From IMG/VR virus record IMGVR_UViG_3300011008_000003: a stretch of 64,000 nt of DNA; one strand, written 5' to 3'. Positions within the stretch are counted from its first letter, which is position 1. The number at the start of each line of letters is the position of its first letter. The notes below the pieces were generated by a model. It was not told where the DNA came from and did not search any database. It saw only the letters and a list, made by a program, of their open reading frames with translations. The translations under genes and the position numbers were made by a program. This document shows, in pieces, positions 1-64,000 of this stretch. The DNA is from a virus. Lineage: Duplodnaviria > Heunggongvirae > Uroviricota > Caudoviricetes.

Positions 1-485
1 AGTGCCGTCATGGCGGCGCTGATATTTTCGAATTCTTTTCTGCTGGTACAGAGTTCTTCGATTGACGTGCCGGTTTCCTTGGACTGTTTTAGGAGTCTTT
101 TGAGCCGGAGTCTTTCGTTCTGGGGAACATGGATAAGGTCATCGTGGTTGAAGATATATGAGTTGATTGACTGTCGGATCCACCATACGGCATAGGAAAT
201 GAACTTGTTGCCTGTATCGGGCGAGAAGGAATCGATAGCCCTCATGAGGCCTGTGACTCCGATATTGATAAGTTCGCCCCTTGTGGAGTTATTGGCTGAG
301 TACTTGTTGGCGACCGATATGACGAATGGAATATGGTTGTCGGCTATCCTTTTCTTGGCTTCTTTCTTTATGGTCATTGAAATTTTCGGATTCTTGATGA
401 TTTTAAAGTATGCCAATTCGGTTTCTTCTGGCATACGTTTCCTATTGGCCAAGTCCGCCAAAAAGTTCTTATAGCTGCGCTCCAT
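1..485 (-). CDS. Phage-encoded sigma70-family RNA polymerase sigma factor (5' part; runs off window edge)
   Basis: Manual translation from ATG 485: MERSYKNFLADL...ADNHIPFVISVANKY...ELINIGVTGLMRAIDSFSPDTGNKFISYAVWWIRQSI = sigma70 region 2; AAGGA RBS; not in ORF track. Confidence 0.9.
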   Translation of the reverse strand, partial: MERSYKNFLADLANRKRMPEETELAYFKIIKNPKISMTIKKEAKKRIADNHIPFVISVANKYSANNSTRGELINIGVTGLMRAIDSFSPDTGNKFISYAVWWIRQSINSYIFNHDDLIHVPQNERLRLKRLLKQSKETGTSIEELCTSRKEFENISAAMTA

Positions 486-544
486 ATACAATTTCCTTAT
501 ATCATATGCCCGTGGATATATGTCGGGCTGTTCCTAATAGATCA

Positions 545-573
545 ATATAGCAATACCGACATGTTTTGTAAAC
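545..573 (-). promoter_or_regulatory. Promoter of sigma gene (TTTACA-N17-TATATT)
   Basis: Minus strand TTTACA aaacatgtcggtattgc TATATT, same consensus as the other cassette promoters. Confidence 0.75.
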
Positions 574-593
574 CCCGTATTGCCATGTAATAC

Positions 594-628
594 AAAAAAC
601 CCGCCGGATTCGAATCGGCGGGCCTTTT
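594..628 (-). terminator. Intrinsic terminator after thyA
   Basis: CCCGCCG/CGGCGGG hairpin with T-run on minus strand. Confidence 0.75.
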
Positions 629-645
629 GAAATATATTCGGTATG

Positions 646-1491
646 TTAGACTGCAACGGGCATCTTTATGGCCGGGTGGCACTTGTAATCGATTAATTCG
701 AAATCGGTATAATGCCAGTCTTCTATAGTCCAGCCAGGTTTTGTATTAAGGATTTTGACTGACGGGAGAGGATAAGGTTCCCTGGTCAGCTGTTCCTTTA
801 CGCCGTCGATCTGGTTGACATAGATGTGGGAATCGGCGAAGAATCCGATAAGCTTGCCCGGTTTCAACCCGGTTTCGGTACAGATCAGGGTCAGCAGCAT
901 GGCGTACGATGCTATGTCGTAAGGCACGCCGATAGGGAAATCGGAGCTTCTCTGGTTCCACAATAAATCTACGTATCCTTCATTTGACAGGAGCTGGAAG
1001 CAGTAATGGCACGGCGGGAGAGCCATTTCATTAAGCTGTTGCGGGTTCCAGGCAGACACGATCATGCGGCGATCCGTAGGATTCGTCTTCAACGTATTGA
1101 TGGCGTTCCTGAGCTGGTTGATGCCGGAATCGTTGAAATTGGTCCACTGATAGCCATAAATCTTGCCGAGATCGTCTTCTTCGGCCATCTTTTTCTGGGT
1201 TTCCGGGTCTGTAGAATAGGGAATCTTACTTGGATTACACCAGGAATCCCATATATGGCAGTTACGATCCTGGAGAAATTTCTTGGAATTCCCGCCGTGA
1301 ATAAACATTTCGAGTTCCGCGCAGATGTTCTTGAGGCCCATTTTCTTGGTAGTCATGAGCGGGAACTTGCCGGTTGACATGTCGAATTCCAGCATGGTAC
1401 CCGAAATCGATAAAGTATCTACGCCGGTACGGTTGTGTTTGGTCCTGCCTTCGTAGAGAATTCTCTTAAGTACGTCGATATACTGTTTCAT
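646..1491 (-). CDS. thyA: Thymidylate synthase family enzyme (Asp at the E. coli N177-equivalent position)
   Basis: RTGVDT, ELEMFI, MALPPCH catalytic Cys, QRSSD, DSHIY motifs. Confidence 0.93.
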   Translation of the reverse strand: MKQYIDVLKRILYEGRTKHNRTGVDTLSISGTMLEFDMSTGKFPLMTTKKMGLKNICAELEMFIHGGNSKKFLQDRNCHIWDSWCNPSKIPYSTDPETQKKMAEEDDLGKIYGYQWTNFNDSGINQLRNAINTLKTNPTDRRMIVSAWNPQQLNEMALPPCHYCFQLLSNEGYVDLLWNQRSSDFPIGVPYDIASYAMLLTLICTETGLKPGKLIGFFADSHIYVNQIDGVKEQLTREPYPLPSVKILNTKPGWTIEDWHYTDFELIDYKCHPAIKMPVAV

Positions 1492-2007
1492 TTATTTCTC
1501 CATTGCCTTGATTAGGCTATCAATAAACCTTTGTCTTACGATGTTCTGGCCGGCATAGTGGTTGCCTTCGTTGACCTGAATCATCATCTTGTTAAGTTTG
1601 GATTCCTCGAACTTCTTTATAAAGTCTTCCTGTTCTTCCTGTCTACGGCTGAAGTCATGAGACTTGCCGTCGTCCTGCATGATATTGAAATCCGTAGTAT
1701 AGAGAAGTATAAAGTATGTATTCTTTAAGTTATCCCTGTACTCGTCTTCCATAATCCTTACATAGTTCGGGCTGTAGTCCCTATATCTCGGGGCGTAGAC
1801 CAGTTCGTCCCAGTGGCCTCTGTTGAACACGACATGATCCTGGTACGCCAGTGTCATGAAGTAATCCAGGTACTGTGACTTGGACCAGGTTAACGGATCC
1901 GAATCCTTCGGCGGCTTGTCCAGGTGGATTTCCTTATAGCCTTTCAGAATCCGTCTAATAAAAGTATTCTTACCAATTCTATCTATTCCAGTAATCACGA
2001 AATTCAT
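1492..2007 (-). CDS. dNMP/thymidylate kinase-like P-loop protein
   Basis: GIDRIGKNT P-loop, FNRGHWDELVY motif; abuts thyA. Confidence 0.75.
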   Translation of the reverse strand: MNFVITGIDRIGKNTFIRRILKGYKEIHLDKPPKDSDPLTWSKSQYLDYFMTLAYQDHVVFNRGHWDELVYAPRYRDYSPNYVRIMEDEYRDNLKNTYFILLYTTDFNIMQDDGKSHDFSRRQEEQEDFIKKFEESKLNKMMIQVNEGNHYAGQNIVRQRFIDSLIKAMEK

Positions 2008-3038
2008 TAAGCTTGTTCCTTGTAAGTAGTGTATAAATCCATAAAGCCTTCGTATATCTTGGCCTTGTCTACCGTGGTATTGTACTGTTCTAGGTAGTTA
2101 TTGAACAATGTCACGATGTTAAGGTCACCGGTATCTATGTCGTCGTCTTCCGATTCGGCTGTCAGGTAGTTGATGTTTACCGGGTATGCGGGTTTCAACT
2201 TCTCGAGTTTCTGAACATAGAGTTCGACTTTCTTGGTCTGGTCGAAGTATTCAGGCGGAATGTCGAGGTCGACCACGTTATTGGCGATCATGTTCATGTC
2301 GGCATTCGGATAGGTATGCTTGGTGAACTTGATAGATACTCTGTTCTCTACGAATTCGATTTCGCCTGACCTTATGTCCAGAATATGATAGCCTCTTTGG
2401 CCGTCCCTGTCGATTCGGGTAAGCTGGTAAGGCGCGCCGAGATAAGAAATCGATTTACCCTGTTCATATTTCCTGGTTACCTTGGTATGGTAATGACCAG
2501 TATATACCGTATTGACATGATCCAGAACATACGCTGCGGTCAGGCCGACATCGCTTGGACGCCCGCCGCCGACATCGAAAGTCATAATATCGGCATGCAT
2601 GAAGGCGTAATCGTACTTGTTATTACCGAAAATATCAGAAGTATAGTCGGTAATCCACGGCTGGAAACGTATTGTTCTACCGTCGATATATTCTGTAACG
2701 GCATCTTCATATACTGTGACATTCGGCAAAAGGGAGAGAATCTTTAAAGAATTCACACCCAGGTCAGTGTTATAGAACATGTCGTGGTTGCCGACGATGA
2801 TACGGATATTGAAATCCTTTAAGACATTCTTGAAGAGATCGATGACTCGGTTGATTGTCGGTAAAGTTATCGCTTTTCTCTGGTCGAATACGTCTCCCAA
2901 AATCCAAATATCATTAATATTTCGTTTTTTTAAATCCACTACAAGTTGTTCAGTGAAAAACTTATACTGAGAATTAAAAAAAGTTTCATCATCGCGTTTT
3001 ATACCGATATGCAAATCAGCTAGCATTGCAATTTTCAT
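2007..3038 (-). CDS. Recombination endonuclease subunit, T4 gp47 / Mre11-SbcD-like
   Basis: DLHIG, GDVFD, GNHD, GHYH metallophosphoesterase motifs; linked to gp46. Confidence 0.93.
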   Translation of the reverse strand: MKIAMLADLHIGIKRDDETFFNSQYKFFTEQLVVDLKKRNINDIWILGDVFDQRKAITLPTINRVIDLFKNVLKDFNIRIIVGNHDMFYNTDLGVNSLKILSLLPNVTVYEDAVTEYIDGRTIRFQPWITDYTSDIFGNNKYDYAFMHADIMTFDVGGGRPSDVGLTAAYVLDHVNTVYTGHYHTKVTRKYEQGKSISYLGAPYQLTRIDRDGQRGYHILDIRSGEIEFVENRVSIKFTKHTYPNADMNMIANNVVDLDIPPEYFDQTKKVELYVQKLEKLKPAYPVNINYLTAESEDDDIDTGDLNIVTLFNNYLEQYNTTVDKAKIYEGFMDLYTTYKEQA

Positions 3039-3984
3039 AAATAATACCCAAAATATATTTTTTAACCTGTTCTTTAGTATTTAACCAATCATATTCTTTA
3101 ATATGTATTAATTTTACATTTAACTGTTGACATTTTTCATCTTTTTCTTTATCGCGTTTCCATATATCGGTTGCCAACAAATTACCTCTTATAATATCAT
3201 CTTCCTTATAAAATCTAGGGTCAGCATGCCAATATGTTCCGTCAAATTCAAATCCTAAGTTTAAATCTGGTAAATATATATCTATTTCTTTTCTTTTTAA
3301 AATTGATGTCGTATTTTCTAATATTATACCATGATAGTTTTCTTTAATAAAATTAAATAATTCTTTCTCCAAATAACTATAACCAGTATAATGCATATCT
3401 TTCATACATTTAGGGCAAAATACTTTATTATATCGTTTAATAATCCTATTAAATTGCGCAGTAGATATTTTGAAATTTGTATTGCATTCATTACAATATA
3501 AAAAATACCAATATTTTGTTTTACTTATACAAACAATATTATTTTGATTTAATATTGTATTATATTTTTTAATTGTATTATTTTTTCTAGTAGTAATATA
3601 TTTTTCTTGTATTATAGCAGATTGTGCAGAACTATCTGCATTATATCTTTTTCTAAATGTTTGTCGTGCCTTATCTTTTATTAATTTAGACTGCCTTGGA
3701 TTTTTAACTCCATATTTTTTAAAACATGTAGCTTCTGCTTCTTGTTTAAAACTTGGTGATAAAAATTTACATGTACCAGAACACCATTTTTTATATCCTT
3801 TTATAAGACTTACAAATTTTGTAGGCTTATCACAATATAAACATTTACCGTCCTTTTCATTTTTTAAATATAAATCATAATATTCTTTTATTGTTATATT
3901 TTTATGACATAAACGTATATGATTACTTAATGAACGTAAATTATTACATTCTTTATTACATATTTTACATATAATTTTATACAT
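3016..3984 (-). CDS. Putative free-standing homing endonuclease (Zn fingers + C-terminal Vsr/DUF559-like nuclease)
   Basis: CKIC..H..H, CLYC, CNEC/CPKC, KKYGVKNP, EIDIYLPDLNLGFEFDGTYWH; much more AT-rich than neighbours; overlaps gp47 start. Confidence 0.75.
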   Translation of the reverse strand: MYKIICKICNKECNNLRSLSNHIRLCHKNITIKEYYDLYLKNEKDGKCLYCDKPTKFVSLIKGYKKWCSGTCKFLSPSFKQEAEATCFKKYGVKNPRQSKLIKDKARQTFRKRYNADSSAQSAIIQEKYITTRKNNTIKKYNTILNQNNIVCISKTKYWYFLYCNECNTNFKISTAQFNRIIKRYNKVFCPKCMKDMHYTGYSYLEKELFNFIKENYHGIILENTTSILKRKEIDIYLPDLNLGFEFDGTYWHADPRFYKEDDIIRGNLLATDIWKRDKEKDEKCQQLNVKLIHIKEYDWLNTKEQVKKYILGIIYENCNAS

Positions 3985-3993
3985 AAAAATTTA

Positions 3994-4248
3994 TTAAGTG
4001 TTTTTAGCCTTGGCTACTGCGTCCTTGAATTCTTCGTAGACGACGATCTTGCCGTCTATCATAGGACAAATATAGAATTTTACCGGGTCGCCGTTGTGAA
4101 TTTTGTATTTAAACTGAATTTTCGTATTCGGCAGGTAGAATTCCTTAATCTCCGATTCGAAGAGATCGACTTCCTTGCACTTGAAGCCGGCGCGTTCGCA
4201 ATACAGGATTGCGTCATTGAATGTAATCTGAATCCATTTATTATCCAT
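3994..4248 (-). CDS. Hypothetical protein
   Basis: Coupled to gp46 stop, AAGGT RBS. Confidence 0.75.
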   Translation of the reverse strand: MDNKWIQITFNDAILYCERAGFKCKEVDLFESEIKEFYLPNTKIQFKYKIHNGDPVKFYICPMIDGKIVVYEEFKDAVAKAKNT

Positions 4249-6004
4249 AAATTACCTTTAAGTTACTGTATCCGTGTTCTTTCTTGATTTCTATCTTGGA
4301 CGCCACTTCTACGTTCATTTCATTAAGCTTATGCGAAATGATATAGAAACCCAATTTCTTTTTCTTGTTCTTGGCAATCATATTCTTTAAAGTAGAAATG
4401 AAGCCCGTGATACCGGCCGCGTCGATGTTCTGGTCGAGAAGCTCGTCGATCATGCACATGTTGCAAGACCAGTTACTGATGATTCGGCTGATGTCGAAGA
4501 AGCTGAGAAGGATAGCCATGTCGATTCTGGTACGCTCGCCTGCAGAGAAACCCTCGTATGATCTCGGCAGGAGTTCGACAGTAAAGGATTCTTCCATCTG
4601 TTCGTTGAACGTCAGTTCGGTATTCTTAAGCTCGAAATCCTTTAAGTATGCGTTGACAGTCTTATTAAGGATTCCGGTAAGCTTACGGAAGAAGTACGTC
4701 TTGATGCCGTCGTCACCGAGGATGTTTACCAGTTCGGTATCGACCTTGATTTCTTCTTCCAGGCCGTCAATGTCGTGCTTTAACGCATCCGAAGCTGCTT
4801 CGAGCTCGGTAATCCTGTTTTCAGCATCAGACGTGTCGGCTGGACAGGTCTTATTGTTTTCCGCGTCCAGATTATCAAGTTCCTTGTCGAGTTCCGACTG
4901 TGCAGAGTTCTTAGCAACTTCCTCGCCTCGTATCTTTGTCTTAATCGTCTGAATGAATTCCTGCGCTTTGCGGTATTCATCGATCGCAGCGCGGTACGTA
5001 TTGAACTTTTCCTGGAGAGCCGGGATAATCTTCTTTTCGTTTTCATCATATTCTTCCTTCATCTGGTCAAGATGCTTCTTTGCATGTCCTTCATCCAAAG
5101 GCGAGCCGCATACCGGACAGGTCGGCTTCTTCGAAAGCTTTTCCAGCGTACTCGAAATCCGTTCCATAGTGGAATAGGCCATACCGATTTGTCTGTCAAT
5201 ACTAGACACCTCGTTGGCATCAGGACACTCTGGAAGCTTTTCAGTCAGCTCGACGATCTTCTTGTTCGCCATCTCGATATTGCTGTCGGCCTTCTTGATT
5301 CTGTCTTGGCAAGCCTTGATAGAATTGTTAATACGCTGTAAGTTCGCCGTTTTTATCTCGTTGAAACTGTTAATATATTCATTAAGCTTTTTCACATGGG
5401 ACTGGTTGTCTACAATCTGTCTCGTGATTCCATTAAGCTCTGTGGTCTTCAACGCCTGTTCGGAAGCCTTTAACGATTTTCTCTTCTTGACATCCTTGCA
5501 CATAAGGCCGAGGACGTCGATATTAAAGATATTTTCGATTAAGGTTCTTTTCTCGCCGATAGACAGGCTGAGGAACGGCTTGTTGTTGGTAACGCCCATG
5601 GCGACGATATTCTTGAAGAGACGGAAGTTAATCCCGAGCAGCTTGTCGATTTCGTCCTGATTAAGCTTCTTGGAAGAAAGTAGATCCAGTTCCTGTCCGT
5701 TCTTGAGGAATTCGAACTTGGCCGGCTTTAATCCCCTGGTAATTGTATAAAGGTCTTTTCCGATTTTGAAGTCAACCGTGACCTCTAGTCCCTTCCCGTT
5801 CTGTACGTTGACGAGCTCGCCCATCTTGATGTCTCGGTACGGTTTGCCGAAGAGGGCGAATGTCAGAGCGTCCAGGATGGTAGACTTTCCGGCTCCGTTG
5901 ACGGCCATGATTGTATTAAATCCCGGTTGGAATTCAATCTCCGCGCCGGCAGCGCCATAGGACATGATATTAGAAAAACTAAGTTTCTTAAATTCTACAA
6001 ACAT
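4241..6004 (-). CDS. Recombination ATPase, T4 gp46 / Rad50-SbcC-like
   Basis: NGAGKS Walker A, coiled coil with CPVC zinc hook, FSAGE signature, IDE Walker B, IISH. Confidence 0.95.
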   Translation of the reverse strand: MFVEFKKLSFSNIMSYGAAGAEIEFQPGFNTIMAVNGAGKSTILDALTFALFGKPYRDIKMGELVNVQNGKGLEVTVDFKIGKDLYTITRGLKPAKFEFLKNGQELDLLSSKKLNQDEIDKLLGINFRLFKNIVAMGVTNNKPFLSLSIGEKRTLIENIFNIDVLGLMCKDVKKRKSLKASEQALKTTELNGITRQIVDNQSHVKKLNEYINSFNEIKTANLQRINNSIKACQDRIKKADSNIEMANKKIVELTEKLPECPDANEVSSIDRQIGMAYSTMERISSTLEKLSKKPTCPVCGSPLDEGHAKKHLDQMKEEYDENEKKIIPALQEKFNTYRAAIDEYRKAQEFIQTIKTKIRGEEVAKNSAQSELDKELDNLDAENNKTCPADTSDAENRITELEAASDALKHDIDGLEEEIKVDTELVNILGDDGIKTYFFRKLTGILNKTVNAYLKDFELKNTELTFNEQMEESFTVELLPRSYEGFSAGERTRIDMAILLSFFDISRIISNWSCNMCMIDELLDQNIDAAGITGFISTLKNMIAKNKKKKLGFYIISHKLNEMNVEVASKIEIKKEHGYSNLKVIYG

Positions 6005-6129
6005 ACTGGATTAAATATAGAAATATTAATTAAGTTTACGAATGTTTGCGTTTTTATCTGGAAATTAGAAAATATACAGAATATTTTTATTAAATGAAAT
6101 CGATTAAGAAAATTTTCTATATTCGAGAT

Positions 6130-6785
6130 GTAAAAAGATCTTAACGTAATAAGTTCGCAGCATGATGATCGTTATATATAATATAAATGGTCTGGAAACG
6201 AAAGGATATTACGTTAAGTTTAAGGTAGCATCGGCTACCTGAGTCCTGTTCGCAACCGAACGTTTTTTATTACATAGCCAACCAGGTTTTGACAACCACA
6301 GGCAAGAAATCCAGAATCCGAGCGGTCTTCCTAAAGTCCATGCAACATTGGGCGAGGCACCTAAAGAGTCTGGTCGGGTCGGCCCGAGTCAGCAAGCCGC
6401 ATTCGAAAACCCGAAGCCTGACATTGAAGTATTGCCTAGCGAACAATACATATAGCCGCCATTGGCGACATAGGATGTAGCCGGAGTACAGGATGACCAA
6501 CCCGTAAGCCTATGTGTAAGTCCCGAAGATCGACGACATACGGAATACTCAGTGAAGTATGAATCGGTCGTGAGTCTCAGAAGAGATTTTCAGATTCCTT
6601 CTAAGGCTCATGATCTCAGAGCAGCCGAGCCTCGTGAAGAAGTGAATCAAATTCGACTTTACAAAGTATAAAGATTACGGCACTCCAAGTCGATCAAAAT
6701 CTACTAAGTCGATCGAATCGATCAAAGAATAAAATTTATAATATTATTAATGGGAGGAGTCTGCTCCCAGAAACCATTAAGAAAA
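6130..6785 (+). ncRNA. Candidate large structured non-coding RNA (~650 nt)
   Basis: No credible ORF; TATATT box at ~6118; many stems (TTAACGTAAT/ATTACGTTAA, GGTAGC/GCTACC, GTATTG/CAATAC, ACATAGG/CCTATGT, TGAGTCTCAGAAG/CTTCTAAGGCTCA, TTAATGG/CCATTAA). Confidence 0.6.
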
Positions 6786-6839
6786 ATCCAGAAAAAATTC
6801 ATTAAATAAACCGTCCGCGCGGTTTTTTTCTATATTATA

Positions 6840-6928
6840 ACATGTGTTAAGGCTTCGTAATCCTTGGCATATTTCTCATAATAACCAATTAATACGGTCT
6901 CCTATATATCCGGGAGGCCGTATTTTTT
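6840..6928 (+). ncRNA. Candidate small RNA (hairpin + single-stranded linker + terminator)
   Basis: TATATT at ~6831; TGTGTTAAGG/CCTTGGCATA stem; terminator AATACGGTCTCC/GGAGGCCGTATT-T run; no ORF. Confidence 0.5.
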
Positions 6929-7015
6929 ATTAAGGATTTCCAAATAATTCCATTAAGGTTTACATTTTTATTAAAAATTGCTATATTTTAACCAGTCTTA
7001 TAAAAAGGATTAAAT

Positions 7016-8635
7016 ATGTCAAAAGAAATTTTGTTCGACGAAAATGCTCGTGTTAAGCTGATGGCCGGCGTAAATATCCTTGCCGATGCCGTATGTAGTA
7101 CTCTCGGTCCTTCTGGCCGTAATGTCATGTTGTCCAACGGTGTAGTCACCAAGGACGGCGTGTCGGTCGCCAAGGATATCAGTATGGAAGATCCGTTTGT
7201 TGATAAGGGTGTTCAGATGGCTGTAGCCGCCGCTTCCAAGACCAACGATGTCGCCGGTGACGGTACGACCTCCAGTGTCTGTCTCAGCCGCGCCATTGCC
7301 CGTGAAGGATTAAAGATTGTTGCAGCCGGCGCCAATCCGACTGAAGTAAAGGCCGGAATCGATAAAGCTGTTTCTGCTATCGTCGACCAGCTCGATAAGA
7401 ATTCCATTAAGGTAAACGACAAGAAGTCCATTGCACAGGTGGGTACTATCTCCGCTAACGGCGATACCGAAATCGGTAATATGATCGCCGATGCCATGGA
7501 CAAGGTTGGTCCGGACGGTGTTATCACTGTCGAGGAATCCAACACTGCAGAAACCGTTCTCGATGTCGTAGACGGTATGCAGTTCAATAACGGTTACCTC
7601 TCCCCGTATTTTGTAACTGACCAGGAAAAGATGGTTGCCGTTCTCGAAAACCCGGCCATCCTTATGTACGAACATAAGATTTCCAGTGTACAGGAATTGC
7701 TCCCGCATCTTGAATATATCGGCCAGTCCGGTAAGCCGTTGCTGATTATCGCAGAAGATGTTGACTCCGAAGCGCTCGCTATGTTGGTGTTGAATAAGCT
7801 CCGTGGCGCTCTAAAGGTCGTAGCTGTCAAGGCTCCTGGCTACGGCGAATCCAGGAAGAACAATCTCCGTGACATCGCGCTGCTTACCGGCGGCCACGTT
7901 GTTTCCGATGAAACAGGTGTTAAGCTTGCCGATGCAGTCACCCAGGAAATCCTTGGTTATGCCAAGACTGTTAAGGTTTCCCGTGACCATACCATTATTG
8001 TCGACGGTGCTGCTGAAAAGGAATCCGTAGACCAGCATGTCCAGACTCTTAAGGCTCAGCTCGCCTCTACCGAATCCGAATATGACAAGGCTAACCTTGC
8101 AGAACGTATTGCACGTCTGGCTGGCGGTGTCGCTGTCATTAAGGTCGGTGCAGCCACTGAAGTAGAAATGAAGGAAAAGAAAGACCGAGTGGACGATGCT
8201 CTCCATGCAACGAAGGCTGCTGTCGAAGAAGGTATTGTCGCAGGCGGCGGAACTGCCCTAATCCGTGCGGCATCCGCTGTCAAGGTCACTGGAGCTACAG
8301 CTGACGAAGAATCCGGTATTAAGATTATCATGAAGGCAGCCGAAGAACCGGCACGCCAGATTGTTAAGAATACCGGCAAGGAACCGTCCGTTGTGGTTAA
8401 CGAAATCATGAAGCGTTCCGGCAACGAAGGCTACAATGCCAAGACAGGTACGTTCGAAGACCTGGTTGAATCCGGTGTTATCGACCCGGTTAAGGTCACC
8501 AAGAACGCTCTTAAGAATGCCGCTTCTATCGCATCTATGATTCTGACGACTAACTGCGTTATCGTTGAGAAGAAGGAAGACAAGGAATGTTCTTGTCACC
8601 AGCCGCAGATGCCGATGATGCCCGGCATGATGTAA
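7016..8635 (+). CDS. groEL: Group I chaperonin GroEL (Cpn60)
   Basis: TLGP, TKDGVSVAK, GDGTT, GYLSPYF, GGVAVIKVGA, EEGIVAGGG; PMMPGMM tail; own TTTACA-N17-TATATT promoter. Confidence 0.97.
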   Translation: MSKEILFDENARVKLMAGVNILADAVCSTLGPSGRNVMLSNGVVTKDGVSVAKDISMEDPFVDKGVQMAVAAASKTNDVAGDGTTSSVCLSRAIAREGLKIVAAGANPTEVKAGIDKAVSAIVDQLDKNSIKVNDKKSIAQVGTISANGDTEIGNMIADAMDKVGPDGVITVEESNTAETVLDVVDGMQFNNGYLSPYFVTDQEKMVAVLENPAILMYEHKISSVQELLPHLEYIGQSGKPLLIIAEDVDSEALAMLVLNKLRGALKVVAVKAPGYGESRKNNLRDIALLTGGHVVSDETGVKLADAVTQEILGYAKTVKVSRDHTIIVDGAAEKESVDQHVQTLKAQLASTESEYDKANLAERIARLAGGVAVIKVGAATEVEMKEKKDRVDDALHATKAAVEEGIVAGGGTALIRAASAVKVTGATADEESGIKIIMKAAEEPARQIVKNTGKEPSVVVNEIMKRSGNEGYNAKTGTFEDLVESGVIDPVKVTKNALKNAASIASMILTTNCVIVEKKEDKECSCHQPQMPMMPGMM

Positions 8636-8658
8636 TAAGAATTCCGAGAGAGAGAACA

Positions 8659-8690
8659 GAAAGGAACACCGTTAATTCGGTGTTCCTTCA
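8659..8690. terminator. Terminator between convergent groEL and 8736 gene
   Basis: AAGGAACACCG/CGGTGTTCCTT inverted repeat. Confidence 0.75.
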
Positions 8691-8735
8691 TTGTTTATAA
8701 AGTGTTTATAATCTACTAACAATCTACTAACAATG

Positions 8736-9338
8736 TTAGCATTTTGTTAAGTCTACTTTCAGACAGTCTGCACGGTCCGGATTCTTTTCTTTCAGAATCT
8801 CTAAAGCTCGGTTAATATCGTCGAGAGAAATCAACCACTTATTAAGCATTCTGACTTTGAATACGGCTTTGGCCTGGCTCGCCCTGGAATAATACCGTTC
8901 TCCGATTTTGTTCGGAACCCAAGGCTGAAGCCTTATGGTATTCGACTTTTCGAGACAGACAGCCATGCCATACGGCATTAAGATACTGTGGACGCTGGAG
9001 TAAGGAATAGTCTGGACGTCCGACATATCTATTTCCTTCTCGAGTTTTTTCATCTGCATTCTCTTATAGTCTTTGGAGAACAGCACTCGCCAGATTTCAT
9101 TAAGTATGTCGGAATTTGGTTCCAGAACTTTTCCTTTAAGGTAATAGTTAAACAGGGATGCCAAATTCGGATGGTACGTAGCGACGTCATTCCCGCCAAC
9201 TGCATTAAGGTCTTCCTTCATACGGCTTCGGGAATGCTTCACTAGCATCGGCCAGTTTACCGAGAAGTTCTCAAAGAATATCATGTTGACGACTTCCTGA
9301 GTCTTCTTGGATAATGTACTAAGTTCTGGAATTGCCAT
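8736..9338 (-). CDS. Hypothetical protein
   Basis: 200 aa ORF, AAGGA RBS, coupled to upstream gene. Confidence 0.8.
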   Translation of the reverse strand: MAIPELSTLSKKTQEVVNMIFFENFSVNWPMLVKHSRSRMKEDLNAVGGNDVATYHPNLASLFNYYLKGKVLEPNSDILNEIWRVLFSKDYKRMQMKKLEKEIDMSDVQTIPYSSVHSILMPYGMAVCLEKSNTIRLQPWVPNKIGERYYSRASQAKAVFKVRMLNKWLISLDDINRALEILKEKNPDRADCLKVDLTKC

Positions 9339-9340
9339 AG

Positions 9341-9979
9341 TTATTTTCCTTCTTGCCAGCGTTCATTGATAGTCTGTAAAGCTTCATCGAGCAGTGCCGA
9401 AGTGAACGGCTTCTTGCGCATATCAGCGAACCAGATGCGGTTGGAAGTACGGTACTTACCCCAGTTATTCGGATCCCATGTAAAGATGGAGACCGAGGAA
9501 GAACCACAGTTTACACAGGCTCTGTTGTTGGAGAGTCTTATGATTTCCTTTCGGAACGACTGCGGGTTGGTAAAGTCCGCATCGAGATTGTTGATTGCCT
9601 TCACCAGTTCAGCATTGTGCTTACGGAGTTCCTTGTCGTATTTGGTTTGGTTAGACCATTCGGTAATCACAGCTTCCATATCCGGATATTCCACGATAAG
9701 CTGGGCGAACGCATAGACGAAATCTTCGCCTCTTTCGTACGGCCCAAGTTCTTGGAACTTCTGAAAGTAGAAGGTGTGCCACGGCATGATCAGATGCGCC
9801 TTGCGGAACTTGATGAAATCCATGTAACAGACTTTGTTGCGGGTCTGTTCGAATTTCTTAGCCCAGCTGATGACTCCGTTGTATTCATTGGAGTACGGGT
9901 CGAGAAGTCGGCATACCCTGTTATAGGCGTGCTGGACTTTCTCTTTGTATTCGGTTTCCTGCGGTGTTAATTCTGCCAT
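9341..9979 (-). CDS. Hypothetical protein (CxxC)
   Basis: 212 aa ORF, GAGGT RBS. Confidence 0.8.
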   Translation of the reverse strand: MAELTPQETEYKEKVQHAYNRVCRLLDPYSNEYNGVISWAKKFEQTRNKVCYMDFIKFRKAHLIMPWHTFYFQKFQELGPYERGEDFVYAFAQLIVEYPDMEAVITEWSNQTKYDKELRKHNAELVKAINNLDADFTNPQSFRKEIIRLSNNRACVNCGSSSVSIFTWDPNNWGKYRTSNRIWFADMRKKPFTSALLDEALQTINERWQEGK

Positions 9980-10186
9980 TTGTATACCTCGTTTGTTTTT
10001 ATAAAAGATAGCAATAATAGTCTTCGCCGTAAATAAGACTAAAGCGAGATTATTCCCTGGACTACCTCTTGTACGATGGTAATCCTCTCGGCCAGTTTGG
10101 TGAGCTGCGCCTTCTTTCTCGGAGACCTGGACGAAAGATATTCTTTTTCCACGTCGTCCATGAGGTTGAGAAGATCAGTCACCTTC

Positions 10187-10480
10187 TTATTTGCCAGTGT
10201 TGCCTTTGTCATTTAGAATATCCTCCACTGATGCCGCTTCCAATACAGAATGGAATGCTAAGACATCATCATTGGTTTCTATCTTGTATTGTTTTCCGTT
10301 TAGCGTCAACGGATTCATATGCGGATAAACCAGCACGATTTCCGTATTCTGCCGCTTGCTGAACAGGTCTTGATAGGTCGCCTTTATTTCGAATACTATA
10401 TTGCCTATATAGTTTGAATTCCGTATAGTATAGAGTTCAACTAAGGTATATTCACGGAAACTGTTTTTGAATTTAACCAT
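10187..10480 (-). CDS. Small protein, family A-like
   Basis: LTLNGKQYKI hairpin + C-terminal helix shared with 11.3-13.9 kb array. Confidence 0.7.
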   Translation of the reverse strand: MVKFKNSFREYTLVELYTIRNSNYIGNIVFEIKATYQDLFSKRQNTEIVLVYPHMNPLTLNGKQYKIETNDDVLAFHSVLEAASVEDILNDKGNTGK

Positions 10481-10787
10481 TAAGCGACTCCAGTACGTTT
10501 TCAGTTAAGCCGTTCTGGACGTCCTTGTAGAATTCATAAAGGACTTCATCAGATCGAATGTCGTAGTCCTTATTGCCGATACGCCAGATACCGTTAGTCT
10601 TATTGGTAAACCTGAATATAAAGGAAGTGGAACGGTCTCTCGTTTTTCTTTTCAGTTCTACCCCGATAGCATTATCCGGCAGTACCATGACGTCCAGAAC
10701 CTTATAGGTATAGTTAGGATCAGCATGCCAGCGATGATCATAACTGGAATAGTACAGTTGTTTAAGTATAAAGTCCTTACGTTTCAT
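10473..10787 (-). CDS. Small protein, family A-like, C-terminal tag
   Basis: WRIGNKDYDI...VLESLNG; GAGGT RBS. Confidence 0.75.
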   Translation of the reverse strand: MKRKDFILKQLYYSSYDHRWHADPNYTYKVLDVMVLPDNAIGVELKRKTRDRSTSFIFRFTNKTNGIWRIGNKDYDIRSDEVLYEFYKDVQNGLTENVLESLNG

Positions 10788-10790
10788 CGG

Positions 10791-11108
10791 TTACCTCGAT
10801 ACGTTATAACCCATTGCCGTCAGCTTTGCAATCATCTCCAGTGCATCATCAGAGTCATCGGAAATGAACCCTGCCTTTTCGAGATCCTCGTTGATGTCTT
10901 CCAGAGTCTTTATGGACAGAGCCAGAAGTTCATCGTAGTTACCGGACATCGCCAGCATTTGGTAGTTCTTCTTGTTGGCATCGGTGATCAACGCCGGTCG
11001 CTTGAACAGCTTGCCGCTTTCGTCGAACGCCCTGCAGACGTAACCCATGATGGAAAAGGCGTTTCCGTCACAGCCGACCAGAGTATATTTTTGAATTTTC
11101 TTAGCCAT
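10791..11108 (-). CDS. Conserved phage hypothetical protein (LVGxDGNAF motif)
   Basis: TLVGCDGNAFSIMG motif; promoter and GAGGT RBS. Confidence 0.8.
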   Translation of the reverse strand: MAKKIQKYTLVGCDGNAFSIMGYVCRAFDESGKLFKRPALITDANKKNYQMLAMSGNYDELLALSIKTLEDINEDLEKAGFISDDSDDALEMIAKLTAMGYNVSR

Positions 11109-11281
11109 ATTTATACCTCATAATATAATATAGAAAAACGTGCCGTTATTGTAAATGATTATAATATATCGAATCTCACCGGAACAACAGCATCGATAGG
11201 AACATGGTTCATGGCAGTACCGGTGATTATATGAATAAGGTTTATGTTTACTATATTATAATGTTTTACTATATTATAAGC

Positions 11282-11566
11282 ATGGAAGTTAAGATTAACA
11301 GGACAATTTACAAGACGGTGTATAATCCGATAAAGGTAAAACCGGACGGCAGTTTTACATTGCACGTTACCAAGTGGATAGAACGCCGTAAGGGAAATGG
11401 CTGGTCTGGTTATAGTAGATTTGCTGAATATGTAATTCCGCATCCGACAAGAATGACAATGGAATTCGACGGTAAAAAGTATAAGTGTAACGGTATGACT
11501 CCGGCAGAAGTCCTTGAACTGCGTAGTCACCTGGAAGCCTGTATAGCATTAGAGAACTTGAAATAA
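11282..11566 (+). CDS. Family A small protein (leaderless; start corrected from 11204)
   Basis: TATATT-N6-ATG; paralogue of 14822; ends IALENLK. Confidence 0.8.
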   Translation: MEVKINRTIYKTVYNPIKVKPDGSFTLHVTKWIERRKGNGWSGYSRFAEYVIPHPTRMTMEFDGKKYKCNGMTPAEVLELRSHLEACIALENLK

Positions 11567-11585
11567 TCATCGGTAAAGGTTAACT

Positions 11586-11849
11586 ATGAATGTAATTGGA
11601 TATAGATACCACGAAAACGACATGCATTATTTTATGCTGGATTTCCGCCGTGAATTTCAGGCGCGGGAATCTATGTTAAAAGTTCCGGTTATCAATAACG
11701 AGTATAAGAAGGAATATTTGTATCTTGAATCTGATACTTTTGATGTTGTCCTATATGATGGTCGTGAATATTGTTTGCTGAAACAAGAAGATTATGATGT
11801 TCTGAAAGAAATATTCTCTACACTTTTTGCGATAGAGAGTCTTAAATAA
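11586..11849 (+). CDS. Family A small protein
   Basis: LYDGREY...FAIESLK. Confidence 0.8.
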   Translation: MNVIGYRYHENDMHYFMLDFRREFQARESMLKVPVINNEYKKEYLYLESDTFDVVLYDGREYCLLKQEDYDVLKEIFSTLFAIESLK

Positions 11850-11864
11850 TTCTATATTAAGACT

Positions 11865-12131
11865 ATGTTGATAAGATGTCAAAAACATGGATTTATCCCG
11901 GTAATGTCTGATTTCGAAATTGATTTCGGCAGAAAACTTGGTGTGACTGAATCATTGATCGCTGTTCCAGTGATGCCTAATAAATTTAAGCTAAATCATT
12001 TGTTTCTGGTTCGTGGATTGTGTATTCCGGTAAGATTTGAAGGTAAAGATTTTAATCTCAATAATCCAGAACAGACAGGTATTCTGGAAGAAATGTTAAA
12101 GACAGTTTTTGCTATCGAAGACCTTAAATAA
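11865..12131 (+). CDS. Family A small protein (leaderless)
   Basis: 15-nt linker TTCTATATTAAGACT; RFEGKDF...FAIEDLK. Confidence 0.8.
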   Translation: MLIRCQKHGFIPVMSDFEIDFGRKLGVTESLIAVPVMPNKFKLNHLFLVRGLCIPVRFEGKDFNLNNPEQTGILEEMLKTVFAIEDLK

Positions 12132-12146
12132 TTCTATATTAAGTAT

Positions 12147-12455
12147 ATGAAAAAGTTTTTAATTGGTAAAGGTTATGACCGTTCGGCGTTGGTTTATGTC
12201 GAGGTAGATCTGTCGAGGAATACAGAGCTTACCGGTAACTTCATGATTCCGACAAAACAATCTATTCTCCGTGGCATCGGCAACGTTTATTATACGTCGC
12301 TGTCTCCCAACGATGAAGGCGGTGTAAGGCTGTACAGGTATGAAACTTATTATGTCAAGTGGAGAGGGAAGATATACCATGTGGACTCACCGGCGAAGTA
12401 TGATGTTCTGGTGAATATTATTAGCACAGATTTTGCCTTAGCCCAGCTCGAATAA
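12147..12455 (+). CDS. Family A small protein (leaderless)
   Basis: 15-nt linker; KWRGKIY...FALAQLE. Confidence 0.8.
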   Translation: MKKFLIGKGYDRSALVYVEVDLSRNTELTGNFMIPTKQSILRGIGNVYYTSLSPNDEGGVRLYRYETYYVKWRGKIYHVDSPAKYDVLVNIISTDFALAQLE

Positions 12456-12470
12456 TTCTATATTAAGAAT

Positions 12471-12743
12471 ATGAAACAGTTAATTATTATGTGGTCTAAC
12501 AACAGTGACAGGATGTCTGTGGAAAAGCTTGGTCCCTTGTGCATTTTTGCCGAAAGGAAGACTCCCTACTTTTATGTTAATGGCGAGCATTCATCGGTGA
12601 TCCGCATCTACCAAGGGGATTGTACCCGTACATACGAATTTGACGGCGTAGTCTATGATCCGATGTCCGCAGGCGATATTATGAATCTCTATTCGGCTTT
12701 GGAATTCTACCTTCTCGAAGTATCTCTTTGCGGGGTTCTATGA
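12471..12743 (+). CDS. Family A small protein (leaderless)
   Basis: 15-nt linker; EFDGVVY + helix. Confidence 0.8.
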   Translation: MKQLIIMWSNNSDRMSVEKLGPLCIFAERKTPYFYVNGEHSSVIRIYQGDCTRTYEFDGVVYDPMSAGDIMNLYSALEFYLLEVSLCGVL

Positions 12744-13009
12744 CTATAGAATTATCTTTTATGACTGGAATATTCGAGACCTATGAAATCTGTACTGGCG
12801 AACAGTACGGCAAGGTTGTCGATCATCTGGGTACCGATTGGTATATCTACGTTTATAACAGGCATCACATCCCTAATCTGGTTTGCCCTTGTACTGTTTT
12901 AAAATGTCGTTATCAAGGTGTAGAATTCGATACGCTGGGTAACAAAGACCAGCTGGCGATGCTGAAGAGAAAACTTGAAGAGGATTTCGCCATTGAACGA
13001 CTCGAATAA
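12740..13009 (+). CDS. Family A small protein (start corrected from 12728)
   Basis: ATGA overlap; close paralogue of 13025; ends DFAIERLE. Confidence 0.8.
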   Translation: MTIELSFMTGIFETYEICTGEQYGKVVDHLGTDWYIYVYNRHHIPNLVCPCTVLKCRYQGVEFDTLGNKDQLAMLKRKLEEDFAIERLE

Positions 13010-13024
13010 TTCTATATTAAGCAT

Positions 13025-13288
13025 ATGCAGATAGAACTTTCGTACCTACCGGGGAGATTCGACCGGTTTGATATTTGTCTGGATCTCGGTATCGAGGCAC
13101 GAAGCAAACGGCCTGAACGCTGGAGTCTTTTTATAAAGAACAACGAAGACATGATTATTAGGGTCTCTCCGATAAGCACGCTGTGTGTCAGGTATGAAGG
13201 GCATGTATATGATTCAGAGGACGACGATCAACTGGCGATTCTGAAACATAAACTTGAGACAGATTTTGCTATTGAACGACTCGAATAA
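13025..13288 (+). CDS. Family A small protein (leaderless)
   Basis: 15-nt linker; ends DFAIERLE. Confidence 0.8.
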   Translation: MQIELSYLPGRFDRFDICLDLGIEARSKRPERWSLFIKNNEDMIIRVSPISTLCVRYEGHVYDSEDDDQLAILKHKLETDFAIERLE

Positions 13289-13303
13289 TTCTATATTATA
13301 AGC

Positions 13304-13603
13304 ATGTGGCTTAAGATTGACAACGACAAGTATTGGGTTAAGGGCGTTACCAAAGAACGCGGAACCTATACTAATGAACTGATTGCCTGGGTACGGTGTA
13401 CTACAGGCCCTTGTTGTACTGTTCCGTTTAACATATATTTGCATATCGGAATTCAGGTTGCCTTTATCGATGAGGAAAACGATATGTGGGGTTGCGGAAT
13501 GTTCTACGGAGATCCCATTCATATACGTGACGAGATAACCTTGTTAAAAATTATAGATCGCATCGACAACGAAACTGCCCTTGAAAAGCTGGAGGCCTTA
13601 TGA
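13304..13603 (+). CDS. Family A-like small protein (leaderless)
   Basis: 15-nt linker; ends ALEKLEAL. Confidence 0.78.
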   Translation: MWLKIDNDKYWVKGVTKERGTYTNELIAWVRCTTGPCCTVPFNIYLHIGIQVAFIDEENDMWGCGMFYGDPIHIRDEITLLKIIDRIDNETALEKLEAL

Positions 13604-13881
13604 AAGTAATTCGTGGAATCGGAAAGAACCGATGTGTACGGACGATAGATTTTTCTCGCCCGCTTAAATACTATGATAATCCGGCCATATCTTGCGGTAA
13701 AGGTTTAGGCATTCCAGTAATAGAAAATCTTGATACTCCCAGCGAAGTTTATTTCTGGGACCATGAAACTATAAGGGCAACCGTCGGCAAGGACAGATAC
13801 GAATTGGTCGAGGATAATCCGTATGTCTATGAGCAGCTGAAGAATAATGTCGAGTTATTATTCGCCTTACATGGGCTTTAA
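13600..13881 (+). CDS. Family A small protein
   Basis: ATGA overlap, GGAGG RBS; ends FALHGL. Confidence 0.78.
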   Translation: MKVIRGIGKNRCVRTIDFSRPLKYYDNPAISCGKGLGIPVIENLDTPSEVYFWDHETIRATVGKDRYELVEDNPYVYEQLKNNVELLFALHGL

Positions 13882-13899
13882 TAATTCTATATTATAGTC

Positions 13900-14349
13900 A
13901 TGGATATTAAAGACGTTTACAAACAACTTCAAAATCATTTTGAGCAGATTAAGTTAAAATACGGCTATCTGCAGAACGATAACGGTTTTAATTTTAGAGG
14001 CGGTGTCTTTTCCGGTAGTATTGCCGGTGGTACCGTTGAAGATGAAGAACCGGATGAAAAGTCTACCGTATTCGAATCCTTCGTTATCAACAAAACCCAT
14101 CGTAAGACACATGATGTTATTTTTTATGTGCAAGCCAAGATTTTATATTACGGCGCCAATTGCGGTATCTTTTCCAATAAGTACATGTATTCCCTTACTA
14201 CTTATCGGAAAGACCGCAAGATTGACCATTTCTATACACAAGAAAAATTATTAAACGAGTTCGACCGAATCTTTAAAGCTGAATACAAACGTGCTGTGCG
14301 GATGAACCAGCAAAAACTCGTTAAACAAATCAACTCCCTCCCTGGTTAA
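13900..14349 (+). CDS. Family B protein (leaderless)
   Basis: TATATT-N6-ATG; ends QINSLPG. Confidence 0.8.
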   Translation: MDIKDVYKQLQNHFEQIKLKYGYLQNDNGFNFRGGVFSGSIAGGTVEDEEPDEKSTVFESFVINKTHRKTHDVIFYVQAKILYYGANCGIFSNKYMYSLTTYRKDRKIDHFYTQEKLLNEFDRIFKAEYKRAVRMNQQKLVKQINSLPG

Positions 14350-14377
14350 ACATTTCTATATTATAGTCGAGGTTATT

Positions 14378-14785
14378 ATGTTCTATGAAAAGAAAATACA
14401 TGAACTGGAATTGATGGCGGGAGCTTACAGGTATTTGGAAGAGCTGGGAAAGAAGTATACTGCGAAATATAAAAGCTTCGATACCTACAGGTTTACCGTT
14501 GACCCCTGTGCTTACAATATATCCATTCCCGAGTTAGACATTACATTTACCCGGTGCGAAGATATAACTATGGTTTTCCGATTAAAGTGTATTATTAAAT
14601 ATACGGAAAATAAATTCCATTATGAAATATGCCATTTCAATCATAAGGAAGACAGTGATTTTAACTGCAAGAATGAAGATGATATGATAGAGCAGTTTGA
14701 AAAGCTTCTTAAAGCAGACTGTAAGTATGTCATGCAGCAAGTCCAGAAAAAAACTTTTAAGGCAATTAACTCTCTTGCGGGTTAA
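14378..14785 (+). CDS. Family B protein
   Basis: -10 box + GAGGT RBS; ends AINSLAG. Confidence 0.8.
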   Translation: MFYEKKIHELELMAGAYRYLEELGKKYTAKYKSFDTYRFTVDPCAYNISIPELDITFTRCEDITMVFRLKCIIKYTENKFHYEICHFNHKEDSDFNCKNEDDMIEQFEKLLKADCKYVMQQVQKKTFKAINSLAG

Positions 14786-14821
14786 AAAATTCTATATTGT
14801 AATTAAACAAGAGAGGATATT

Positions 14822-15127
14822 ATGCCGTATTTCAAAATCAATGCTGACAAAGAAGCATATAAGCTTTCCACTATTGAAAAGCGAGGAGACCAATATTTAA
14901 TCCATGCGACACGCTGGGAACAGCATTGGAGAAATAACTATTTCGGACTTGGCCGTAAGGTTCTGAGAGGTCGTGATGAGCATTACAATTTTTATGTTCC
15001 GTCTCCGAAAAAGAAGCTGGACATCCATGTCGACAATGAAACTTATGTCTGTAAGAAAGCCGACAAGATGACTGTGGAACGTCTGGTAAATCATCTTAAA
15101 ACTTTAACAGATTTAGAAGTTCTATAA
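14822..15127 (+). CDS. Family A small protein
   Basis: Paralogue of 11282 (LIHATRW vs TLHVTKW); ends DLEVL. Confidence 0.8.
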   Translation: MPYFKINADKEAYKLSTIEKRGDQYLIHATRWEQHWRNNYFGLGRKVLRGRDEHYNFYVPSPKKKLDIHVDNETYVCKKADKMTVERLVNHLKTLTDLEVL

Positions 15128-15158
15128 TTGCTATATTGTATATAGCAACGAGGTTATT

Positions 15159-15965
15159 ATGCAATGGTTAAAATGGAGAAACGGTAAAAGTAATCTGGGA
15201 TTTCCGAACCTGTCATTATTTCTTAAGTACGGCAATGACTTGCTGGAAAGGATAAGCAATACAGGAAGTAAGACGGCATTCCAGTTCAGTACGTTTGAAT
15301 TCGAAAGCTCGACGAAATACGAAGAGCTGCGGGTAAAATACAATTTCAATTACGAGGGTGACGAATTCGTATATCTTACAGCCAGATTGTCCTATCTCAA
15401 AAAACAACGGGAACTTACATTAACCATTGTCCCCGATCTGATTTCACGAGATGCCGATAAGTATGTCGGAGAGTATTCTGAAATATGGCATCATGATATG
15501 TTCGGTACGTTTTTCCGTGGAATTACGGACATTCTCGACGAACAGCTGGAAAAGTATCGAACAAAGTTCATGGATTACCTTACACAGCTTAAGAACTTGG
15601 ACACCGAGTTTATTATCGATTCCACAGAGTATATAGCTAAGCTGACCGATAAATATCCTGGTTTAAAAATTACAACAGAAAAGGAAAACGGCGGTATCGG
15701 ATATATAGTATCTGTAGCAACTAAGGAAGACGACGGAGCTTATGTGGAATTCAGCACGTCTCCGTTTAGGATTGAAGACTACGGTGGCTTCTTTCAAGAT
15801 TTCATCCAGCATGCTTGTCTTGACTTCGACGGTTTCGTTGGGTCTACTAAGGACTTCTATGATGCGGTAGAAACGTTAGTTGATGGTGCGCTCGAATATA
15901 AGAAGGTGTTAGATTCTACCTACGCGAAGTACACCAAGATCGTGCAGTCAAGAGACGACGACTAA
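15159..15965 (+). CDS. Hypothetical protein
   Basis: -10 box + GAGGT RBS, 268 aa. Confidence 0.85.
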   Translation: MQWLKWRNGKSNLGFPNLSLFLKYGNDLLERISNTGSKTAFQFSTFEFESSTKYEELRVKYNFNYEGDEFVYLTARLSYLKKQRELTLTIVPDLISRDADKYVGEYSEIWHHDMFGTFFRGITDILDEQLEKYRTKFMDYLTQLKNLDTEFIIDSTEYIAKLTDKYPGLKITTEKENGGIGYIVSVATKEDDGAYVEFSTSPFRIEDYGGFFQDFIQHACLDFDGFVGSTKDFYDAVETLVDGALEYKKVLDSTYAKYTKIVQSRDDD

Positions 15966-16050
15966 GCAATTCCGGTAATAATCCTCAAAGACTATTCATT
16001 TACGAATAGTCTTCTTTTTTCTATATTAAAAGTATAAACAAGAGGTACTT

Positions 16051-17031
16051 ATGGCATGTATTACGATTACTAATCAGTTTGACCCGTCGCTTCAGATGCG
16101 GATTGACGATAAAAAGGAATTCGATCTCGGTTCTACGGCAGACTTCACCGACAATAAGATGCTCCCCGTTATCAAGAAGACGATCGCCGATATGGTGCCG
16201 GAAGCACAGTTAAGAGTATCGACTAACTATGAAGCTTGGACGCGGTTTTTCTGTTATACCATGGAATTCAAGGTATTCTATAAAGGTGTCAACGACAACG
16301 AGGATGGCTTTAAGATTAAGGTGGAATTCACTAAGGGTCAGAACTGCGACAAGTACAAGATTGGGTTCGAAGTACCAGTTGTAAACCGTGGTTGGAGAGA
16401 TGCTCTGCTTCCGAACAAGGCTAAGGCATACCGTACTAAGGCTAACTATGCCTCGAGCTCTGATCAGCGTCTGATGTTCTATGATCCGTCTGAGGAAACT
16501 ATTAAGGGATTCCTCAATGCGATGATTACCCCGAACCGCCGCAAGGCTCTCCAGGAATTCATCAAAACTGCCAAAAAAGATGCGATGGAGAGTGCCAACA
16601 CAAAGAACCTGTTGGATATTGAGACCATGGACGTCATTCCGGAACTTGAAACAATCTGCCGTAAGTATTCCATGGGTAAACCGGACATCGTGGAGGAAGC
16701 CTATTGCCGTAAGGTAGTCTTTATTAGCGGCGAATACGGTACCAAGTTCTATCTGAACCTGTTCAAGGAATACATGGCGTTTGATATGACAAAGGGCGCT
16801 GAGTATGTATGCAACAAGTTCGATACCAACTTTATCAGGTTGCTGAAAGGCTTCTTTGCAAATTCCAATTTCGACATTGCCACTCATATCCCGTACGACA
16901 AGAAAGAACAGGTATTCGATATATTAACGCGTATCGGGAATATCTACCAGAAGACCCTTTTCCTTGTGAACTACGAAGCCTGGTATAACGTCGATCCGAT
17001 GTGGAAGCGTAATCCGAAAAACGAGGAGTAA
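16051..17031 (+). CDS. Hypothetical protein
   Basis: Promoter + AAGAGGT RBS, 326 aa. Confidence 0.85.
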   Translation: MACITITNQFDPSLQMRIDDKKEFDLGSTADFTDNKMLPVIKKTIADMVPEAQLRVSTNYEAWTRFFCYTMEFKVFYKGVNDNEDGFKIKVEFTKGQNCDKYKIGFEVPVVNRGWRDALLPNKAKAYRTKANYASSSDQRLMFYDPSEETIKGFLNAMITPNRRKALQEFIKTAKKDAMESANTKNLLDIETMDVIPELETICRKYSMGKPDIVEEAYCRKVVFISGEYGTKFYLNLFKEYMAFDMTKGAEYVCNKFDTNFIRLLKGFFANSNFDIATHIPYDKKEQVFDILTRIGNIYQKTLFLVNYEAWYNVDPMWKRNPKNEE

Positions 17032-17112
17032 TTCCGATAGAAATCTAATTAAGCGACTTGTTGACAAGACAAGTCGTTTTTTCTATATTAAGAGTATAAA
17101 AGAGAGGCTATT

Positions 17113-18069
17113 ATGCGAAAGATAAAAATTGCTGGTGTTCTGTCGGAAGTCAACGACTACAGTCCGTTTGTTCAGAGCATTCTGAGAATTAAAATTGACG
17201 AAATGGTGGATTACCTTAAGGGACGGTATGGCTCGCTTTATTATGTGAGAACCAACAGTTCTGTCGGTAAGGATTCTCTGTCGTTCAGCATCCGTAAAGA
17301 TCTTAACGACGTATTCGGGTTGAACTATCACAAGCCGGATATTGCACATGACTGCCAGCATCATTTTACGATGTGGACTGAATTCGAATTCGGTAAAGGT
17401 AAAAAGCACGAGGGAAAGAACACCTTTGAATTGCATACCGATGTCAGCGTACCGAGACCGCCTGAGAGATATGCCATTGAAAAGAATCCGTATTATGTGC
17501 TGTACCCGAAAGTCGGTGAAGGTTGTATTGTAAAATTCACTCAAGGGTTTTCCACAGATGAATTCATTGCCGATCCGATTAAGTTCGCCAAGCAGATTGA
17601 ATCGGCGATCGACACGACCATTCAGAGAACCAAGGATGCATGGGTAGAACTGCACGACGAACAGACCAGCCGAGACATCGACCTTATGGAAGTGCCCGAC
17701 AGCATTAAGTCTGCATTCGAAAACCATGGTGTTCCGGTAAAGTGCGAATTCAACAATACACTTACGAATACGATGATCGAAGTGACGACTGAATATAATC
17801 CGGAGCATGTCGGATATATGGAACTCCATTATATGCCGGATAAGGGTGAATGGGAATTCGATACAGTTCGCGGCGAATTTGAATTCATCGGCCACATGTT
17901 TGATTTGACCAACAGCAAATACGACAGGCGAAAGAAGGCTATCAGGAACGAGAAGTTCGGCGAACTGATGGGGTTTATCGCTGACCAATATCTTGCACAG
18001 CTGAAGATCAAGCTTGACTTCGAGGCGAAACTTAATGACTTTATGGATTGCTGGACAAAAGATGATTAA
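17113..18069 (+). CDS. Hypothetical protein
   Basis: TTGACA-N17-TATATT + GAGG RBS, 318 aa. Confidence 0.85.
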   Translation: MRKIKIAGVLSEVNDYSPFVQSILRIKIDEMVDYLKGRYGSLYYVRTNSSVGKDSLSFSIRKDLNDVFGLNYHKPDIAHDCQHHFTMWTEFEFGKGKKHEGKNTFELHTDVSVPRPPERYAIEKNPYYVLYPKVGEGCIVKFTQGFSTDEFIADPIKFAKQIESAIDTTIQRTKDAWVELHDEQTSRDIDLMEVPDSIKSAFENHGVPVKCEFNNTLTNTMIEVTTEYNPEHVGYMELHYMPDKGEWEFDTVRGEFEFIGHMFDLTNSKYDRRKKAIRNEKFGELMGFIADQYLAQLKIKLDFEAKLNDFMDCWTKDD

Positions 18070-18132
18070 GATTTTTGTTTAGTAGAATTATTAAAAATTC
18101 TATATTAAATAAAAACAAACGAGGTATTAAAT

Positions 18133-19002
18133 ATGGCTTGGAAAGAAATCTATTCGGAAAAAGGCAATTATATTGCGAAAGTTCCGTCGAACTCGATTTA
18201 CTACAGTAATCCTGACTTGCTGAGATCGATGTACAATGAATGCCGAAACGAACAACAGGAAAACGGGCTGATGTTCGGTAACGGGTACTTGAGCTATAAA
18301 AATACTGGTTCCCATGAAACGTTGGAAATCTGTCTATACCTGATAGAAAAAGTTTTTCCGTCGTATAACAGTTCTCGGTGTACCCTTCACTTCGACTACA
18401 ACAAGAATACGAAGATGTTTGATTACTATCTGGTTCCCAGTATGAGTTGTGAGGCGATGACGAACTATGTCTTGGAACATATTAAGTTCAATAAGGACAA
18501 CGTACAACACGTTTACGCTTCTGAAATCATGGATAATCCGTGGAATTACATTAAGAAACTCCTTTTTGAAGTTCAGCAAGTCTCGTATGATTACATAAAG
18601 ATTTACAAAAACAATACGCTGGAATTCGAAATTGAATATGTGGAAGACCTTGAAAATGTTAAGGAACTGGCGACCAGTCTCGGGTATACGTTCTACCTCG
18701 GTGATCACGATACCTGTGGAAAAGAGATCGCCATTTTGGACGATAAGAGTCTGAACGGATATGATAATAAAATCGAATTCGTAAGTTCTCCGTGTGGATT
18801 AGAGAGGACTGGGGGCGATTTTGAGTACGTCGCCAGTATCATGGGGTATAAAGTCGATTACGGAGATCATAGGCTTAAGTTTAAGTCTCCGAAGGACATG
18901 TTTAGTTTCATTAAGGATATGTTAATCCAGTATCACGAAGTGAAAACCAAACTGTTAAGTGTCCGACCTCAGTTTGAGGAGCACTTTTTACCCAAAGTTT
19001 AA
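18133..19002 (+). CDS. Hypothetical protein
   Basis: -10 box + GAGGT RBS, 289 aa; terminator at ~19024-19057. Confidence 0.85.
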   Translation: MAWKEIYSEKGNYIAKVPSNSIYYSNPDLLRSMYNECRNEQQENGLMFGNGYLSYKNTGSHETLEICLYLIEKVFPSYNSSRCTLHFDYNKNTKMFDYYLVPSMSCEAMTNYVLEHIKFNKDNVQHVYASEIMDNPWNYIKKLLFEVQQVSYDYIKIYKNNTLEFEIEYVEDLENVKELATSLGYTFYLGDHDTCGKEIAILDDKSLNGYDNKIEFVSSPCGLERTGGDFEYVASIMGYKVDYGDHRLKFKSPKDMFSFIKDMLIQYHEVKTKLLSVRPQFEEHFLPKV

Positions 19003-19107
19003 GATACCATAATACCTCGAAGTAGACGGTTTGGCTTAGGCCATTCCGTCTTTTTTGTTTTAAACGTTTTTATTTACAAAACATTTGGAATTTTCTATAT
19101 TAAGAAT

Positions 19108-19446
19108 ATGAACAGATACTTACCTATTAAGATTGATACTTGCAGCCATGAGTATATGATAGACCTGTGCGGCAATACCTGGACAGACAGCGGATTGCCT
19201 GTAAGTAATATAACCAAATGGAAACTGAATGACAAACCGGTAGTGTTTCGCCTGCATATCTGCGAGTTAATGAAAGCCGGCGACAAAGATATTCGGATTT
19301 TATCGGAATATGCCTTCTGCACAGGTAAGAAGGTTACTGTAGACTTTATGGGTAAAACGTATCATCCGGGTGACAGTGACTTTGAACTGATAAAGCTGCA
19401 TGATGCATTAGAAACCGAAATTGCCCTGGCAAGACTGGAGTTATAA
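19108..19446 (+). CDS. Family A small protein (leaderless)
   Basis: TTTACA-N17-TATATT-N6-ATG; DFMGKTY...IALARLEL. Confidence 0.8.
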   Translation: MNRYLPIKIDTCSHEYMIDLCGNTWTDSGLPVSNITKWKLNDKPVVFRLHICELMKAGDKDIRILSEYAFCTGKKVTVDFMGKTYHPGDSDFELIKLHDALETEIALARLEL

Positions 19447-19724
19447 TGACAATATCAACGAAAAGCGGCATCTTTGGCGACTGGTATGACTATGAAGTAA
19501 TACTGCCGTCCAACTTTATTATCTTTAAAGACCATTTTGGTTATGAGGGATTCAATATTGCGGTGAAAGCCGATGACGGATATAACTATGCGTTACGTAT
19601 CATCCAGGCAAATCTGATGCAGGTAAAATATAAAGACCAAACTTATGACATGAGGAAACCGAAAGAATATATGACGCTGAAGAGCATCCTTGAAGCCGAT
19701 ATTGTCCTGGCAAGTCTGGACTAA
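19446..19724 (+). CDS. Family A small protein
   Basis: TAATG coupling; KYKDQTY...IVLASLD. Confidence 0.8.
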   Translation: MTISTKSGIFGDWYDYEVILPSNFIIFKDHFGYEGFNIAVKADDGYNYALRIIQANLMQVKYKDQTYDMRKPKEYMTLKSILEADIVLASLD

Positions 19725-19787
19725 AATCAAAATCAAAATTGATTTAAATTAAATTCGGTTTTTTCTATATTTGAGTTAGAGGTAATT

Positions 19788-20444
19788 ATGACTAAGATTA
19801 GACCATGTGACAAACTGACAATCACCGACATCCAGACTTCCATTAAGCAGAAGGCCGTTGCGTTCGATGCGCTTGCCGAGCTTATTAAGACTTTCCCGGC
19901 TCAAGATATGCTGACATGCAAGTTGTCACATATGGACGATCCGACAAAGGAACTTATGGCGAACTGCAAGTACCGCATTCCGTTCCATATGAGGGAATCC
20001 CAGTTTATGGAAAGCAAGGGACTCGGCATGGGTTACAGGTTACTCGACACCATTCCGGCTGCAATTGACCCGGAAAGCCACTATACCATTAACATTGAGA
20101 TCGTCTGTAAGAAAGCTGGCGGTTATTCCGTTAAGTTAAAGAATGTCTGCGACTATATCTATTCGCGAATCCGTCGTAAAGAAGGCAATACTGAATTTAA
20201 GAATTATCTTAATACGGCAACCTATGAACAGGTTGGACAGGATTCTGTTTCCGCCATTATCCACCGTGAAATAAAGGGCTGTGCCAGAAAGGCATCGGCT
20301 GTCAAGCATGCGACGAGGAACGTCGAATGGCTCAGGGCTGGTCTGGCTGAACTGATTCCTGCAATGTTGGAAGACAGTCTGTATAAGACCGAACAGGCCA
20401 TGTACAATATGTCGACCGATAAGGTCTTGGGTGTTCTGAAATAA
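19788..20444 (+). CDS. Hypothetical protein, paralogue of 20513
   Basis: YRIPFHMRESQF vs YCLPFNLNDTRF; ends VLGVLK. Confidence 0.85.
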   Translation: MTKIRPCDKLTITDIQTSIKQKAVAFDALAELIKTFPAQDMLTCKLSHMDDPTKELMANCKYRIPFHMRESQFMESKGLGMGYRLLDTIPAAIDPESHYTINIEIVCKKAGGYSVKLKNVCDYIYSRIRRKEGNTEFKNYLNTATYEQVGQDSVSAIIHREIKGCARKASAVKHATRNVEWLRAGLAELIPAMLEDSLYKTEQAMYNMSTDKVLGVLK

Positions 20445-20512
20445 AAATTAAGAATAAATCGGGCTTATATTAAGCCCGGTTTTTCTATATTGTATTAAAA
20501 CAAGAGGATATT

Positions 20513-21142
20513 ATGATAAATTCAAGTTTAACGCTCGATGAAGCATTCCGAATTCACAAGAAACAGCTGGATCACCTTGATGCGGCTCTGGCAAAGATTA
20601 AGGAATTTCCGTTAAGCCAGTATCTGCACGTAGGTTTCGACTCAGGGCTCGCCAAGGCCACCACGTTCGTCTATAACCTTGAATACTGTTTGCCGTTCAA
20701 TTTGAACGATACCAGATTCTACGGTTATTCGAAGGATTCCAAGGTCAACATCGACGTGCCGACGAGTTGGGTTAAGGATCACCTGTTCTGCAAGCATCCG
20801 GTGATAACGATGGCATTTAAGCTCACATACCGTTCCGATAAGGATCAGTGGAGCATTAAGTGTTCGCACGTCTATGCGACGACAACCTGCAAAGACAAAT
20901 ATAACGACTATTCCGTTGCCGTTAATCATGAATATTCGACGGTCGCTGAAGCAAACCGAGTGATTGGCTGGGGTGGCGACGCGAGAAATAAGAGTGCTGT
21001 GAACAGGAAATCCGACGATGTGGGTTTTTATATTAAGCTGTTCCAGATGCTGCTGCCGTTCCTGATGAATGACAATCTTATGGGTGTACGAAGCATTCTG
21101 TCCGACGCAGCGAACACCAAAGCATTAAATTCATTAAGGTAA
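20513..21142 (+). CDS. Hypothetical protein, paralogue of 19788
   Basis: Promoter + RBS; ends ALNSLR. Confidence 0.85.
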   Translation: MINSSLTLDEAFRIHKKQLDHLDAALAKIKEFPLSQYLHVGFDSGLAKATTFVYNLEYCLPFNLNDTRFYGYSKDSKVNIDVPTSWVKDHLFCKHPVITMAFKLTYRSDKDQWSIKCSHVYATTTCKDKYNDYSVAVNHEYSTVAEANRVIGWGGDARNKSAVNRKSDDVGFYIKLFQMLLPFLMNDNLMGVRSILSDAANTKALNSLR

Positions 21143-21193
21143 TAGTTTACAAGTCAAAACCGATTTTCTATATTTAAGCCAGAGGTATTTAAT

Positions 21194-21604
21194 ATGCAAA
21201 TGAAGCGACTGAAAGAATTGCACGCCGATTACCGCGGCGAGGAATGGATAGAGAACAGCATTACCGAAGAGTATAACGATGCTCTGATGTGCGTGGCGAC
21301 CGAAAAGACGGTCAATGAAGTCATGGACATTATGGAAACCCTTATCGAATTCAATAACGGGGAACGTCCGGACGAGGAAGACGACTGGATCGTGTACGAT
21401 CCGGAAAAGTTCAATAAGGTAATCAAAGACGCGAACGCTGTAGTCTTTGCTAAGAGAGATAAGGCGACCATGGAGATTCTGGACGTGCTCGAGGGTGATC
21501 CCGAGGAACCGACGGAAGAGGAAAAGGAACTGGCCGCCTTGGACGTCCTCGACGGTATTGACTCGCCGTTCTACGATCCTAATGCAAAGGACGACGATAA
21601 TTAA
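21194..21604 (+). CDS. Acidic hypothetical protein
   Basis: Promoter + AGAGGT RBS. Confidence 0.8.
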   Translation: MQMKRLKELHADYRGEEWIENSITEEYNDALMCVATEKTVNEVMDIMETLIEFNNGERPDEEDDWIVYDPEKFNKVIKDANAVVFAKRDKATMEILDVLEGDPEEPTEEEKELAALDVLDGIDSPFYDPNAKDDDN

Positions 21605-21717
21605 ATATGGCTGTTCCGATGAAAATTTGATTATGAATACTATTTACAATTCAATATCGATTTTCTATATTTAGAGCATAAACAAAACCAATCAACTTTT
21701 TCAAAGAGGTAATTCCT

Positions 21718-22728
21718 ATGGCAAACCAAATGTTCACTCCGATGTCTGATAACGAAGCAGACGCCTTCCTCGACGATCTCTTCGGCACGTCCGAAGCCGT
21801 CGAAACCGAAACCGCACCGGTTGATACCGCTGCAGAACCGACCGTTGAACCGGTTGCTGAAATGCCGACCGAAGCGGAAGCTAAGGCAACCGACGTCGAA
21901 CTTGAAGTGGTCGACGAACTTCCGGAAGTCACTAAGTCTGTGGTTGCCGGCACTCGCCACCTCAGCAAGCCGCGTGTGGTCGTCAACAAGTTCAACGGTA
22001 TTGACGGTCTGAGCGCCGCCGAGAGTAACGAATTCAACTCGTGGCTCGCCGCTCACGGTCTGTGCAAGACCATCGGTGCTTTCGCATCCACTAAGCGTAT
22101 GCGAATCTACCGTAACCTGGGTACCAAGAACGGTAAGCAGCTCCATTCTCGTGACTGCATCTACGTCGTGTCTTCGGACGACTGGCGTAAGAACAAGGAA
22201 GCCGTTTATCGTACCATCCTCCGCCTCTCCAAGAAGCAGATGGATGCGGAAATGGTTGTTAAGGTCGCCGAATACCGTCAGAAGATGAACCAAATCGAGG
22301 AAGATTTGCTTCTCCAGCACGACATCGTGATGAACTGGTACAACGGCAAGTCCGCAACCTTCAAGAAGATCCAGCACAAGATCATGGCACCCGATGTGCT
22401 CGCCATGCTTGACGAAGCTGTCAAGCATAACGACAAGTATAACGTTCAGGATATGTACCTGCAGCGTTTCCGCATGGGTGCCCAGATTGAAGAGCTCGGT
22501 ATCGCCCCTGAGTACGACTGGCGTAACTTCGACGTCATCGTTAAGGGTGGCAAGGTTGTCTGTGCTTACAGTTACCGCGACATGGTTCCGCTGTACTCCG
22601 AAACCTTTAAGACTGGTTTCTTCAACAAGTTCGGTTACAACACCGAAATCGTGGACTCCGAAACCATCGAGAAGGTCAAGGCCATGGGTGCCAAGTACAC
22701 CTGTGCCGAAGCCGAAAAGAAGGCTTAG
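21718..22728 (+). CDS. Hypothetical protein with acidic low-complexity N-terminus
   Basis: 336 aa, strongly biased codon usage, promoter, RBS, terminator. Confidence 0.88.
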   Translation: MANQMFTPMSDNEADAFLDDLFGTSEAVETETAPVDTAAEPTVEPVAEMPTEAEAKATDVELEVVDELPEVTKSVVAGTRHLSKPRVVVNKFNGIDGLSAAESNEFNSWLAAHGLCKTIGAFASTKRMRIYRNLGTKNGKQLHSRDCIYVVSSDDWRKNKEAVYRTILRLSKKQMDAEMVVKVAEYRQKMNQIEEDLLLQHDIVMNWYNGKSATFKKIQHKIMAPDVLAMLDEAVKHNDKYNVQDMYLQRFRMGAQIEELGIAPEYDWRNFDVIVKGGKVVCAYSYRDMVPLYSETFKTGFFNKFGYNTEIVDSETIEKVKAMGAKYTCAEAEKKA

Positions 22729-22877
22729 TCCGATTCGTTCAACGGGAGTCCGGCTTCGGCCGGGCTTTTCCGTTATTTTTTTCTCTATTGTTTTTATTTA
22801 CGTTTTAGCTCAGATTTTCTATATTTTAATTGAGCATGGTGCTCATTAAATAAAAGTTCAAACAAGAGGCAATTCCA

Positions 22878-24248
22878 ATGATTACATACAATCTGTCCAC
22901 CGAAGAGAAATTCGAAAAGATGCAGCAACAAATGTATCTGATTTACCCCTCGCTCGGTTCGTTCTACAACATGTGCAACAAGCGTGCACTTCCGAAAGAA
23001 TCTAAGGTGACGCTCCGACTCAACGTCTGCGAAGGTTCCGCTCCGATCATTGAGTATACCGAAGACTTCATGAAGACTCTGAGCGTCGAAACCTTTACGA
23101 TTCTGATGAGCATCGAGCTCTTCCGTTTGCTCTTGCATCATCCGACGACTCGTATGCAGATTAGCCGTTCCCTCACGGTTCAGGCTTCCAACTTCATCTG
23201 CAGTGACTCCAAAATTCGTAACTTCATCATGCCGGCACACCTTAAGGATGCTTTCCCGGACATCGCTGAAATTCAGGCTATGGAGCCCAGCTTCAACGTC
23301 AATGACGACCTTTATCTTGAAAAAGTCTACCGAATTCTTGAAAAGAATTCCCAAGACCAGAATCAGAATGGCCAGGGTCAAGGTCAAGGACAAGGCCAAG
23401 GTCAAAGCCAGGGTAACGGAGACGGTGACGGTGACGGCCAAGGTCAAGGTCAGAATGACCCGAACGGTGACAACCAAGATCAGGATGGTGACGGCGATGG
23501 TGACGGCAAGTCCGACGAACAGAAGGAAAACGACAGCCTCAAGCGTCACTTCTCTAGCCAGCAGTCTGAAAAGAACTCTGAAGGCTGGGGTGAAAACGAA
23601 CTGGTTGACGCTCAGGTTTCTGGCGAAGTCAACAAGCGTCAGTTGTCTGATTGGTCCGACGTCGGTAACGGCATGACCAAGATGATCCTGAAGGCCAACG
23701 AACTTCAGTTTGACCCCTGGTCCGTCATTAAGCGTTTCGCAACTTCCGTGTTCTCCGACTTCATCTCGTTCACTCGCATGCGTCCTAACCGCCGTCTTCC
23801 GGATTGGACTGGTGTTCTTCCGGGTAAGCGTCATGCCATGAAGGCTAAGGTACTCTTTGCGATTGACTGCAGTGGTTCCATGGCTGAGAGCGAAATCGAA
23901 CGAGCCTGCGGAGTCGTCAACTCGGCCCTCAAGCATGCTGAAACGTGGTATTGCTTCTGGGACTGCAAGTGTTCTGACTTCACTCAGAAGCGTTCCAAGA
24001 CTTCGGACTTCGACGGTCTCGGTGGTGGCGGCACCAACCCTGACTGCGTAATCAAGAAGCTCGAGGAATCCAAGGAACACTTCGACGGCCTCGTGTTCAT
24101 CACGGACTGCTACTTCGACTGGCAGCAGCCGAAAGGAAAGCACAAGATTTTCATCCTGCACACCAAGGATGCGGGTGATCCTCCGGCTTGGTGCAAGTGG
24201 CATCTGGGCATGGATGACATCGAAAAGATTCAGAAGTCTCGCTCTTAA
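22878..24248 (+). CDS. VWA-domain protein with N-terminal metallopeptidase-like domain (DUF2201-type), MoxR partner
   Basis: RPNRR, MIDAS DCSGS, GGGT, FITD; GQ/GD-repeat linker. Confidence 0.88.
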   Translation: MITYNLSTEEKFEKMQQQMYLIYPSLGSFYNMCNKRALPKESKVTLRLNVCEGSAPIIEYTEDFMKTLSVETFTILMSIELFRLLLHHPTTRMQISRSLTVQASNFICSDSKIRNFIMPAHLKDAFPDIAEIQAMEPSFNVNDDLYLEKVYRILEKNSQDQNQNGQGQGQGQGQGQSQGNGDGDGDGQGQGQNDPNGDNQDQDGDGDGDGKSDEQKENDSLKRHFSSQQSEKNSEGWGENELVDAQVSGEVNKRQLSDWSDVGNGMTKMILKANELQFDPWSVIKRFATSVFSDFISFTRMRPNRRLPDWTGVLPGKRHAMKAKVLFAIDCSGSMAESEIERACGVVNSALKHAETWYCFWDCKCSDFTQKRSKTSDFDGLGGGGTNPDCVIKKLEESKEHFDGLVFITDCYFDWQQPKGKHKIFILHTKDAGDPPAWCKWHLGMDDIEKIQKSRS

Positions 24249-24371
24249 GCGATGGCTTCCGGGCCTTTGCCTCATGAACAAAGGGTGGCCGATTAAGTTC
24301 GGCTGCCCTTCTTTAATTTTTTGACTATTAAACTTATTTACAAAGATTTTCAGATTTACTATATTAAGGAT

Positions 24372-24707
24372 ATGCTTAAAGAAAAACGTTATAAAATCGA
24401 AATTGACACAGCATCTCCGGCCGTGAGCGTGCTGAAAGACGTCCCGTATCACAGGCTGTGGGAATTCCTGCGGGCGCACCCAGAGTACAAGAAGTACGCG
24501 GATGTTAACTGCAGCCGTCCGATCTATGTGTACAAGAAGTGCAAAGTCGGAACAACAGCATTGTGGAAACTCGTAGATGCACTGACATATTCGATGAGCG
24601 GTTGCCCGACTAACATCCGCCGCGATGCCAAAGACCTTAAGCGTAATTACGGTGTCAACATAGCCACCGACATGTACAAGTATCTGAGCCTGGAAGTTCT
24701 GAAGTAA
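24372..24707 (+). CDS. Hypothetical protein (leaderless; start corrected from 24321)
   Basis: TTTACA-N17-TATATT-N6-ATG; ends SLEVLK. Confidence 0.78.
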   Translation: MLKEKRYKIEIDTASPAVSVLKDVPYHRLWEFLRAHPEYKKYADVNCSRPIYVYKKCKVGTTALWKLVDALTYSMSGCPTNIRRDAKDLKRNYGVNIATDMYKYLSLEVLK

Positions 24708-24939
24708 ACGTTTAATAAAATTTAATTGACAACATTTAAAAATTTTTCTATCTTATAAGGCATGTTGAATATGGAATATATGAAAATTGACTTTTTTGCG
24801 AGCGATTCCAACAAGCCGAGCGCTTCCGACGAAAATCACTCAAAGATAATTGTTTACAAGTCAATTCGAAATTTCTATATTTAACCACGTAGCAAGTCGC
24901 TACATCGTTCAACAACTCAGAAAACCTAAGAGGTATCTA

Positions 24940-26094
24940 ATGAATATCAAGCAGCTCACCAACGCAATCAAGTTCATCCCCGCCCGCAAGTCCATCATGC
25001 TCAAGGGCACCCACGGTATCGGCAAGACCGAATGGGTCACTCAGCTCGCCAAGGACCTCGGCCTCAAGCTCGTCATCTGGCACGCCAGCCATGCCGCCGA
25101 CGCCGGCGACATCACAGGTCTTCCTTTCAAGGTCACGGAAACTGACACCGAAACTGGTGAAACCCGCGAAGTGACCAAGTTCGCCAAGCCGCAGTGGATG
25201 ATCCAGAACAAGCCGGTTCTCCTCTTGCTCGACGAAATCAACCGTGGCCTCAGCATTGCATTGAATGCAATCATGCAGCTCACCAACAACGGAACGTACG
25301 ACGACATTACCCTTCCTGAGGGTAGCCGAATCTTCGCCTGTATCAACCCGGAAGAGGACGGCAAGTACGACGTCGGTACGATGGACGCCGCACAGCTCGA
25401 CCGCTTCGCCATCTACGAATTCAAGCCGACCGTCGAGGAATGGGTCGACTGGGCAATCAAGGCTGGTCTGGATTCTCGTGTTGTCCAGTACATCAACACG
25501 CACCACACCATGTTGGACCCGTACTCCAACAACGAACTTGTGAAGTCCGTTCAGGGTAAGGATTGCGGTGTTCTTCCGTCTCGCCGTGCTTGGGAATGCG
25601 TTTCCAAGACCATTCAGAACGGCGACAAGGAACGTGCCTGGGAAGGTCAGGAAGGTATCAACCTGCTCACCGAAATCATGAACGGTATTGTCGGTACCGG
25701 TGCAACTCTGGACTTCATCGCTTACTTCAAGTCCGCTGGTAACAGCCTCAACCCGAAGACTCTGATGGAACTCCCGGAAATCACCGACAAGGAACGCAAG
25801 GCAATCGCAAAGCTCTGCAAGACCGACTTCCCGAACGCTACCAAGCTCGTGGGTGGCTGTGTCCTCTTCCTCAAGGAACACAACGACGAACTTGCGACTT
25901 CCGTCGGTGCTCAGTGGTCCCACAACTTCTACGACATTCTGGCGGCTATGACCAAGGACGCCCAGATTGCCTCCGTGAAGGACTGTGTGATTGGGGCTGT
26001 CAAGGCTCACGAACCGTGGGCTCTGAACCTCAGCAAGCACGAACATCGCTTGAAGGAACTCTACAAGGCCGCTCTGGTTGTCCGCGACCTTTAA
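24940..26094 (+). CDS. MoxR-like AAA+ ATPase (start corrected from 24850)
   Basis: GTHGIGKT, LLLLDEINR, ACINP, AQLDRF, PSRRAW; AAGAGGT RBS. Confidence 0.9.
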   Translation: MNIKQLTNAIKFIPARKSIMLKGTHGIGKTEWVTQLAKDLGLKLVIWHASHAADAGDITGLPFKVTETDTETGETREVTKFAKPQWMIQNKPVLLLLDEINRGLSIALNAIMQLTNNGTYDDITLPEGSRIFACINPEEDGKYDVGTMDAAQLDRFAIYEFKPTVEEWVDWAIKAGLDSRVVQYINTHHTMLDPYSNNELVKSVQGKDCGVLPSRRAWECVSKTIQNGDKERAWEGQEGINLLTEIMNGIVGTGATLDFIAYFKSAGNSLNPKTLMELPEITDKERKAIAKLCKTDFPNATKLVGGCVLFLKEHNDELATSVGAQWSHNFYDILAAMTKDAQIASVKDCVIGAVKAHEPWALNLSKHEHRLKELYKAALVVRDL

Positions 26095-26224
26095 TGGAAA
26101 CTGGCCTCCGGGCCGTTGTTGAACGAAGAGGCGGGTATCCTTTCGGATGCCCGTCTTTTCGTTATTTATACACCGCTCCTATCCGGTACGCCGCAATAGA
26201 AACTCGTTCATATTTAAGGGAGTC

Positions 26225-26310
26225 TGCGCTAAATTGATTATAAGAGCTTATTTTTTAAGGCCTATAATTAGTACTAAAAATAAAATTAAAGTCCATATAA
26301 TTAAAATATG
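26225..26310 (-). repeat. Dispersed AT-rich intergenic repeat, inverted copy
   Basis: Reverse complement aligns by eye with the 53480-53580 copy. Confidence 0.5.
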
Positions 26311-26453
26311 TGCGATTAAATTAGTGTTTATTGTATTATATAATAGTTGATTTAAATAGACCCCTAAGCACTTCCGACGAAATTTTTTATAATGTTTTTG
26401 TTGACAGTATTATATAATTTTTCTATATTTTAGGAAAATCTAAGAGGTATAAA

Positions 26454-27167
26454 ATGAGTGTAGTAATTTCCAGTGGTTTCCAAGACATCAAGCTCGCCGA
26501 TGACTCTCAGTGGTCTGTCGGTCGTAAGCGGTTCTTTGAAGACATTATGACCGAACTCCAGCGGGCGGACGAGGAATGGTGCGCAAGTCTGGTTATCGGA
26601 CGTAAGTTGGACAAAGCCGCGGCTTACTTCACCGCAGCTGACTGTCTGATTACGATTGTGATGCCGGAAGGAACCGCAACTTACGACGAGAACACCAAGG
26701 AAATCAGGTTCGCCGATGAAGACAAGTGGGTCTGTTTCGTCCACGAGGCAAGCCACTTTATGCACATGGTGGTTGACGGCGGTAAGTTCATCAGTCCGAG
26801 CTTCGAGCATCTGGAACCGATGGTACATGCGGCGTTCGACGGACACCGTAGGTCCAACACCAAGTATCTGGAATTCGAAGCAGGCTATCGCAGTCTGTAT
26901 TACAACGAGATTTACGAAATGGGTCCTAAGGAACTCTATTTCGAAAGGAATCTGAAAAATATGATGAACTACGTCAGGGTCGAAGGACTCGAGGGGTTTG
27001 TCAAGGCTCTCCAGGCTTGCAAGTCGGAAGACGAAGCCAAGGCTGTAATCGAAAACCGTAAGGAAGACTTCGAAAAGGCCCGCCAGCAGATCCAAAAGTG
27101 GTCGGACCTCGACAAGTTCACAATCACGGTTCCTGACAGCACCGTGGCTGCTCCGGCTGAAAACTAA
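26454..27167 (+). CDS. Putative zinc metallopeptidase (HExxH)
   Basis: FVHEASHFMH plus downstream EFEA motif. Confidence 0.7.
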   Translation: MSVVISSGFQDIKLADDSQWSVGRKRFFEDIMTELQRADEEWCASLVIGRKLDKAAAYFTAADCLITIVMPEGTATYDENTKEIRFADEDKWVCFVHEASHFMHMVVDGGKFISPSFEHLEPMVHAAFDGHRRSNTKYLEFEAGYRSLYYNEIYEMGPKELYFERNLKNMMNYVRVEGLEGFVKALQACKSEDEAKAVIENRKEDFEKARQQIQKWSDLDKFTITVPDSTVAAPAEN

Positions 27168-27229
27168 ATTAAAAATCGACTTACAAGATAAGTCGGTTTT
27201 TCTATATTTAGTAAAAACAAGAGGATATT

Positions 27230-27952
27230 ATGAAGTATTATTTGAACAAGGAAACCGTTCCGTGGCGCACCATCATCAATGAACATCGCCGTTGGTATCA
27301 GTGGTATAACAGCCACACAATTCGCTGCGACATCAAGGGAATGGAAAACCTTTGGTTTAAGGATAACTCTCAGGGCGACTGGGGCGTAGAAATCCAAGAA
27401 CAGTGCAATATGGCATGGCTGCAGGGTAACCATACGGCATACTTCACTAAGCATCAGGCTGTGCTGAACCTCAAGCATGTTCCGAAGGCTATCAAGGAAG
27501 CGGATTACAAGGACTTCTATGACTGGATGTCTGCTGTCTGGAAACATATCTCGGCTGCCCGTGCTAAGGCAAAATTCAAGGCGAATGCGAAAGAATCCAA
27601 CCGTAAAACCGAACAGGCCTTGGAATTCATGAACTTCAAGGACGAAATGGAACCGATGGCGAAGAGGCTGGGATTCGAACCGACCTCGAACGTTCCGGAA
27701 AGTTGTAAGAAGATCAAGCTGGCAAACGGCAAGGTTGGACTGTTCACCTGGAATGACGTCTGGGCACAGCATCCTGATAAGGGCTGGAGAAAGGATTCCG
27801 TTCAGTTCAAAAAGAAGAGACTGAAGGTGACGGCTGACATCCAGCGTTCGGGTAACAAGCTTACCATTCAGGGTATTCCGTCGGAAAGAATGCGTGACGC
27901 TCTGTTGGTGGTCTGTAAGTTACTAGAACGTGACGGCAACACCGGCAAATAA
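27230..27952 (+). CDS. Hypothetical protein
   Basis: Promoter + AAGAGG RBS, 240 aa. Confidence 0.85.
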   Translation: MKYYLNKETVPWRTIINEHRRWYQWYNSHTIRCDIKGMENLWFKDNSQGDWGVEIQEQCNMAWLQGNHTAYFTKHQAVLNLKHVPKAIKEADYKDFYDWMSAVWKHISAARAKAKFKANAKESNRKTEQALEFMNFKDEMEPMAKRLGFEPTSNVPESCKKIKLANGKVGLFTWNDVWAQHPDKGWRKDSVQFKKKRLKVTADIQRSGNKLTIQGIPSERMRDALLVVCKLLERDGNTGK

Positions 27953-28028
27953 TCTTTAGACGTTTTGCTTTACAAAGTCTATTGAAATTCCTAAATTTAA
28001 ATCAAACAACAACGAAAAGGAACCCAAA

Positions 28029-28088
28029 ATGAAAGAAATAGAGCTCGCCAAACGTATTCAGAAAATCCTCGAAGACCTTTGGTGCTAA
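28029..28088 (+). CDS. 19-aa micro-ORF MKEIELAKRIQKILEDLWC
   Basis: Own promoter and AAAGGA RBS. Confidence 0.5.
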   Translation: MKEIELAKRIQKILEDLWC

Positions 28089-28169
28089 TCCGACGATAAA
28101 TCGACTAAGAAAAAAGTTGACAAAATCTTCAGATTATTCTATATTTAAATCAAACAATGGAGGCTATAA

Positions 28170-28562
28170 ATGAAAGAATCTGATATGGAAATCGTTAAGA
28201 ACATGACGGACGCCAAGCTCATCGTCGCAATCCGTGATGCTGTTCCGGACGCCAAGGACACGATGCGTGCCCAGGACATCTGTAACAAGAAGCGTTACGC
28301 CGAAGACCGTTCGATGCTTGCCAACAAGCAGTTGAAGGCGATTACCGACACTTCGAAGTTCTACCGTCGAGCCAAGGCGTTTCTGTTAAAGGAAATCGAC
28401 ATCAAGCTCAACGACACCATCTTCTACAAGTGCAATACCATCAACGCAAAGAACTTCATCAGTTCAATGAAGCAGATGGTCAAAGCCAACCGTGAAACCA
28501 TGGAGGCTCTGGACGCGTTGAATTGCCGCGTTCAGAGGTCAAAGAATACGGTAGCAATATGA
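28170..28562 (+). CDS. Hypothetical protein
   Basis: TTGACA promoter, GGAGG RBS. Confidence 0.82.
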   Translation: MKESDMEIVKNMTDAKLIVAIRDAVPDAKDTMRAQDICNKKRYAEDRSMLANKQLKAITDTSKFYRRAKAFLLKEIDIKLNDTIFYKCNTINAKNFISSMKQMVKANRETMEALDALNCRVQRSKNTVAI

Positions 28563-28897
28563 AAAGCAAAGAGTACAAGGCAAAACGGAAAGAAGTCGCG
28601 GACTTGCTCGAGACCTTCGGTCACGAGTATACCCACGACGAATTCCAGCGAATAGTATATAAGCTGACCGGTGCTCTTGTAGTCGCAGACAAGCCGAACA
28701 ATAAAATTCGAATACACAAGACCTTCCGCATGGTCGAATGCGCTCCGAAAGAACGTAACGGGAACTGGTGGGGTCTTAACGGGACATACATCAAACCCCC
28801 GAAGGCCACCATCAACTCTCGCTGTCACTACAACTGGGCATTGGTAAAACGTGTTTTAAAATCTATTTCATCTTTAAAGGAGAACCAACAGCTATGA
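28559..28897 (+). CDS. Hypothetical basic protein (start corrected from 28523)
   Basis: ATGA overlap with upstream gene. Confidence 0.75.
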   Translation: MKSKEYKAKRKEVADLLETFGHEYTHDEFQRIVYKLTGALVVADKPNNKIRIHKTFRMVECAPKERNGNWWGLNGTYIKPPKATINSRCHYNWALVKRVLKSISSLKENQQL

Positions 28898-29028
28898 ACA
28901 AGAAGGACCGTGAGGAATACGAACGGCAGCTTGACATCGTAGAGAAACGAATCATTGCTGGCAAGCAGAGATTCGGCGATCCGGGCCTACGTAAGTATTA
29001 TCTGAACAAGCTCAGGGAAGCCAAGTAA
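28894..29028 (+). CDS. 44-aa hypothetical protein
   Basis: ATGA overlap, AAGGAG RBS; not in ORF track. Confidence 0.7.
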   Translation: MNKKDREEYERQLDIVEKRIIAGKQRFGDPGLRKYYLNKLREAK

Positions 29029-29117
29029 AAAACACTTAAAAGATTTTATTTACGAGGCTTTTGAAATTTTCTATATTTAAATCAAACGGTTAAACAATTA
29101 ACAACAAGAGGTAAAAA

Positions 29118-29306
29118 ATGAAGGTTTCCGTTCTCACCCGCACTGAAGAATCCGGTCGTCGTATCATCCACGGCATCTACGTGGACGACGAAAAGGGCAC
29201 GTCCGTCGAAAAGGCCCGCAAGGCCAAGGCAGATATGCTCAAGTTCTACCACGCTCCGAGTCGTCTCTGCATGGACACCGAAATCGACACGAGGGAGGCA
29301 GAATAA
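29118..29306 (+). CDS. Hypothetical protein
   Basis: Promoter + AAGAGGT RBS. Confidence 0.78.
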   Translation: MKVSVLTRTEESGRRIIHGIYVDDEKGTSVEKARKAKADMLKFYHAPSRLCMDTEIDTREAE

Positions 29307-29641
29307 TGGCTACCAAGAAAACAGCTAAGCCGGTTGAAAAGCCGGCTGGCACTTACCTCGTAGTCGTGGCTGAATACGACGAATGCGGTTCTGACGGACT
29401 CGCAATCGACAATGCTCTAGGATTCGACACGCCGGAAGACGCAGCGAAGTTCATCGCGGAAGATTTCAATGACACGATCAGCAGCATGGTCGAAAGCGGA
29501 GACATCGACGAAGACAAGATGCTCGACGAAGCCAGAGTTCTCACGAAGATTAAGAAGTTGGGTGTCGAAGAGAACGCGGAATGGGACACGCCTGTAGAAA
29601 CTCTGACACAGGTCAAGTGGAAAGTCTTCCGTAAGGGCTAA
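29306..29641 (+). CDS. Hypothetical protein
   Basis: GGAGG RBS, TAATG coupling. Confidence 0.8.
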   Translation: MATKKTAKPVEKPAGTYLVVVAEYDECGSDGLAIDNALGFDTPEDAAKFIAEDFNDTISSMVESGDIDEDKMLDEARVLTKIKKLGVEENAEWDTPVETLTQVKWKVFRKG

Positions 29642-29747
29642 ACCGTCGAAAAACTTCTAAAATATAACGTTTACGACTTGAGTATAAATTACTATATTTA
29701 AGTCGTTAACGAAACAAACAAACCATCATCAAAAAGGAAAAACCAAT

Positions 29748-30029
29748 ATGAAGTCCAATCTCTCCAATGTCAAGTCTGAAACCAAGCGCGGCCGTCTGAA
29801 GCAGGGTTCCCTCGAATACGTGCTCAAGCACGCTGTCCAGCCGAACCGCGACCGTAAGCTTCTCCAGCCGAACTGTGCTGAACGTGCACTGATGGCTGGT
29901 CACGGTGTCGACGGCTACAAGGCAATCTGGTATCGCAAGGGCGACGGAAAGAAGTTCGGCTGCAAGACCGATCAGTATTTCCACCAGACTTGCCAGAAGC
30001 TCGGGTATACCGTTATTCAAATTCAGTAG
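29748..30029 (+). CDS. Hypothetical basic protein
   Basis: Promoter + AAGGA RBS. Confidence 0.8.
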   Translation: MKSNLSNVKSETKRGRLKQGSLEYVLKHAVQPNRDRKLLQPNCAERALMAGHGVDGYKAIWYRKGDGKKFGCKTDQYFHQTCQKLGYTVIQIQ

Positions 30030-30090
30030 TCTTTTTCTCCTGATGGGTGGTGGAACGTTCCCTAGTAGGACTTCCGAACGGGAACAGCAC

Positions 30091-30174
30091 GGCCTTGTGG
30101 CGGAATAGGTAGACGCTGCAGACTTAAAATCTGTTGGGAGATTTCCCGTGTCGGTTCGAGTCCGACCTTGGTCA
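30091..30174 (+). tRNA. tRNA-Leu(TAA)
   Basis: GTGGCGGAATAGGTAGACGC D-arm, GCAGA-CTTAAAA-TCTGT anticodon arm, long variable arm, GGTTCGAGTCC; two U-U mismatches in acceptor stem; no CCA. Confidence 0.88.
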
Positions 30175-30294
30175 TTTCTGTATTAGCCTCCTTCTTTGGG
30201 TTGAAGGGAACCGGTGGATCCGTAAGGGTCTGCCGGTTTTTTATTCTTAATTATTTTTATTTACAAGATATTCAGAATTTACTATATTATAGTC

Positions 30295-30597
30295 ATGATG
30301 GAAATGAATAAGAAAATAAAAATTGTCTACAAGGATAGCTTGTCTGGTGAAACCAACGAACGCGAGATAAAGCTCCGGAACATCCTGGACCTTATGAAAC
30401 ATACGGGATTCAGTGAACTATACTTCTGGAACAATTATGTTGGCAGACTGGCCAAGATAATGATCTTCGATGATAAACTGGTTAAATGGTTTGACAAGGA
30501 AGGTGTTGAACATACCGACTACGAGAAGCTGGTAGATACGTTGTCGGTTTACGCCGAACAGACGAAACTAAAAGATGCCCTGGCAAGTCTGAATTAA
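30295..30597 (+). CDS. Hypothetical protein (leaderless), C-terminal tag
   Basis: TATATT-N6-ATG; ends ALASLN. Confidence 0.8.
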   Translation: MMEMNKKIKIVYKDSLSGETNEREIKLRNILDLMKHTGFSELYFWNNYVGRLAKIMIFDDKLVKWFDKEGVEHTDYEKLVDTLSVYAEQTKLKDALASLN

Positions 30598-30667
30598 AAC
30601 TCAATTAGATTTTGATTTACAAGACTTTTAGAATTTTCTATATTATAGTCATGCAAGAGAGGTTAAA

Positions 30668-30994
30668 ATGGTAATTCACGGTACTAATAGTGATGACATG
30701 CCGATACTGTTCGATACGACGAAGATCGATGCAACATACTGTTGCCAGAATGATCATGGTTTATGGAAAGTTGTGTTGACCCTTAGTAACGGTCTGGAAT
30801 TCTGGTTGCCGCGATATAACACTATCAAAATCAACGGCGTCAACATTATGCATGAGGGCGATATGGCTAAGTGTAAGAAGATGGCTGAGATTATCAATAC
30901 CATTATCGAACTCGAACGTCAGGACCCTCCGGTAGATATGGACAAGTTCTCGAAACTCGGTAAGGACGAGCCGAAGAGAAAAAAGTCAAAATAA
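30668..30994 (+). CDS. Family A-like small protein
   Basis: Promoter + RBS; IKINGVNI + helix. Confidence 0.78.
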   Translation: MVIHGTNSDDMPILFDTTKIDATYCCQNDHGLWKVVLTLSNGLEFWLPRYNTIKINGVNIMHEGDMAKCKKMAEIINTIIELERQDPPVDMDKFSKLGKDEPKRKKSK

Positions 30995-31050
30995 ATCGTT
31001 TACAACATTTGAATATTTTTCTATATTTAAATCAAACAAAAGAGGTTAAT

Positions 31051-31335
31051 ATGTATCTTACTCGTTCCAAGAATCCCCGCAAGTTCGTCAAGCTCTCCGA
31101 AAAGGAATACTTGGCTGAATGTCAAAAGTCTGTCCGTCCGTCCCCGGATATTCACGTCGACTTGTTCGTGAACGCCAAAGACGAAATCCGTCTGGTGATT
31201 ACGTCGATGAATCCGGAACGTCGCTACACGACCGATGAAGTTCTCCCGGTAACCTGGTATCGCGAAGAGCTCGCCGGCAAGAAGGATCGCATCCGTCACG
31301 CCGTGGCTCACTTCAAGAACCATATCAGGTTCTAG
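31051..31335 (+). CDS. Hypothetical protein (start corrected)
   Basis: AAGAGGTTAAT-ATG. Confidence 0.8.
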   Translation: MYLTRSKNPRKFVKLSEKEYLAECQKSVRPSPDIHVDLFVNAKDEIRLVITSMNPERRYTTDEVLPVTWYREELAGKKDRIRHAVAHFKNHIRF

Positions 31336-31338
31336 TCT

Positions 31339-31659
31339 ATGGCTGGTTATCCGATGAGTAACATTACCATGAAGATGGATGAGATTAACAAACATCTTTA
31401 TGATACTTGTTACATGATGGATGCTGTCTGGAGCGACTTCTATGGGATAAATCACAACAAGAATGGAAAGGTTCATATCAGGTTACTGACTGGGCCTGCA
31501 CCCGGATGGTTCGATGCTGTCACGTGGACAATAGACATCGACGACATCACCGCAGGGAGACTCGACCTGAAACTGCAGGAAATAGTCAAATTCGGCGATA
31601 ACTGGAAACAGCGTCTGATAGGACTCGACACGGAATATGCGATAGAAAACTTGCAATAA
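31339..31659 (+). CDS. Hypothetical protein, C-terminal tag
   Basis: Ends YAIENLQ. Confidence 0.75.
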   Translation: MAGYPMSNITMKMDEINKHLYDTCYMMDAVWSDFYGINHNKNGKVHIRLLTGPAPGWFDAVTWTIDIDDITAGRLDLKLQEIVKFGDNWKQRLIGLDTEYAIENLQ

Positions 31660-31706
31660 AAACTCCACCCAGGGGTTGACAAGAGCGAAATAAAATGGTA
31701 TATTAT

Positions 31707-31842
31707 TGAGGTAGCGCATGCCATAGCGCTTTCCTCAGGGGCGACCTTGTTTGGCCGCGAGTTGCCATTTTTATCGCGGAGTTTGTTGGTCGTCCCAGCC
31801 ATGACAGGGTTTTTCGTTGTTATTACCTGTCATGGCTTTTTT
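31707..31842 (+). ncRNA. Candidate three-hairpin small RNA
   Basis: TTGACA-N17-TATATT promoter; stems AGCGC/GCGCT, GGGGCGACC/GGTCGTCCC with CCGCGA/TCGCGG, terminator GCCATGACAGG/CCTGTCATGGC-T6; no ORF. Confidence 0.7.
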
Positions 31843-31859
31843 GTTTTATTATATCGTAT

Positions 31860-31960
31860 TTGATTTATACGGCTTTAAAATATAATAGGCCTATAGATTA
31901 TACTCTTTTTTAAAACAAGTCTTTAAAACACGTTTACCACAGACCGCCTCGGTCAAAAAA
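31860..31960 (+). repeat. Dispersed AT-rich intergenic repeat
   Basis: AGTCTTTAAAACACGTTTACC shared with 53480 copy. Confidence 0.65.
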
Positions 31961-32027
31961 TAGTCAAAAATAATAGTTTACAACCTTGTCGAATTTTTCT
32001 ATATTATCAGATGTAAGAGAGGTAATT

Positions 32028-32237
32028 ATGAACGTAATTGTCGAAATCGAAAGCGCACATGCGGAAGAAATCGCCCGACGGTTCAACCAGTGCGAACCTG
32101 AAGGCAAGAAGAACTGGATTCTCAAGAACAAGGGCATCCTTGTCGGGAAGCAGGTATATATCCAGTTGCTCAGTTCGGTTGTTTGTTTGATTTTGAGAAC
32201 AGACGAAAACGCCGTAATCCGTATCGTGAAGCAGTAA
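32028..32237 (+). CDS. Hypothetical protein (start corrected)
   Basis: Promoter + GAGGT RBS. Confidence 0.75.
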   Translation: MNVIVEIESAHAEEIARRFNQCEPEGKKNWILKNKGILVGKQVYIQLLSSVVCLILRTDENAVIRIVKQ

Positions 32238-32339
32238 TCCGCAACAAAAAAATTACAAAATTCTATATTTACAAAGAGGTTCAAATTACTATATTTGAAA
32301 ATACGAAAATAAACAGAACAAATCACAAGGAGATACACC

Positions 32340-32870
32340 ATGGCAATTTCAGCCGAAGATACAATCAAGGGCATCATCGCAGAAGCGAAGAAGGGCAACG
32401 TGACGGACCATCAGTCTGACGGCACTCTCGAATCCTGGAAGATTCCCTTCAGTGGAAGCACCTACCGCGTCGTCGTGACGGACAAGAAGGCGAAGACCGG
32501 GAAGGCGTTCAACAAGAACGATTTGCTCGTCGTGGGCGAAGACGGCAGCGAAAAGGTCGTGAACCTGGGCGAATGGAAGAAGAAGCTCTTCTACACGCTC
32601 GTCTATGCACTTCGCAAGGGAAAGGTCTTTCACAAGATTGACCAGGACCCGGCCAAGGTGAAGGCCATCAAGGCCGATATGGTCGCGAACCCGGGAAACT
32701 ACGTGAAGGGCGAAGACGAAATCACCGGTACCTTTAACGGCACGAGCATCAAGGTGACTCGCACGAAGAAGGCCTACAAGTCGGGCAAGACCCTCTGCCG
32801 CATCACGTTGGCAGAAAGTGGCGTCGTGACTTTGAAGGGTTCTCAGCTCCAGCCGTTGTTCAAGGCTTAA
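32340..32870 (+). CDS. Hypothetical basic protein
   Basis: Promoter + AAGGAG RBS. Confidence 0.85.
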   Translation: MAISAEDTIKGIIAEAKKGNVTDHQSDGTLESWKIPFSGSTYRVVVTDKKAKTGKAFNKNDLLVVGEDGSEKVVNLGEWKKKLFYTLVYALRKGKVFHKIDQDPAKVKAIKADMVANPGNYVKGEDEITGTFNGTSIKVTRTKKAYKSGKTLCRITLAESGVVTLKGSQLQPLFKA

Positions 32871-32950
32871 CCGGCGAAAATGAAACAAGATTATTCGTTT
32901 ACGCCTTGTCCATAGTTTTCTATATTTCAATATGTAAATAAGAGGTTATT

Positions 32951-33112
32951 ATGGACAAGGCTAAAGAAACGAAAAGGATGCGTGATGAAAGGATCAAAGA
33001 ATCCGAAAACGGACGAAAGCTCCGCGAACGAAAAATCCGTGACCGAACAAAGTACACCCGAAAAGGGCGGACACGTCCTGACGATAACGAAGAGAGATAC
33101 GTACAGCGGTAA
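32951..33112 (+). CDS. 53-aa very basic peptide, ArfA-reminiscent
   Basis: AGAGGTTATT-ATG; RKLRERKIRDRTKYTRKGR; not in ORF track. Confidence 0.65.
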   Translation: MDKAKETKRMRDERIKESENGRKLRERKIRDRTKYTRKGRTRPDDNEERYVQR

Positions 33113-33347
33113 CACCAGCTTCAGTGTCAACCTTTATATCCAGGATGTGGAACAGGTCGAACCGTACGAATGGGACCATACCCAGCTCGTCGTGCACTAC
33201 AGATCCATCGGCGGCGTATTCGGCGAAATCCGTATTACGGACGAAGACGATTACAAGGTCGACGGCAGGACCGCAACGTATGAAATCGCTCAACTGTTCC
33301 TCGAGAACCGTTTGACCGAAGTTCAAATCGATGCGCTTCCGGGATAA
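32982..33347 (+). CDS. Family A-like protein, true start uncertain (probably near 33078)
   Basis: YKVDGRTA...QIDALPG; 5' part overlaps the 32951 ORF. Confidence 0.6.
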   Translation: MMKGSKNPKTDESSANEKSVTEQSTPEKGGHVLTITKRDTYSGNTSFSVNLYIQDVEQVEPYEWDHTQLVVHYRSIGGVFGEIRITDEDDYKVDGRTATYEIAQLFLENRLTEVQIDALPG

Positions 33348-33428
33348 AACAAAAAATTATTCGTGCTTACGAACTACGGAAAATTTCCTATATTATAAGC
33401 ATGAAACAACAACTCAGAGGATTAACCA

Positions 33429-33944
33429 ATGTCTCAAGAAAAGAAAGTCAAAGAATACAAGTACCTTAAGGCTCTTCCCCTCACCGAAGGCCAGCAAAGG
33501 GTAATCATCGCGAAGTCGAACAAGCTCCGTAAGCTCCGCAAGAAGGTGCATCTTGAAAAGAAGGCTGCACAGATCGTATGGGACAATATCTGCGACCACG
33601 GCAGCATCAGCCTTACGAACATCGAAGCCGTCAAGGACCTGCTCGACAATTACAAGCAGTCTCTTGAAATCCTTCAGGAATTGAAGGCAGAAATCTACTC
33701 CATCCGCAACGAAATCAAGCAAATCGTCGTGGAAGCGAAGAAGAATGCACCGGCGAAGGCACCTGAACCCGAACCGGCCAAGGAAGCACCTGCACCTCAG
33801 CCGAAGCAGGAACAGAAGATGGTGAAGTTCATTTTCACTGTGCCGGAAGCAATTTCCCTGCAGACGCATCTCGATACGTTCCTCAAGAACCGACCGAATG
33901 CGACAAAGGTCACGCTTGAACTGGCCGTTGACCACATGCACTAG
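33429..33944 (+). CDS. Hypothetical protein with Pro/Ala linker
   Basis: Promoter, AGAGG RBS, terminator. Confidence 0.82.
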   Translation: MSQEKKVKEYKYLKALPLTEGQQRVIIAKSNKLRKLRKKVHLEKKAAQIVWDNICDHGSISLTNIEAVKDLLDNYKQSLEILQELKAEIYSIRNEIKQIVVEAKKNAPAKAPEPEPAKEAPAPQPKQEQKMVKFIFTVPEAISLQTHLDTFLKNRPNATKVTLELAVDHMH

Positions 33945-34061
33945 AATTTAACCTCTAGTTGTAGGCGGGCGATCCTTCGGGGTCGTCCGTTCTTTTTTAT
34001 TCTAAATTTGGTATTTACAAAATTCCCAGAATATTCTATCTTTATATCAAGAGGTTAAAAC

Positions 34062-34448
34062 ATGATTAGAGAAGACATTGATATTGAAAATATCGCGAAT
34101 ACCCTGGGATTACCGTTCTACGAGGACAAGGACTGGAAATGTATCGTAATCGGGGAAGCCGACTGGGATAACACCGGGAACGATATGGAATTGGTCCTGA
34201 AATACCGTCACGGACCGTACAACAACGAATGGAAACGTACAGGGATTACTGAAGACGAACTCTTTGTTATGATTAAACAGACCGTTGCTGGAGCGTTGTC
34301 CTTGTCAGGTATTATGACCAACGAAAAGGCTTTCACCTTCATCGTGGGACTGTTGCTTGTCAAGAAAGATATTAAGGCATGGCGGGCCAACTACATGGCT
34401 GCGGAATACAACCGTGAACTTGAAAAGACCCTGGCAGCTCTGAAATAA
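34062..34448 (+). CDS. Hypothetical protein, C-terminal tag
   Basis: Promoter + RBS; ends TLAALK. Confidence 0.8.
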   Translation: MIREDIDIENIANTLGLPFYEDKDWKCIVIGEADWDNTGNDMELVLKYRHGPYNNEWKRTGITEDELFVMIKQTVAGALSLSGIMTNEKAFTFIVGLLLVKKDIKAWRANYMAAEYNRELEKTLAALK

Positions 34449-34516
34449 AATCTTAAATAGGTTTTATTTACAACATTTGAATATTTTTCTATATTTAAAT
34501 CAAACAAGAGGTTAAT

Positions 34517-34615
34517 ATGAAAGTAGAACAATTTGCCACCGTTATCCCGCTTCTTCCGTTCGACACTCATCACATTAAACTGGCGAAATACTGTTGTGCG
34601 ACGCTAGGCCGATAA
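34517..34615 (+). CDS. 32-aa micro-ORF
   Basis: Full promoter + CAAGAGGTTAAT-ATG. Confidence 0.55.
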   Translation: MKVEQFATVIPLLPFDTHHIKLAKYCCATLGR

Positions 34616-34689
34616 AAAACTCAATAAGGTTTTTGTTTATAACATTTGAATATTTTTCTATATTTAGAATACAAACAGGAGACAATAAA

Positions 34690-34845
34690 ATGGTATACGT
34701 GAAGTTCAAGTATCGTGACGAATACAGCAATGGCAAGTGGAACGAACAGGAATGTCATGTGCGTTCGGTGGCCGAATGCATCAAAATCTACGGCCTCGAC
34801 CAGTGCGAACATCAAATCCTCGAAGTGAAGGGTACTGAAGAATAA
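34690..34845 (+). CDS. Small hypothetical protein (start corrected)
   Basis: Promoter + AGGAG RBS. Confidence 0.75.
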   Translation: MVYVKFKYRDEYSNGKWNEQECHVRSVAECIKIYGLDQCEHQILEVKGTEE

Positions 34846-34900
34846 ACACAAAAACAAAAGGGTTTACACAATGAAGAAGTAATTCTATATTTGAAACAAC

Positions 34901-34974
34901 GGACAGGTAGCTCAATAGGTTAGAGCAGCGGACTCATAACCCGCCGGTTCTCGGTTCAAGTCCGAGCCTGTCCA
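34901..34974 (+). tRNA. tRNA with CAT anticodon (non-initiator; probably Ile2, possibly elongator Met)
   Basis: GGACAGG/CCTGTCC acceptor, TAGCTCAATAGGTTAGAGC, CT-CAT-AA loop, GGTTCAAGTCC; G1-C72 paired; own promoter. Confidence 0.9.
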
Positions 34975-35084
34975 TTTCATGCATCAAGTATGTCCTCGGG
35001 TAATTCCGAGGATTTTTCTTTTATGAGAAATATTTACAACATTTGAATATTTTTCTATATTATAATCATCAACGAGAGATTAAA

Positions 35085-35267
35085 ATGGAATTTACGAAAG
35101 ACGAATTGAAGTTGCTTGAAATCTATCTTTTAAGTGAACTGGACACGCAAAGATATGAACCTGACGGCATTGATGAAGAGCTCGAGAAACTTTATTACAA
35201 AGTAAAGGCACAAACAAATCTTGAATTTGAAGTTCACTCCATTATGGAGCATCTAAAAACCATTTAA
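35085..35267 (+). CDS. Small hypothetical protein (start corrected)
   Basis: Promoter, weak RBS. Confidence 0.7.
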   Translation: MEFTKDELKLLEIYLLSELDTQRYEPDGIDEELEKLYYKVKAQTNLEFEVHSIMEHLKTI

Positions 35268-35371
35268 GATGTTAAAGGAAGCGAGAGCCTCCGAGGATTT
35301 TTATTTAACGAGAAGTATTTACAACATTCGATTATTTTTCTATATTTAGAATATAATGGAGGTTTTACTCA

Positions 35372-35803
35372 ATGAGTAAACGACACAATTTACCGGAATT
35401 ATTACCAGAAATTTGTGACATTCCGGCCGATGTTGAAGACATGTTCAAGGAATCGTTTCCAGACGCGGTGATTACTCGAACGGACATGACTAATGACGGT
35501 GTAAAGTATGGTGAAACGGTTGTTGTTACTATCCAGCCGAATTTCCTGGAATACGCCTACAATGTATATGACCATCCAGATGGCACCAAGTCTATCTACA
35601 GCGTGGAAATGAAACATTATCGACAGGAAGATGAAGATCCGTCTTTATACCCTGTGTATATTGAAAGAAGTTTCACCCATATGGTCGACTTTCAAGAAAG
35701 CTTTAAAGTTGCAATGAAGATGCTTGAACTTCAACGATATTTGTCTCTAAGAGAATGGTATAACATTCGTTGGGGCAAGCCGTTAAATACGCCACTTCCA
35801 TAA
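35372..35803 (+). CDS. Hypothetical protein
   Basis: Promoter + GGAGG RBS. Confidence 0.8.
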   Translation: MSKRHNLPELLPEICDIPADVEDMFKESFPDAVITRTDMTNDGVKYGETVVVTIQPNFLEYAYNVYDHPDGTKSIYSVEMKHYRQEDEDPSLYPVYIERSFTHMVDFQESFKVAMKMLELQRYLSLREWYNIRWGKPLNTPLP

Positions 35804-35879
35804 TAGAAAAATTACATCTAATTCTATTTACAAAAAGATTGGATTTTTCTATATTTAGAGTACAAACAAGAGGTAATAA

Positions 35880-36890
35880 ATGAGCGAAAATAAAGCAGAA
35901 ACCGTAATCAAGAATCTTCCGAACATCAAGAATGCAAAGAAATACTGGCCAAAGGAACTTAAACAGGCGATTTACGATACAGTCGTCGACATCGAGAAGG
36001 ATAAAGATGGACGCACGGTATATGTCGCGTCTGAAGACGCAGCCAAACACATAAGTGAAAATTTTATCGGGTACGGTCGTGATGGTGGCGTATCTACTGT
36101 AATGAAAACATCGATAACCGCCGATAATCACCCGTGGACTTGTGTTGACCATTTCGGCCCGAAAGGTAAACATCAATTCAATCTCTTTGACAATTCTTAC
36201 GTACTTAGTGCACGTCATAACGATGCAATGAAAACGGGAGTTATCGCCAAATACGACCAAGAGCCGGCTTTTGAAATATCGAATACCGTTGGTGACGATT
36301 CGGCGAACACTGCACCGGAAATTAAAGTACGCGACATCAAGGGACGACTTATCCTCAGTCAGAATAAAAAGGGCGACTATACGACCTACACGTATTTGCA
36401 GGACACATGCGCCGTGACGGATTATGCAAACACTGAGGTTAATGTCAGACTTTGCAAGGACAATAAAAAGGTTCAAATCTACGATATGGTTCAGACCGCT
36501 GTCCATTACGAATATAAGGAACATGACAATCGTTATTGTAACGACATCGTGCCGAAATATGCATGTGAAACGGAAAACGGGGTTCTTGTCAAGGAATATT
36601 TCTTTGAAATGGATTCAATCGGCTCGTTTGTGCATGTCATTGACTACAAGAACAACGAAGAATACTGGCGTGAACGAAACCTGACGCAAAAATATCCCGA
36701 ACAGGGAAATGCTCATCCGTCTAACTTCTTTACCATGGGTGGGTTGAAATTCAACAACAAGGACGAATACGAAGCCTACAGAAACAATAAAGTCGACGAA
36801 ATGAAGGCGGAGGAAAAGGCACGAGAAATGATGAAGAGCCATCCCATGAAAATGTGCGGTCCTATGATGTGCGGCCCTTGGTTCGGTTAA
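35880..36890 (+). CDS. Hypothetical protein
   Basis: 336 aa, promoter + RBS. Confidence 0.85.
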   Translation: MSENKAETVIKNLPNIKNAKKYWPKELKQAIYDTVVDIEKDKDGRTVYVASEDAAKHISENFIGYGRDGGVSTVMKTSITADNHPWTCVDHFGPKGKHQFNLFDNSYVLSARHNDAMKTGVIAKYDQEPAFEISNTVGDDSANTAPEIKVRDIKGRLILSQNKKGDYTTYTYLQDTCAVTDYANTEVNVRLCKDNKKVQIYDMVQTAVHYEYKEHDNRYCNDIVPKYACETENGVLVKEYFFEMDSIGSFVHVIDYKNNEEYWRERNLTQKYPEQGNAHPSNFFTMGGLKFNNKDEYEAYRNNKVDEMKAEEKAREMMKSHPMKMCGPMMCGPWFG

Positions 36891-36977
36891 GATTCACCGA
36901 TAAAAAAGATTAAAGACTAGAAGTTTACAACTTCTGGTCTTTTTTCTATATTTAGAATATAAACAAGAGGTTATAAA

Positions 36978-37340
36978 ATGGCTGAAAGAAAAATTTTCCT
37001 TTCCGACAAACAGTTGAAAATCACCAACATGGACAAGTTCTATGAATACGGCCAGGAAGTCGTCCTGAAGCGTAAGGAATTCTACGACAAGACGAACAAA
37101 ATTAAAAGTACGGTCATTCTCGAAGACATCTGTAAAGGCAATCTGTACCATGCCCGCTGGATCGATAGCAAGGACATTGGTTACGGGTACGAGGTGCTTA
37201 CTTCCGGATATATCGTCTCGTATGTAATCGAGGACGAGAAGAATGAAACGATGACCGAAAAGATTGAATACTTCGACGAGAGCCAGCAGTTCCTGGCGTT
37301 CGACCTCGTAATCAAAATTTGCCAGATGCTTTCGGCATAA
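36978..37340 (+). CDS. Hypothetical protein
   Basis: Promoter + RBS. Confidence 0.8.
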   Translation: MAERKIFLSDKQLKITNMDKFYEYGQEVVLKRKEFYDKTNKIKSTVILEDICKGNLYHARWIDSKDIGYGYEVLTSGYIVSYVIEDEKNETMTEKIEYFDESQQFLAFDLVIKICQMLSA

Positions 37341-37429
37341 GGTGAATCCGGTAGAAATATTCGATATGTTTTAATTACAAGATATATCGAATTTTCTATA
37401 TTTTGAATATCAACAAGAGGTAATAAAAA

Positions 37430-38176
37430 ATGATTAACGAAGAAACTATCACTCTGGTCAACGAACAGTATAACGACGCCCTCCGCATGACGAAGGAAAT
37501 GAACCACGTCTGTAAAAGTGCCGACAATGCGATGTGCACAATGAACACTCTTCGCCGCGAATTCGAAGAAGCCCGAGACATCATTAAGGAACTTGCTCTG
37601 AAACGTGCGAAGAACAACCTGAAACTCGCCGAAATGAAGACTCTTCTCGCGAAGTTCCTTGAAGGCTCGGTAGAAGACCGCATCCATGCCCTTGCCGAAG
37701 AATACAATTCGACTTCCGGCCCGAAGTATTCGCTTCTGCATGCGTCGACCTATGTGGACATTGAAAATGAACTGGCTGCGATTAAGAAAGAAATCGACAA
37801 GTACGAAACAGCCGTGAACAATAAAGCAATGCTCATTGGGGGTTGTCACTTCGCAATCAGGGACTTGTACGTAAAGTTCCAAAACGCTCTCGTCGAAGCA
37901 AAACAGCAGAAAGAAGCTGTGGCGAAGAAACAGGCCGAAGCCAAGCCTAAGACCATTACAATCATGGTCGACACCAGCTGGCCGTTGAGTCCTCGTGAAA
38001 TTCAACATGCAATCGACGTTCTCAAGGCGTTTAAGCCCGAAGGTGAAGACGGACTCGGCTTGAAGTCTGCAGCTGAAGCACTTGAATCGTTCAAGAAGAG
38101 TGTCGAAAACCGCATCGAAAAACATACTAAAGTAGTGCAGGACGGTTTGTACTTCAAGTTGAGCGAAGCCGAATAA
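37430..38176 (+). CDS. Coiled-coil hypothetical protein
   Basis: Promoter + RBS; heptad-rich. Confidence 0.83.
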   Translation: MINEETITLVNEQYNDALRMTKEMNHVCKSADNAMCTMNTLRREFEEARDIIKELALKRAKNNLKLAEMKTLLAKFLEGSVEDRIHALAEEYNSTSGPKYSLLHASTYVDIENELAAIKKEIDKYETAVNNKAMLIGGCHFAIRDLYVKFQNALVEAKQQKEAVAKKQAEAKPKTITIMVDTSWPLSPREIQHAIDVLKAFKPEGEDGLGLKSAAEALESFKKSVENRIEKHTKVVQDGLYFKLSEAE

Positions 38177-38247
38177 AAACTTCTAAAACTTCTCACTTAC
38201 GATATAGATTTAAATTTCTATATTGTAAGTATAAATGAGAGGTTAAT

Positions 38248-38616
38248 ATGATTGAACAACATCACCCAGCAGATCTTGACTACTCCAACATCGATAACAT
38301 CAAGGCACAACAGTTTTTTACGGCGGTACGTGCATTCTGCCCTGGCTGTGACTTTATCCCCCAATACGCGGTTGTAGGTATTGACAAGCACAAGGTAAGC
38401 GGGTATCTCGCGGTTCATAACCCGCATAACGTAATGGACTTTGGCTTTAGCGATTCGCTGATGGTAGAATACAACAAAGTCTATGAACATGAATGGTATA
38501 ATATCTACGGAGGTTTGGTAGACGGAAAATGGCATCGGGCTACAAAGGTTGACACTCTTGACGAATTGAATAAATTCCTGAAAAGAGTTAGCGTAAGTCC
38601 GAAGAAAATGTTCTAA
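38248..38616 (+). CDS. Hypothetical protein
   Basis: Promoter + RBS. Confidence 0.8.
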   Translation: MIEQHHPADLDYSNIDNIKAQQFFTAVRAFCPGCDFIPQYAVVGIDKHKVSGYLAVHNPHNVMDFGFSDSLMVEYNKVYEHEWYNIYGGLVDGKWHRATKVDTLDELNKFLKRVSVSPKKMF

Positions 38617-38683
38617 AACAATTCACTTACAAAACAAGAAAAATCTTCTATATTTTAATCAAACAATCAACAAGAGGTAAAAC

Positions 38684-39037
38684 ATGAAACTCATTCTCGG
38701 AATCATCATCGCAATCATTCTCGCTGTCGGCGGTTACACTGTCTATCGCGGACTCACGGGAGACAACGACAACGCACAGAAAATCGCTGACAAGACGAGC
38801 GAACTCGTTACGTCTGTCGCGGACACGTTCTCTGACGGAGCCAAGGATATGGCAAAGGACGTAAAGGAAAAGGCATCGGAAGCTGCGGACTCAGTATTGT
38901 CTTCAGCTGACAGGGCAATCGATTCCGCCAAGTCTTCTGTCAAGTCCCGTATCGGTGACGTAAGGGAAGCGAACGCGAAGAAATTTGCCGAAGTCAAGAA
39001 GTCAGTCAGTGACAAAGTTGACTCGATAAAGAAGTGA
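38684..39037 (+). CDS. Membrane-anchored helical protein
   Basis: N-terminal TM LILGIIIAIILAVGGY then A/K/D/S-rich helix. Confidence 0.8.
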   Translation: MKLILGIIIAIILAVGGYTVYRGLTGDNDNAQKIADKTSELVTSVADTFSDGAKDMAKDVKEKASEAADSVLSSADRAIDSAKSSVKSRIGDVREANAKKFAEVKKSVSDKVDSIKK

Positions 39038-39146
39038 CGATGAATGGACGCACGGACAGTGCAGGAAAGACGAGAGTAAAATCTCGTCTTTTTCTATTTA
39101 CATAACTTCTGGATTTTTCTATATTTAATAAAAACAAGAGGTTAAC

Positions 39147-39551
39147 ATGGGAAAATTCGTTCTTAAGGTTTATCGTGTATGGTATGACTGGTGGACAAAG
39201 GAATATAAAAAGCCAGACCTTGACTTTGCATGGCCGATTGTCGACAGCATCAAGCTCGAGAACGTAGACTTCAATGACAGTTTTCATTTGAAATTCATAA
39301 TGGACGACTGGGGTGATAAGGAAAAATACCTGGGCTTTCCTAACCACATGCCCTGTGAAAACACGGGTATATATGACGGCGCAAACTGCAAACAGGTTAT
39401 TTCTTTTCATGACGAAAGGAATAAGGTCTTGACCCAGTTAGTAATCGACGAACGCCCGGGAAAGGAAAAACTCATTGAAGAAGTCAGGCCCTGGATAGAG
39501 CTCTATCTTGCTCATTACAAGAAGATTGCATGCCTGGCAGATCTGGCGTAA
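39147..39551 (+). CDS. Hypothetical protein, C-terminal tag
   Basis: Ends CLADLA. Confidence 0.8.
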   Translation: MGKFVLKVYRVWYDWWTKEYKKPDLDFAWPIVDSIKLENVDFNDSFHLKFIMDDWGDKEKYLGFPNHMPCENTGIYDGANCKQVISFHDERNKVLTQLVIDERPGKEKLIEEVRPWIELYLAHYKKIACLADLA

Positions 39552-39621
39552 AAATCTCAATTGTATCTATTTACAAGAAAGTTAGAATTTTCTATATTTA
39601 GAATATACAAGAGAGGTTAAT

Positions 39622-39939
39622 ATGACATTCGAACTCGTTCTCCAGAACTATCTCAAAGACGCTTACCGTTTCTCTAAAATTCGTAAAGACCGTAACTCTA
39701 CCTTGGGTGAAGTTACCGAACTCTATGACCGACTCTGTTGCAACTGGGCCAAGGTCATTCCCGATGCATGCCTCAACAAGATGCTCGACGAAAAGGGTGT
39801 TGGTTTTGAAATGAACGCAATCAATACTGTCGGTATCGAACAGGCCGGCGGTGGGATGATCGAAGTCGCAGTCGATGGCTTGGTCAAACTTGCCGAGACT
39901 TCGAAGAGCGAAAAGGAATTTTACCAGGTGTTCATGTAA
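39622..39939 (+). CDS. Hypothetical protein
   Basis: Promoter + RBS. Confidence 0.8.
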   Translation: MTFELVLQNYLKDAYRFSKIRKDRNSTLGEVTELYDRLCCNWAKVIPDACLNKMLDEKGVGFEMNAINTVGIEQAGGGMIEVAVDGLVKLAETSKSEKEFYQVFM

Positions 39940-40018
39940 CTCCGAGAATAAAATTTATTTTGTTCTTGTTTACGAAAAGTTCAGAATTTTCTATCTTTAG
40001 AATACAAGAGAGGTTAAT

Positions 40019-40297
40019 ATGAAAGTCAGCATCAACACCATCGAACACGATATTGTCAAGGTTCATCCGCTCCGTATGAACTCCAAGGGCGATACAGTCT
40101 TTAACGTCACCTATAAGAACAAGTATAACGGAAGAGAATTTCGTATGCAGGTCAACGAAGGTGATTCGGTTAAGATCATCGGCGAAGACATGCCTTGGTG
40201 GTTGCGTTCGAAGGATGAAGTAGAAAAGGTTCATGAACTCATGCAGGAAAAACTCCTCGGTCCTGAATACGTAAAGCTCAGGGATGGACTGAAATAA
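40019..40297 (+). CDS. Hypothetical protein
   Basis: Promoter + RBS. Confidence 0.8.
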   Translation: MKVSINTIEHDIVKVHPLRMNSKGDTVFNVTYKNKYNGREFRMQVNEGDSVKIIGEDMPWWLRSKDEVEKVHELMQEKLLGPEYVKLRDGLK

Positions 40298-40365
40298 AAT
40301 TCATTTCGATTTGACTTTACGAAAAGTTCAGAATTTTCTATATTATAATCAAACAAGAGGTTATT

Positions 40366-40695
40366 ATGCACGTAATTTATTCTGACAGCAAAGACAATCG
40401 CAACGTGGCTCGCCTTAAGGGCATTGACTGGGTGGACGGCGAAGCCTATCTTCATCTCTCTTCAGGAACGACTCTTGTTCTCGGGGAAAAGACCGGCGAA
40501 TTCAATCTTAAGACTGTGAGCGGACATCGCCGTATCATTACGCTCGAATTCAAAAACACCGACGTGAACGGGGATTTGATCCTGTCTGGTTCGAACCCGC
40601 AGTACGTAGACCTTCACTCGACTGAAATGAACTTTCGCCGAATGTACGACGTTATCGAGCTCTACTATACGGAGGAACTGACAGAAACGAATTAA
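40366..40695 (+). CDS. Hypothetical protein
   Basis: Promoter + RBS. Confidence 0.8.
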   Translation: MHVIYSDSKDNRNVARLKGIDWVDGEAYLHLSSGTTLVLGEKTGEFNLKTVSGHRRIITLEFKNTDVNGDLILSGSNPQYVDLHSTEMNFRRMYDVIELYYTEELTETN

Positions 40696-40739
40696 AAATA
40701 CTTGCTTACAAAACTCCCGGAATTAACTATCTTTATAAC

Positions 40740-41072
40740 ATGAGTGTTTTACGAGTATTTTTTGAACCTGACCCGAACCTTCCGGACGATATTCTGTTCG
40801 AAGTGAAATACATGTACGTTGACCGTTCTGACCCCAGTCGAGTCATGCTCAAGTCTGCATGGGCGGGTCTAACCGATAGTTCTAACCTGAACATGAAGGG
40901 GGTCAATGCGATTCGTTACGGTTTCGCGAAGACTAAAGACGAAGCCTATGCAGAAAAGTTCTACATCGAAAAGGAATTGAAAACAGACGAAGACTTTGCT
41001 GAGTTCTACCGTACCTATGAATACGAACGTCACAACGACGAAGTTGAACGAACCCTGAAGACACTGGATTAA
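40740..41072 (+). CDS. Hypothetical protein (leaderless), C-terminal tag
   Basis: TATCTT-N6-ATG; ends TLKTLD. Confidence 0.78.
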   Translation: MSVLRVFFEPDPNLPDDILFEVKYMYVDRSDPSRVMLKSAWAGLTDSSNLNMKGVNAIRYGFAKTKDEAYAEKFYIEKELKTDEDFAEFYRTYEYERHNDEVERTLKTLD

Positions 41073-41143
41073 AAATTTTAAATTGATTTCATTTACGTTT
41101 GGTTCTTAAATTTCTATATTTAAATCAAACAAAAGAGGTTAAT

Positions 41144-41587
41144 ATGAAAAAAGTCTATCGCATCGCAAGCCTTTCCACTGACGTCCACGAAGACGATTAC
41201 AAAGAAGGTGAACTCGAATTCGTCAACAGCTGGACCGGACCTGACGTCTTGCATGCGGCTATGTATCGCGAATTCGAATCTATCGACACCATCCTCAAGT
41301 TGCTCAACGACAAGTACCTCTACATCTGGAAGGATGCAGACAATATCAAGAACTGGGCTATCTTCGAAGACCCAGACTTGAAGGACGAAATTCGTTTCGA
41401 CTGTGACACGATGGTTGATGTAGATAACAACGTCGCTGACGAATCAGACCTTGAAGCATGGAAGAACGGCAGGAAGAAACTGTTCAACGCCCATTCCGTT
41501 CTCTACGTGAAGTGCGAATACATCGAATACGCGTCCAACAACGAACTTACGGAAGAGGCTAAGAAGCTAGGTCTCGAAATGATATAA
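41144..41587 (+). CDS. Acidic hypothetical protein (start corrected)
   Basis: AAGAGGTTAAT-ATG. Confidence 0.8.
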   Translation: MKKVYRIASLSTDVHEDDYKEGELEFVNSWTGPDVLHAAMYREFESIDTILKLLNDKYLYIWKDADNIKNWAIFEDPDLKDEIRFDCDTMVDVDNNVADESDLEAWKNGRKKLFNAHSVLYVKCEYIEYASNNELTEEAKKLGLEMI

Positions 41588-41594
41588 ATACTTT

Positions 41595-41795
41595 ATGGAA
41601 ATGGAGCCGGAAGAATTCAAGGACTTTATGGCCGCACAGACCGAGGCCATCGAGATCGCCAAGTGGTTGCTTGGCGAAAAGCTCGGTCGTGATCCTGGTC
41701 CTGAATTCGTTCTAAAGTGGATAAAAGAAAACGCTGAAGAGTTTCGAAAGAACTGGCCCATTTACTATAAGGAATGGAAAGAACGACACAAGTAA
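41595..41795 (+). CDS. Small hypothetical protein behind late-type promoter
   Basis: TATAAATA-N4-ATG; KWLLGEKLGRDPG. Confidence 0.78.
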   Translation: MEMEPEEFKDFMAAQTEAIEIAKWLLGEKLGRDPGPEFVLKWIKENAEEFRKNWPIYYKEWKERHK

Positions 41796-41922
41796 CGGGT
41801 TTGACCTCTTGGGGGAAAGCTGGGAATAAATTCCTGGCTTTTTCTCTTTACAAAACTTTTGAATATTTCTATATTTACTATGTAATCGATAATAACGTCG
41901 ATTATTTAAAAAGAGGTTATCC

Positions 41923-42159
41923 ATGAAAGTTTTCGTTCTCGCTCACATCAACTCTTACGACGACGGAATTCCGTGCTACGGCAGAATCAATCTGTTCACT
42001 GATCGACAGAAGGCGATTGACTGGCTGATGAAGGAATACGGCGACGAATATACCAGCCTCGATGATCTTCTCGTCACTGACGAAGACATTAACAATGCTG
42101 AAAACAACTGTACTTCCGGTCCGTACGGCTGGCAACTCTGGGAAGACGAAATCATGTAA
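41923..42159 (+). CDS. Hypothetical protein
   Basis: Promoter + RBS. Confidence 0.78.
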   Translation: MKVFVLAHINSYDDGIPCYGRINLFTDRQKAIDWLMKEYGDEYTSLDDLLVTDEDINNAENNCTSGPYGWQLWEDEIM

Positions 42160-42261
42160 GTCTTGAACAGTATCGGGATAGACCGGGAATAAAATCTCGG
42201 TCTTTTTTCTTTACAAAACATTTGATTATTTCTATATTTGAAATATACAAGAGAGGTTAAT

Positions 42262-42651
42262 ATGTTTCTTCAAATGAATCGCGAAACATTGTTTATCACG
42301 GTCAAGGCTTTCTTCCCCAGTGCAGAAATTCAACGAGACGCAATGGGCGAGGGTGGACACATCTGGCTCAGAAACAACCGTTCGATTGCATTCGACGAAA
42401 TGGAAAACGGACTTTGCGACCTTCGTGTTTGCCTTTGGGAACAGGATGCAAGAGACATCTATAAGCATAAGAACCTGGTCGCGACTCAAGACTTTTTCAA
42501 GGAAGAGGAACTCATTGGCTGGCTCGCGATGAAACAACGTCAGTGGAAACAATGGCACGGACGCGACTGGGACATTCTCTCGGCGAAAATCGAAAAGGGT
42601 GAAATCACCGCAGACACTATCCTTCACGAACTGGAAAAAGGAGCTAACTAA
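42262..42651 (+). CDS. Hypothetical protein (start corrected)
   Basis: Promoter + RBS. Confidence 0.78.
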   Translation: MFLQMNRETLFITVKAFFPSAEIQRDAMGEGGHIWLRNNRSIAFDEMENGLCDLRVCLWEQDARDIYKHKNLVATQDFFKEEELIGWLAMKQRQWKQWHGRDWDILSAKIEKGEITADTILHELEKGAN

Positions 42652-42869
42652 TGGATTTGAGAACGATGCGTGAATATGTCGAATCCCATCCTGAAACGAA
42701 GTCTAACTGGCCTACGTACGAAGAGGTGAAGAAGTCTTCGAAGATTCGCCACAGGATTATATTCAAACTGTTCAAGGGCCATGTAAAGAACTGCAAGGGC
42801 TACAAGGACAGTGGAGACATCGTGGGCTTGCCTACGTTTTTGCGAAACAATAAACACATAGGAGGTTAG
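42651..42869 (+). CDS. Hypothetical basic protein
   Basis: AAGGAG RBS, TAATG coupling. Confidence 0.75.
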   Translation: MDLRTMREYVESHPETKSNWPTYEEVKKSSKIRHRIIFKLFKGHVKNCKGYKDSGDIVGLPTFLRNNKHIGG

Positions 42870-42870
42870 A

Positions 42871-42936
42871 ATGTTCGCTTTGATTCCCGTGATTTCATTC
42901 CTTACATGCGTTGCGGCTTCGATTGTGTCGCAGTAA
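42871..42936 (+). CDS. 21-aa hydrophobic micro-peptide
   Basis: GGAGGT RBS; MFALIPVISFLTCVAASIVSQ. Confidence 0.5.
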   Translation: MFALIPVISFLTCVAASIVSQ

Positions 42937-43017
42937 CACCGAGGAAAAAACTTCAAAAACAATCGTTTACAAACCTTTCGAAAATTCCTATATTATGGAT
43001 ATAATCAAGAGGTTAAT

Positions 43018-43629
43018 ATGATAAAGTACGAAACTCGAATCGGCCCGTCGCTTCTCATTGCATTCGCCCTTGTGCTCATATTCGGGGCACACCTGGCTTT
43101 CGCAGAGAAGGTGGATCGTCACTGGGAGGCTGCTCCTTACGTAGACTTTACGGGTACGGTCCACGGCGGATTCGGGAAACATTACGACGGGCTCTCGGCT
43201 GGGATGGGTGTTGGGGCCGAAGCCTTGCTCGTAATGTCAGACCGTTTCGCAGTCGGTGCAAATGCGAAGACTGTCGCGGTCTATGATGTCTATACCACGT
43301 TCGATAACGAAACAATCGTTGACGAATACGGGGTATGGTTCGCCTCGCTGGGACCTATCGTCTACATCGGCGATATGTTCTACGTGACGGCGATGATTCA
43401 ATACAACCTCGACGTGTTCTATGAAAATACCTACAGGCACGAGGGAACGAATGACGAGGACATTGACAAACTCGATTATTCGATAGACGATATTGATTGG
43501 TGGTTCGAAACCGGATTCAGGGTTGATTACCATGCATCGATTTACCTGGCTGCGAATACCCACCTAATCGAGACAGCAGTGAATAATGCACGATACCACC
43601 TATATTGCGGATTAAAATTCTTTTTCTAA
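43018..43629 (+). CDS. Putative outer-membrane beta-barrel protein
   Basis: Signal peptide ending AFA, alternating amphipathic strands, C-terminal LYCGLKFFF. Confidence 0.7.
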   Translation: MIKYETRIGPSLLIAFALVLIFGAHLAFAEKVDRHWEAAPYVDFTGTVHGGFGKHYDGLSAGMGVGAEALLVMSDRFAVGANAKTVAVYDVYTTFDNETIVDEYGVWFASLGPIVYIGDMFYVTAMIQYNLDVFYENTYRHEGTNDEDIDKLDYSIDDIDWWFETGFRVDYHASIYLAANTHLIETAVNNARYHLYCGLKFFF

Positions 43630-43724
43630 AACGACTTTGACCTCTAAGAACGACTCGCGGACCGGACCTCCTGCGGGTCGTTTCTTTATATTATATCCAC
43701 ATGTTTTATACTATTCCATTCGTC

Positions 43725-43830
43725 CATAATTGAGTTGTGGTCTTGTTTTTATATTAAAGAGTATAGTTAATAGTCTTTTTAAAATAAGTCTTTAAAATGA
43801 GTTTTGCACGGCATGCATCGGTCAAAAAAT
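43725..43830 (+). repeat. Dispersed AT-rich intergenic repeat
   Basis: TGAGTTGTGG...TAGTCTTTTTAAAATAAGTCTTTAAAA. Confidence 0.65.
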
Positions 43831-43899
43831 ATTCAAATGTTTTTATTTACAAGAAGTTCAAATGTTTCTATATTTAGAACATAAACAAGAGGTTAACAA

Positions 43900-44052
43900 A
43901 TGTCTGACTTAGAACGACATATCAAAGAAAATTGGTCGCAAATGAGTCCTAGCGAAAGAATGTTCGCCATGATGGATTTAAGTGAAGAAAACGGTGTTAA
44001 ACCGATTACTATTGATGAATGGAAAGAATGGATGATACAACCAAAGGGTTAA
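43900..44052 (+). CDS. 50-aa hypothetical protein
   Basis: Promoter + CAAGAGGTT RBS; not in ORF track. Confidence 0.7.
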   Translation: MSDLERHIKENWSQMSPSERMFAMMDLSEENGVKPITIDEWKEWMIQPKG

Positions 44053-44054
44053 CA

Positions 44055-44351
44055 ATGTCTCAACGTAATTGCTTTATTGACTGGCCGACGATTCAACGAA
44101 ATAACAAGGAAGCGCTGGAAAAAATCCGTCCGTATGTCGGCGATAAATTGATTGAGAAGTTCAAGGAGATTCTGCCTGAACCGTCTGACTTCGATGTACT
44201 CGAACCGTGCGAAGACGATACAGCACAGTACCAGAAGACGAACTTCATTCCTCCGACATGGGCAAGTGAGATGAACAAGGACAAACCTGTCATGATTCTT
44301 ATGGACGAATATAGAATCGAAAACGGGAAGGAGTGGCATAACGGGAAGTAG
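44055..44351 (+). CDS. Hypothetical protein (start corrected)
   Basis: AAGGG RBS after upstream stop. Confidence 0.7.
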   Translation: MSQRNCFIDWPTIQRNNKEALEKIRPYVGDKLIEKFKEILPEPSDFDVLEPCEDDTAQYQKTNFIPPTWASEMNKDKPVMILMDEYRIENGKEWHNGK

Positions 44352-44435
44352 CAGTTCCAACGAAAAAATTTAAATAGATTTAGTTTACAAGATTCTCGGA
44401 TTTTTCTATATTTAATTCAAACAACGGAGGTTTAA

Positions 44436-45059
44436 ATGATTGCATCTGAACTGACTAATCCGAGCATCGTCAAAGTATCTAAGTCTGACGCAAATTACTT
44501 CTGGTACGGAAAGGAAAAGTTCCAGTTCACTGGTAGGTTTTCTACTAACGATGCCGAAATACGACACATCGAATCGGGAGTTGAATCCTATATCCTGCGT
44601 GAGTCTGCTGTCTACAAAGAAATTAGTACTCAATGGGAAACAATCGGTGCAGAAAAGTCTGCAAAGTCCAGGGCGAAGCGTGAAGCAAAGAAAAAGATGC
44701 TTCTCGAACTCGCGAAAGATTCTAACATGACTGCAATCGAATGGAGGATTAAGCTTCTCAAGGAACATAGCCTGCTCCTCACCTCGAGACCGTACGGACA
44801 CGATTACGAAGTCTACAAGTGCAATGTCAAGTGGAACGATTCGTTCCTGGTCACTTTGTCGACAGGCAAGCAGAACCTCGATGTAAAGAGGATTAAGAAG
44901 TTTTGCGACTCGAAGAAGATTACTAACGCCGACCCGTATCACAGATTCAACGATATAACCATTAAGGAGGTACTGGACAAGGTTATTCGAATTCAAAGAA
45001 AGGAAATGGACCAGAGAGAGAACGAAACCATTAAGGCTATCGAGTCTCTCGCGGGATAA
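44436..45059 (+). CDS. Hypothetical protein, C-terminal tag
   Basis: Ends AIESLAG. Confidence 0.83.
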   Translation: MIASELTNPSIVKVSKSDANYFWYGKEKFQFTGRFSTNDAEIRHIESGVESYILRESAVYKEISTQWETIGAEKSAKSRAKREAKKKMLLELAKDSNMTAIEWRIKLLKEHSLLLTSRPYGHDYEVYKCNVKWNDSFLVTLSTGKQNLDVKRIKKFCDSKKITNADPYHRFNDITIKEVLDKVIRIQRKEMDQRENETIKAIESLAG

Positions 45060-45136
45060 TCCGTTAAGATTTATTAAATCGATTTAGTTGACAAAAAGTT
45101 CAGAATTTTCTATCTTATAATCAACAAGAGGTTACG

Positions 45137-45412
45137 ATGAAGAATTTCGAAATCAAAAACAATCTGATTTACTTCGCGGACAGCATCCCTCGTGAAGCTG
45201 TCGATTATATCCTGAACCGATTCGACAACTATTACGATGCCAACGGCCTGGTCGATGTCTGGGTTAGAACAACTAATCGTATTATCGATATTGTCTGGAA
45301 CCGGTCTGAGAAACAACCGACGCTGGAAGAAATCGTGAAACAGTTCGAAACCTGGTACGAAATCTGGAAAGGTGGTGTTCAACGTGCAATCGAGGCAGCA
45401 AATGAATCGTAA
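45137..45412 (+). CDS. Hypothetical protein
   Basis: TTGACA promoter + RBS. Confidence 0.78.
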   Translation: MKNFEIKNNLIYFADSIPREAVDYILNRFDNYYDANGLVDVWVRTTNRIIDIVWNRSEKQPTLEEIVKQFETWYEIWKGGVQRAIEAANES

Positions 45413-45542
45413 GTTCAAAGTCTACAAGAAAGAAAACGGAAAGGCGAATCCTGTACTTGAAACAGTCGATTACGAAGAAGCATGCAGAAAGGAGAAGGAA
45501 TTAAAGGATAAAGGGTTCGAATCATTCGTCTGGCAAGTCTGA
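45402..45542 (+). CDS. 46-aa hypothetical protein
   Basis: GAGG RBS, overlaps upstream stop. Confidence 0.65.
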   Translation: MNRKFKVYKKENGKANPVLETVDYEEACRKEKELKDKGFESFVWQV

Positions 45543-45644
45543 TGAAAAATAATCAAATGTTTTAGTTTACAAGTCTATTGGATTTTTCTATATTTTAATC
45601 GTTCGCTAGAACATTTAGTTTAACTTAAACCGAAGAGGTCCAAT

Positions 45645-45971
45645 ATGAAGCTTGTCAAGATTTACCACCAGAACTTCCACGACATGGATCAATGGTATAA
45701 TTACCAGTTGCTCACCGACGAACAGGCCGAACATTACCGTGGCACTCTGCTTACATACCCGAGCGACCTGAAGATCACTTACTATGACGACGACAACCAG
45801 CCGACCGATGAAGTCACTGTGACCGATTGCGTCAACATGCTCGAGAATGCTCGAGAAGTAACCGAAGAAGAAGCAGCGACACTAGAAAAACTCGTGCCCG
45901 AAGTAATCAAGAAGGTTAATCCGGATAACGACATCGCCTGTTACATTGAACAATTCAATGATATGGTTTAA
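45645..45971 (+). CDS. Hypothetical protein
   Basis: Promoter + AAGAGGTCC RBS. Confidence 0.8.
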   Translation: MKLVKIYHQNFHDMDQWYNYQLLTDEQAEHYRGTLLTYPSDLKITYYDDDNQPTDEVTVTDCVNMLENAREVTEEEAATLEKLVPEVIKKVNPDNDIACYIEQFNDMV

Positions 45972-46114
45972 CTGTTAACCTCCGGCGGCGGATCTGTCCG
46001 CTTAGGCTCTTCCGCCGCTTTTTCTTTTAAGTTTGTTGTTTACGATTTAATTTGAATTTTCTATATTTGATAAAGCTCGAATGTCTCGAGTATAAATCAA
46101 TAAAGAGGTCTGAT

Positions 46115-46630
46115 ATGGCTAACACTTCCGGAATCAACGAAACTATCAACTGTCCGAACGGCTTTTACTTCGGCGATCCTTGCTACGCCCTCAAGGAAGA
46201 CTTGTATCAGGAATGGATTAACTGGGGTGACGAACGAGAAAAGAAGGAAGGTCGTTGGTGTAACGACGGCAAGTTTGTCCACGACGGGAAAGAAATTATG
46301 TTGGTTGATTCGACTGCATACGGTGACGGTTGTTATGGTGGCAATCATGCTTCGTATGGTGTCGATGCGGGCTGTCTCGCTGTGATTCCTCTCGAATTCT
46401 GCGACGAATCGAAAAACTTCCGTGACGATATGGGATGGGTCTGTGAAGAACCTCATGAAGTCAAGCTCGTAACGGACGATACGGGTACGTTTAGGGTTTA
46501 CGTCGACGACGATAACATCATGGTTGGTGAGGAAATCGTCGAGACGGGTGACGAAGGAGAGGAAGAAGAGGAAGACAATTCCTGTTGGGATGATTCCTTG
46601 GATGATACTCCTGAATTCGAAGAAGAATAA
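46115..46630 (+). CDS. Conserved hypothetical protein (GDPCY / YGDGxY / VDAG motifs, DUF4241-like), acidic tail
   Basis: Motifs visible; start corrected. Confidence 0.75.
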   Translation: MANTSGINETINCPNGFYFGDPCYALKEDLYQEWINWGDEREKKEGRWCNDGKFVHDGKEIMLVDSTAYGDGCYGGNHASYGVDAGCLAVIPLEFCDESKNFRDDMGWVCEEPHEVKLVTDDTGTFRVYVDDDNIMVGEEIVETGDEGEEEEEDNSCWDDSLDDTPEFEEE

Positions 46631-46757
46631 AGTTTGACCTCTAAAGAGCGGGTCGTCCTAAGGCGAGGGCGATTCCGCTGCTTTTTTCTTAATTGTTTTT
46701 ATTTACATAAATATTGGATTTTTCTATATTTAGGTTAGAAACAATAAGAGGTAAAAC

Positions 46758-47114
46758 ATGGAAAATTACAAGTTCACCAAAGCAACTCTGAAGCTCACCA
46801 ACGGCAAAACCATTCATCTCGATGTCGAGTTTGAAGACGATGACGATTTTGACGAACGTGTCCGTAACATCTGTCTGAGCTCTGATTTCTGCATGGATGC
46901 CAAAGTCGTCGATCAGATTATCGAGCACATGAGATGCACCGTCAACAGTACGGACTCCTGGGAACAGTGGCCTGAGCCGTCTGAACCTGACTATACTGAC
47001 ATCTACTGGGCTTTCGACAAATCATGTGACGAAACCATGATGAACGAAACTCTCTGGGATTTCATTCAGATGCTGCATGTCTTTTTTGAAGGCAAACTCG
47101 AAATTGACATGTAA
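46758..47114 (+). CDS. Acidic hypothetical protein
   Basis: Promoter + RBS. Confidence 0.8.
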   Translation: MENYKFTKATLKLTNGKTIHLDVEFEDDDDFDERVRNICLSSDFCMDAKVVDQIIEHMRCTVNSTDSWEQWPEPSEPDYTDIYWAFDKSCDETMMNETLWDFIQMLHVFFEGKLEIDM

Positions 47115-47297
47115 CTGAACAGCCTGAAGCCTGCCTGACGAACCCGGGCAGTCCGAAGGCGGCCATTTCCCAAAATTCGCGAACATGTTGAGCAATTCTG
47201 ACGATTTTTCTCTTATTGTTTCTACTTACAAGAACTTCAGAATTTACTATATTTGAATCGAACAGTTCGTTCATTAACATTCATCAGAGAGGTCCAA

Positions 47298-47558
47298 ATG
47301 GCTAACTACACTTATAACTACACCGGTTACATGTCTTTCAAGGCAGATCCGAACAAGCAGACATGGGAATTGATTGACAAAGCGCTCGACGAAGCGAAGA
47401 TCAGTCATACGAGAGCGTTTTGCAACGGCAATCTCGAGATTTGCTGTGATCAACGTTACGAAGTCGATAAGCTGTTGCGACACATCGAAATCACTCTCCA
47501 GAAGAACTATAACGGCTATGTTCTCGATACTACTATCCTGAGAACACGAAAGCTGTAG
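47298..47558 (+). CDS. Hypothetical protein (start corrected)
   Basis: GAGAGGTCCAA-ATG. Confidence 0.78.
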   Translation: MANYTYNYTGYMSFKADPNKQTWELIDKALDEAKISHTRAFCNGNLEICCDQRYEVDKLLRHIEITLQKNYNGYVLDTTILRTRKL

Positions 47559-47670
47559 TTCTTCCGTTAGAAAAATTCGAATTATACTTGTTTACAAGTT
47601 CTTTCGAATTTTCTATATTTAAATCGTTCGGTACGAACATTCAGTTTAACTTAATTCAAAGAGGTCCAAA

Positions 47671-48000
47671 ATGGCACATTCCGATATCGCAAACACCAGC
47701 CTTCCGGTTCATGACGCAAAGACCGGTACTGCCGGTTTCGTTAACAACAAAGACTTTGCTCTCGTTCTGCAGGGCTTTTTCACGCCGAAAGACGACAAGA
47801 TTCTTGAAGAAAAGGGTTTTGCCGAACCGAGCATCAAGGAACAGGCTCTGTGGTCTGCTTACGGTCTGTTTAACGAACTCGATGTTCTCGTCAGCGGGGA
47901 CAAGTCGAACGAAATGACCGTGAAGTTCGTTAAACTTCTCGACCGCTTCATCAGCGAGAACGGCGGTTGGGAATATTTCGACAAAGACGAAAACAAGTAG
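47671..48000 (+). CDS. Hypothetical protein
   Basis: Promoter + RBS. Confidence 0.8.
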   Translation: MAHSDIANTSLPVHDAKTGTAGFVNNKDFALVLQGFFTPKDDKILEEKGFAEPSIKEQALWSAYGLFNELDVLVSGDKSNEMTVKFVKLLDRFISENGGWEYFDKDENK

Positions 48001-48086
48001 CTCTTCCGTTGAAAAAACTCGATTTGAACTAGTTTACAAGACTAGTTCATTTTTCTATATTTTTGTCAAACAAACAAGAGGTTAAT

Positions 48087-48551
48087 ATGAACAATTCCGA
48101 AATTCTTTCTCTTCTCCGCAGCAAAACCGTTCTTTTCGTCAAGCTCCAGTCCAGCTATGACTCAAGCAAGCTTATTTATCCGATTCAGGTGTTCGACGAT
48201 CTTGAATCTTGCGAAAAGTTTATCAACCGAAAAACGACTGGTGGCAAACTCGTCGAAGACTTCACTGTCGATATTCCGTACTACTTGACCGAAGAGAATA
48301 TCGAAACGAAATACGGCAAGGACGATCACTACATCAGTGGCGAATTTGTTGTTCTGCATAACGGTGAATACATGGATATTCGTCAAAGCTGGGATTCGGA
48401 TAAGCATCCTACCGCAATCCAGCAGTTCCATGCCGCCCATCCGGATTACGCGAAGGCCGATGTCAAATTCCGTGAACTCCGCCGTTTCGTGAAGGACGGG
48501 GTAAGGACCGGCGACTGGTTCGATACGACTGAAGACAAACGTCTCAAGTAA
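48087..48551 (+). CDS. Hypothetical protein (start corrected)
   Basis: Promoter + RBS. Confidence 0.8.
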   Translation: MNNSEILSLLRSKTVLFVKLQSSYDSSKLIYPIQVFDDLESCEKFINRKTTGGKLVEDFTVDIPYYLTEENIETKYGKDDHYISGEFVVLHNGEYMDIRQSWDSDKHPTAIQQFHAAHPDYAKADVKFRELRRFVKDGVRTGDWFDTTEDKRLK

Positions 48552-48653
48552 GCGAAACATCGTCGGGAGCAATCCCGGCGAAAAAATCTTCAATTTTTAT
48601 GTTTACGATTCATATTGATTTTTCTATATTTTAGTCAAACAAAAGAGGTTAAT

Positions 48654-48863
48654 ATGAATTACAGACAGCTCGCCGCAAGCATGATGAACCAGCTCGCCCT
48701 TCACCCGGAACTCGGGGACATGAAAGTAAACATCTGCGTCGGGAAAGACGATTATCGCGACATCTCGAAGCTCGAAACTATCTACAAGTTCGGTATCGAG
48801 AACGGACAAGCGAAAATGACTGGCGTAGAGCTTGCATTCTATCCGGAGGGTGTATGCGGGTAG
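48654..48863 (+). CDS. Hypothetical protein (start corrected)
   Basis: Promoter + RBS. Confidence 0.75.
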   Translation: MNYRQLAASMMNQLALHPELGDMKVNICVGKDDYRDISKLETIYKFGIENGQAKMTGVELAFYPEGVCG

Positions 48864-49129
48864 TTCTTCTACTTCTGTTCTGTTCGGTCGTTTCGTTCGC
48901 GGGAACGTTTCAGTTCAAGAACGACACGATACCGAACAAGCGTTATTACATCGACAAAGAGGATTCGATCCGGGCGAATTCTTACAAACCCGAAAAAGAA
49001 GCACGAGACCAGCTCAATAATACGTGCGCCTGGACAGTGAAATGTCGCTCGGCTCGAGCATACGAGAAAACAGAGCCGAAACATGTTCACAGGACTGGAC
49101 CCAGGTGGTTGAAACCTAAAGAGGAATAA
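48854..49129 (+). CDS. Secreted small protein
   Basis: GGAGG RBS; signal peptide ending SFA. Confidence 0.72.
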   Translation: MRVVLLLLFCSVVSFAGTFQFKNDTIPNKRYYIDKEDSIRANSYKPEKEARDQLNNTCAWTVKCRSARAYEKTEPKHVHRTGPRWLKPKEE

Positions 49130-49258
49130 ATGTCTAATACCGACAAGAAAGAAAAGAAAAACGAACCTGAACTTTTCAGTGGCAAAAATCTCACGTGGGA
49201 CGAATTGAAGGATATGTGGGCGAAGGCTCAAAGGGGAATGACCGATAACAAATCTTAG
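49130..49258 (+). CDS. 42-aa hypothetical protein
   Basis: AGAGG RBS, directly after upstream stop. Confidence 0.6.
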   Translation: MSNTDKKEKKNEPELFSGKNLTWDELKDMWAKAQRGMTDNKS

Positions 49259-49320
49259 TTGTTTTTTGTTGACAAATCTTTTGAATTTTTCTATATTTGA
49301 AATATACAAGAGAGGTTAAT

Positions 49321-49659
49321 ATGAAACACGAAGTCATCGCATACCAACTCATCCGCGTCGAATCTGGTGATTGCTGTACTAGCGCAACAACCGATTTAAT
49401 CGCAGTAAAACAAGATCCTCAAGACCTTGCCGAAATCCTCCGTCAGGATTATAACAGTACGTTGGTCGGCGATCATCAGGAACCGAACATTAGAAAGGGA
49501 AAGAAAATCGAAATCAAAGACGGAAATCTTTGGACAAGAACTTCTGAATCAGGAGATTTGGTCTATACTTGGCAGGTAATGAGACTTAAACTGAACATCG
49601 AAGTGACATTCCCGTTACATCACCGACACGAAGACGGTGTTGAACTCGAATTGAAGTAA
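49321..49659 (+). CDS. Hypothetical protein (start corrected)
   Basis: TTGACA promoter + RBS. Confidence 0.78.
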   Translation: MKHEVIAYQLIRVESGDCCTSATTDLIAVKQDPQDLAEILRQDYNSTLVGDHQEPNIRKGKKIEIKDGNLWTRTSESGDLVYTWQVMRLKLNIEVTFPLHHRHEDGVELELK

Positions 49660-49747
49660 ATCCGTTGAAAAAACTCGAATTGAACTAGTTTAAAAGACTA
49701 GTTCATTTTTCTATATTATAATCAAACAAAACAACAAGAGGTTAATA

Positions 49748-50110
49748 ATGAAGAAAATCATCGCTGCAATCCTTCTCGTCGCTCTTACCGTGTTCGCCCA
49801 GCAGGCAGAAAACGGGATTGTGAACGTGACAAAGAACAAGTACGGAACGGAAATGACGTTCTACCCGAACACGAGCATCGAAGCCGGTCATGTCTATTCC
49901 GTGGTCATGAACGATTGTGACGGATTCAAGTCCATCGAAATCAAGTTCATGGACGGAACAATTCAATACTATTCATTCGACGAAGAGAAGATGCCGTCCG
50001 TAACGACGAAACATGAAGACAGGGTGTTGTCCTGGGAATCGCTCACGAAGCCGAAGTTCATGAAGGCATGGAACGAATACTTCAAATACTTCAAGGATTA
50101 TATCGGGTAA
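49748..50110 (+). CDS. Secreted/periplasmic protein
   Basis: MKKIIAAILLVALTVFA signal peptide. Confidence 0.8.
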   Translation: MKKIIAAILLVALTVFAQQAENGIVNVTKNKYGTEMTFYPNTSIEAGHVYSVVMNDCDGFKSIEIKFMDGTIQYYSFDEEKMPSVTTKHEDRVLSWESLTKPKFMKAWNEYFKYFKDYIG

Positions 50111-50186
50111 TACCGGTCAAAAATTCAAACACGAACTAGTTTAAAAGACTAGTTCTTTTTTCTATATTTTAATTAGAGGTTAGAAT

Positions 50187-50342
50187 ATGAAAAAACTCAT
50201 CAAGAACATCATCGTTTCCGTCATGGTCAAGGACATCAAGTTTCTCATGAGCATTCGCCACGAGACAATGAAAGGAAGCGTATCACGGGCAATCAAGCTT
50301 GACATCTGGTTCACGAGGATGGTTCAGCGAGTGCTTTCATAA
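50187..50342 (+). CDS. 51-aa hypothetical protein
   Basis: Promoter + AGAGGT RBS. Confidence 0.65.
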   Translation: MKKLIKNIIVSVMVKDIKFLMSIRHETMKGSVSRAIKLDIWFTRMVQRVLS

Positions 50343-50349
50343 ATAATGT

Positions 50350-50928
50350 ATGGAACTCGCGCAGAAGATAATCGATTACTTTGGTGACGACCTCTACACG
50401 GAACTGGACGTGAACGAGGTCGATTATGAAACTTTGCCTGCTTACGAATTTTACGAGAAGGTGGTAAAATCGTGCGAGGAGCTACATCCCGAAGTGGTCG
50501 ATTCGTTACGCGAACAGGACCAGCCCGTGCCCGAGCCGTGGAAGGTTTTCGAAAACGCGAACGATGCGCAAGCTTTCCTTTCCCAATACGCGAAGAGTCA
50601 TTTCTACCTTTGCGTTGATATACTGGAAGACATATTCTATCATGATCATGACTACAGGATTTTCCCGACTCAATCATTTCGTGACATGCGTGAGATATGG
50701 CTGAATCGCGCGAAGGAGGAAGGGAGGGAATCATTCCTCGAACGAGTGAAGAGAGGGAAAGATACGAAGAAATGGGGAGCGTACTCGTTGAATTCATTTC
50801 GTGCGCTGGCAAGGAGGATTACGCCCCCTAAATGCGCCCGTTACTGCTGGCTCCATAAGATAATGACTCATGAAGGGGATTCGTACGTCATATGGGATGA
50901 ATCATTATTGAATACGAAACGTTCCTAA
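50350..50928 (+). CDS. Hypothetical protein behind late-type promoter
   Basis: CATAAATA-N4-ATG. Confidence 0.78.
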   Translation: MELAQKIIDYFGDDLYTELDVNEVDYETLPAYEFYEKVVKSCEELHPEVVDSLREQDQPVPEPWKVFENANDAQAFLSQYAKSHFYLCVDILEDIFYHDHDYRIFPTQSFRDMREIWLNRAKEEGRESFLERVKRGKDTKKWGAYSLNSFRALARRITPPKCARYCWLHKIMTHEGDSYVIWDESLLNTKRS

Positions 50929-50954
50929 CCTTTCATTTCATTCTATTACCAATC

Positions 50955-51050
50955 GTTCATAAATGAGTTATGAACGAGTTTTTTATTTCATGAGTATAAA
51001 CACTAGTCTTTAAAAATCATGACTTTAAATGAGATTTATCACAGTCTGCT
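50955..51050 (+). repeat. Dispersed AT-rich intergenic repeat
   Basis: ATAAATGAGTT...ACTAGTCTTTAAAAA. Confidence 0.65.
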
Positions 51051-51086
51051 ATTTACAAATCTGCAGGTTTTTGCTATATTCACCTC

Positions 51087-51278
51087 ATGAGATATAAGAT
51101 TTACGCTAATTTCGAAGGACAGGAACTCATTTTCAAACGTTACGGTGAGAATGAAGAGCAGGTGAAAAACGAATTTGATACGTTCGTGAAAGAAAAAATG
51201 ACAGGGTGGAATCCTGTCATCGAGAAAATCGAGGTGGATAAGACTAAATCAGTTACTGTGCCCGAGAAGATTGTGTAG
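51087..51278 (+). CDS. Small hypothetical protein (leaderless)
   Basis: TTTACA-N17-TATATT-N6-ATG. Confidence 0.75.
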   Translation: MRYKIYANFEGQELIFKRYGENEEQVKNEFDTFVKEKMTGWNPVIEKIEVDKTKSVTVPEKIV

Positions 51279-51695
51279 CTTGTTCTTTATCGCTTCAAGC
51301 TTCTGCTTTAATGCGCCTTTAATATCAGACGGAACTTTCTGGTTCTTTTCACGAGCTGTATTCACGTCAGGATTTTCTTGGTCGTAATCGAGCCCGATCT
51401 GGTCACGTTTCTTGAAGGATTTTAACCTTTTCTTCTGGTAGAGAGGGTTTTTGCGTTTGTTCTTAGCTTTTTGCTGGGCGAGCTTACGATTCTTTTCTTC
51501 TGTGGCGGATATTTTAACTTCGCGAGGGATATGGTTCTTGTCGAATTCTACTCGCCAACCGACCTTAGTCGAAATCCACTTCTTTACACGTTGCTTGTCG
51601 CGAACGATTACTTTCTGCACGAGCTTTTCATCGAGGGGAAGGTGTTCGTCCTCGATGATTTCGTTCGCATTTTCAAGATATTCTGCCCAGTTCAT
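51249..51695 (-). CDS. Basic late protein, possible virion/internal protein
   Basis: TATAAATA-N4-ATG; acidic N-terminus ending LDE then K/R-rich body. Confidence 0.7.
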   Translation of the reverse strand: MNWAEYLENANEIIEDEHLPLDEKLVQKVIVRDKQRVKKWISTKVGWRVEFDKNHIPREVKISATEEKNRKLAQQKAKNKRKNPLYQKKRLKSFKKRDQIGLDYDQENPDVNTAREKNQKVPSDIKGALKQKLEAIKNKLHNLLGHSN

Positions 51696-51702
51696 GCATT
51701 AT

Positions 51703-51873
51703 TTATAACATTTCCACTACTCCATCCACGTAAGGCGTGTAAAGATACAAGCCCATGAAAATGGCGAGGAACATGCAGGCGAAGCCCGTGCCGGGTCCAT
51801 AGCCGGACATCGCCTTCATGAGTCCACAAAGGAAAAGGATAATGGCAACGACTGTGCAGATAATGACCATCAT
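51703..51873 (-). CDS. 56-aa two-TM membrane protein
   Basis: MMVIICTVVAIILFLCGL...FACMFLAIFMGLYLY; ATGA coupling. Confidence 0.65.
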   Translation of the reverse strand: MMVIICTVVAIILFLCGLMKAMSGYGPGTGFACMFLAIFMGLYLYTPYVDGVVEML

Positions 51874-52028
51874 GCAATTCTCTCGAGAAGTACGACATCA
51901 TCCATCATAACGTCGAGTTCATGCAATTTGTAAACCAGATCCGCAAACCAATTGTCCTTGTTCGCGAGTTCCAGGGTAATGTCTGACGTGCAAAGTCCGT
52001 TTTTCGCGACGATATGGTATTTTCTCAT
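51870..52028 (-). CDS. 52-aa hypothetical protein
   Basis: Minus-strand TATATT box + AAGAGGTT RBS. Confidence 0.68.
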   Translation of the reverse strand: MRKYHIVAKNGLCTSDITLELANKDNWFADLVYKLHELDVMMDDVVLLERIA

Positions 52029-52120
52029 GTCTAACCTCTTTTACGTCTGATAATATAGAAAATTGTAATTACGATACCAAGTAAAATCAATCGAAAAAAT
52101 GTATCGGACATGTTTCCTCC

Positions 52121-52525
52121 TTATGCGCTCTTCCTCCATTCTTCACAGTAGATTTTGTAATCTTCTTCCTGTTCCTCTTCGGTCAAGAGACGTTCGTAGA
52201 GCGTATGACCGAACGCAACGACATGACACATGTCTTCGTACCACTGGAGTTCTTCCGGTTTGACAAATTCGTTACAGTCGAAATCGAGGAACTTGTCGTA
52301 CGGACGGTCATTGTGTTTTTCCTTCCACCACGACATGTTCTCGTCGAAGTGCGGATTGAGAATATATCCCTTCGCTTCCATCTCACGACGATAGTTAAAA
52401 GTTTCGAGATAGTATTCGTCTCTCGCCAGGTCGTTCTGATTGCCCCACATCGTGAAATCTTCATCAATCATGTTCATGATGTCAAGTTCTTCGGAAATGC
52501 TGGTAGTCTTGAAATTAGTAATCAT
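52121..52525 (-). CDS. Acidic hypothetical protein
   Basis: Promoter + AAGAGGTC RBS. Confidence 0.8.
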   Translation of the reverse strand: MITNFKTTSISEELDIMNMIDEDFTMWGNQNDLARDEYYLETFNYRREMEAKGYILNPHFDENMSWWKEKHNDRPYDKFLDFDCNEFVKPEELQWYEDMCHVVAFGHTLYERLLTEEEQEEDYKIYCEEWRKSA

Positions 52526-52705
52526 AATGACCTCTTCTATTTGACTTAAATATAGAAAATTCCAACTCTTTAGTAAATAAATATATTTGAATATTTTCTA
52601 TCGGAACTACATTGTTTGAGGCATGTCCGATGAAAAATCTCATTTGATAATTGTTTACAATCGTTCGTGATTTTTCTATATTTTGAACATCAACAAGAGG
52701 TTAAT

Positions 52706-53017
52706 ATGAATCGCCATCAGATGTTTAACCCGGCCAACTACCAAGCCGATCCGACCAAGAACATGTGGTTGCTTTCCACGAGGAACGAAGTTCTTGACTA
52801 TTATGAAGCGGAAATGATCAAGCCCAAATACTTGCCTGGTGACGACAATACCATGCTTACGATGCTTGGGAAACATATCAAGGAGTTAAAGAAGAATCAG
52901 GCCAAGATGCCATGGGAGGCTCTCGTTCGTGAAGTCGCAGAAGGACTACTCGAAATCGATGAATGGAGTACGGACCATTATGACATCGAGGAAATTCTGA
53001 TGGAAAAATCAAAATAA
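52706..53017 (+). CDS. Hypothetical protein (start corrected)
   Basis: Promoter + RBS. Confidence 0.78.
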   Translation: MNRHQMFNPANYQADPTKNMWLLSTRNEVLDYYEAEMIKPKYLPGDDNTMLTMLGKHIKELKKNQAKMPWEALVREVAEGLLEIDEWSTDHYDIEEILMEKSK

Positions 53018-53077
53018 TTCTTGTTTACAAGTCTTTATGATTTTTCTATATTTTGAATATCAACAAGAGGTTTTAAT

Positions 53078-53383
53078 ATGTCTCGTTCTTACAAGAAGAA
53101 TTACAAGTCGCCTGTCTGCTGCACCGGTCGTAACGGTATCAAGAAGTGGAAGCATGATACGAAGCAACAGCGCAGGGCTCGCGAACATGCCCAGTTGTTC
53201 AAGATTTACGAAGATGAAGAAGGTTTTGACGAAGAATCCTGTACGCCCATCAAGTACCAGAAGCAGAAGGACATGACCGACTGGTCCGGTCCTCATGACG
53301 GATGGAACCGTATGAGCGTTCGTGCCGCGGAAGAGATGTGGGACGAAATCGACGGCAAGTCGTACAAGGGACATCGCAAGTAG
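53078..53383 (+). CDS. Hypothetical protein with basic MSRSYKK N-terminus
   Basis: Promoter + RBS + terminator. Confidence 0.8.
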   Translation: MSRSYKKNYKSPVCCTGRNGIKKWKHDTKQQRRAREHAQLFKIYEDEEGFDEESCTPIKYQKQKDMTDWSGPHDGWNRMSVRAAEEMWDEIDGKSYKGHRK

Positions 53384-53479
53384 AGTTTGACCTCTAAACG
53401 ACAAGGGCTTGCGGCAACTGGACCTCGCCGTGGGCCCTTTTTTATATCCAAACCCAATTCAAAATCCAACTTTTTTGAC

Positions 53480-53580
53480 TTATAAATGAGTTGTGGACTT
53501 GAATTTTATAATATGAATATAAATACTAGTCTTTAAAAACGAGTCTTTAAAACACGTTTACCGCGGATTGCCTCGTTCAA
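53480..53580 (+). repeat. Dispersed AT-rich intergenic repeat
   Basis: ATAAATGAGTTGTGGACTTG...CTAGTCTTTAAAAACGAGTCTTTAAAACACGTTTACC. Confidence 0.68.
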
Positions 53581-53650
53581 TAAACTTTAGAATTTATTTG
53601 TTTACAAATCTCTATGGTTTTTCTATATTTGAAACAAACAAGAGGTTAAT

Positions 53651-53788
53651 ATGAACGAAACTTACAGACCACATGAAATCAGACATTACCACGCACAGAT
53701 CGAACCGGTACAGAAGAAGAAGTTTTCTACTCCGATGCTCGTGGTGAAGAACAACGAACTCGTCGTTGACCAGGCTGTCCGACAGTAA
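53651..53788 (+). CDS. 45-aa hypothetical protein
   Basis: Promoter + CAAGAGGTTAAT-ATG. Confidence 0.7.
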   Translation: MNETYRPHEIRHYHAQIEPVQKKKFSTPMLVVKNNELVVDQAVRQ

Positions 53789-53857
53789 AAAACTTAACTT
53801 TTACTATTTACAAACCTTTACAGTTTTACTATATTGTAGACAACAAAAGAGGAATGA

Positions 53858-54127
53858 ATGAATTACGATAAGAAACAATATATGGCGAAGGCTGTCGTTT
53901 ACGTACGTGACGTAATCAACGGGATTGTTTCGCCTGTTGTCGTCACTGTGAAGGGTAATTTCAAGAACGATACCATCGCGAAGGTTCGACTGACCTGGCG
54001 TTATCAGGACAAGTTGAAGAAGGATTACAAGAAGACAGTCGTAGAAGAAAAGCCTTTGAAGTTCTACTACACATCGAATCCGCTTGGTTTCATGATTGAC
54101 GACAAACTCGATCAGATGGAAATCTGA
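53858..54127 (+). CDS. Hypothetical protein
   Basis: Promoter + AGAGG RBS. Confidence 0.78.
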   Translation: MNYDKKQYMAKAVVYVRDVINGIVSPVVVTVKGNFKNDTIAKVRLTWRYQDKLKKDYKKTVVEEKPLKFYYTSNPLGFMIDDKLDQMEI

Positions 54128-54185
54128 CGAAAAAATTCAAAATCTTCTTGCTTACGATACTTGAATATTTTTCTATATTATAAGC

Positions 54186-54305
54186 ATGAAGATGATGATT
54201 CTAGGAATTTTATCGGTCGTGGCGGTGATTACTGCCGCGATAGTCTCCACCCTCCCGACCGTGCTGATTTTCAGTGCGTGTTTCTTCGGGGTGAGAGGCG
54301 CATAA
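54186..54305 (+). CDS. 39-aa hydrophobic peptide (leaderless)
   Basis: TATATT-N6-ATG; MKMMILGILSVVAVITAAIVSTLPTVLIFSACFFGVRGA. Confidence 0.62.
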   Translation: MKMMILGILSVVAVITAAIVSTLPTVLIFSACFFGVRGA

Positions 54306-54461
54306 GGGTTTTGCGCACGGGATTAAACATTAACACCAATGCACCCCTTACACCTCCCGATGCGCAAGAAATTTGACCTCTACCGACCCAATTCGCTCAT
54401 TACTGGACCTCTTGACCGGGTTGGGTCGGTTCTTTGGATTTTTAACCAAAAGGAAAGAAAC

Positions 54462-54755
54462 ATGAAGAAAATCCTATTTGTCCTTATCGCGTTTGCTACG
54501 TTGTTTGCCTTTACCGGCTGTAACTCGTGCACGCAAACCTTCAAAAACCTCGAATCCGATTTCTCGGAACTTGACCGTAACATCACGGTCATAAACGCGA
54601 TTCGAGGAGACACGCTCTTCACGTATTCCGGGCCGTGTTACATCAGTGACGGAGCGAATCCCGGGGACGTGACTCTCATCTACAAGGTGGGAAAGAAATC
54701 GAAGAAAGCAGACTTTCTCGGCGAACACGTCATATTCATCGCGACAGAAAAGTAA
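54462..54755 (+). CDS. Lipoprotein (start corrected)
   Basis: MKKILFVLIAFATLFAFTG-C lipobox. Confidence 0.8.
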   Translation: MKKILFVLIAFATLFAFTGCNSCTQTFKNLESDFSELDRNITVINAIRGDTLFTYSGPCYISDGANPGDVTLIYKVGKKSKKADFLGEHVIFIATEK

Positions 54756-54854
54756 CTGGTCTGATTCTGTGAAATCAACTGGCGGGATTACGAAAATCCC
54801 GTCTTTTTTATTTTCTTGTTTACGAACTTACGAAAGTTTGTTATATTTTACTGC

Positions 54855-56189
54855 ATGAATGACGACTTAATTTCTATTGACGAAGGGATGGAAGACTGGT
54901 CTATGCTCCAGTCCCGTAACATTATCGGTTCTAAATCGTTTGAAGAGAAAAAGACAGAACGCTTTTACCGGTTCGATTCGGACCTGACAGACGAAGATTT
55001 TCTTTCCAAGTATTACGAGTACAGACAGGACAGGAATCATTTCAAGATTGATTTTAAACCTGATGACGAGACCAGAGCAGGTAGAATCATGGAGGAATTG
55101 ATAGAGGAAAAGGCGAAGAGGTTAGGAATCGACCTGGAAATAGCCAAGTCAGTCGTGGCTACAGCTATCGTGAAGAAACAGAATGAACTGTCTGGTAAAT
55201 TCGCCCGTTCGATTCATATCGATCAGGTCGAGAATGAACTGTTCGAAAAGCTCGGTTCGTTAACGCTGGTAGAACTTGACAGTATCATCTATAACGTTCT
55301 TTACGGTTGTTACCTGTCGAATAGGACGAAACATGAAATCCTGTTCGAATTTTACGAACTGAATTCTACCACCTGTTACATCCTGTCAAAAAACGGTCTT
55401 AGACTCATGAATATAACTATGACCTGTAGTCCTGAACCATCGAAACGGTCAGGAACAATTACCTGTACAATCGGACCAGGAGCGACTCGTGAGCTGGCAT
55501 TTAATCCTGCTACGGAAGATATTGACAGTAAGATAGAAGGTTTCGACCTCGAATCGATATTTGAACTGAGCGAGAACTGTATGGACCTGTCTGGCAAGCA
55601 GATACAGGATATATTCGTTTCTCACCTGTCCAGTGTAAAATATACCTGTCACGATATATTTGACATTGAATCGTTCCTGACCAGTGAAGGAATAAACCTG
55701 GACGATTTCATAGTTCGACCCGTAAGCGAGGACCAGACTAATATGGAACAGAGCAAGGAAACGCTCTGTCTGGTTGCTGCCGAATCTTACATCCGTAACA
55801 AATGGTTCAGTAATAAATCGGGCTATGGAGTAGGCTGTGACCTCTCTACCTGTTACGATACAGGTGAAAACTCGTTCAATTACAGTGAATGGGGAAAACC
55901 TGACGGCGTGATTCGATTCGGCAAGGCGATTAAAATAGCTCCTTACAGACGTAAACATTATGCTGACCTCACCTATCCTGACATCGAATTTAACTTCGCG
56001 ATAGTTGGGACTGTGTTCGAACTGTACGTTTCAGGTCTGACTATGAGAACTAACCCGACACAGGGACTGGAAGCGATTCTCAAAATCGATTACGATAAAT
56101 TAGTCGACGAGGTTAGTGACGTATTGGGAAAGGTCTCGATGGACAGGAAAAACCTCGATAACCTGTTCGACCTCGAACTGTCCCTATAA
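54855..56189 (+). CDS. Hypothetical protein (leaderless; start corrected)
   Basis: TTTACG-N17-TATATT-N7-ATG, ~444 aa. Confidence 0.83.
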   Translation: MNDDLISIDEGMEDWSMLQSRNIIGSKSFEEKKTERFYRFDSDLTDEDFLSKYYEYRQDRNHFKIDFKPDDETRAGRIMEELIEEKAKRLGIDLEIAKSVVATAIVKKQNELSGKFARSIHIDQVENELFEKLGSLTLVELDSIIYNVLYGCYLSNRTKHEILFEFYELNSTTCYILSKNGLRLMNITMTCSPEPSKRSGTITCTIGPGATRELAFNPATEDIDSKIEGFDLESIFELSENCMDLSGKQIQDIFVSHLSSVKYTCHDIFDIESFLTSEGINLDDFIVRPVSEDQTNMEQSKETLCLVAAESYIRNKWFSNKSGYGVGCDLSTCYDTGENSFNYSEWGKPDGVIRFGKAIKIAPYRRKHYADLTYPDIEFNFAIVGTVFELYVSGLTMRTNPTQGLEAILKIDYDKLVDEVSDVLGKVSMDRKNLDNLFDLELSL

Positions 56190-56196
56190 ATAGTAC

Positions 56197-56652
56197 ATGA
56201 ACAAGATAATAGTCAATCCCGAATCTAACCCCGAACTGGCAAAATACCTGGACGGGGTTTTGTCTGATTTCGAATCAAGTTACGACTGTACACGTGATAA
56301 CTGTGGTCGAATCAATCGTGAACTTCGTACCTTACTCGTACAGGAAGGTGAAATACCTGAACAGGTTCAAGGACTGTATAAGGTCGATACCTGGAGGGGT
56401 TGGTTGGACGAAGGGGATTTTACAGACGAGGAACTTGACCTGATTACGAAACGGTACGGAGGAAACAACCGTTACAGTCTCGAGGAATATGTCGAGTCGT
56501 TACCGGAACGTGAACAGGAAAAATACCTGTATATTCCTCACGTGTTTTTAATCCTCGACGATTTAATCCTCGATGCTGCGTCTGATATGTTCGACTGTAA
56601 GAACTCGCCCGATCGATACTACGACTGGGACGAGAACCCAATCATAGACTAA
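56197..56652 (+). CDS. Putative Cys-His-Asp (papain/transglutaminase-like) enzyme behind late-type promoter
   Basis: DNCG...PHVFLILDDLILDA; TATAAATA-N4-ATG. Confidence 0.6.
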   Translation: MNKIIVNPESNPELAKYLDGVLSDFESSYDCTRDNCGRINRELRTLLVQEGEIPEQVQGLYKVDTWRGWLDEGDFTDEELDLITKRYGGNNRYSLEEYVESLPEREQEKYLYIPHVFLILDDLILDAASDMFDCKNSPDRYYDWDENPIID

Positions 56653-57003
56653 CTATTTCAGGAAGTCGGCATGCTTCTTGAATTCTTCAACAAGCTGTTC
56701 GTCACTATAGTACGGAACAAGTTCTTCTTTACGCCCGCCCAAGTAGTAATCGTCGTAGTGTACGAACAGGATTCGGCAGTTGTCGACGATTCGTGCATAG
56801 CACTTATCAAACTGTAACGTTACAGACCAGTGTCTACCCCACTTCTCGATGTCAGCCATGTCCAGGAATACGAGCGGTTTCATCTCGTTGATTTCAGGAA
56901 TGGCGATGACAACTTCGCCCTTGTGTTTCAAACGATCCATCTCTGCCTGAAGTGAAAGAATCGTGTTTTCCATGGAATGACAGTCAAGTTTAATTTCGTT
57001 CAT
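56653..57003 (-). CDS. Hypothetical protein
   Basis: Promoter + CAAGAGGTTATT-ATG. Confidence 0.8.
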   Translation of the reverse strand: MNEIKLDCHSMENTILSLQAEMDRLKHKGEVVIAIPEINEMKPLVFLDMADIEKWGRHWSVTLQFDKCYARIVDNCRILFVHYDDYYLGGRKEELVPYYSDEQLVEEFKKHADFLK

Positions 57004-57066
57004 AATAACCTCTTGATTAAAATATAGAAATTTCCAAGAGATTTGTAAATACGAAAGTTTTAGAAT

Positions 57067-57303
57067 TTATTTTTGGTAAGACTCGTACTTCTCGATGTTC
57101 TTGCACGATTTTTCGAACAGTTGAATATCCTTCATGTCATATCTTGCAACGACATCGAGTCTGTCCGCAAGGCGTTGAATCTTACGTCTCGGGTATTTCT
57201 CTTCGAACATCTCGTTGTAGTTACGAATATATCTCTTACGGAGCTTACGGTATACGATCGTGCCCGTGATGCTCAATACAATCCAAGCGATAATCCATCC
57301 CAT
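57067..57303 (-). CDS. Small membrane-anchored protein
   Basis: N-terminal TM. Confidence 0.72.
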   Translation of the reverse strand: MGWIIAWIVLSITGTIVYRKLRKRYIRNYNEMFEEKYPRRKIQRLADRLDVVARYDMKDIQLFEKSCKNIEKYESYQK

Positions 57304-57306
57304 GGC

Positions 57307-57501
57307 CTACCCCACGAGATTGCCGATAGAACCGACAATCCACGTCGCACCGTGAGCGATGTTAGATACGATTCCCGTTGCCAGAGCCACGATAGAATTG
57401 ACCGAACCACAGAAGGAATTGGTCACGTGACTGTTTGTCGTAAATGCGCCGATAAGGAACAGCACCAGGACGACGATGAGGATTACTTTGAATTTTGTCA
57501 T
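57307..57501 (-). CDS. Small membrane protein
   Basis: Promoter + GGAGG RBS; hydrophobic. Confidence 0.72.
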   Translation of the reverse strand: MTKFKVILIVVLVLFLIGAFTTNSHVTNSFCGSVNSIVALATGIVSNIAHGATWIVGSIGNLVG

Positions 57502-57602
57502 ATCTGACCTCCGTTGTTTAATTTAAATATAGAAAATTCTGAAGAATTCGTAATTTAAACAATTAAAAGAAAATGGTTGGAGGTCTTGCGACCCCCGGAT
57601 CA

Positions 57603-57866
57603 TCACTTGTAGATTTCAACGGTTTTACGGTCGATGATCGTGTCCGTTCCCAAACCTTCGACAATGAACCGTTGTTCGATTTGTTCGATGATGTCCTCGG
57701 CGTGTTCTTTCGTATCGGTTTCGATAACGATTACATTTCCGAGTTTCGGTCGTTTGACCGTTTCGTACGGACACATTTGACTGAGGACGTAATCCACCAA
57801 ATTGTTCATTTGGGAGTTTCTACGGATGTCGTAGTCGATGGAAACCAGTGCGAGAAATTTTTTCAT
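57603..57866 (-). CDS. Hypothetical protein (start corrected)
   Basis: Promoter + AAGAGGTC RBS. Confidence 0.75.
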   Translation of the reverse strand: MKKFLALVSIDYDIRRNSQMNNLVDYVLSQMCPYETVKRPKLGNVIVIETDTKEHAEDIIEQIEQRFIVEGLGTDTIIDRKTVEIYK

Positions 57867-57939
57867 TTTAGACCTCTTTTGTTTATTATAATATAGAAAA
57901 TTCCAAAGAATTTGTAAATAAGGAAAAATCCAGTTTTTA

Positions 57940-58092
57940 TTACTGGATTCCCGTGATTTTGATGAATTTGATTTGTTTACGAGCACACGGAACGCAGAGA
58001 ATCAAGTTGGCGAACAGCCAAACCCTGGAGTTGTTGTATTTGATGGTGTTGGTCTTGCACTGCGGGCAACGGTAAGCCTTAGAGATTTTCAT
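57940..58092 (-). CDS. 50-aa zinc-ribbon protein (CPQC...CVPC)
   Basis: Promoter + AAGGA RBS; not in ORF track. Confidence 0.62.
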   Translation of the reverse strand: MKISKAYRCPQCKTNTIKYNNSRVWLFANLILCVPCARKQIKFIKITGIQ

Positions 58093-58230
58093 TCGGATTT
58101 CCTTAGTTAAATTAAACGACGATTAAGTTCGATTTAAATATAGAAAATTCTGAATATTTTGTAAAGACTATTAAATATAAAAAAATAACCGGAAGTCTTT
58201 CAACTCCCGGTTTTCATTAAGTAATAAGAA

Positions 58231-58710
58231 TTAACACCACGGAGATTCGAACTTGGTGTTGTTGTTGATGTTCTTGAAGATACCCTCACGGAACTTGAAA
58301 CAGTGGTCGAAGTATTCGTCCGGGAACATTCCGGAAGGCCAGTTAGTCGGATCTTCGTCGTGATACGGTTCGTCTTCCAAAGTGATTACGTTGACAATCT
58401 CGTTGACAACCTGGAATACGTCGGTGGTCGTGTAGTCAACCTGGTCCCAAGTCGTAGTTTCACCGTCGTCGGTCTGTTCACTGTGTCTCTTGATGGAGTA
58501 TTCGTATTTCTTCTTGGAATCGTCGATACCGATTTCGAGATAACCCTCGGGACAGGACGGTTCGTCCTGACAATAAGTATGGACGATGATTTTCTTACTG
58601 TCGACCTTGACATCGACCGACGGGAATCCCCTGGCGATGAAGACGAGATTACCGAAGTCGTTGTTGATACGACCGATGATGTCAAAGACGTTGATGGTGT
58701 TCTTTTTCAT
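58231..58710 (-). CDS. Hypothetical protein (start corrected)
   Basis: AGAGGTCCAAAT-ATG. Confidence 0.8.
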   Translation of the reverse strand: MKKNTINVFDIIGRINNDFGNLVFIARGFPSVDVKVDSKKIIVHTYCQDEPSCPEGYLEIGIDDSKKKYEYSIKRHSEQTDDGETTTWDQVDYTTTDVFQVVNEIVNVITLEDEPYHDEDPTNWPSGMFPDEYFDHCFKFREGIFKNINNNTKFESPWC

Positions 58711-58968
58711 ATTTGGACCTCTATTAAGAAAGATTTCGGAAATCATTAAGTTATAAAGTTTAAATAACTCTGATTTCTATTTAAATATAGAAAATTCTGA
58801 TAATTTAGTAAACCATTATATTATATAATTATTTGTCGGAGTATCTATCATATCGGAATTGCCGCTTGCGCTAGTACATGGTGCTGGTATTCCGATGAAA
58901 AAATATCAAATGTTTTAGTTTACAACTGCTTCGGTTTTTTCTATATTTAAGTCAACAAGAGGTCTGAT

Positions 58969-59325
58969 ATGAATAAAATTTACTGGAACACTGACACGGA
59001 CGTGCTCGTAGACATCAACAACGTAATCGACAAGAGCAAGATTCCGGACAATTGCGACATTTATCTTAACTTCGGGATTACAGTTGTCGACTGTTGCAAA
59101 TCTCATAGCGTGATTCCAGATTTGATTGACGTGGAAGATACGGAAATAATCAAATGTCTGTACAAGAGAGACGAAGAGGCTGAAGAATATAACGGCGAAG
59201 TCAATATGTCTTCGATTGTCATCGACATGAACGGTAACGAGATTCATAAGGATGTTCAGGCTGTAATGTACGCCGCGACGGCTACGGGAAGAATGTTAAG
59301 CAAGATGAATTCCGAAGAAAAATAA
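58969..59325 (+). CDS. Hypothetical protein
   Basis: Promoter + RBS. Confidence 0.8.
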   Translation: MNKIYWNTDTDVLVDINNVIDKSKIPDNCDIYLNFGITVVDCCKSHSVIPDLIDVEDTEIIKCLYKRDEEAEEYNGEVNMSSIVIDMNGNEIHKDVQAVMYAATATGRMLSKMNSEEK

Positions 59326-59436
59326 TCAAATATTTTAGTTTACAACTTTGTCTAGATTTTCTATATTTTAATCGTTGCAAGTCATAATCGAATGATTAAC
59401 GACTGCAGCGAATCCGATAACAACAAGAGGTCCAAA

Positions 59437-59754
59437 ATGAAAATGACGAACGAAGAACTTCAGAACTACGCAAACCAGATTGAAGAAGCCGGTTTGAAGC
59501 GCGATACCAATCCGGACGTGGCCGGCCTGCATCATTACGTAGTCCAGACGACTTACAAGAAAGCCGACGAAGACGCCGTTCTTGACGGCATGCCGGAAGC
59601 ATTCGAGGCTTGCTTCGATAACGAAAACGGCACGACCGGCGAATGCGAAGACGTCAGCATGTTCTACCTGGAAGACTGTTCGGTCACGGACGCAGCGACT
59701 ATCGTCAGCTGGCTCAAGGCCAACAAGAACTGGAAAACGTACATTGCTGACTAA
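59437..59754 (+). CDS. Hypothetical protein (start corrected)
   Basis: Promoter, leader hairpin, AAGAGGTCC RBS. Confidence 0.8.
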   Translation: MKMTNEELQNYANQIEEAGLKRDTNPDVAGLHHYVVQTTYKKADEDAVLDGMPEAFEACFDNENGTTGECEDVSMFYLEDCSVTDAATIVSWLKANKNWKTYIAD

Positions 59755-59918
59755 TCCAAGTTGAAGAAATCCGGAATGTCGTGAGATATACCGATGATTT
59801 TTTTAATAATGTTTTAGTTTACAACTTAATTAGAATTTTCTATATTTAAATCGTTGCAAGTTATAATTGAATGATTATTCAACTTGCTGCAATTCCAAAC
59901 TAAACCAAAGAGGTCCAA

Positions 59919-60200
59919 ATGATCAAGAGCTTTACCTACACGAACATGAAATCCGAAACTTCCACCAGAATCGTCAACATCGTGCACGAATCCGAAAGCA
60001 TGATTCAGGGTTTCGATTACAAGTACCTGAACTCTGATGAACAAGCGCTGGTCAACGGTGTCTACGGGAACGACCACAAGCCCACGCCGTTTCCGACCGT
60101 CCGTGTGAAGATGACTGACGAAGACTACAAGCAGCTCGGAATCAGCAAGGAACTGTTCAAGAAGGCATTCCGTACCTTCAAGAAGTCTTCCATGAAGTAA
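59919..60200 (+). CDS. Hypothetical protein
   Basis: Promoter, leader hairpin, RBS. Confidence 0.8.
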   Translation: MIKSFTYTNMKSETSTRIVNIVHESESMIQGFDYKYLNSDEQALVNGVYGNDHKPTPFPTVRVKMTDEDYKQLGISKELFKKAFRTFKKSSMK

Positions 60201-60467
60201 GGGACTTCTGTCCTACCTGCGGGGTTCGGTGACCTTCGGGAGATCCGAATCTTTCAGTCGGGCCAATCTGGGTTGCAGGCCAGTCCGACGACAGTCCCAA
60301 GACGGACCGGGAGTACCCTAGGGGAAACCGGTTCTTTATTGCTTTTCCGATAGATTTTTTTATAATGTTTATATTTACGACTTTGATTAGATTTTCTATA
60401 TTTTAGTTGTGCGAGTGATAATTGATTGATTAGTCACTCGCGGAAATTCCAAATCAAAGAGGTCCAA

Positions 60468-60815
60468 ATGGTTACTTTCAAGTCTATCAACGAAATCCAG
60501 TCTGCAATTCGTGCCAAGATCACGAGCAATTCCGAAGCAGCTATCAAGGCGATGATGAAAATCTACGCGAACCAGACGGAAGATGAACAGGATGCCGAAG
60601 CCACAAGGCACCGTAACAATGTCGGTTTCAACGGCACGGACGCCGAAATTCTGAGCAGCTTCTCGAAGCAGTACCAGAAGCGTGGCTTCCTGAGCCCGAA
60701 GCAGAACGCCATCCTGATGAAGAAAATCGGGAAGTATGCAGGTCAGCTGACCAAGCAGGCGATCGCCAACAAGATGTACGTGAAGACCGGCGACGTCTGG
60801 ATCGTCAACAAATAG
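60468..60815 (+). CDS. Conserved phage hypothetical protein (QTxDEQ...NxVGF...D...LSxKQ...KYxxQL)
   Basis: Motif; promoter, leader hairpin, RBS; start corrected. Confidence 0.82.
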   Translation: MVTFKSINEIQSAIRAKITSNSEAAIKAMMKIYANQTEDEQDAEATRHRNNVGFNGTDAEILSSFSKQYQKRGFLSPKQNAILMKKIGKYAGQLTKQAIANKMYVKTGDVWIVNK

Positions 60816-60985
60816 GTTTCTGGACCTCCTGCGGGTCGCTCCGGTATCGGGGCGATTCCGCTTATTTTTTTATATTTTATCTTGTTTACAAGTTTATTAT
60901 AATTTTTTATATTTTAATTGAACAAGTGATAATTAAATAATTATTTACTTGCTGAAACTCCAAACAAAATCAAAGAGGTCCAATT

Positions 60986-61363
60986 ATGATGAAAGCCAAC
61001 AAGATTGAAGACATCCGCCGCATCTACACCAAGTACGAAGGCGTTCCGTGCAAGATCGAAGCAGACCGTACGAAGCAGGTCGTTTCTGTCGAATACAACT
61101 GGACTGGCGACGATAATGCTCGCCGTTGCTTCGTCGCCTACGCTTGTGTGAATGGTGATCCAGATCGTTTCTGCATGTCTGAATACGCGAATTCCGACCA
61201 CGATGAAAACTGGAACTGCGATGTAACCGTTAGCTTCTACGGGAATCTGAACAACGACCAGGAGATTCTGGATTTGGTCGAAAGCTTGCTGATGAACTTC
61301 TTCAAGGCTGAACGAGCAATGAAGGTCTTCAGTAAGCTTGAGAAAGCTGGACTCGTCAAGTAG
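60986..61363 (+). CDS. Hypothetical protein
   Basis: Promoter, leader hairpin, RBS. Confidence 0.8.
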   Translation: MMKANKIEDIRRIYTKYEGVPCKIEADRTKQVVSVEYNWTGDDNARRCFVAYACVNGDPDRFCMSEYANSDHDENWNCDVTVSFYGNLNNDQEILDLVESLLMNFFKAERAMKVFSKLEKAGLVK

Positions 61364-61369
61364 TTCCGA

Positions 61370-61870
61370 CATACCAGCTGACAGTCCGTTTGACACGTCA
61401 GATGTCAGATAGGCTGTCAGTTTGCTGCGTTTTATGACGGCTTTTACGACGTTATTTGGGCATAACGTCAGCTTTCGCGACGTGCCAAATGACGCCCCGG
61501 TAGGCCTATTTTAGGCTGGTATGCCGACGCCCCAGTGCGTGAAAAAACGGGCAGGCGGGCTCCAAAAAAATGTGCTAAGGCGAGCCTATAGGGTTAACCC
61601 CCCGGCCCGGGGGCCCAGGTCTCCTATGGGCGGGCTTTTTGCGTGCGTGTCTTTCTCTTAAAAAAAATTTTTTCCGGGAAATTTTTTCTGGGCTATCTAC
61701 TGGCGGGCAGATATGGCGGGCGGCAATCGGGACATATATCGGGACACAATGTCTTGATTATTATATAGTTTTTTCGTATCGAGACATTTCTACCCCCGCC
61801 CGGGCTTATTTTTGAAAAAGGCTCATTTTGAAAAATTTTTTATAGAAAAATTTTAATCCTATATATGAAA
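61370..61870. other. Non-coding, repeat- and palindrome-rich segment near the transcription-direction switch (candidate origin/terminus/packaging region)
   Basis: GACG and GCGGGC repeats, CCCCCCGGCCCGGGGG, A8/T6 tracts, no ORF. Confidence 0.45.
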
Positions 61871-61902
61871 ACGGGCTTACGTTCCTTTCTTATTTTACTA
61901 TA

Positions 61903-62217
61903 TTGCGAAATAAGATAAGTAGAGAAGAGTTAGATAGCTTACAGCAGTATCTGAAACATAATGCCGTGGCTGATTTATACAGTTCGGACTGGTATTCAAT
62001 AAATGGCTTGGAAATAAGTATCGACCTTGATTGCGTATATGTATACCTGATGCGTGACAAATGGCTGATAGCGTGTACCAAGGCCGGGTGTGGTCTGAGC
62101 AGTGATAACCCGCATAAGGTTATTGTACTTGATTTCGACAGATTGATGCGGTTAATCGACGGCGGCGAGATGGCTTATAATAATATGGAGACCGAGTGGA
62201 TCCTGAATGAGCTGTGA
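61903..62217 (+). CDS. Hypothetical protein, C-terminal tag; start uncertain
   Basis: Promoter upstream; ends WILNEL. Confidence 0.6.
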   Translation: MRNKISREELDSLQQYLKHNAVADLYSSDWYSINGLEISIDLDCVYVYLMRDKWLIACTKAGCGLSSDNPHKVIVLDFDRLMRLIDGGEMAYNNMETEWILNEL

Positions 62218-62218
62218 T

Positions 62219-62692
62219 TTACGGCAATTCATCTATGTATTCTTCTATCATACGGTTTTCCATAGCCAGTTTTTCTTTTAATATATCCCTGTATGTATCG
62301 GAAGACAAGAAGTTCTTTCTGAGTTCGTTCATGAATATTACGAGTTTTTCCGGGTTATCGTTCGGGTGTTTGAGGCGTAATACGGAGAGCGGAATGCCGT
62401 CGGACGGCTGGGAAGTATTATTTACATAGATTTTTATCAGGTATATGGTATCGTTTTTACGTAATAACGACTGTCCTTTTACCATGAAGCATAGGATTTT
62501 GCTGTTTAGCGGGCTGACGACGCCGAGGCACGCTATGAGGCATTCACCGTCTACTGGGGATATGCGGGAGCTGTACTGGTGGAAATTGTCGCCTATACTG
62601 TTTCCGAATATTTTAACGGCCTGGTTGTCCGCCAGGTCCAGTTCGTGTTTATATTTTTCCTGTTTCAGCTTATATTTCTTTTCGTAGTTCAT
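62219..62692 (-). CDS. Family B protein
   Basis: Similar to 62689; ends YIDELP. Confidence 0.8.
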   Translation of the reverse strand: MNYEKKYKLKQEKYKHELDLADNQAVKIFGNSIGDNFHQYSSRISPVDGECLIACLGVVSPLNSKILCFMVKGQSLLRKNDTIYLIKIYVNNTSQPSDGIPLSVLRLKHPNDNPEKLVIFMNELRKNFLSSDTYRDILKEKLAMENRMIEEYIDELP

Positions 62693-63198
62693 GGCAGGGA
62701 ATCCAGGAGTTTCTTGGTCTTGTAGTTCTGTCTCTGCAGTATTTTCTTTTTCAGCTTTACGAACCCGGTATTCATGTATTCACTTCTGTATTTTTCCATT
62801 TTATTCAGGAGTTCCGTTACGGAACCTGCCTGGTCTATATACTGGTAATCCGGATCGTAGCCGACGGAAGAGCAGAGGCCGTTCGAGCCGATCGGGCCGT
62901 ATGTCATGTGCGGGTGTTCTTTCTGAGGATCCCTGATTCTGTAGATTCTGTTTGTTGTATATTCTTCCAGCAGGATTTCGCCTATGACACGCCAGCACAG
63001 ATTGGCTGGTTTAGTCGGGTGGGCTATGCCAAGCGATATTTCTATGCCTTTTTCTTTATTTGACGAGACATAGGATGAGAATATATGGAAATCGTCATGG
63101 AATTTGTCTCCATACAGTTTATGCGCAATATGTTCGGCTACGGCGAGGTCGGGCATCAGTTCTTTAACTTTTTTGGTATATTCCAGGTATTTACTCAT
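62689..63198 (-). CDS. Family B protein
   Basis: ATGA coupling; ends LLDSLP. Confidence 0.82.
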   Translation of the reverse strand: MSKYLEYTKKVKELMPDLAVAEHIAHKLYGDKFHDDFHIFSSYVSSNKEKGIEISLGIAHPTKPANLCWRVIGEILLEEYTTNRIYRIRDPQKEHPHMTYGPIGSNGLCSSVGYDPDYQYIDQAGSVTELLNKMEKYRSEYMNTGFVKLKKKILQRQNYKTKKLLDSLP

Positions 63199-63482
63199 TC
63201 TAGGATCTCCAGTGCGGTCTTGGTGAGTTCATTGTTCAGTTCCAGCATGAATTTATGTTCGTTTTTCTTTATTTCCTCGTAGTTGTATTGTTTTTCGCCG
63301 AGCTGGATATAGCAATACCTGCGTGTCGCACTCTGGTCGAACCAGATAACGTCTTTTTTGCTGCCGTCGAACCAGAACTCAATCCTATATTTCAGTACAT
63401 CAAATACGGTAACTCTACTGAATAATATGTCGGTAATATTCCTGTAGGTTGTGCCGTAGAGGTTGTCATATATGATAATCAT
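63195..63482 (-). CDS. Family A small protein
   Basis: IQLGEKQYNY...ALEILE. Confidence 0.8.
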   Translation of the reverse strand: MIIIYDNLYGTTYRNITDILFSRVTVFDVLKYRIEFWFDGSKKDVIWFDQSATRRYCYIQLGEKQYNYEEIKKNEHKFMLELNNELTKTALEILE

Positions 63483-63866
63483 TATAGAACCTCCAGAATT
63501 TCTTTGAGTTCCTGTTTCTTGGCTTTCTTGAACTGGCGTCTTACGAATTCTTGTCTTTTTTCTTCCATTTTATCAAGGAGCTTGTCTACCGTAGAGAAAT
63601 ATACGGGTTTTCTATTAAGACAGGTTTTCGATAGGGTCTTGTCGAATACGATTAACATTTCATGTGGTTCTTTATCTCCGTCGTAGAAAGTCAGGCGTGC
63701 TTCCCAAAGGACATTGTACATTTTATCGTACCCATGCGGTCGAGTGGTCATAATTGGACCAGTGTTCAAGTGTAAAAGTATAGTCGTCGAACTCGCACCA
63801 ACGGGAACACTTCTCCAGTCGTGCTTTCATTTTCTTGTTGACTGCTGCGTAATTGTTATTGTTCAT
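63482..63866 (-). pseudogene. Family B gene apparently split by a 1-nt frameshift (63866-63723 and 63721-63482)
   Basis: Two coupled ORFs whose summed length approaches the family size; ends ILEVL. Confidence 0.45.
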
Positions 63867-64000
63867 GGTAGGGAATCGATAATCTGTTCTATTGCGGTAT
63901 TACAAAGCTTTAAATAGTCACCTTTGATAAATTCAAGGCGGTATTCTTCCATTTTGCGCATCATGCCGGCCAATGTCTGAGCACATGGGTAATATTCTTC
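63863..64000 (-). CDS. Family B protein, 3' part (runs off window edge)
   Basis: MMRKMEEYRLEFIKG...IIDSLP. Confidence 0.78.
   Translation of the reverse strand, partial: EEYYPCAQTLAGMMRKMEEYRLEFIKGDYLKLCNTAIEQIIDSLP

Follow-up and report, generated by a model that had tools for sequence, protein, structure and literature searches.

The window analysed here is a stretch of 64,000 nt from the genome of an uncultured phage. On the minus strand it carries a gene of the thymidylate synthase (ThyA) family directly downstream of a nucleotide kinase gene. The features of this locus are as follows.

646..1491, minus strand: ThyA-family enzyme of 281 aa, predicted dCMP C5-methyltransferase (5-methyl-dCMP synthase), from the PF00303 match and the active-site signature
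916..918, minus strand: codon GAC of Asp192, equivalent of E. coli ThyA Asn177, the pyrimidine-specificity residue, from the sequence and alignments
1006-1008, minus strand: His162, equivalent of His147, from alignment and sequence
1009..1011, minus strand: codon TGC of the catalytic Cys161, corresponding to E. coli Cys146, from alignment and sequence
1018-1020, minus strand: Leu158, equivalent of Leu143, from alignment and sequence
1492..2007, minus strand: thymidylate-kinase-like P-loop nucleotide kinase of 171 aa, predicted 5-methyl-dCMP kinase, from the AlphaFold2 fold and gene linkage
1963..1989, minus strand: P-loop of the kinase, G-I-D-R-I-G-K-N-T, residues 7-15, from the homologue alignment
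2007-3038, minus strand: SbcD/Mre11-like gene, context outside the modification pathway
3016-3984, minus strand: inserted homing endonuclease gene, context outside the modification pathway
3994-4248, minus strand: 84-aa ORF, context outside the modification pathway
4241-6004, minus strand: Rad50/SbcC-like gene, context outside the modification pathway

The stop codon of the kinase gene abuts the start codon of the ThyA gene with zero gap, and the two lie in the same operon. The genes between 2007 and 6004 belong to the same close-packed minus-strand block, upstream of the kinase, and their order is repeated in relatives.

The ORF at 646-1491 matched the Pfam Thymidylat_synt profile (PF00303) with E=4.9e-93 over profile positions 1-266 of 266, and passed the NCBIfam thymidylate synthase model TIGR03284 with 267 bits, well above its cut-off of 108. 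Its product shares 42-46% identity with thymidylate synthases of solved structure, and the N229 mutant structures 1njc and 1njd were among its best PDB sequence matches. NCBI's model labels the protein as an ordinary ThyA.

An Asp, encoded by GAC, had been claimed at the pyrimidine-specificity residue in the original prediction, and both the sequence and the alignments bear this out. Positions 890-960 of the minus strand translate W N Q R S S D F P I G V P Y D I A S Y. When HMMER aligns the protein with thymidylate synthases of solved structure, Asp192 falls opposite the Asn of 'vpfnias'. In the MAFFT alignment it shares a column with E. coli N177, with the Asp of the Xp12 enzyme and with the Asp of T4 gp42, the dCMP hydroxymethylase for which Asp had also been stated. 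The active-site alignment gives the signature REWWYRRLCHRSD-D-HY for the window enzyme versus ...N-HY for E. coli. In ThyA (EC 2.1.1.45) uracil is selected over cytosine by Asn177, and in the window enzyme this position is occupied by Asp192.

The remainder of the protein had been described as an ordinary methylating ThyA with the PPCH motif retained. The alignment agrees: PPCH is kept (Cys161, His162), and the catalytic and folate residues are canonical. In E. coli numbering, the residues identical between the two enzymes are Cys146, Arg21, Arg126, Arg127, Arg166 and Ser167, and also Glu58, Trp80, Trp83, Tyr94, Asp169, His207 and Tyr209. The five residues Arg21, Arg126, Arg127, Arg166 and Ser167 of ThyA are phosphate-binding. 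The complete -PVAV C-terminus is present. Within the 12-residue shell lying at most 6 A from C5 (list taken from PMC13326640), the window ThyA differs from E. coli only at 168, which is variable, and at 177. A product rule from the same source assigns Asp or Glu at 143 to hydroxymethylases and Asn at 169 to 5-hydroxy-dCMP synthases. With Leu158 at position 143 and Asp184 at position 169, the window enzyme is in the 'methyl' state at both by this rule, which is a published correlation, the Xp12 enzyme itself having Asn143. The fold, the catalytic Cys and the Asp at 177 are those of the Xp12 type (EC 2.1.1.54).

Conservation of the Asp in related phages had been put forward as a check. Asp is kept in 119 of the 121 homologues of the window ThyA (63-99% identity), and 21 contigs, drawn from several ENA and JGI samples, encode the identical protein. 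Chance and read error, the latter considered in the original prediction, are thereby excluded for Asp192. In the ThyA tree, a 120-member clade that includes the window enzyme is fixed for Asp and lies nested among Asn-type canonical ThyAs. The Xp12 enzyme forms a remote branch, and descent shared with the Xp12/PaMx74 enzymes is not supported. About 15 Asn/Asp changes were seen among the 165 nearest ThyA clusters. In the sister clade, an Asn-type lineage is nested among Asp-type phages with support of 0.966 to 1.0. The codon there is AAT where the Asp-type sisters have GAT, which amounts to one reversion in the sole Asn lineage of that clade. Among GenBank phages, no near-identical match to the window was found.

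The adjacent gene had been taken for a dNMP kinase, which was right in kind, as judged from its P-loop and its thymidylate-kinase-like fold, with family cut-offs unreached. Against Pfam, ORF 1492-2007 scored 18.3 bits for Thymidylate_kin, below the cut-off of 27, and it was also below the cut-off for AAA_28; NCBIfam gave no family match. The sole PDB sequence match was YorR, with E=0.0016. The AlphaFold2 model had a pLDDT of 92.3. In Foldseek its best matches were YorR (2axp, 3kb2), followed by thymidylate kinases, with TM of 0.6-0.68 for the best; YorR and over 30 chains of thymidylate kinases (TM 0.5-0.68) were matched with a probability of 1.00. The family is narrow, with 19 homologues detected. 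The P-loop residues Gly7, Asp9, Gly12, Lys13 and Thr15 do not vary across 13 homologues.

The Asp state and the kinase co-evolve in these phages. The kinase gene is directly upstream of an Asp-type ThyA in loci L001, L031-33, L036-39, L046, L075 and L076. Three of these are the Asp-type phages of the sister clade (L046, L075, L076), in which an intact kinase homologue overlaps or abuts the ThyA start. In the Asn-type L044 the kinase is a frameshifted, internally deleted pseudogene with the P-loop Lys changed to Arg, and in the Asn-type L047 the kinase gene is absent. The co-loss is a single evolutionary event, and as a correlation it is unreplicated. No kinase of this family was found at up to 10 kb from the Asp-type ThyAs in other lineages (L002, L011, L021, L022, L072, L073), so the pairing is specific to the clade of the window. 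From the gene linkage and the loss of the kinase beside Asn revertants, 5-methyl-dCMP is the predicted substrate of the kinase. In the sister clade the Asp-type ThyA gene also overlaps a DHFR gene by ATGA, an arrangement of translational coupling.

Genome-wide gene content was read in G001, a complete relative of 424 kb with terminal repeats. It is distant from the window (35% versus 43% GC, with patchy synteny), and the gene order downstream of ThyA differs between the two. A search for a second ThyA or ThyX, or for a dCTPase, had been suggested in the original prediction. In G001 the Asp-type gene alone matches PF00303, and no ThyX was found there. No MazG, PRA-PH or dUTPase-fold dCTPase was found in G001 either; the one protein to score, a Nudix protein of 147 aa, stayed far short of every NCBIfam cut-off. 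With no recognisable dCTPase in G001, full replacement of cytosine would proceed without its usual companion. G001 encodes DHFR, which together with the DHFR coupling in the sister clade fits a dihydrofolate-producing enzyme. No C5 DNA methyltransferase was found in G001, and no TET either, a weak blank since the TET control matched nowhere. In the window, no DHFR, PF00383 deaminase, MazG, PRA-PH or dUTPase-fold gene was found, and its 20 large ORFs that were inspected included no recognisable transferase.

G001 carries one gene of the dCMP-deaminase family (PF00383), and nothing informative was seen in the genes around it. Across 13 IMG/VR records, PF00383 showed no clean pattern with ThyA type. 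It is present in the Asp-type G001 and G007 and in the Asn-type G003 and G011; it is absent from the Asp-type G002 (88% complete) and G009 (99% complete).

Palindrome avoidance was considered as a proxy for unmodified cytosine and was rejected, because the fully 5-methylcytosine Xp12 gives the same signal. In the window 27% of 6-mer palindromes lie below 0.7, versus 6% of non-palindromes; the values for Xp12 are 29% and 6%. GATC is under-represented, with an observed/expected ratio of 0.59 for the window and 0.51 for G001.

Taken from sequence comparison, the window ThyA is likely to be a reductive dCMP C5-methyltransferase making 5-methyl-dCMP, and this rumen jumbo phage probably makes 5-methylcytosine nucleotides for its own DNA. 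In such a pathway the ThyA-fold enzyme would keep the whole reductive methyl-transfer machinery, and the one Asn-to-Asp change would switch its preference from dUMP to dCMP. The enzyme would convert dCMP and 5,10-methylene-tetrahydrofolate to 5-methyl-dCMP and dihydrofolate. The upstream thymidylate-kinase-like protein would then phosphorylate 5-methyl-dCMP to the diphosphate, and host NDP kinase would yield 5-methyl-dCTP. Its insertion by the phage polymerase would replace some or all cytosine, leaving 5-methylcytosine in virion DNA. In lineages with a dCMP-deaminase-family gene, part of the pool may go to thymidine nucleotides by deamination. The route from dCMP to 5-methyl-dCMP, with phosphorylation by the neighbouring gene product, had been predicted at the outset. 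It now gains comparative support, the kinase being intact beside Asp and decayed or deleted beside Asn revertants.

Other explanations of the locus were weighed against this one. The same two enzymes could make and phosphorylate 5-methyl-dCMP mainly for dTTP, by way of a 5-methylcytosine-selective deaminase, so that little 5-methylcytosine would enter DNA. G001 has the gene set for such a route, with the Asp-type enzyme as its sole ThyA, no ThyX found and one PF00383 deaminase; no dCTPase that would clear dCTP was found there. Since the 5mC-selective deaminase described in the literature works only on triphosphates (bioRxiv 10.1101/2024.12.05.627091), a dedicated kinase would be needed here too. 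Yet the Asp-type G002 and G009 are without any PF00383 gene, and in these phages the product cannot feed thymidylate. No PF00383 deaminase was found in the window either, and the host's own ThyA is available. In addition, 5-methyl-dCTP is generally a good DNA polymerase substrate (PMC9594043), and the pool should therefore enter DNA. This use of the product is considered unlikely. It is a little less probable that the enzyme is still a thymidylate synthase, dUMP-specific or dual for dUMP and dCMP, in which Asp is tolerated, and that its neighbour is an ordinary thymidylate kinase boosting dTTP. Apart from the Asp, the catalytic and folate-site residues are all canonical, TIGR03284 is passed, thymidylate kinases are the nearest solved folds of the kinase after YorR, and the DHFR coupling is equally consistent with dTMP synthesis. 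Nevertheless, Asn is near-universal at position 177 in dUMP enzymes, whereas Asp is fixed in the 120-member clade and marks modified-cytosine contigs (PMC8670742). An ordinary thymidylate kinase should moreover persist after reversion to Asn, yet it was lost.

A dCMP hydroxymethylase, or another C5 modifier making 5-hydroxymethyl- or 5-hydroxy-dCMP for hypermodification, would also have Asp at 177, which is common to T4 gp42 and the 5-hydroxy-dCMP synthases, and transferases could be among the many jumbo phage genes that lack an assigned function. The residues at the other diagnostic positions argue against it: position 143 is Leu and not the Asp/Glu of the T4 gp42 type (EC 2.1.2.8), and position 169 is Asp and not the Asn of the RB69/DLP3-type 5-hydroxy-dCMP synthases. 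The C-terminal tail, missing in T4 gp42, is present, and in the sister clade the Asp-type gene is coupled to DHFR. The gene content points the same way, with no C5 DNA methyltransferase or (a weak blank) TET in G001 and no transferase among the 20 large window ORFs. Such an activity is considered very improbable.

Should the main reading be right, a widespread group of rumen and gut phages of 300-430 kb would build its DNA with 5-methylcytosine. This would bear on how such phages meet restriction and modification-dependent defences, where the original prediction saw a possible anti-restriction protection, and on the recovery and reading of their DNA by enzymatic or bisulfite methods. Annotations of 'thymidylate synthase' would need rereading, given the ordinary-ThyA label that the NCBI model puts on this protein. 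The sister phages of Asp and Asn type, the former with the kinase and the latter without it, would serve as a natural control for the role of the kinase. A broader proposal is made tentatively, with the balance tipped slightly against it. Jumbo phages of the gut and rumen may be able to gain and lose 5-methylcytosine DNA as a switchable trait in evolution: ThyA and dCMP methylase would interconvert by one G/A transition at one codon, and a dedicated 5-methyl-dCMP kinase would be recruited with Asp and decay after reversion. The roughly 15 changes would then represent many origins independent of the Xp12 lineage, here without a known dCTPase.

The kind of enzyme predicted here is already known, from Xp12, from engineered N177D/N229D enzymes and from metagenomic N177D enzymes making 5mdCMP, and its biochemistry is not new. 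What is new is a lineage, of predicted dCMP-methylase type, derived independently from canonical ThyA, together with the co-loss of its kinase. The Xp12 enzyme makes 5-methyl-dCMP, the DNA of Xp12 is fully 5-methylcytosine, and, given a helper dNMP kinase, the enzyme also yielded 5-methyl-dC in vivo (bioRxiv 10.1101/2024.12.05.627091). This deoxycytidylate C5-methyltransferase (relatives PaMx74 and AXL1) resembles the window enzyme in its ThyA fold, catalytic Cys and Asp at 177. As in G001, it is the only ThyA-family gene of the phage and is found with DHFR and a dCMP-deaminase-family gene. The two proteins are, however, only about 30% identical, and Asn143, Pro147, Phe83 and another C-terminus in the Xp12 enzyme stand against the canonical Leu, His, Trp and -PVAV of the window ThyA. 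Xp12 has its synthase gene in one cassette with those for DHFR, deaminase and hydrolase, whereas in the window the synthase and kinase lie inside the Rad50/Mre11 block. The AXL1 cassette has a nucleotide pyrophosphohydrolase, whereas in the window and G001 no dCTPase was found.

T4 gp42 with the gp1 dNMP kinase shares the Asp at the specificity position and the same logic of synthase, phage kinase and polymerase. T4 gp42 shares about 26% identity with E. coli ThyA and is unlike the window enzyme in three respects: Asp replaces Leu143, residue 147 is Thr, and the C-terminal tail is missing. The window kinase is thymidylate-kinase/YorR-like, and structures of T4 gp1 were not among its 50 best fold matches. 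With thymidylate kinases and YorR of B. subtilis SPbeta (2axp, 3kb2) it shares the P-loop kinase fold at TM 0.6-0.7, but it differs from the thymidylate kinase family in remaining below the Pfam Thymidylate_kin and AAA_28 cut-offs and without an NCBIfam match.

In MetaGPA, Asp177 marks contigs with modified cytosine (PMC8670742), and of seven Asp177 enzymes from metagenomes, five produced 5-methyl-dC in vivo when T4 gp1 served as the helper kinase (bioRxiv 10.1101/2024.12.05.627091). The window enzyme has the same diagnostic residue and predicted product. Those enzymes were picked from sewage and coastal viromes for having a deaminase within 3 kb, whereas the window clade belongs to rumen and gut jumbo phages and is linked to a kinase gene. 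Position 147 also differs in the published set, where the window ThyA retains His147. Engineered L. casei N229D and E. coli N177D ThyAs methylate dCMP (Liu and Santi 1992; Hardy and Nalivaika 1992, as cited in PMC8670742), each being a canonical ThyA with a single Asn-to-Asp change. Since its first-shell differences from E. coli are only at 168 and 177, the window enzyme is the natural equivalent of these mutants. Unlike them, it is long-fixed and has a co-evolved partner kinase.

The two genes concerned lie side by side:

646-1491, minus strand: ThyA-family ORF of 281 aa (the query), with a full-length match to Pfam Thymidylat_synt (E=4.9e-93)
916-918, minus strand: GAC codon of Asp192, from the translated sequence
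1492-2007, minus strand: thymidylate-kinase-like ORF of 171 aa, abutting the ThyA start

Against thymidylate synthases of solved structure the query shows 42-46% identity. Window 890-960, minus strand, translates to W-N-Q-R-S-S-D-F-P-I-G-V-P-Y-D-I-A-S-Y, and Asp192 fell in the column of E. coli Asn177 both when HMMER aligned the query to thymidylate synthases in the PDB and when MAFFT aligned it with ThyA of E. coli, confirming the Asp (codon GAC) noted at the pyrimidine-specificity residue. The same column holds Asp in the thymidylate synthase of phage Xp12 and in the T4 dCMP hydroxymethylase gp42. In different ENA and JGI samples, 21 contigs in all encode an identical 281-aa protein, which rules against a read error. 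The residue is also conserved in relatives: among the best 120 database homologues (63-99% identity), many of them on contigs of 160-430 kb, Asp is present in 118 and Asn in 2. Judged from these sequences, Asp192 is neither error nor chance. No phage related to the window at the DNA level was found in GenBank.

The remainder of the protein is an ordinary methylating ThyA, as had been proposed. Compared over 16 positions with catalytic, phosphate-binding or folate-site roles, the query reads REWWYRRLCHRSD-D-HY and E. coli ThyA REWWYRRLCHRSD-N-HY, the only mismatch being residue 177. Twelve residues within 6 Å of C5 of dUMP are tabulated in a 2026 paper (PMC13326640); the query and E. coli differ among these only at 177 and at the family-variable position 168 (Ser in the query, Cys in E. 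coli). According to that paper and earlier work cited there, residue 177 sets the choice between uracil and cytosine, an acidic residue 143 accompanies hydroxymethyl products and Asn169 accompanies 5-hydroxy-dCMP. In the query these residues are Asp177, Leu143 and Asp169, and in the alignment it keeps the -PVAV C-terminus that is absent from T4 gp42. Judged by these published rules, the query is predicted to methylate dCMP reductively.

The kinase ORF runs into the ThyA start with no gap, and at its own start it shares 1 base with the stop of an SbcD/Mre11-like gene. Pfam matches to Thymidylate_kin and AAA_28 were both sub-threshold, NCBIfam gave no match, and PDB sequences gave one weak match, SPbeta YorR. 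An AlphaFold2 model was built with 13 homologues as input (pLDDT 92.3); in Foldseek YorR was the best hit, followed by thymidylate kinases of many organisms at TM 0.6-0.68. The thymidylate-kinase-like fold upholds the assignment of a dNMP kinase beside ThyA. The family is narrow (19 homologues detected), with an invariant P-loop and several further invariant motifs, and the kinase gene immediately precedes that of the Asp-type ThyA in all members of the window's phage group examined (L001, L031-33, L036-39, L070).

The Asn-type homologues P0071 and P0117 form a single clade (support 0.966) nested within Asp-type sequences (supports 1.0 and 0.997), their codon having changed from GAT to AAT. 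The Asp-type sister loci L046, L075 and L076 have an intact kinase homologue of 225-243 aa overlapping or abutting the ThyA start. At Asn-type locus L044 the kinase is a pseudogene, with its N-terminal part in another frame, the P-loop Lys changed to Arg, ~45 residues missing and a 97-aa C-terminal piece as the sole remaining ORF; at Asn-type L047 it is gone and 107 bases separate the flanking genes. These observations, one evolutionary event and not a statistical result, are suggestive of a kinase that became dispensable once the enzyme returned to Asn. Such loss is expected if the kinase serves a non-canonical product, dTMP being handled by the host thymidylate kinase. In the sister clade the Asp-type ThyA gene and a DHFR gene overlap by ATGA, a coupling that fits a folate-oxidising enzyme.

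It is likely that the query makes 5-methyl-dCMP, which the kinase phosphorylates, and that the product enters phage DNA to some extent. The query would convert dCMP and methylene-tetrahydrofolate to 5-methyl-dCMP and dihydrofolate; the linked kinase would form the diphosphate and host NDP kinase 5-methyl-dCTP, which would then be built into DNA. The same chemistry might instead serve chiefly as a route to dTTP, which we regard as unlikely. In metagenomic Asp177 systems a linked deaminase converts 5-methyl-dCTP to dTTP (bioRxiv 10.1101/2024.12.05.627091); the window has neither deaminase nor DHFR, and across 13 IMG/VR records deaminase presence is uncorrelated with the Asp state, two near-complete Asp-type genomes lacking it.

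That the query simply tolerates Asp and is still a functional, or a dual, thymidylate synthase is rather improbable: it is the ordinary enzyme in most other respects, but the kinase was lost upon reversion to Asn. A hydroxymethyl or hydroxy product, given the Asp shared with T4 gp42, is very improbable in view of residues 143 and 169, the retained C-terminus and the DHFR coupling. We infer that the original interpretation, modified cytosine made through 5-methyl-dCMP, is supported. To it are added a jumbo-phage lineage in which the Asp state was derived independently and almost purely by a single substitution, and a partner kinase that is retained or lost according to the Asp/Asn state.

Palindrome avoidance was tried as a proxy for cytosine modification and is uninformative, since Xp12 shows such avoidance too. 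GATC falls far short of expectation, with observed/expected ratios of 0.59 for the window and 0.51 for the relative G001, and GTAC is likewise depleted in G001 (0.58).

The sole complete relative searched was G001, a 424,163-bp IMG/VR record that has terminal repeats and a ThyA sharing 78% identity with the query; it is a distant proxy (GC 35% vs 43% for the window, synteny patchy only). It has a single PF00303 gene, one DHFR, one dCMP-deaminase-family gene and two Nudix genes, one NadM-like; the second, of 147 aa, is weakly nearest a pyrimidine dNTP diphosphatase, far under the cut-off. ThyX was not found in G001, and this ThyA is the sole one in each of the 13 records. The dCTPase also sought did not appear: MazG, PRA-PH and dUTPase-fold genes are all absent from G001. 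No C5 DNA methyltransferase was found there, and a TET search gave nothing, its control giving no signal in any genome. Twenty of the larger window ORFs matched no nucleotide-metabolism or DNA-modification family. Unlike G001, sister-clade phages have a dUTPase-fold gene adjoining a family B DNA polymerase, whether they are of Asp or Asn type (L046:17034-17582, L044:16392-16970); this gene gave a weak dCTP-deaminase-like match. Unrelated Asp-type ThyA lineages have classical companions nearby: a PRA-PH pyrophosphohydrolase immediately downstream (L021:10986-11705), and, in T4-like surroundings, a dCMP-deaminase-family gene lying ~1 kb upstream (L073:616-1203).

Further features of the window are:

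3-491, minus strand: sigma-70-family gene, just downstream of ThyA
572-544, minus strand: promoter-like site before it, TTTACA-N17-TATATT, extended -10 TG
3016-3984, minus strand: homing-endonuclease-like gene, 322 aa (phrog_3339, weak DUF7487)
6959-6987, plus strand: identical hexamer pair ahead of the Cpn60 gene
7016-8635, plus strand: GroEL/Cpn60-family chaperonin, 539 aa, divergent from a Rad50-like gene
22878-24248 and 24850-26094, plus strand: DUF2201_N putative metallopeptidase-domain protein and adjoining AAA_5/MoxR-like ATPase
30091-30174 and 34901-34974, plus strand: tRNA genes Leu(TAA) and Met(CAT), among small ORFs without assigned function

The sigma-70-family gene has 287 aa with Sigma70_r2 and r4 in relatives L036 and L039, the chaperonin is conserved (PF00118 in L031, L036, L070), and at 354-357 kb G001 encodes homologues of the DUF2201_N protein and the ATPase. 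The 322-aa gene is flanked by an 84-aa ORF and by the SbcD/Mre11-like gene, whose start it overlaps. It is a strain-variable mobile insertion, being absent from L036 and L038 (identical ThyA), with a DUF7487 gene at another site, adjoining Cpn60, in L070. Just after the Tyr94-Gly95 equivalent, 150-270 extra residues are inserted in frame in many close ThyA homologues: P0058-P0119 (428-432 aa), P0121 and P0125-P0135 (466-550 aa), e.g. L074:1038-2441. As the precomputed Pfam list of P0125 contains I-HmuI_NUMOD-like, the site resembles an insertion hot spot for in-frame elements of homing-endonuclease or intron type. In the 45 insertion-type members Met replaces Gln165.

In Xp12 every cytosine is replaced with 5-methylcytosine via a thymidylate-synthase homologue, and in E. 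coli supplied with T4 gp1 kinase this enzyme yielded 5-methyl-dC, as did 5 of 7 Asp177 enzymes of metagenomic origin (bioRxiv 10.1101/2024.12.05.627091). Asp177 marks modified-cytosine contigs in viromes (PMC8670742). The query clade (122 sequences, 120 Asp; support 0.85) nests among Asn-type canonical ThyAs, which surround it. In a second tree, built from references and from the closest 150 representatives of 50%-identity clusters, parsimony required ~15 Asn/Asp changes and Xp12 formed a remote branch. The Xp12 enzyme has Asn143, Pro147, Phe83 and another C-terminus, whereas the query is canonical at all these. From this nesting, the remote branch and these differences, the trees and alignments indicate that the Asp state of the query lineage arose from an ordinary ThyA, independently of Xp12. 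Thymidylate synthases from L. casei and E. coli in which this Asn is mutated to Asp methylate dCMP, according to earlier work cited in PMC8670742, and the query is closer in character to such laboratory N177D/N229D mutants than to the Xp12 enzyme.

Follow-up and report, generated by a model that had tools for sequence, protein, structure and literature searches.

The gap between gp46 and groEL is dense in stems

The question raised by this locus is what fills the 1,011 gene-free nt that separate the gp46 and GroEL genes in the window, the whole 64-kb stretch of DNA that was analysed. Sequencing runs that contain window DNA come from bovine, sheep and other gut metagenomes. A preliminary description had taken positions 6130-6785 to be ORF-free, GC-richer than their surroundings and full of stems, and had proposed a large ornate RNA of about 650 nt on the + strand, possibly ROOL or GOLLD or else a new RNA. 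The gap and its flanks are laid out as follows.

4241-6004, − strand: gp46 gene, Rad50/SbcC-like (AAA_23, SMC_N, Rad50 zinc hook)
6014-6022, − strand: box of the divergent gp46 promoter
6094-6123, + strand: promoter of the RNA unit, ATGAAA-18-TATATT, with the phage box TTCTATATT at 6115-6123 and a hexamer upstream, found by scanning
6131-6290, + strand: window-specific 5' leader with a long hairpin (6140-6218, 12-bp stem), a GGUAGC hairpin (6224-6239) and, at 6247-6262, a hairpin resembling a terminator, with U6 after it up to 6268
6291-6421, + strand: variant 5' domain, beginning with GACA as in relatives (RNAalifold, covariation)
6423-6528, + strand: core, made up of hairpin P1 (6429-6434/6444-6449), the linker AGCCGCCA, which does not vary, and a long hairpin (6466-6520) that has the apex ACAGGAUGACC and internal loops that are likewise invariant
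6527-6625, + strand: 3' domain, a three-way junction with the tail UCUC (profile match 6421-6624)
6626-6806, + strand: AT-rich 3' trailer (35% GC) with hairpins 6653-6693 and 6747-6780
6808-6830, + strand: intrinsic terminator AAACCGUCCGCGCGGUUU followed by U7 (terminator scan), the likely end of the unit
6828-6836, + strand: next promoter box TTCTATATT, directly after that terminator
6891-6924, + strand: strong terminator followed by U6 (terminator scan), ending a small unit
6959-6987, + strand: groEL promoter TTTACA-17-TATATT, 3' of the small promoter-terminator unit
7016-8635, + strand: GroEL gene (Cpn60_TCP1)

All nine stems that had been read by eye are present, within 1-2 nt of where they had been placed.

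6140-6149/6209-6218, + strand: stem 1
6224-6229/6234-6239, + strand: stem 2
6248-6252/6257-6261, + strand: stem 3
6429-6434/6444-6449, + strand: stem 4, identical with P1 of the core
6468-6474/6509-6515, + strand: stem 5, within the long hairpin of the core
6528-6533/6564-6569 enclosing 6545-6549/6556-6560, + strand: stem 6, GATCGA/TCGGTC, in the variable hairpin of the 3' domain
6571-6583/6598-6610, + strand: stem 7, 13 bp, hairpin H3
6653-6659/6687-6693, + strand: stem 8, in the 3' trailer
6747-6753/6774-6780 enclosing GGAG/CTCC, + strand: stem 9, in the 3' trailer

Folding was compared with that of shuffled sequence, a check set out in the preliminary description. For 6130-6830 the + strand gave a z score of -3.94, with none of 20 shuffles folding as well, against -1.78 for the − strand, in keeping with the proposed structured + strand RNA. 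The signal is uneven along the region, z being -2.97 for 6131-6290, -2.04 for 6291-6625 and -0.54 for 6626-6830; in the last of these, which contains stems 8 and 9, 53 of 200 shuffles fold as well, so that its folding is at chance level. The GC content is 50% in 6291-6625, as compared with 35-36% in the flanks 6131-6290 and 6626-6830 and 21-27% in the rest of the gap, which bears out the reported GC-richness for the central part.

The core is a full-length member of the cow-rumen-2 family

An Infernal search against Rfam 15 identified 6423-6528 (+ strand) as cow-rumen-2 (RF02947; 111 bits against a gathering score of 66 bits; E value 1e-20, or 1.1e-20 on the whole window), the match extending untruncated over model positions 1-106 of 106, and this is the single copy within the 64-kb window. 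By the refuting condition that came with the preliminary description, a strong Rfam hit, the RNA is thus known and not new at its core. Neither ROOL, GOLLD (RF01998), OLE or HEARO (RF02033) nor tmRNA, RNase P, SRP or a group I/II intron matched, either in the whole window at gathering threshold or in 5950-7050 at E values up to 10, and in the latter search no other family came near its cut-off. The suggestion of ROOL or GOLLD consequently has to be given up, while the reported lack of tmRNA, RNase P and intron hallmarks was correct. A blastn search of 6100-6850 against 50,697 GenBank phage records gave no match, and the domains that flank the core matched no other Rfam family in 18 related loci.

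The features by which the family is recognised were found in the window. The P1 loop CCUAGCGAA contains the conserved UAGC and is followed by the linker AUAUAGCCGCCA at 6450-6461, and the long second hairpin has its internal loop AUGUAGC / UAAG and the apex ACAGGAUGACC, all with maximal posterior. Homologues were collected, as had been advised, into a comparison set of more than 40 phage loci, and covariation was assessed in the core helices. Over 20 relatives 94% of the cells are paired and 15 pairs have changed on both sides, a result that none of 500 shuffles matched, with slid controls dropping to 30-42% paired. Compensatory changes occur in all 6 pairs of P1 and, in the long hairpin, in 6 of the 7 outer and 3 of the 4 inner pairs. 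The 35 G-U cells, about 7% of the paired core cells in the 20 relatives, are compatible only with an RNA read from the + strand. Members differ inside the core by one-base indels (alignment A2, columns 16, 24, 43 and 70), which, taken together with the two-sided compensatory changes, exclude a shared reading frame, and the ORFs inside 6130-6785 are short (33-76 aa) and start with TTG or GTG, in agreement with the description of the region as ORF-free.

Two further likenesses were considered and rejected: AGUAC...GACC, which we take to resemble the sarcin-ricin loop, and GGAUGUAGCUGG, which presumably resembles E. coli 4.5S RNA. In 5950-7050 neither an rRNA nor an SRP model gave a match at E values up to 10, and in both cases the opposing strand is not conserved as such a structure would require.

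Conserved 5' and 3' domains enlarge the RNA

As judged by sequence comparison, the 106 nt catalogued in Rfam form no more than the core of a larger RNA, which measures about 335 nt and consists of three domains: a lineage-variable 5' domain, the core and a conserved 3' three-way junction with a UUCCU hairpin and an AGGCU-UCUC end. The helices of the two outer domains are the following.

6299-6303/6416-6420, + strand: closing helix of the 5' domain, CAGGC/GCCUG
6311-6315/6369-6373, + strand: 5'-domain helix, accompanied by the invariant GGUCUUC/GAGG(C)ACC and a hairpin at about 6338-6351
6374-6378/6410-6414, + strand: 5'-domain helix UCGGG/CCCGA, enclosing the hairpin 6380-6399
6527-6531/6612-6616, + strand: closing helix of the 3' domain, AGAUC/GAUCU, the same two segments pairing in every member
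6531-6573, + strand: variable hairpin of the 3' domain, larger in the window than in relatives
6571-6610, + strand: hairpin H3, with the family elements UUCCU (6595-6599) and AGGCU (6604-6608)

For the 5' domain, RNAalifold applied to the window and its syntenic relatives gave 36 pairs, 12 of them compensatory (CCAGA/UCUGG in the window corresponds, for example, to CUGGA/UCCAG in relatives), and the hairpin covaries over nine loci, among them those of three small phages. The window-type domain is common to L211, L052, L159, L131, L088, L048, L049 and L050; it is found in the gp46-adjacent copies of 230-kb and 415-kb phages and in metagenomic variants, and its first part recurs in three small phages. 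The typical 5' domain (UUCCUCGGAGCGAAG ... GUCGGUAGAGGG, with the helix CUAAU-UCCUC/GAGGGUUAG) is absent from the window, where profile positions 1-136 are unmatched. Since both types of 5' domain carry compensatory changes, the structure exceeds the Rfam model in both lineages. When metagenomes were searched with a loose window-type pattern, 4 of 120 stretches were true relatives, all close to L032, and a second 5'-domain pattern gave only chance matches in coding repeats of viral contigs.

The 3' domain was examined with a profile built from typical members only, the window and its syntenic relatives being left out. This profile matches window positions 6421-6624 with an E value of 2.7e-36 and high posterior over UUCCUUCUAAGGCUCAUGAUCUCAGAGCAG, which it aligns to the family segment UUCCUGGAUAGGCUUGUUGUCUC...CAG. 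By this alignment the 13-bp stem at 6571-6610 is the family's UUCCU hairpin, and the GATCGA/TCGGTC stem (6528-6569) belongs to the variable hairpin, which is enlarged in the window. H3 is 90% paired in 20 relatives and shows one-sided G-U changes only. The closing and variable helices are per-sequence duplex predictions, with register shifts between members.

The limits of homology and covariation place the conserved RNA at approximately 6291-6625, exactly the GC-rich part of the gap. The large ornate RNA of the preliminary description is thereby upheld for about 335 nt, a conserved and covariation-supported stretch that goes well beyond the 106-nt motif, and reduced elsewhere, as stems 1-3 (6140-6261) and stems 8 and 9 (6653-6780) fall in flanks to which no homologue was found. 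This holds for both the leader (6131-6290) and the trailer (6626-6830) among all loci fetched, syntenic relatives included. The syntenic relative L032 has the same TTCTATATT box, from which the conserved GACA start is separated by no more than about 45 AT-rich nt, and in other relatives the promoter lies immediately 5' of that start. In the leader, the strain variant A6259G falls within a hairpin and keeps its pair as G-U. The enlarged RNA reaches about 600 nt in some phages, L048, L049 and L050 carrying large extra hairpin domains, and in the window its roughly 335 nt lie within a transcription unit of about 700 nt.

Two tertiary contacts appear possible, one between CAGGA (6490-6494) at the core apex and the UCCU(G) loop, and one, suggested by the RNAalifold model, between AGCC (6454-6457) and GGCU (6605-6608), which would compete with the UUCCU hairpin. 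Both sides of these contacts are almost invariant, so that covariation carries no information on them. That the UUCCU loop might pair with ribosome-binding sites further downstream was also considered, and rejected because the complementarity is poor and inconsistent by eye.

The conserved RNA lies within a single transcription unit

The proposed start just after a TATATT box agrees with the position of the box TTCTATATT at 6115-6123, a sequence that occurs 75 times in the window as against 1 copy expected. From 6123 to 6828 no further copy lies on the + strand, and no recognisable promoter was found by the window scan immediately 5' of 6291, so that the conserved RNA is most simply transcribed from the box at 6115-6123. 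Transcription would then pass through the weak terminator-like hairpin (6247-6268), which separates this sole promoter from the conserved RNA, and end at the strong terminator 6808-6830. A sigma70-like sequence at 6289-6317 (TTGACA-17-CAGAAT) was rejected as the promoter of the RNA, because a start there would remove helices that covary with those of relatives and because it is absent from the relatives themselves.

Nearly all TTCTATATT copies lie on the + strand, between 11.8 kb and 50 kb of the window, and their array marks a very dense series of short transcription units with one common promoter box. A small separate unit (6828-6930) stands right after the RNA unit and consists of the box at 6828-6836, about 50 nt made up of hairpin and linker, and the strong terminator at 6891-6924.

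Assembled contigs from RNA libraries cover parts of the unit; they come without strand, ends or level, and the libraries may include phage DNA. In a sheep-gut metatranscriptome a 501-nt contig spans 6173-6673 with 6 differences and a depth of 10.7, the flanking genes having depths of 9.5-12.5. A second run of the same sheep study yielded a 190-nt contig over 6331-6520 at depth 19 (gp46 6, GroEL 47) and no contig over 6072-6205 or 6608-7009, gaps that by themselves prove nothing. Two further RNA libraries contain contigs of other paralogues, which match only the invariant 6474-6509. The contigs fit expression and read-through of the internal hairpin, short of proof.

Multiple copies occur in jumbo phages and diverged forms in small phages

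The exact core pattern was found in 35 IMG/VR stretches, whose parent records were then searched with Rfam. Two complete genomes with terminal repeats, of 415,750 and 424,163 bp, carry four copies each, a 411-kb genome has three and incomplete jumbo contigs have one or two. Sub-threshold copies (50-63 bits, cut-off 66) occur in three phages whose genomes measure 28-35 kb; one of these is complete, with terminal repeats. In species genomes the exact pattern matched only goat-gut MAGs binned as Methanobrevibacter, Coprovivens, Succinivibrionaceae and Bacilli. The contigs concerned (L206-L214, 173-191-kb contigs in Methanobrevibacter MAGs and contigs in other bins, with one or two RNA copies each) are probably mis-binned jumbo-phage contigs, and a host assignment from the bins was rejected since the taxa are mutually inconsistent.

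The enlarged RNA is intergenic in every locus, and the next gene, 90-265 nt away, has the same orientation in all contexts but L014, where the RNA has a terminator of its own behind it and the gene that comes next is convergent. The genes that follow are unrelated to one another; most often they encode a T4_baseplate-family protein, otherwise a product without a Pfam family, and in the window GroEL. In three more distant jumbo phages the region upstream of gp46 holds co-oriented ORFs and no RNA, one of these phages having three copies elsewhere. Typical copies each have their own promoter and share the following layout, in 5' to 3' order.

Promoter of the TTTACA...TAnnTTTG type, with the start near (G)ACAU
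5' domain with the main helix CUAAU-UCCUC/GAGGGUUAG, compensatory in 8 of 9 pairs
Junction helix covarying by eye: CCAUU/AAUGG, CAUC/GAUG, CGUU/AACG, CAGC/GCUG
Core, 3' domain and about 35 further conserved nt
In most cases TATAAATA, a late promoter of the T4 type that serves the next gene

In most typical loci the late promoter TATAAATA stands between the RNA and the next gene, which makes that gene independent of the transcript of the RNA; most typical loci have no terminator after the RNA. In two of the small phages, L215 (G009:27000-35568) and L217 (G010:25000-33326), a diverged long form lies behind a TATAAATA-like box near the genome end, beside the genes for the terminase large subunit and portal, and in G009 it stands at the head of the terminase/portal block.

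About 35 nt after the UCUC tail (CAGAUAUUUUGAACGUGUGUAUAGAUAGAU) are kept up to TATAAATA between paralogues that precede different genes (L015:8600-8669, L023, L026 and L034). Because this segment is conserved in front of different genes, the promoter, the RNA and the late promoter may be duplicated or moved together, as a single cassette.

Action in trans compared with other readings

Beyond the demonstrated structure and homology, we infer that the RNA acts in trans and docks a partner. In full, we hold it somewhat better than an even prospect that 6291-6625 (+ strand) is an enlarged cow-rumen-2 RNA of about 335 nt, contained in one unit, that acts in trans as a partner-binding structural RNA. 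Lying between the box at 6115-6123 and the terminator at 6808-6830, it would be made as, or cut from, a precursor of up to about 700 nt, composed of the window-specific hairpin leader, the conserved RNA and the unstructured trailer. The invariant single-stranded elements (AGCCGCCA, GAUGUAGCC, ACAGGAUGACC, the two GUAAG and the UUCCU loop) would build a core of fixed three-dimensional shape to dock a single conserved partner, most likely a host or phage protein, and the variable periphery and the multiple paralogues per genome might adjust dosage or timing. We favour action in trans because the core and several loops hardly vary, whereas the helices show covariation and lineages have swapped peripheral domains, and because each paralogue has its own promoter. 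Further reasons are that the copies precede unrelated genes, mostly with a late promoter of their own, that the L014 copy stands by itself, having a terminator behind it and a neighbouring gene that is convergent, and that in the window a terminator and a small promoter-terminator unit isolate the RNA from groEL.

The main rival is a cis-acting leader that would serve antitermination of the HK022 put or EAR kind, stabilisation or translational gating of early transcripts entering late or structural genes. Co-orientation with the next gene everywhere but in L014, the constant position directly behind a promoter and the lack of a terminator before the next gene in most typical loci are all what such a leader would show; so is the place of the long form beside the terminase large subunit and portal genes in the 28-35-kb phages, at the block head in G009, and the two terminator-like sites before groEL (6808-6830 and 6891-6924) could be substrates of an antiterminator. 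We nevertheless consider it rather unlikely, if possible, since the downstream genes are unrelated to one another and mostly have their own late promoter after the RNA, the RNA of L014 is followed by a terminator and a convergent gene, and the first terminator-like hairpin of the window lies upstream of the conserved RNA. Moreover, about 335 nt with a conserved multi-domain core is several times the size of the known antiterminator RNAs. Another rival is that all of 6131-6830, about 650-700 nt, might be a single mature ornate RNA to which the hairpins of leader and trailer belong as integral peripheral domains, comparable to the forms of about 600 nt in the family. The stretch is bounded by one promoter box and one strong terminator, the 501-nt contig (6173-6673) crosses the terminator-like hairpin and passes the 3' domain, the leader folds better than its shuffles (z -2.97), and L048, L049 and L050 show that large extra hairpin domains are tolerated. 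This reading seems doubtful to us in view of the lack of homologues of leader and trailer even in the syntenic relatives, one of which has a leader of about 45 nt, of the chance-level folding of the trailer, of the fall in GC from 50% to 35% at both borders and of the promoters directly before the GACA start in relatives; in addition, one sheep run covers 6331-6520 only, with nothing at 6072-6205 or 6608-7009.

It is very improbable that the core is a ribozyme, self-cleaving or otherwise catalytic, that processes its own transcripts. Near-invariant internal loops and junctions in a covarying scaffold, present in several phage intergenic copies co-transcribed with downstream genes, would suit one, but no Rfam ribozyme family matched even at E values up to 10, the metatranscriptome contigs cross the core and both junctions unbroken, and no cleavage-site signature was identified. 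Scarcely credible is an element acting as DNA (an origin of replication, or a site for packaging or recombination) or a − strand gene for a small protein. Most members do have − strand stop-free stretches of 44-89 codons, and in the small phages the element adjoins the terminase gene near the genome end; yet the helices are maintained by compensatory changes, the roughly 7% of G-U cells would turn into A-C mismatches if the helices formed on the opposite strand or as a cruciform, the one-base indels in the core break any common frame and the + strand folds better than the −.

Compared with the structural RNA in trans that we favour, a bolder reading is decidedly unlikely, though it is tempting to speculate on it given that the RNA is common to phages as different as T4-like jumbo phages, with up to four paralogues, and phages of 28-35 kb. 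It might then be a widespread essential phage RNA that has its own function, either forming a particle (RNA-only or RNA-protein) on the invariant core or acting, in connection with the expression of late or structural genes, as a ribozyme of a new kind or an RNA that modifies the polymerase, with the leader and internal terminator of the window regulating its amount.

Relation to known RNA families

Cow-rumen-2 reportedly stems from the 224-motif survey of Weinberg and colleagues in 2017, and to our knowledge neither an organism nor a function has been attached to it so far. HK022 put and its kin are cis-acting processive antiterminator RNAs. They share with the enlarged cow-rumen-2 RNA a structured element behind a promoter, co-orientation with the downstream genes and several copies per phage genome, whereas the latter is several times larger and is usually followed by genes with their own promoter, so that the likeness is one of layout only. 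The main text of the 2017 survey (PMC5737381) does not discuss cow-rumen-2, and the literature search found the name only in the Rfam 15 paper, which lists it among the families improved with R-scape (PMC11701678).

With the catalogued motif the window RNA shares the P1 hairpin with its UAGC loop, the long hairpin with the invariant AUGUAGCC / ACAGGAUGACC / GUAAG and the origin in the ruminant gut. The motif is 106 nt long and of the Rfam type sRNA gene, whereas the window RNA is promoter-led, measures about 335 nt and adds covarying 5' and 3' domains that Rfam does not model; the enlarged RNA is carried by phages in 1-4 paralogues per genome, with diverged forms of 50-63 bits in those of 28-35 kb. 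Although the core is already catalogued, Rfam and the papers searched lack the architecture of three domains, the carriage by phages with its copy numbers, the existence of two alternative 5' domains and the diverged long forms of small phages. ROOL and GOLLD are likewise large, multi-domain and phage-borne, were first found in rumen and other metagenomes and have no known function. They show no sequence or structure match to the window RNA at gathering threshold or at E values up to 10, and the family of the window RNA is multi-copy and stands beside late or structural genes, not in tRNA clusters. ROOL averages 581 nt (PMC5737381), as compared with about 335 nt for the conserved window RNA, and assemblies of ROOL and GOLLD have been resolved by cryo-EM (bioRxiv 10.1101/2024.12.08.627333).

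Cow-rumen-2 thereby gains a biological home as a promoter-led three-domain RNA of rumen phages, present in multiple copies in genomes of 411-424 kb and found beside packaging genes in phages of 28-35 kb, and the Rfam model covers only one third of the molecule. The domain borders define constructs for probing, structure determination and partner pull-downs, and the window can be annotated with a conserved RNA at 6291-6625, the rest of the 650 nt being lineage-specific leader and trailer. The RNA is a further sign that structured RNAs are a major investment of large gut phages.

In unrelated loci the RNA is flanked by runs of short GC-rich hairpins with loops of 3-4 nt, as at L024:5330-5411 and at 6224-6262 of the window. 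Examples are GGC-AAC-GCC, GGC-UUC-GCC, GGUAGC-AUCG-GCUACC and GUUCG-CAAC-CGAAC, which share no sequence homology, and these hairpins may serve to stabilise the transcript or to punctuate it.

Follow-up and report, generated by a model that had tools for sequence, protein, structure and literature searches.

Why do about 30 small proteins of a T4-like jumbo phage, drawn from several families, end in the same short C-terminal pattern, and does that pattern belong to the protein, to the DNA that encodes it, or to both? In the window (the whole 64,000-nt stretch of viral DNA that was analysed), the original prediction listed 30 proteins ending in [IL]xxL-x(0-2)-stop, and all 30 tails are present in the sequence exactly as described. 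With genes called anew, the pattern ends 31 of 119 genes, compared with 3.8 expected from the rate of [IL]..L.{0,2}$ at internal positions (binomial p 1e-19); among non-gene ORFs of at least 40 codons it matches 39 of 645 (6%). Collapsing the detectable paralogues leaves ~17 independent carrier units versus ~3.3 expected. A 12-position matrix, trained solely on the complete 411-kb relative G002 and then applied to the window, found 20 terminal matches at ≥10 bits versus 0.44 expected, and only 6 internal ones, so that the terminal enrichment is real by both measures. In G002 itself, the tail is found on 78 of 592 genes (20.8 expected). The absence of the tail from ThyA, the Rad50-like gp46, the Mre11-like gp47, GroEL and the VWA protein was confirmed, and carriers do come from several families as well as singletons, lie on both strands and use different codons. 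The matches to the pattern at 57307 (a membrane protein) and 10039 (a weak match) are probably due to chance. A literature search found no paper describing this C-terminal tail.

The motif as reported is shorter than the true one, which reaches back to an N before x2-[T/V]. The extended consensus is N-x2-[T/V]-[E/K]-x-A-[I/L]-[E/D/N]-x-L, with 0-2 residues, rarely up to 8-13, after it. Among the carriers outside family A (a family described below), N is found at -7 in 10 of 21 (p 6e-8) and T at -4 in 9 of 21 (p 7e-7), while the G002 carriers have A at -1 in 31 of 78 (p 8e-19) and are likewise enriched in T at -4 (p 4e-9). Because the motif can be trailed by 0-8 residues, it is unlikely to be read as a signal from the free carboxyl end. 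The carriers, about a quarter of the genes in the window, are small (~60-220 aa, most of them ~90-135 aa), fast-evolving accessory genes. They look like early-type genes of an uncultured phage whose clade is T4-like (UvsX, a split family B polymerase and Rad50/Mre11 were found). The carriers outside family A are the following.

10473-10787, minus strand: carrier, tail ..LTENVLESLNG, no promoter downstream
13304-13603, plus strand: singleton carrier, tail ..NETALEKLEAL, 11.7 bits in the matrix
13900-14785, plus strand: family B1 (13900 and 14378), tails INSLPG and INSLAG
19788-21142, plus strand: family C (19788 and 20513; 218 and 209 aa), tails VLGVLK and ALNSLR
24372-24707, plus strand: carrier, tail ..SLEVLK
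28170-28562, plus strand: tail ..ETMEALDALN, then 13 extra residues; orthologues stop directly after the tail
30295-30597, plus strand: carrier, tail ..DALASLN, stop 38 nt before a -10 element, 17.9 bits
31339-31659, plus strand: carrier, tail ..DTEYAIENLQ
32985-33347, plus strand: carrier, tail ..VQIDALPG, CCG of the promoter box read as Pro
34062-34448, plus strand: carrier, tail ..EKTLAALK, stop 38 nt before a -10 element
39147-39551, plus strand: carrier, tail ..IACLADLA, stop 38 nt before a -10 element
40740-41072, plus strand: carrier, tail ..ERTLKTLD, stop 39 nt before a -10 element
44436-45059, plus strand: carrier (207 aa), tail ..KAIESLAG
61903-62217, plus strand: carrier, tail ..METEWILNEL
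62219-64000, minus strand: overlap-coupled run of 62219 (YIDELP), 62689 (LLDSLP), 63195 (ALEILE), 63482 (ILEVL) and 63863 (IIDSLP; partial, cut by the window end, tail ..NTAIEQIIDSLP)

Across 74 population homologues of 44436, the A, I, L and G of the tail are near-invariant and the x positions vary. In orthologue tails, Leu codons interchange among TTA, TTG, CTG, CTC, CTT and CTA, with a CTG to CTA switch even at the promoter box of 19788. The last 8 residues of carriers are 90% identical between relatives as compared with 80% for the proteins overall, whereas the corresponding values for non-carriers are 91% and 90%. Judged from these comparisons, purifying selection acts on the tail peptide. 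In family B1, the bodies of 13900 and 14378 are 51-62% identical to L017 and the tail DNA is almost identical, which fits cassette recombination breakpoints as well as peptide selection.

The window holds 131 matches to TTCTATATT at no more than one mismatch (25 expected), and most carriers are each preceded by a sigma70-like promoter within a PeSL-type promoter/terminator cassette. The promoter consensus is TTTACA-N17-TATATT with an A-tract at -41 to -37, and a position matrix of the aligned promoters reveals an upstream box, G-N5-C[C/T]G-N3-AAAA, at -54 to -37. Two of the sites are given here.

30580-30644, plus strand: PeSL-like cassette with box CTGGCAAGTCTGAATTAAAA (-56 to -37), TTTACA, a 17-nt spacer and TTCTATATT; the box read in frame is L-A-S-L-N-stop
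45513-45545, plus strand: aligned promoter site with the same box DNA, CTGGCAAGTCTGA, in a different frame (..FVWQV-stop)

Since the box at the second site is read in another frame, it is a DNA element. Gene stops cluster at 23-53 nt upstream of the promoters; in 12 genes, 38-40 nt separate the stop from the -10 element, the 8-10 genes at 38-39 nt being carriers, and the final Leu codon of the box-position genes is CTG in every case, compared with 26% of Leu codons overall. The original prediction had cautioned that in some genes the last codon doubles as a '-60 box' of the next promoter. The box matrix and stop spacing bear this out, and the effect is stronger than had been stated.

These cassettes resemble the PeSLs of T4-type phages, which are known to mediate shuffling (PMC2839356, PMC4122927). 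Here likewise there are ~90 sigma70-like promoters, an A-rich upstream region with an upstream stop, stem-loops in or beside the spacer, and small ORFans flanked by cassettes in plastic regions where indels and mosaic breakpoints occur. The stem-loops, read directly in the aligned sites and given as examples rather than as a count, consist of an inverted repeat across the -35/spacer with a T-run into TTTTCTATATT (e.g., promoters 17081, 27200, 36944, 48053 and 20483). Breakpoints fall at the cassettes: 24372 differs from L015 by a 68-codon in-frame deletion that ends at the cassette edge and retains the last six codons and the promoter, its L017 copy is frameshifted yet retains the tail and promoter DNA, and the diverged bodies of 13900 and 14378 lie beside identical tail and promoter DNA. 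Gene content at the cassette sites differs between L015, L017 and the window. PeSLs have been described as intergenic, whereas the upstream box here forms the in-frame last codons of 8-10 genes, and for PeSLs no conserved tail has been described on the proteins of the ORFans that they flank.

The tail could be thought of as the translated 5' edge of a PeSL-like cassette, or as a recombination linker, that recombination between cassettes has spread and homogenised and that has no role as a peptide. The box itself, the 8-10 carriers, all with CTG, in which exactly 38-39 nt separate the stop from the following -10 element, and the tail DNA spared in 24372, 13900 and 14378 are what such an origin would leave behind. 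But the box position is not occupied by most carriers, codons vary among tails and switch synonymously in orthologues, including at the 19788 box, and N at -7 and T at -4 fall outside the box. In G002, moreover, the promoter is there but the conserved box is not, and no promoter lies within 150 nt of 54 of the 78 carriers. These tails without box or promoter largely refute the DNA by-product as a general cause, and we consider it very improbable; it stands only for the final Leu-x-stop of genes stopping 38-39 nt before the -10 element.

Ten carriers form a single family (family A) by iterated HMM.

11282-11566, plus strand: family A member (iterated HMM), tail ..CIALENLK
11586-13288, plus strand: tandem family A genes 11586, 11865, 12147, 12740 and 13025, tails F-A-[IL]-x-x-L-[KE]; includes a degenerate copy, 12471 (plus strand), without the tail
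13600-13881, plus strand: family A member, tail ..LLFALHGL
14822-15127, plus strand: family A member, tail ..TLTDLEVL
19108-19724, plus strand: family A members 19108 and 19446, whose tail codons CTG GCA AGN CTG are the promoter box

In 11282 orthologues the Leu codons are TTA, TTG or CTG. The genes at 11.6-13.9 kb had been taken for a coupled operon, which is wrong, as each stop in 11586-13288 is followed by its own TTCTATATT element at a distance of 0-4 nt. The next ATG lies 6-8 nt beyond the element, and these genes thus look leaderless. The argument that promoters are irrelevant to the tails of these genes depends on this misread operon; even so, it is paralogy, not the box, that explains them. 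Overlap coupling holds only for the minus-strand genes at 62.2-63.8 kb, and no promoter motif was found between the genes of the 62219-64000 run.

An AlphaFold2 model of 19446 (pLDDT 95.8) comprises seven strands (residues 2-68) and a continuous helix (residues 72-91), of which the tail is residues 84-91 (pLDDT 86-98). When this model was compared with solved structures by VIA-align, the top rows were all PH-like, while Foldseek gave no match at E 0.001 or better. We predict from the model that family A is a PH-like beta-sandwich closed by a C-terminal capping helix, with the tail as the helix end. The antiparallel seven strands and C-terminal amphipathic helix are as in the PH-like superfold (PH, Ran-binding, EVH1, TFIIH Tfb1 PH and Rpn13 Pru), but the match scores weakly (Z 4-5.6), the sequences are unrelated, and the likeness covers family A only. 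The helix has two conserved faces, the T/A/[IL]/L face lying ~180 degrees from an upstream Y/L/L/F stripe. The family C model (pLDDT 75, moderate) has a cystatin-like N-domain and a three-helix bundle, its last 8 residues having pLDDT 54. The tail is helical in both predicted models, as had been anticipated. The notion of a free tag fared less well: in the sole high-confidence model, that of family A, the tail forms the terminal part of the 20-residue helix with which the fold caps itself. Because it continues that helix, a structural role alone would, on this model, equally explain the conservation of the tail. An [IL]xxL-x-G ending is a common cap for any terminal amphipathic helix.

How diverse, then, are the proteins that carry the tail? 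Clustering of their heads gave 87 clusters that hold a carrier, versus 24.7 expected. The family A profile (34 sequences) gave E above 0.25 against all other carriers, with tails kept or removed, and hhalign probabilities were <1% for family A versus B1 and versus C, which agrees with the original view that the carriers are not one detectable family. The predicted architectures of A and C, the two families modelled, differ, the C model being of moderate quality. By profile comparison and modelling, the heads are shown to form many sequence-unrelated clusters, for which no fewer than two architectures are predicted. Divergence is fast in small phage proteins, however, and 'unrelated' heads may thus be relatives diverged past recognition. 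The tail might then be a structural helix only, belonging to one or a few ancient small-domain families (e.g., PH-like) whose bodies have diverged, with no common receptor. The confidently modelled capping helix and PH-like matches of family A are consistent with this, as are a weak PH-domain Pfam match (PH1_SSRP1-like, E 0.007) in the B1 member 14378, the similar size of most carriers and their fast evolution (~80% identity; non-carriers, 90%). Several singletons also seem by eye to have a G-x-x-Y hairpin plus helix, but the carriers outside family A show no enrichment of the hairpin (3/20 vs 9/76, p 0.7). Moreover, no profile or profile-profile link joins the families, family C has another modelled architecture, the family A helix has a second conserved face, and different clusters share the polar N at -7 and T at -4, which a fold-only constraint does not predict. 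We regard the purely structural explanation as a genuine possibility, if a doubtful one.

Encapsulin cargo-loading peptides and the T4 capsid-targeting sequence are short terminal peptides that send diverse proteins to one destination, and the SspB-like ClpX-tethering tail is L-x-x-V-K-COOH. The tail studied here may be of such a known type, namely a sliding-clamp epitope (as in T4 gp43, gp55 and gp33), a protease-adaptor or degron tail, or a capsid/cargo-loading peptide. The form of [IL]-x-x-L-x-G resembles these short tails, the phage clade is T4-like, and in T4 three unrelated proteins end in highly similar epitopes that can be interchanged and that let them use one hub (PMC2988020). In T4, however, the tail is hydrophobic/acidic with aromatics and follows a flexible linker (PMC2988020), whereas here it is aliphatic, helical, continuous with the fold and found on dozens of proteins. 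Two features of the clamp system were looked for. The C-terminal piece of the G002 polymerase (L025:7834-8910; the window's own polymerase lies outside the window) matches residues 698-790 of T4-type polymerases and ends in ..ERPTMFEFFS, an aromatic, acidic ending of the sort seen in T4-family clamp tails and different from the [IL]xxL tail; in place of a flexible linker, the family A tail lies inside the continuous helix 72-91. Given this polymerase ending, ..TMFEFFS, clamp binding is an unlikely role for the tail. A search with PF09116 located no clamp gene, but it was uninformative, since its controls gave no match either. Encapsulin and T4 capsid-targeting cargo is late or packaged and is encoded near shell genes, whereas the carriers look early and no capsid link was seen: they lie in early-type promoter cassettes outside the structural module, those of G002 clustering at 18-28 kb and 340-411 kb and its large structural genes at 220-320 kb. 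The tolerated 0-8 trailing residues also argue against recognition of a free carboxyl end. A tail of known type is improbable in our assessment. A T4-type early-protein family known solely by predicted structure is likewise small, non-essential and dissimilar in sequence, but its N-terminal barrel is constant and its C-terminal part varies; in the tail carriers the reverse applies, with a constant C-terminal helix and a variable remainder.

At the protein level the tail is real, forming the last two turns of a C-terminal alpha-helix. Three causes overlap in it: paralogy, double coding with the promoter box, and selection on the peptide. Our leading interpretation, held tentatively and at a little less than an even chance, is that a helix end selected as a peptide both closes its own domain and offers a common packing face, and is in part double-coded with the promoter box. 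The constant helix would close the carrier's own small domain, and its conserved T/A/[IL]/L face would serve as a common helix-packing surface that a shared partner, or other carriers, may bind, giving many variable heads one handle. In this phage lineage, double coding arises where a gene runs on into the promoter cassette that follows; the near-invariant C[C/T]G at -47 to -45 then supplies the final Leu, and a TAA in the A-tract the stop. A bolder version, which we think possible but unlikely, makes the helix end an address or docking tag that is read by one phage or host hub and plugs at least 60 unrelated early effector heads with rapid turnover into one machine, with tag DNA woven into the PeSL cassettes by which these heads are shuffled, so that a captured ORF gains promoter and tag together. 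Of the original proposal, the terminal enrichment and the many heads are upheld, and its docking helix with a single receptor is a candidate reading, no receptor or hub having been found in this analysis.

Most accessory genes of jumbo phages are ORFans that offer no handle for study, and a constant helix shared by somewhere between a tenth and a quarter of the genes of a phage is a practical entry point: a single bait peptide could fish out a common partner, and a single motif search lists the full set. If the tail is structural only, it defines a very large, fast-diversifying family and still illustrates clearly how protein and promoter codes can overlap. Should it prove instead to be a docking tag, host-takeover proteins of phages would turn out to follow a new organising principle, and the modularity of the proteins would be linked to the PeSL cassettes by which their genes are shuffled.

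The original prediction held that proteins of unrelated families share a C-terminal tail, [IL]xxL followed by at most two residues and the stop codon. All the tails it named were found in the sequence, and the observation of a shared tail is confirmed and sharpened here. By our own gene calls, 31 of the 119 window genes end in [IL]xxL-x(0-2), compared with 3.8 expected from the rate at internal positions; 6% of the non-gene ORFs match the pattern. A 12-position matrix was then trained only on the tails of G002, a complete 411-kb relative, which keeps the test free of window data. At a threshold of >=10 bits it found terminal matches in 20 window proteins (0.44 expected), and only 6 matches among the ~14,700 internal positions of window proteins. 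These two counts show that the motif is real and specific to protein ends, as had been predicted, and they rule out chance as its main cause. In open-access papers we found no account of phage early proteins sharing a C-terminal motif.

The motif is also longer than originally described. Of the 21 carriers (proteins ending in the tail) outside the largest paralogue group, family A, and counting positions around the [IL], 10 have N at -7 (p = 6e-8), 9 have T at -4 (p = 7e-7), 8 have S at +2 and 6 have A at -1. The same pattern is seen in G002, where the frequencies are 31/78 carriers for A at -1, 21/78 for T at -4 and 18/78 for N at -7. The resulting consensus, N-x2-[T/V]-[E/K]-x-A-[I/L]-[E/D/N]-x-L, is usually followed by K/E/D/N, P-G, A-G or nothing. 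Some orthologues carry 3-8 further residues past the tail, and 28170 (genes are named by ORF start) has lost its stop codon and has 13 extra residues there.

The window comes from an uncultured T4-like jumbo phage, and its genes include those for ThyA, Mre11-like, Rad50-like, GroEL, MoxR-type AAA+ and VWA/metallopeptidase-like proteins. Relatives in IMG/VR are 230-415 kb contigs whose Rad50-like proteins are 51-59% identical to that of the window; closer relatives, at 72-96% protein identity, occur commonly in ENA and Logan assemblies. G002 encodes UvsX and a family B polymerase split between neighbouring genes of 735 and 358 aa (L025:5625-8910, corresponding to G002 85625-88910). Cultured phage records gave no match to 9 kb of the sequence (megablast) or to two carriers (tblastn), and none of 20 carriers queried against Pfam and PHROGs gave a significant match.

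One possible source of the tail is the DNA itself, because the end of some carrier genes overlaps a promoter. The sigma70-like promoter TTTACA-N17-TTCTATATT occurs in ~90 copies in the window, and alignment of 71 of these promoters revealed a box, gGcaatTCCGataAaAAA, at -54 to -37, with G -53, C -47 and G -45 each conserved in 53-59 of these sites. In 12 genes the stop codon lies 38-40 nt upstream of the -10 element; in this register C[C/T]G is read as Leu or Pro, TAA falls within the A-tract, and CTG GCA AGT CTG, the box consensus, reads L-A-S-L. The final Leu codon is CTG in all genes of this class, compared with 26% of Leu codons overall, and identical box DNA is found in a different reading frame at 45.5 kb. 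In G002, the promoter is kept and the box is absent, the tail is equally strong, and 54 of 78 carriers lack a promoter within 150 nt. The box is thus not a general cause of the tail, and the promoter box alone is ruled out as the main one; the overlap is real and secondary. Comparison of orthologues shows that Leu codons swap synonymously; one such change, CTG to CTA, lies at the box position of 19788. The sequences of carriers diverge faster than those of other genes (80% versus 90% identity), with 90% identity in the last eight residues; non-carriers have no such difference between tail and body. The tail of 44436, compared across 74 population homologues, has near-invariant A, I, L and G and variable x positions. 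Together with the strong tails of G002, these comparisons indicate that selection acts on the peptide itself.

The box can be written as G-N5-CCG-N3-AAAAA (e.g., 16966-16985) and is strong in the window phage and in phages closely related to it. Reading CTGGCA-N-CTG as a sigma54-like element was dropped for lack of a TTGC element. Related features are as follows:

48560-48600: example of a site where the CCG of the box forms the 3' arm of a GCAA-loop hairpin
17040-17089, 36900-36952 and 48010-48061: examples of composite cassettes, with a GC-rich inverted repeat across the -35 or the spacer
30091-30174: tRNA-Leu(TAA), with a cassette-type promoter upstream
34901-34974: tRNA-Met(CAT), with a cassette-type promoter upstream

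In the composite cassettes the T-run of the inverted repeat runs into TTTTCTATATT, and one stretch therefore serves as terminator of the upstream gene and promoter of the next. This resembles the PeSL cassettes of T4-type phages, whose published design has a terminator hairpin within the promoter spacer and the upstream stop in an A-rich region (PMC2839356, PMC4122927); likewise, several window promoter spacers contain terminator hairpins and upstream stops lie in an A-rich region. Compared with the relative L015, 24372 has a 68-codon in-frame deletion ending exactly at the last six codons. In the L017 copy of window 24372-24707 (L017:14514-14957), a 1-nt frameshift leads to an early stop, and the untranslated tail-coding DNA and promoter are unchanged. 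The bodies of 13900 and 14378 are only 51-62% identical to those in L017, with tail-plus-promoter DNA almost unchanged, which indicates that mosaic breakpoints fall at the cassettes.

Common descent is a further possible cause, since many carriers are paralogues:

11282, 11586, 11865, 12147, 12740, 13025, 13600, 14822, 19108 and 19446: family A, ten carriers joined by iterated profiles
12471-12743: degenerate family A copy, its tail replaced by ..EVSLCGVL and overlapping the next gene
13900 and 14378: family B1
62219, 62689 and 63482: family B2
19788 and 20513: family C

When tails were removed, window and G002 proteins fell into 598 clusters, of which 87 hold a carrier versus 24.7 expected, ruling out paralogy alone as the main cause. 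The family A profile found no carrier beyond family A, A showed no similarity to B1 or C when profiles were compared with each other, and a G-x-x-Y hairpin (regular expression) was not enriched in carriers outside family A. Nevertheless, many of the ~100-aa carriers may be unrecognisable family A relatives. A set of 1.84 billion proteins yielded only 27 representatives of family A itself, all ending in the tail. In the database protein P0022, an 11282-like N-terminus is fused to the 12471 C-terminus, suggesting that tandem family A copies recombine. The genes at 11586-14349 are apparently leaderless, with ATG 6-8 nt past TTCTATATT, no Shine-Dalgarno sequence, and upstream coding sequence lacking a -35 match; reading TTTGCNAT in this tandem family as a MotA box was dropped because the spacing is wrong.

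The AlphaFold2 model of 19446 (pLDDT 95.8) has seven strands followed by a single helix (72-91), and exhaustive structural comparison matched it to PH-like domains only, with weak scores (Z 4-5.6). From this model and these matches, the family A tail is predicted to be the end of the fold's own capping helix. In the family C model (pLDDT 75), a cystatin-like N-terminal domain precedes a C-terminal three-helix bundle with the tail in its last helix, the final eight residues being of low confidence. Neither model matched the PDB in Foldseek at E <=0.001, and an ESM Atlas fold search gave weak rows only. Since the two models differ, the tail is present on at least two predicted architectures.

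As to what the tail does, the clamp-binding tails of T4 (PMC2988020) were considered as an analogy. The second polymerase gene product of G002 ends in ..TMFEFFS, likely a clamp-binding tail, and the shared tail fails this check as a T4-type clamp tail. The tail seems to be absent from a different relative, the 230-kb contig L001. There, a separate family of about 8 paralogues (L001:16527-21468, minus strand) has another shared C-terminal motif, all members ending in P-x-V-P-K-G-[IL]-L-x-I-P-x-x-I. The family A helix has two conserved, roughly opposite faces, Y75/L78/L82/F86 and T84/A87/L88/L91, the latter being the tail motif. One of these faces presumably packs against the sandwich; the other carries small residues at i and i+3 beside Leu and could form a helix-helix contact surface. 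The tail may have a purely structural role, and about as likely is the tentative reading that it is a docking tag by which these many small phage proteins would bind a single shared partner.
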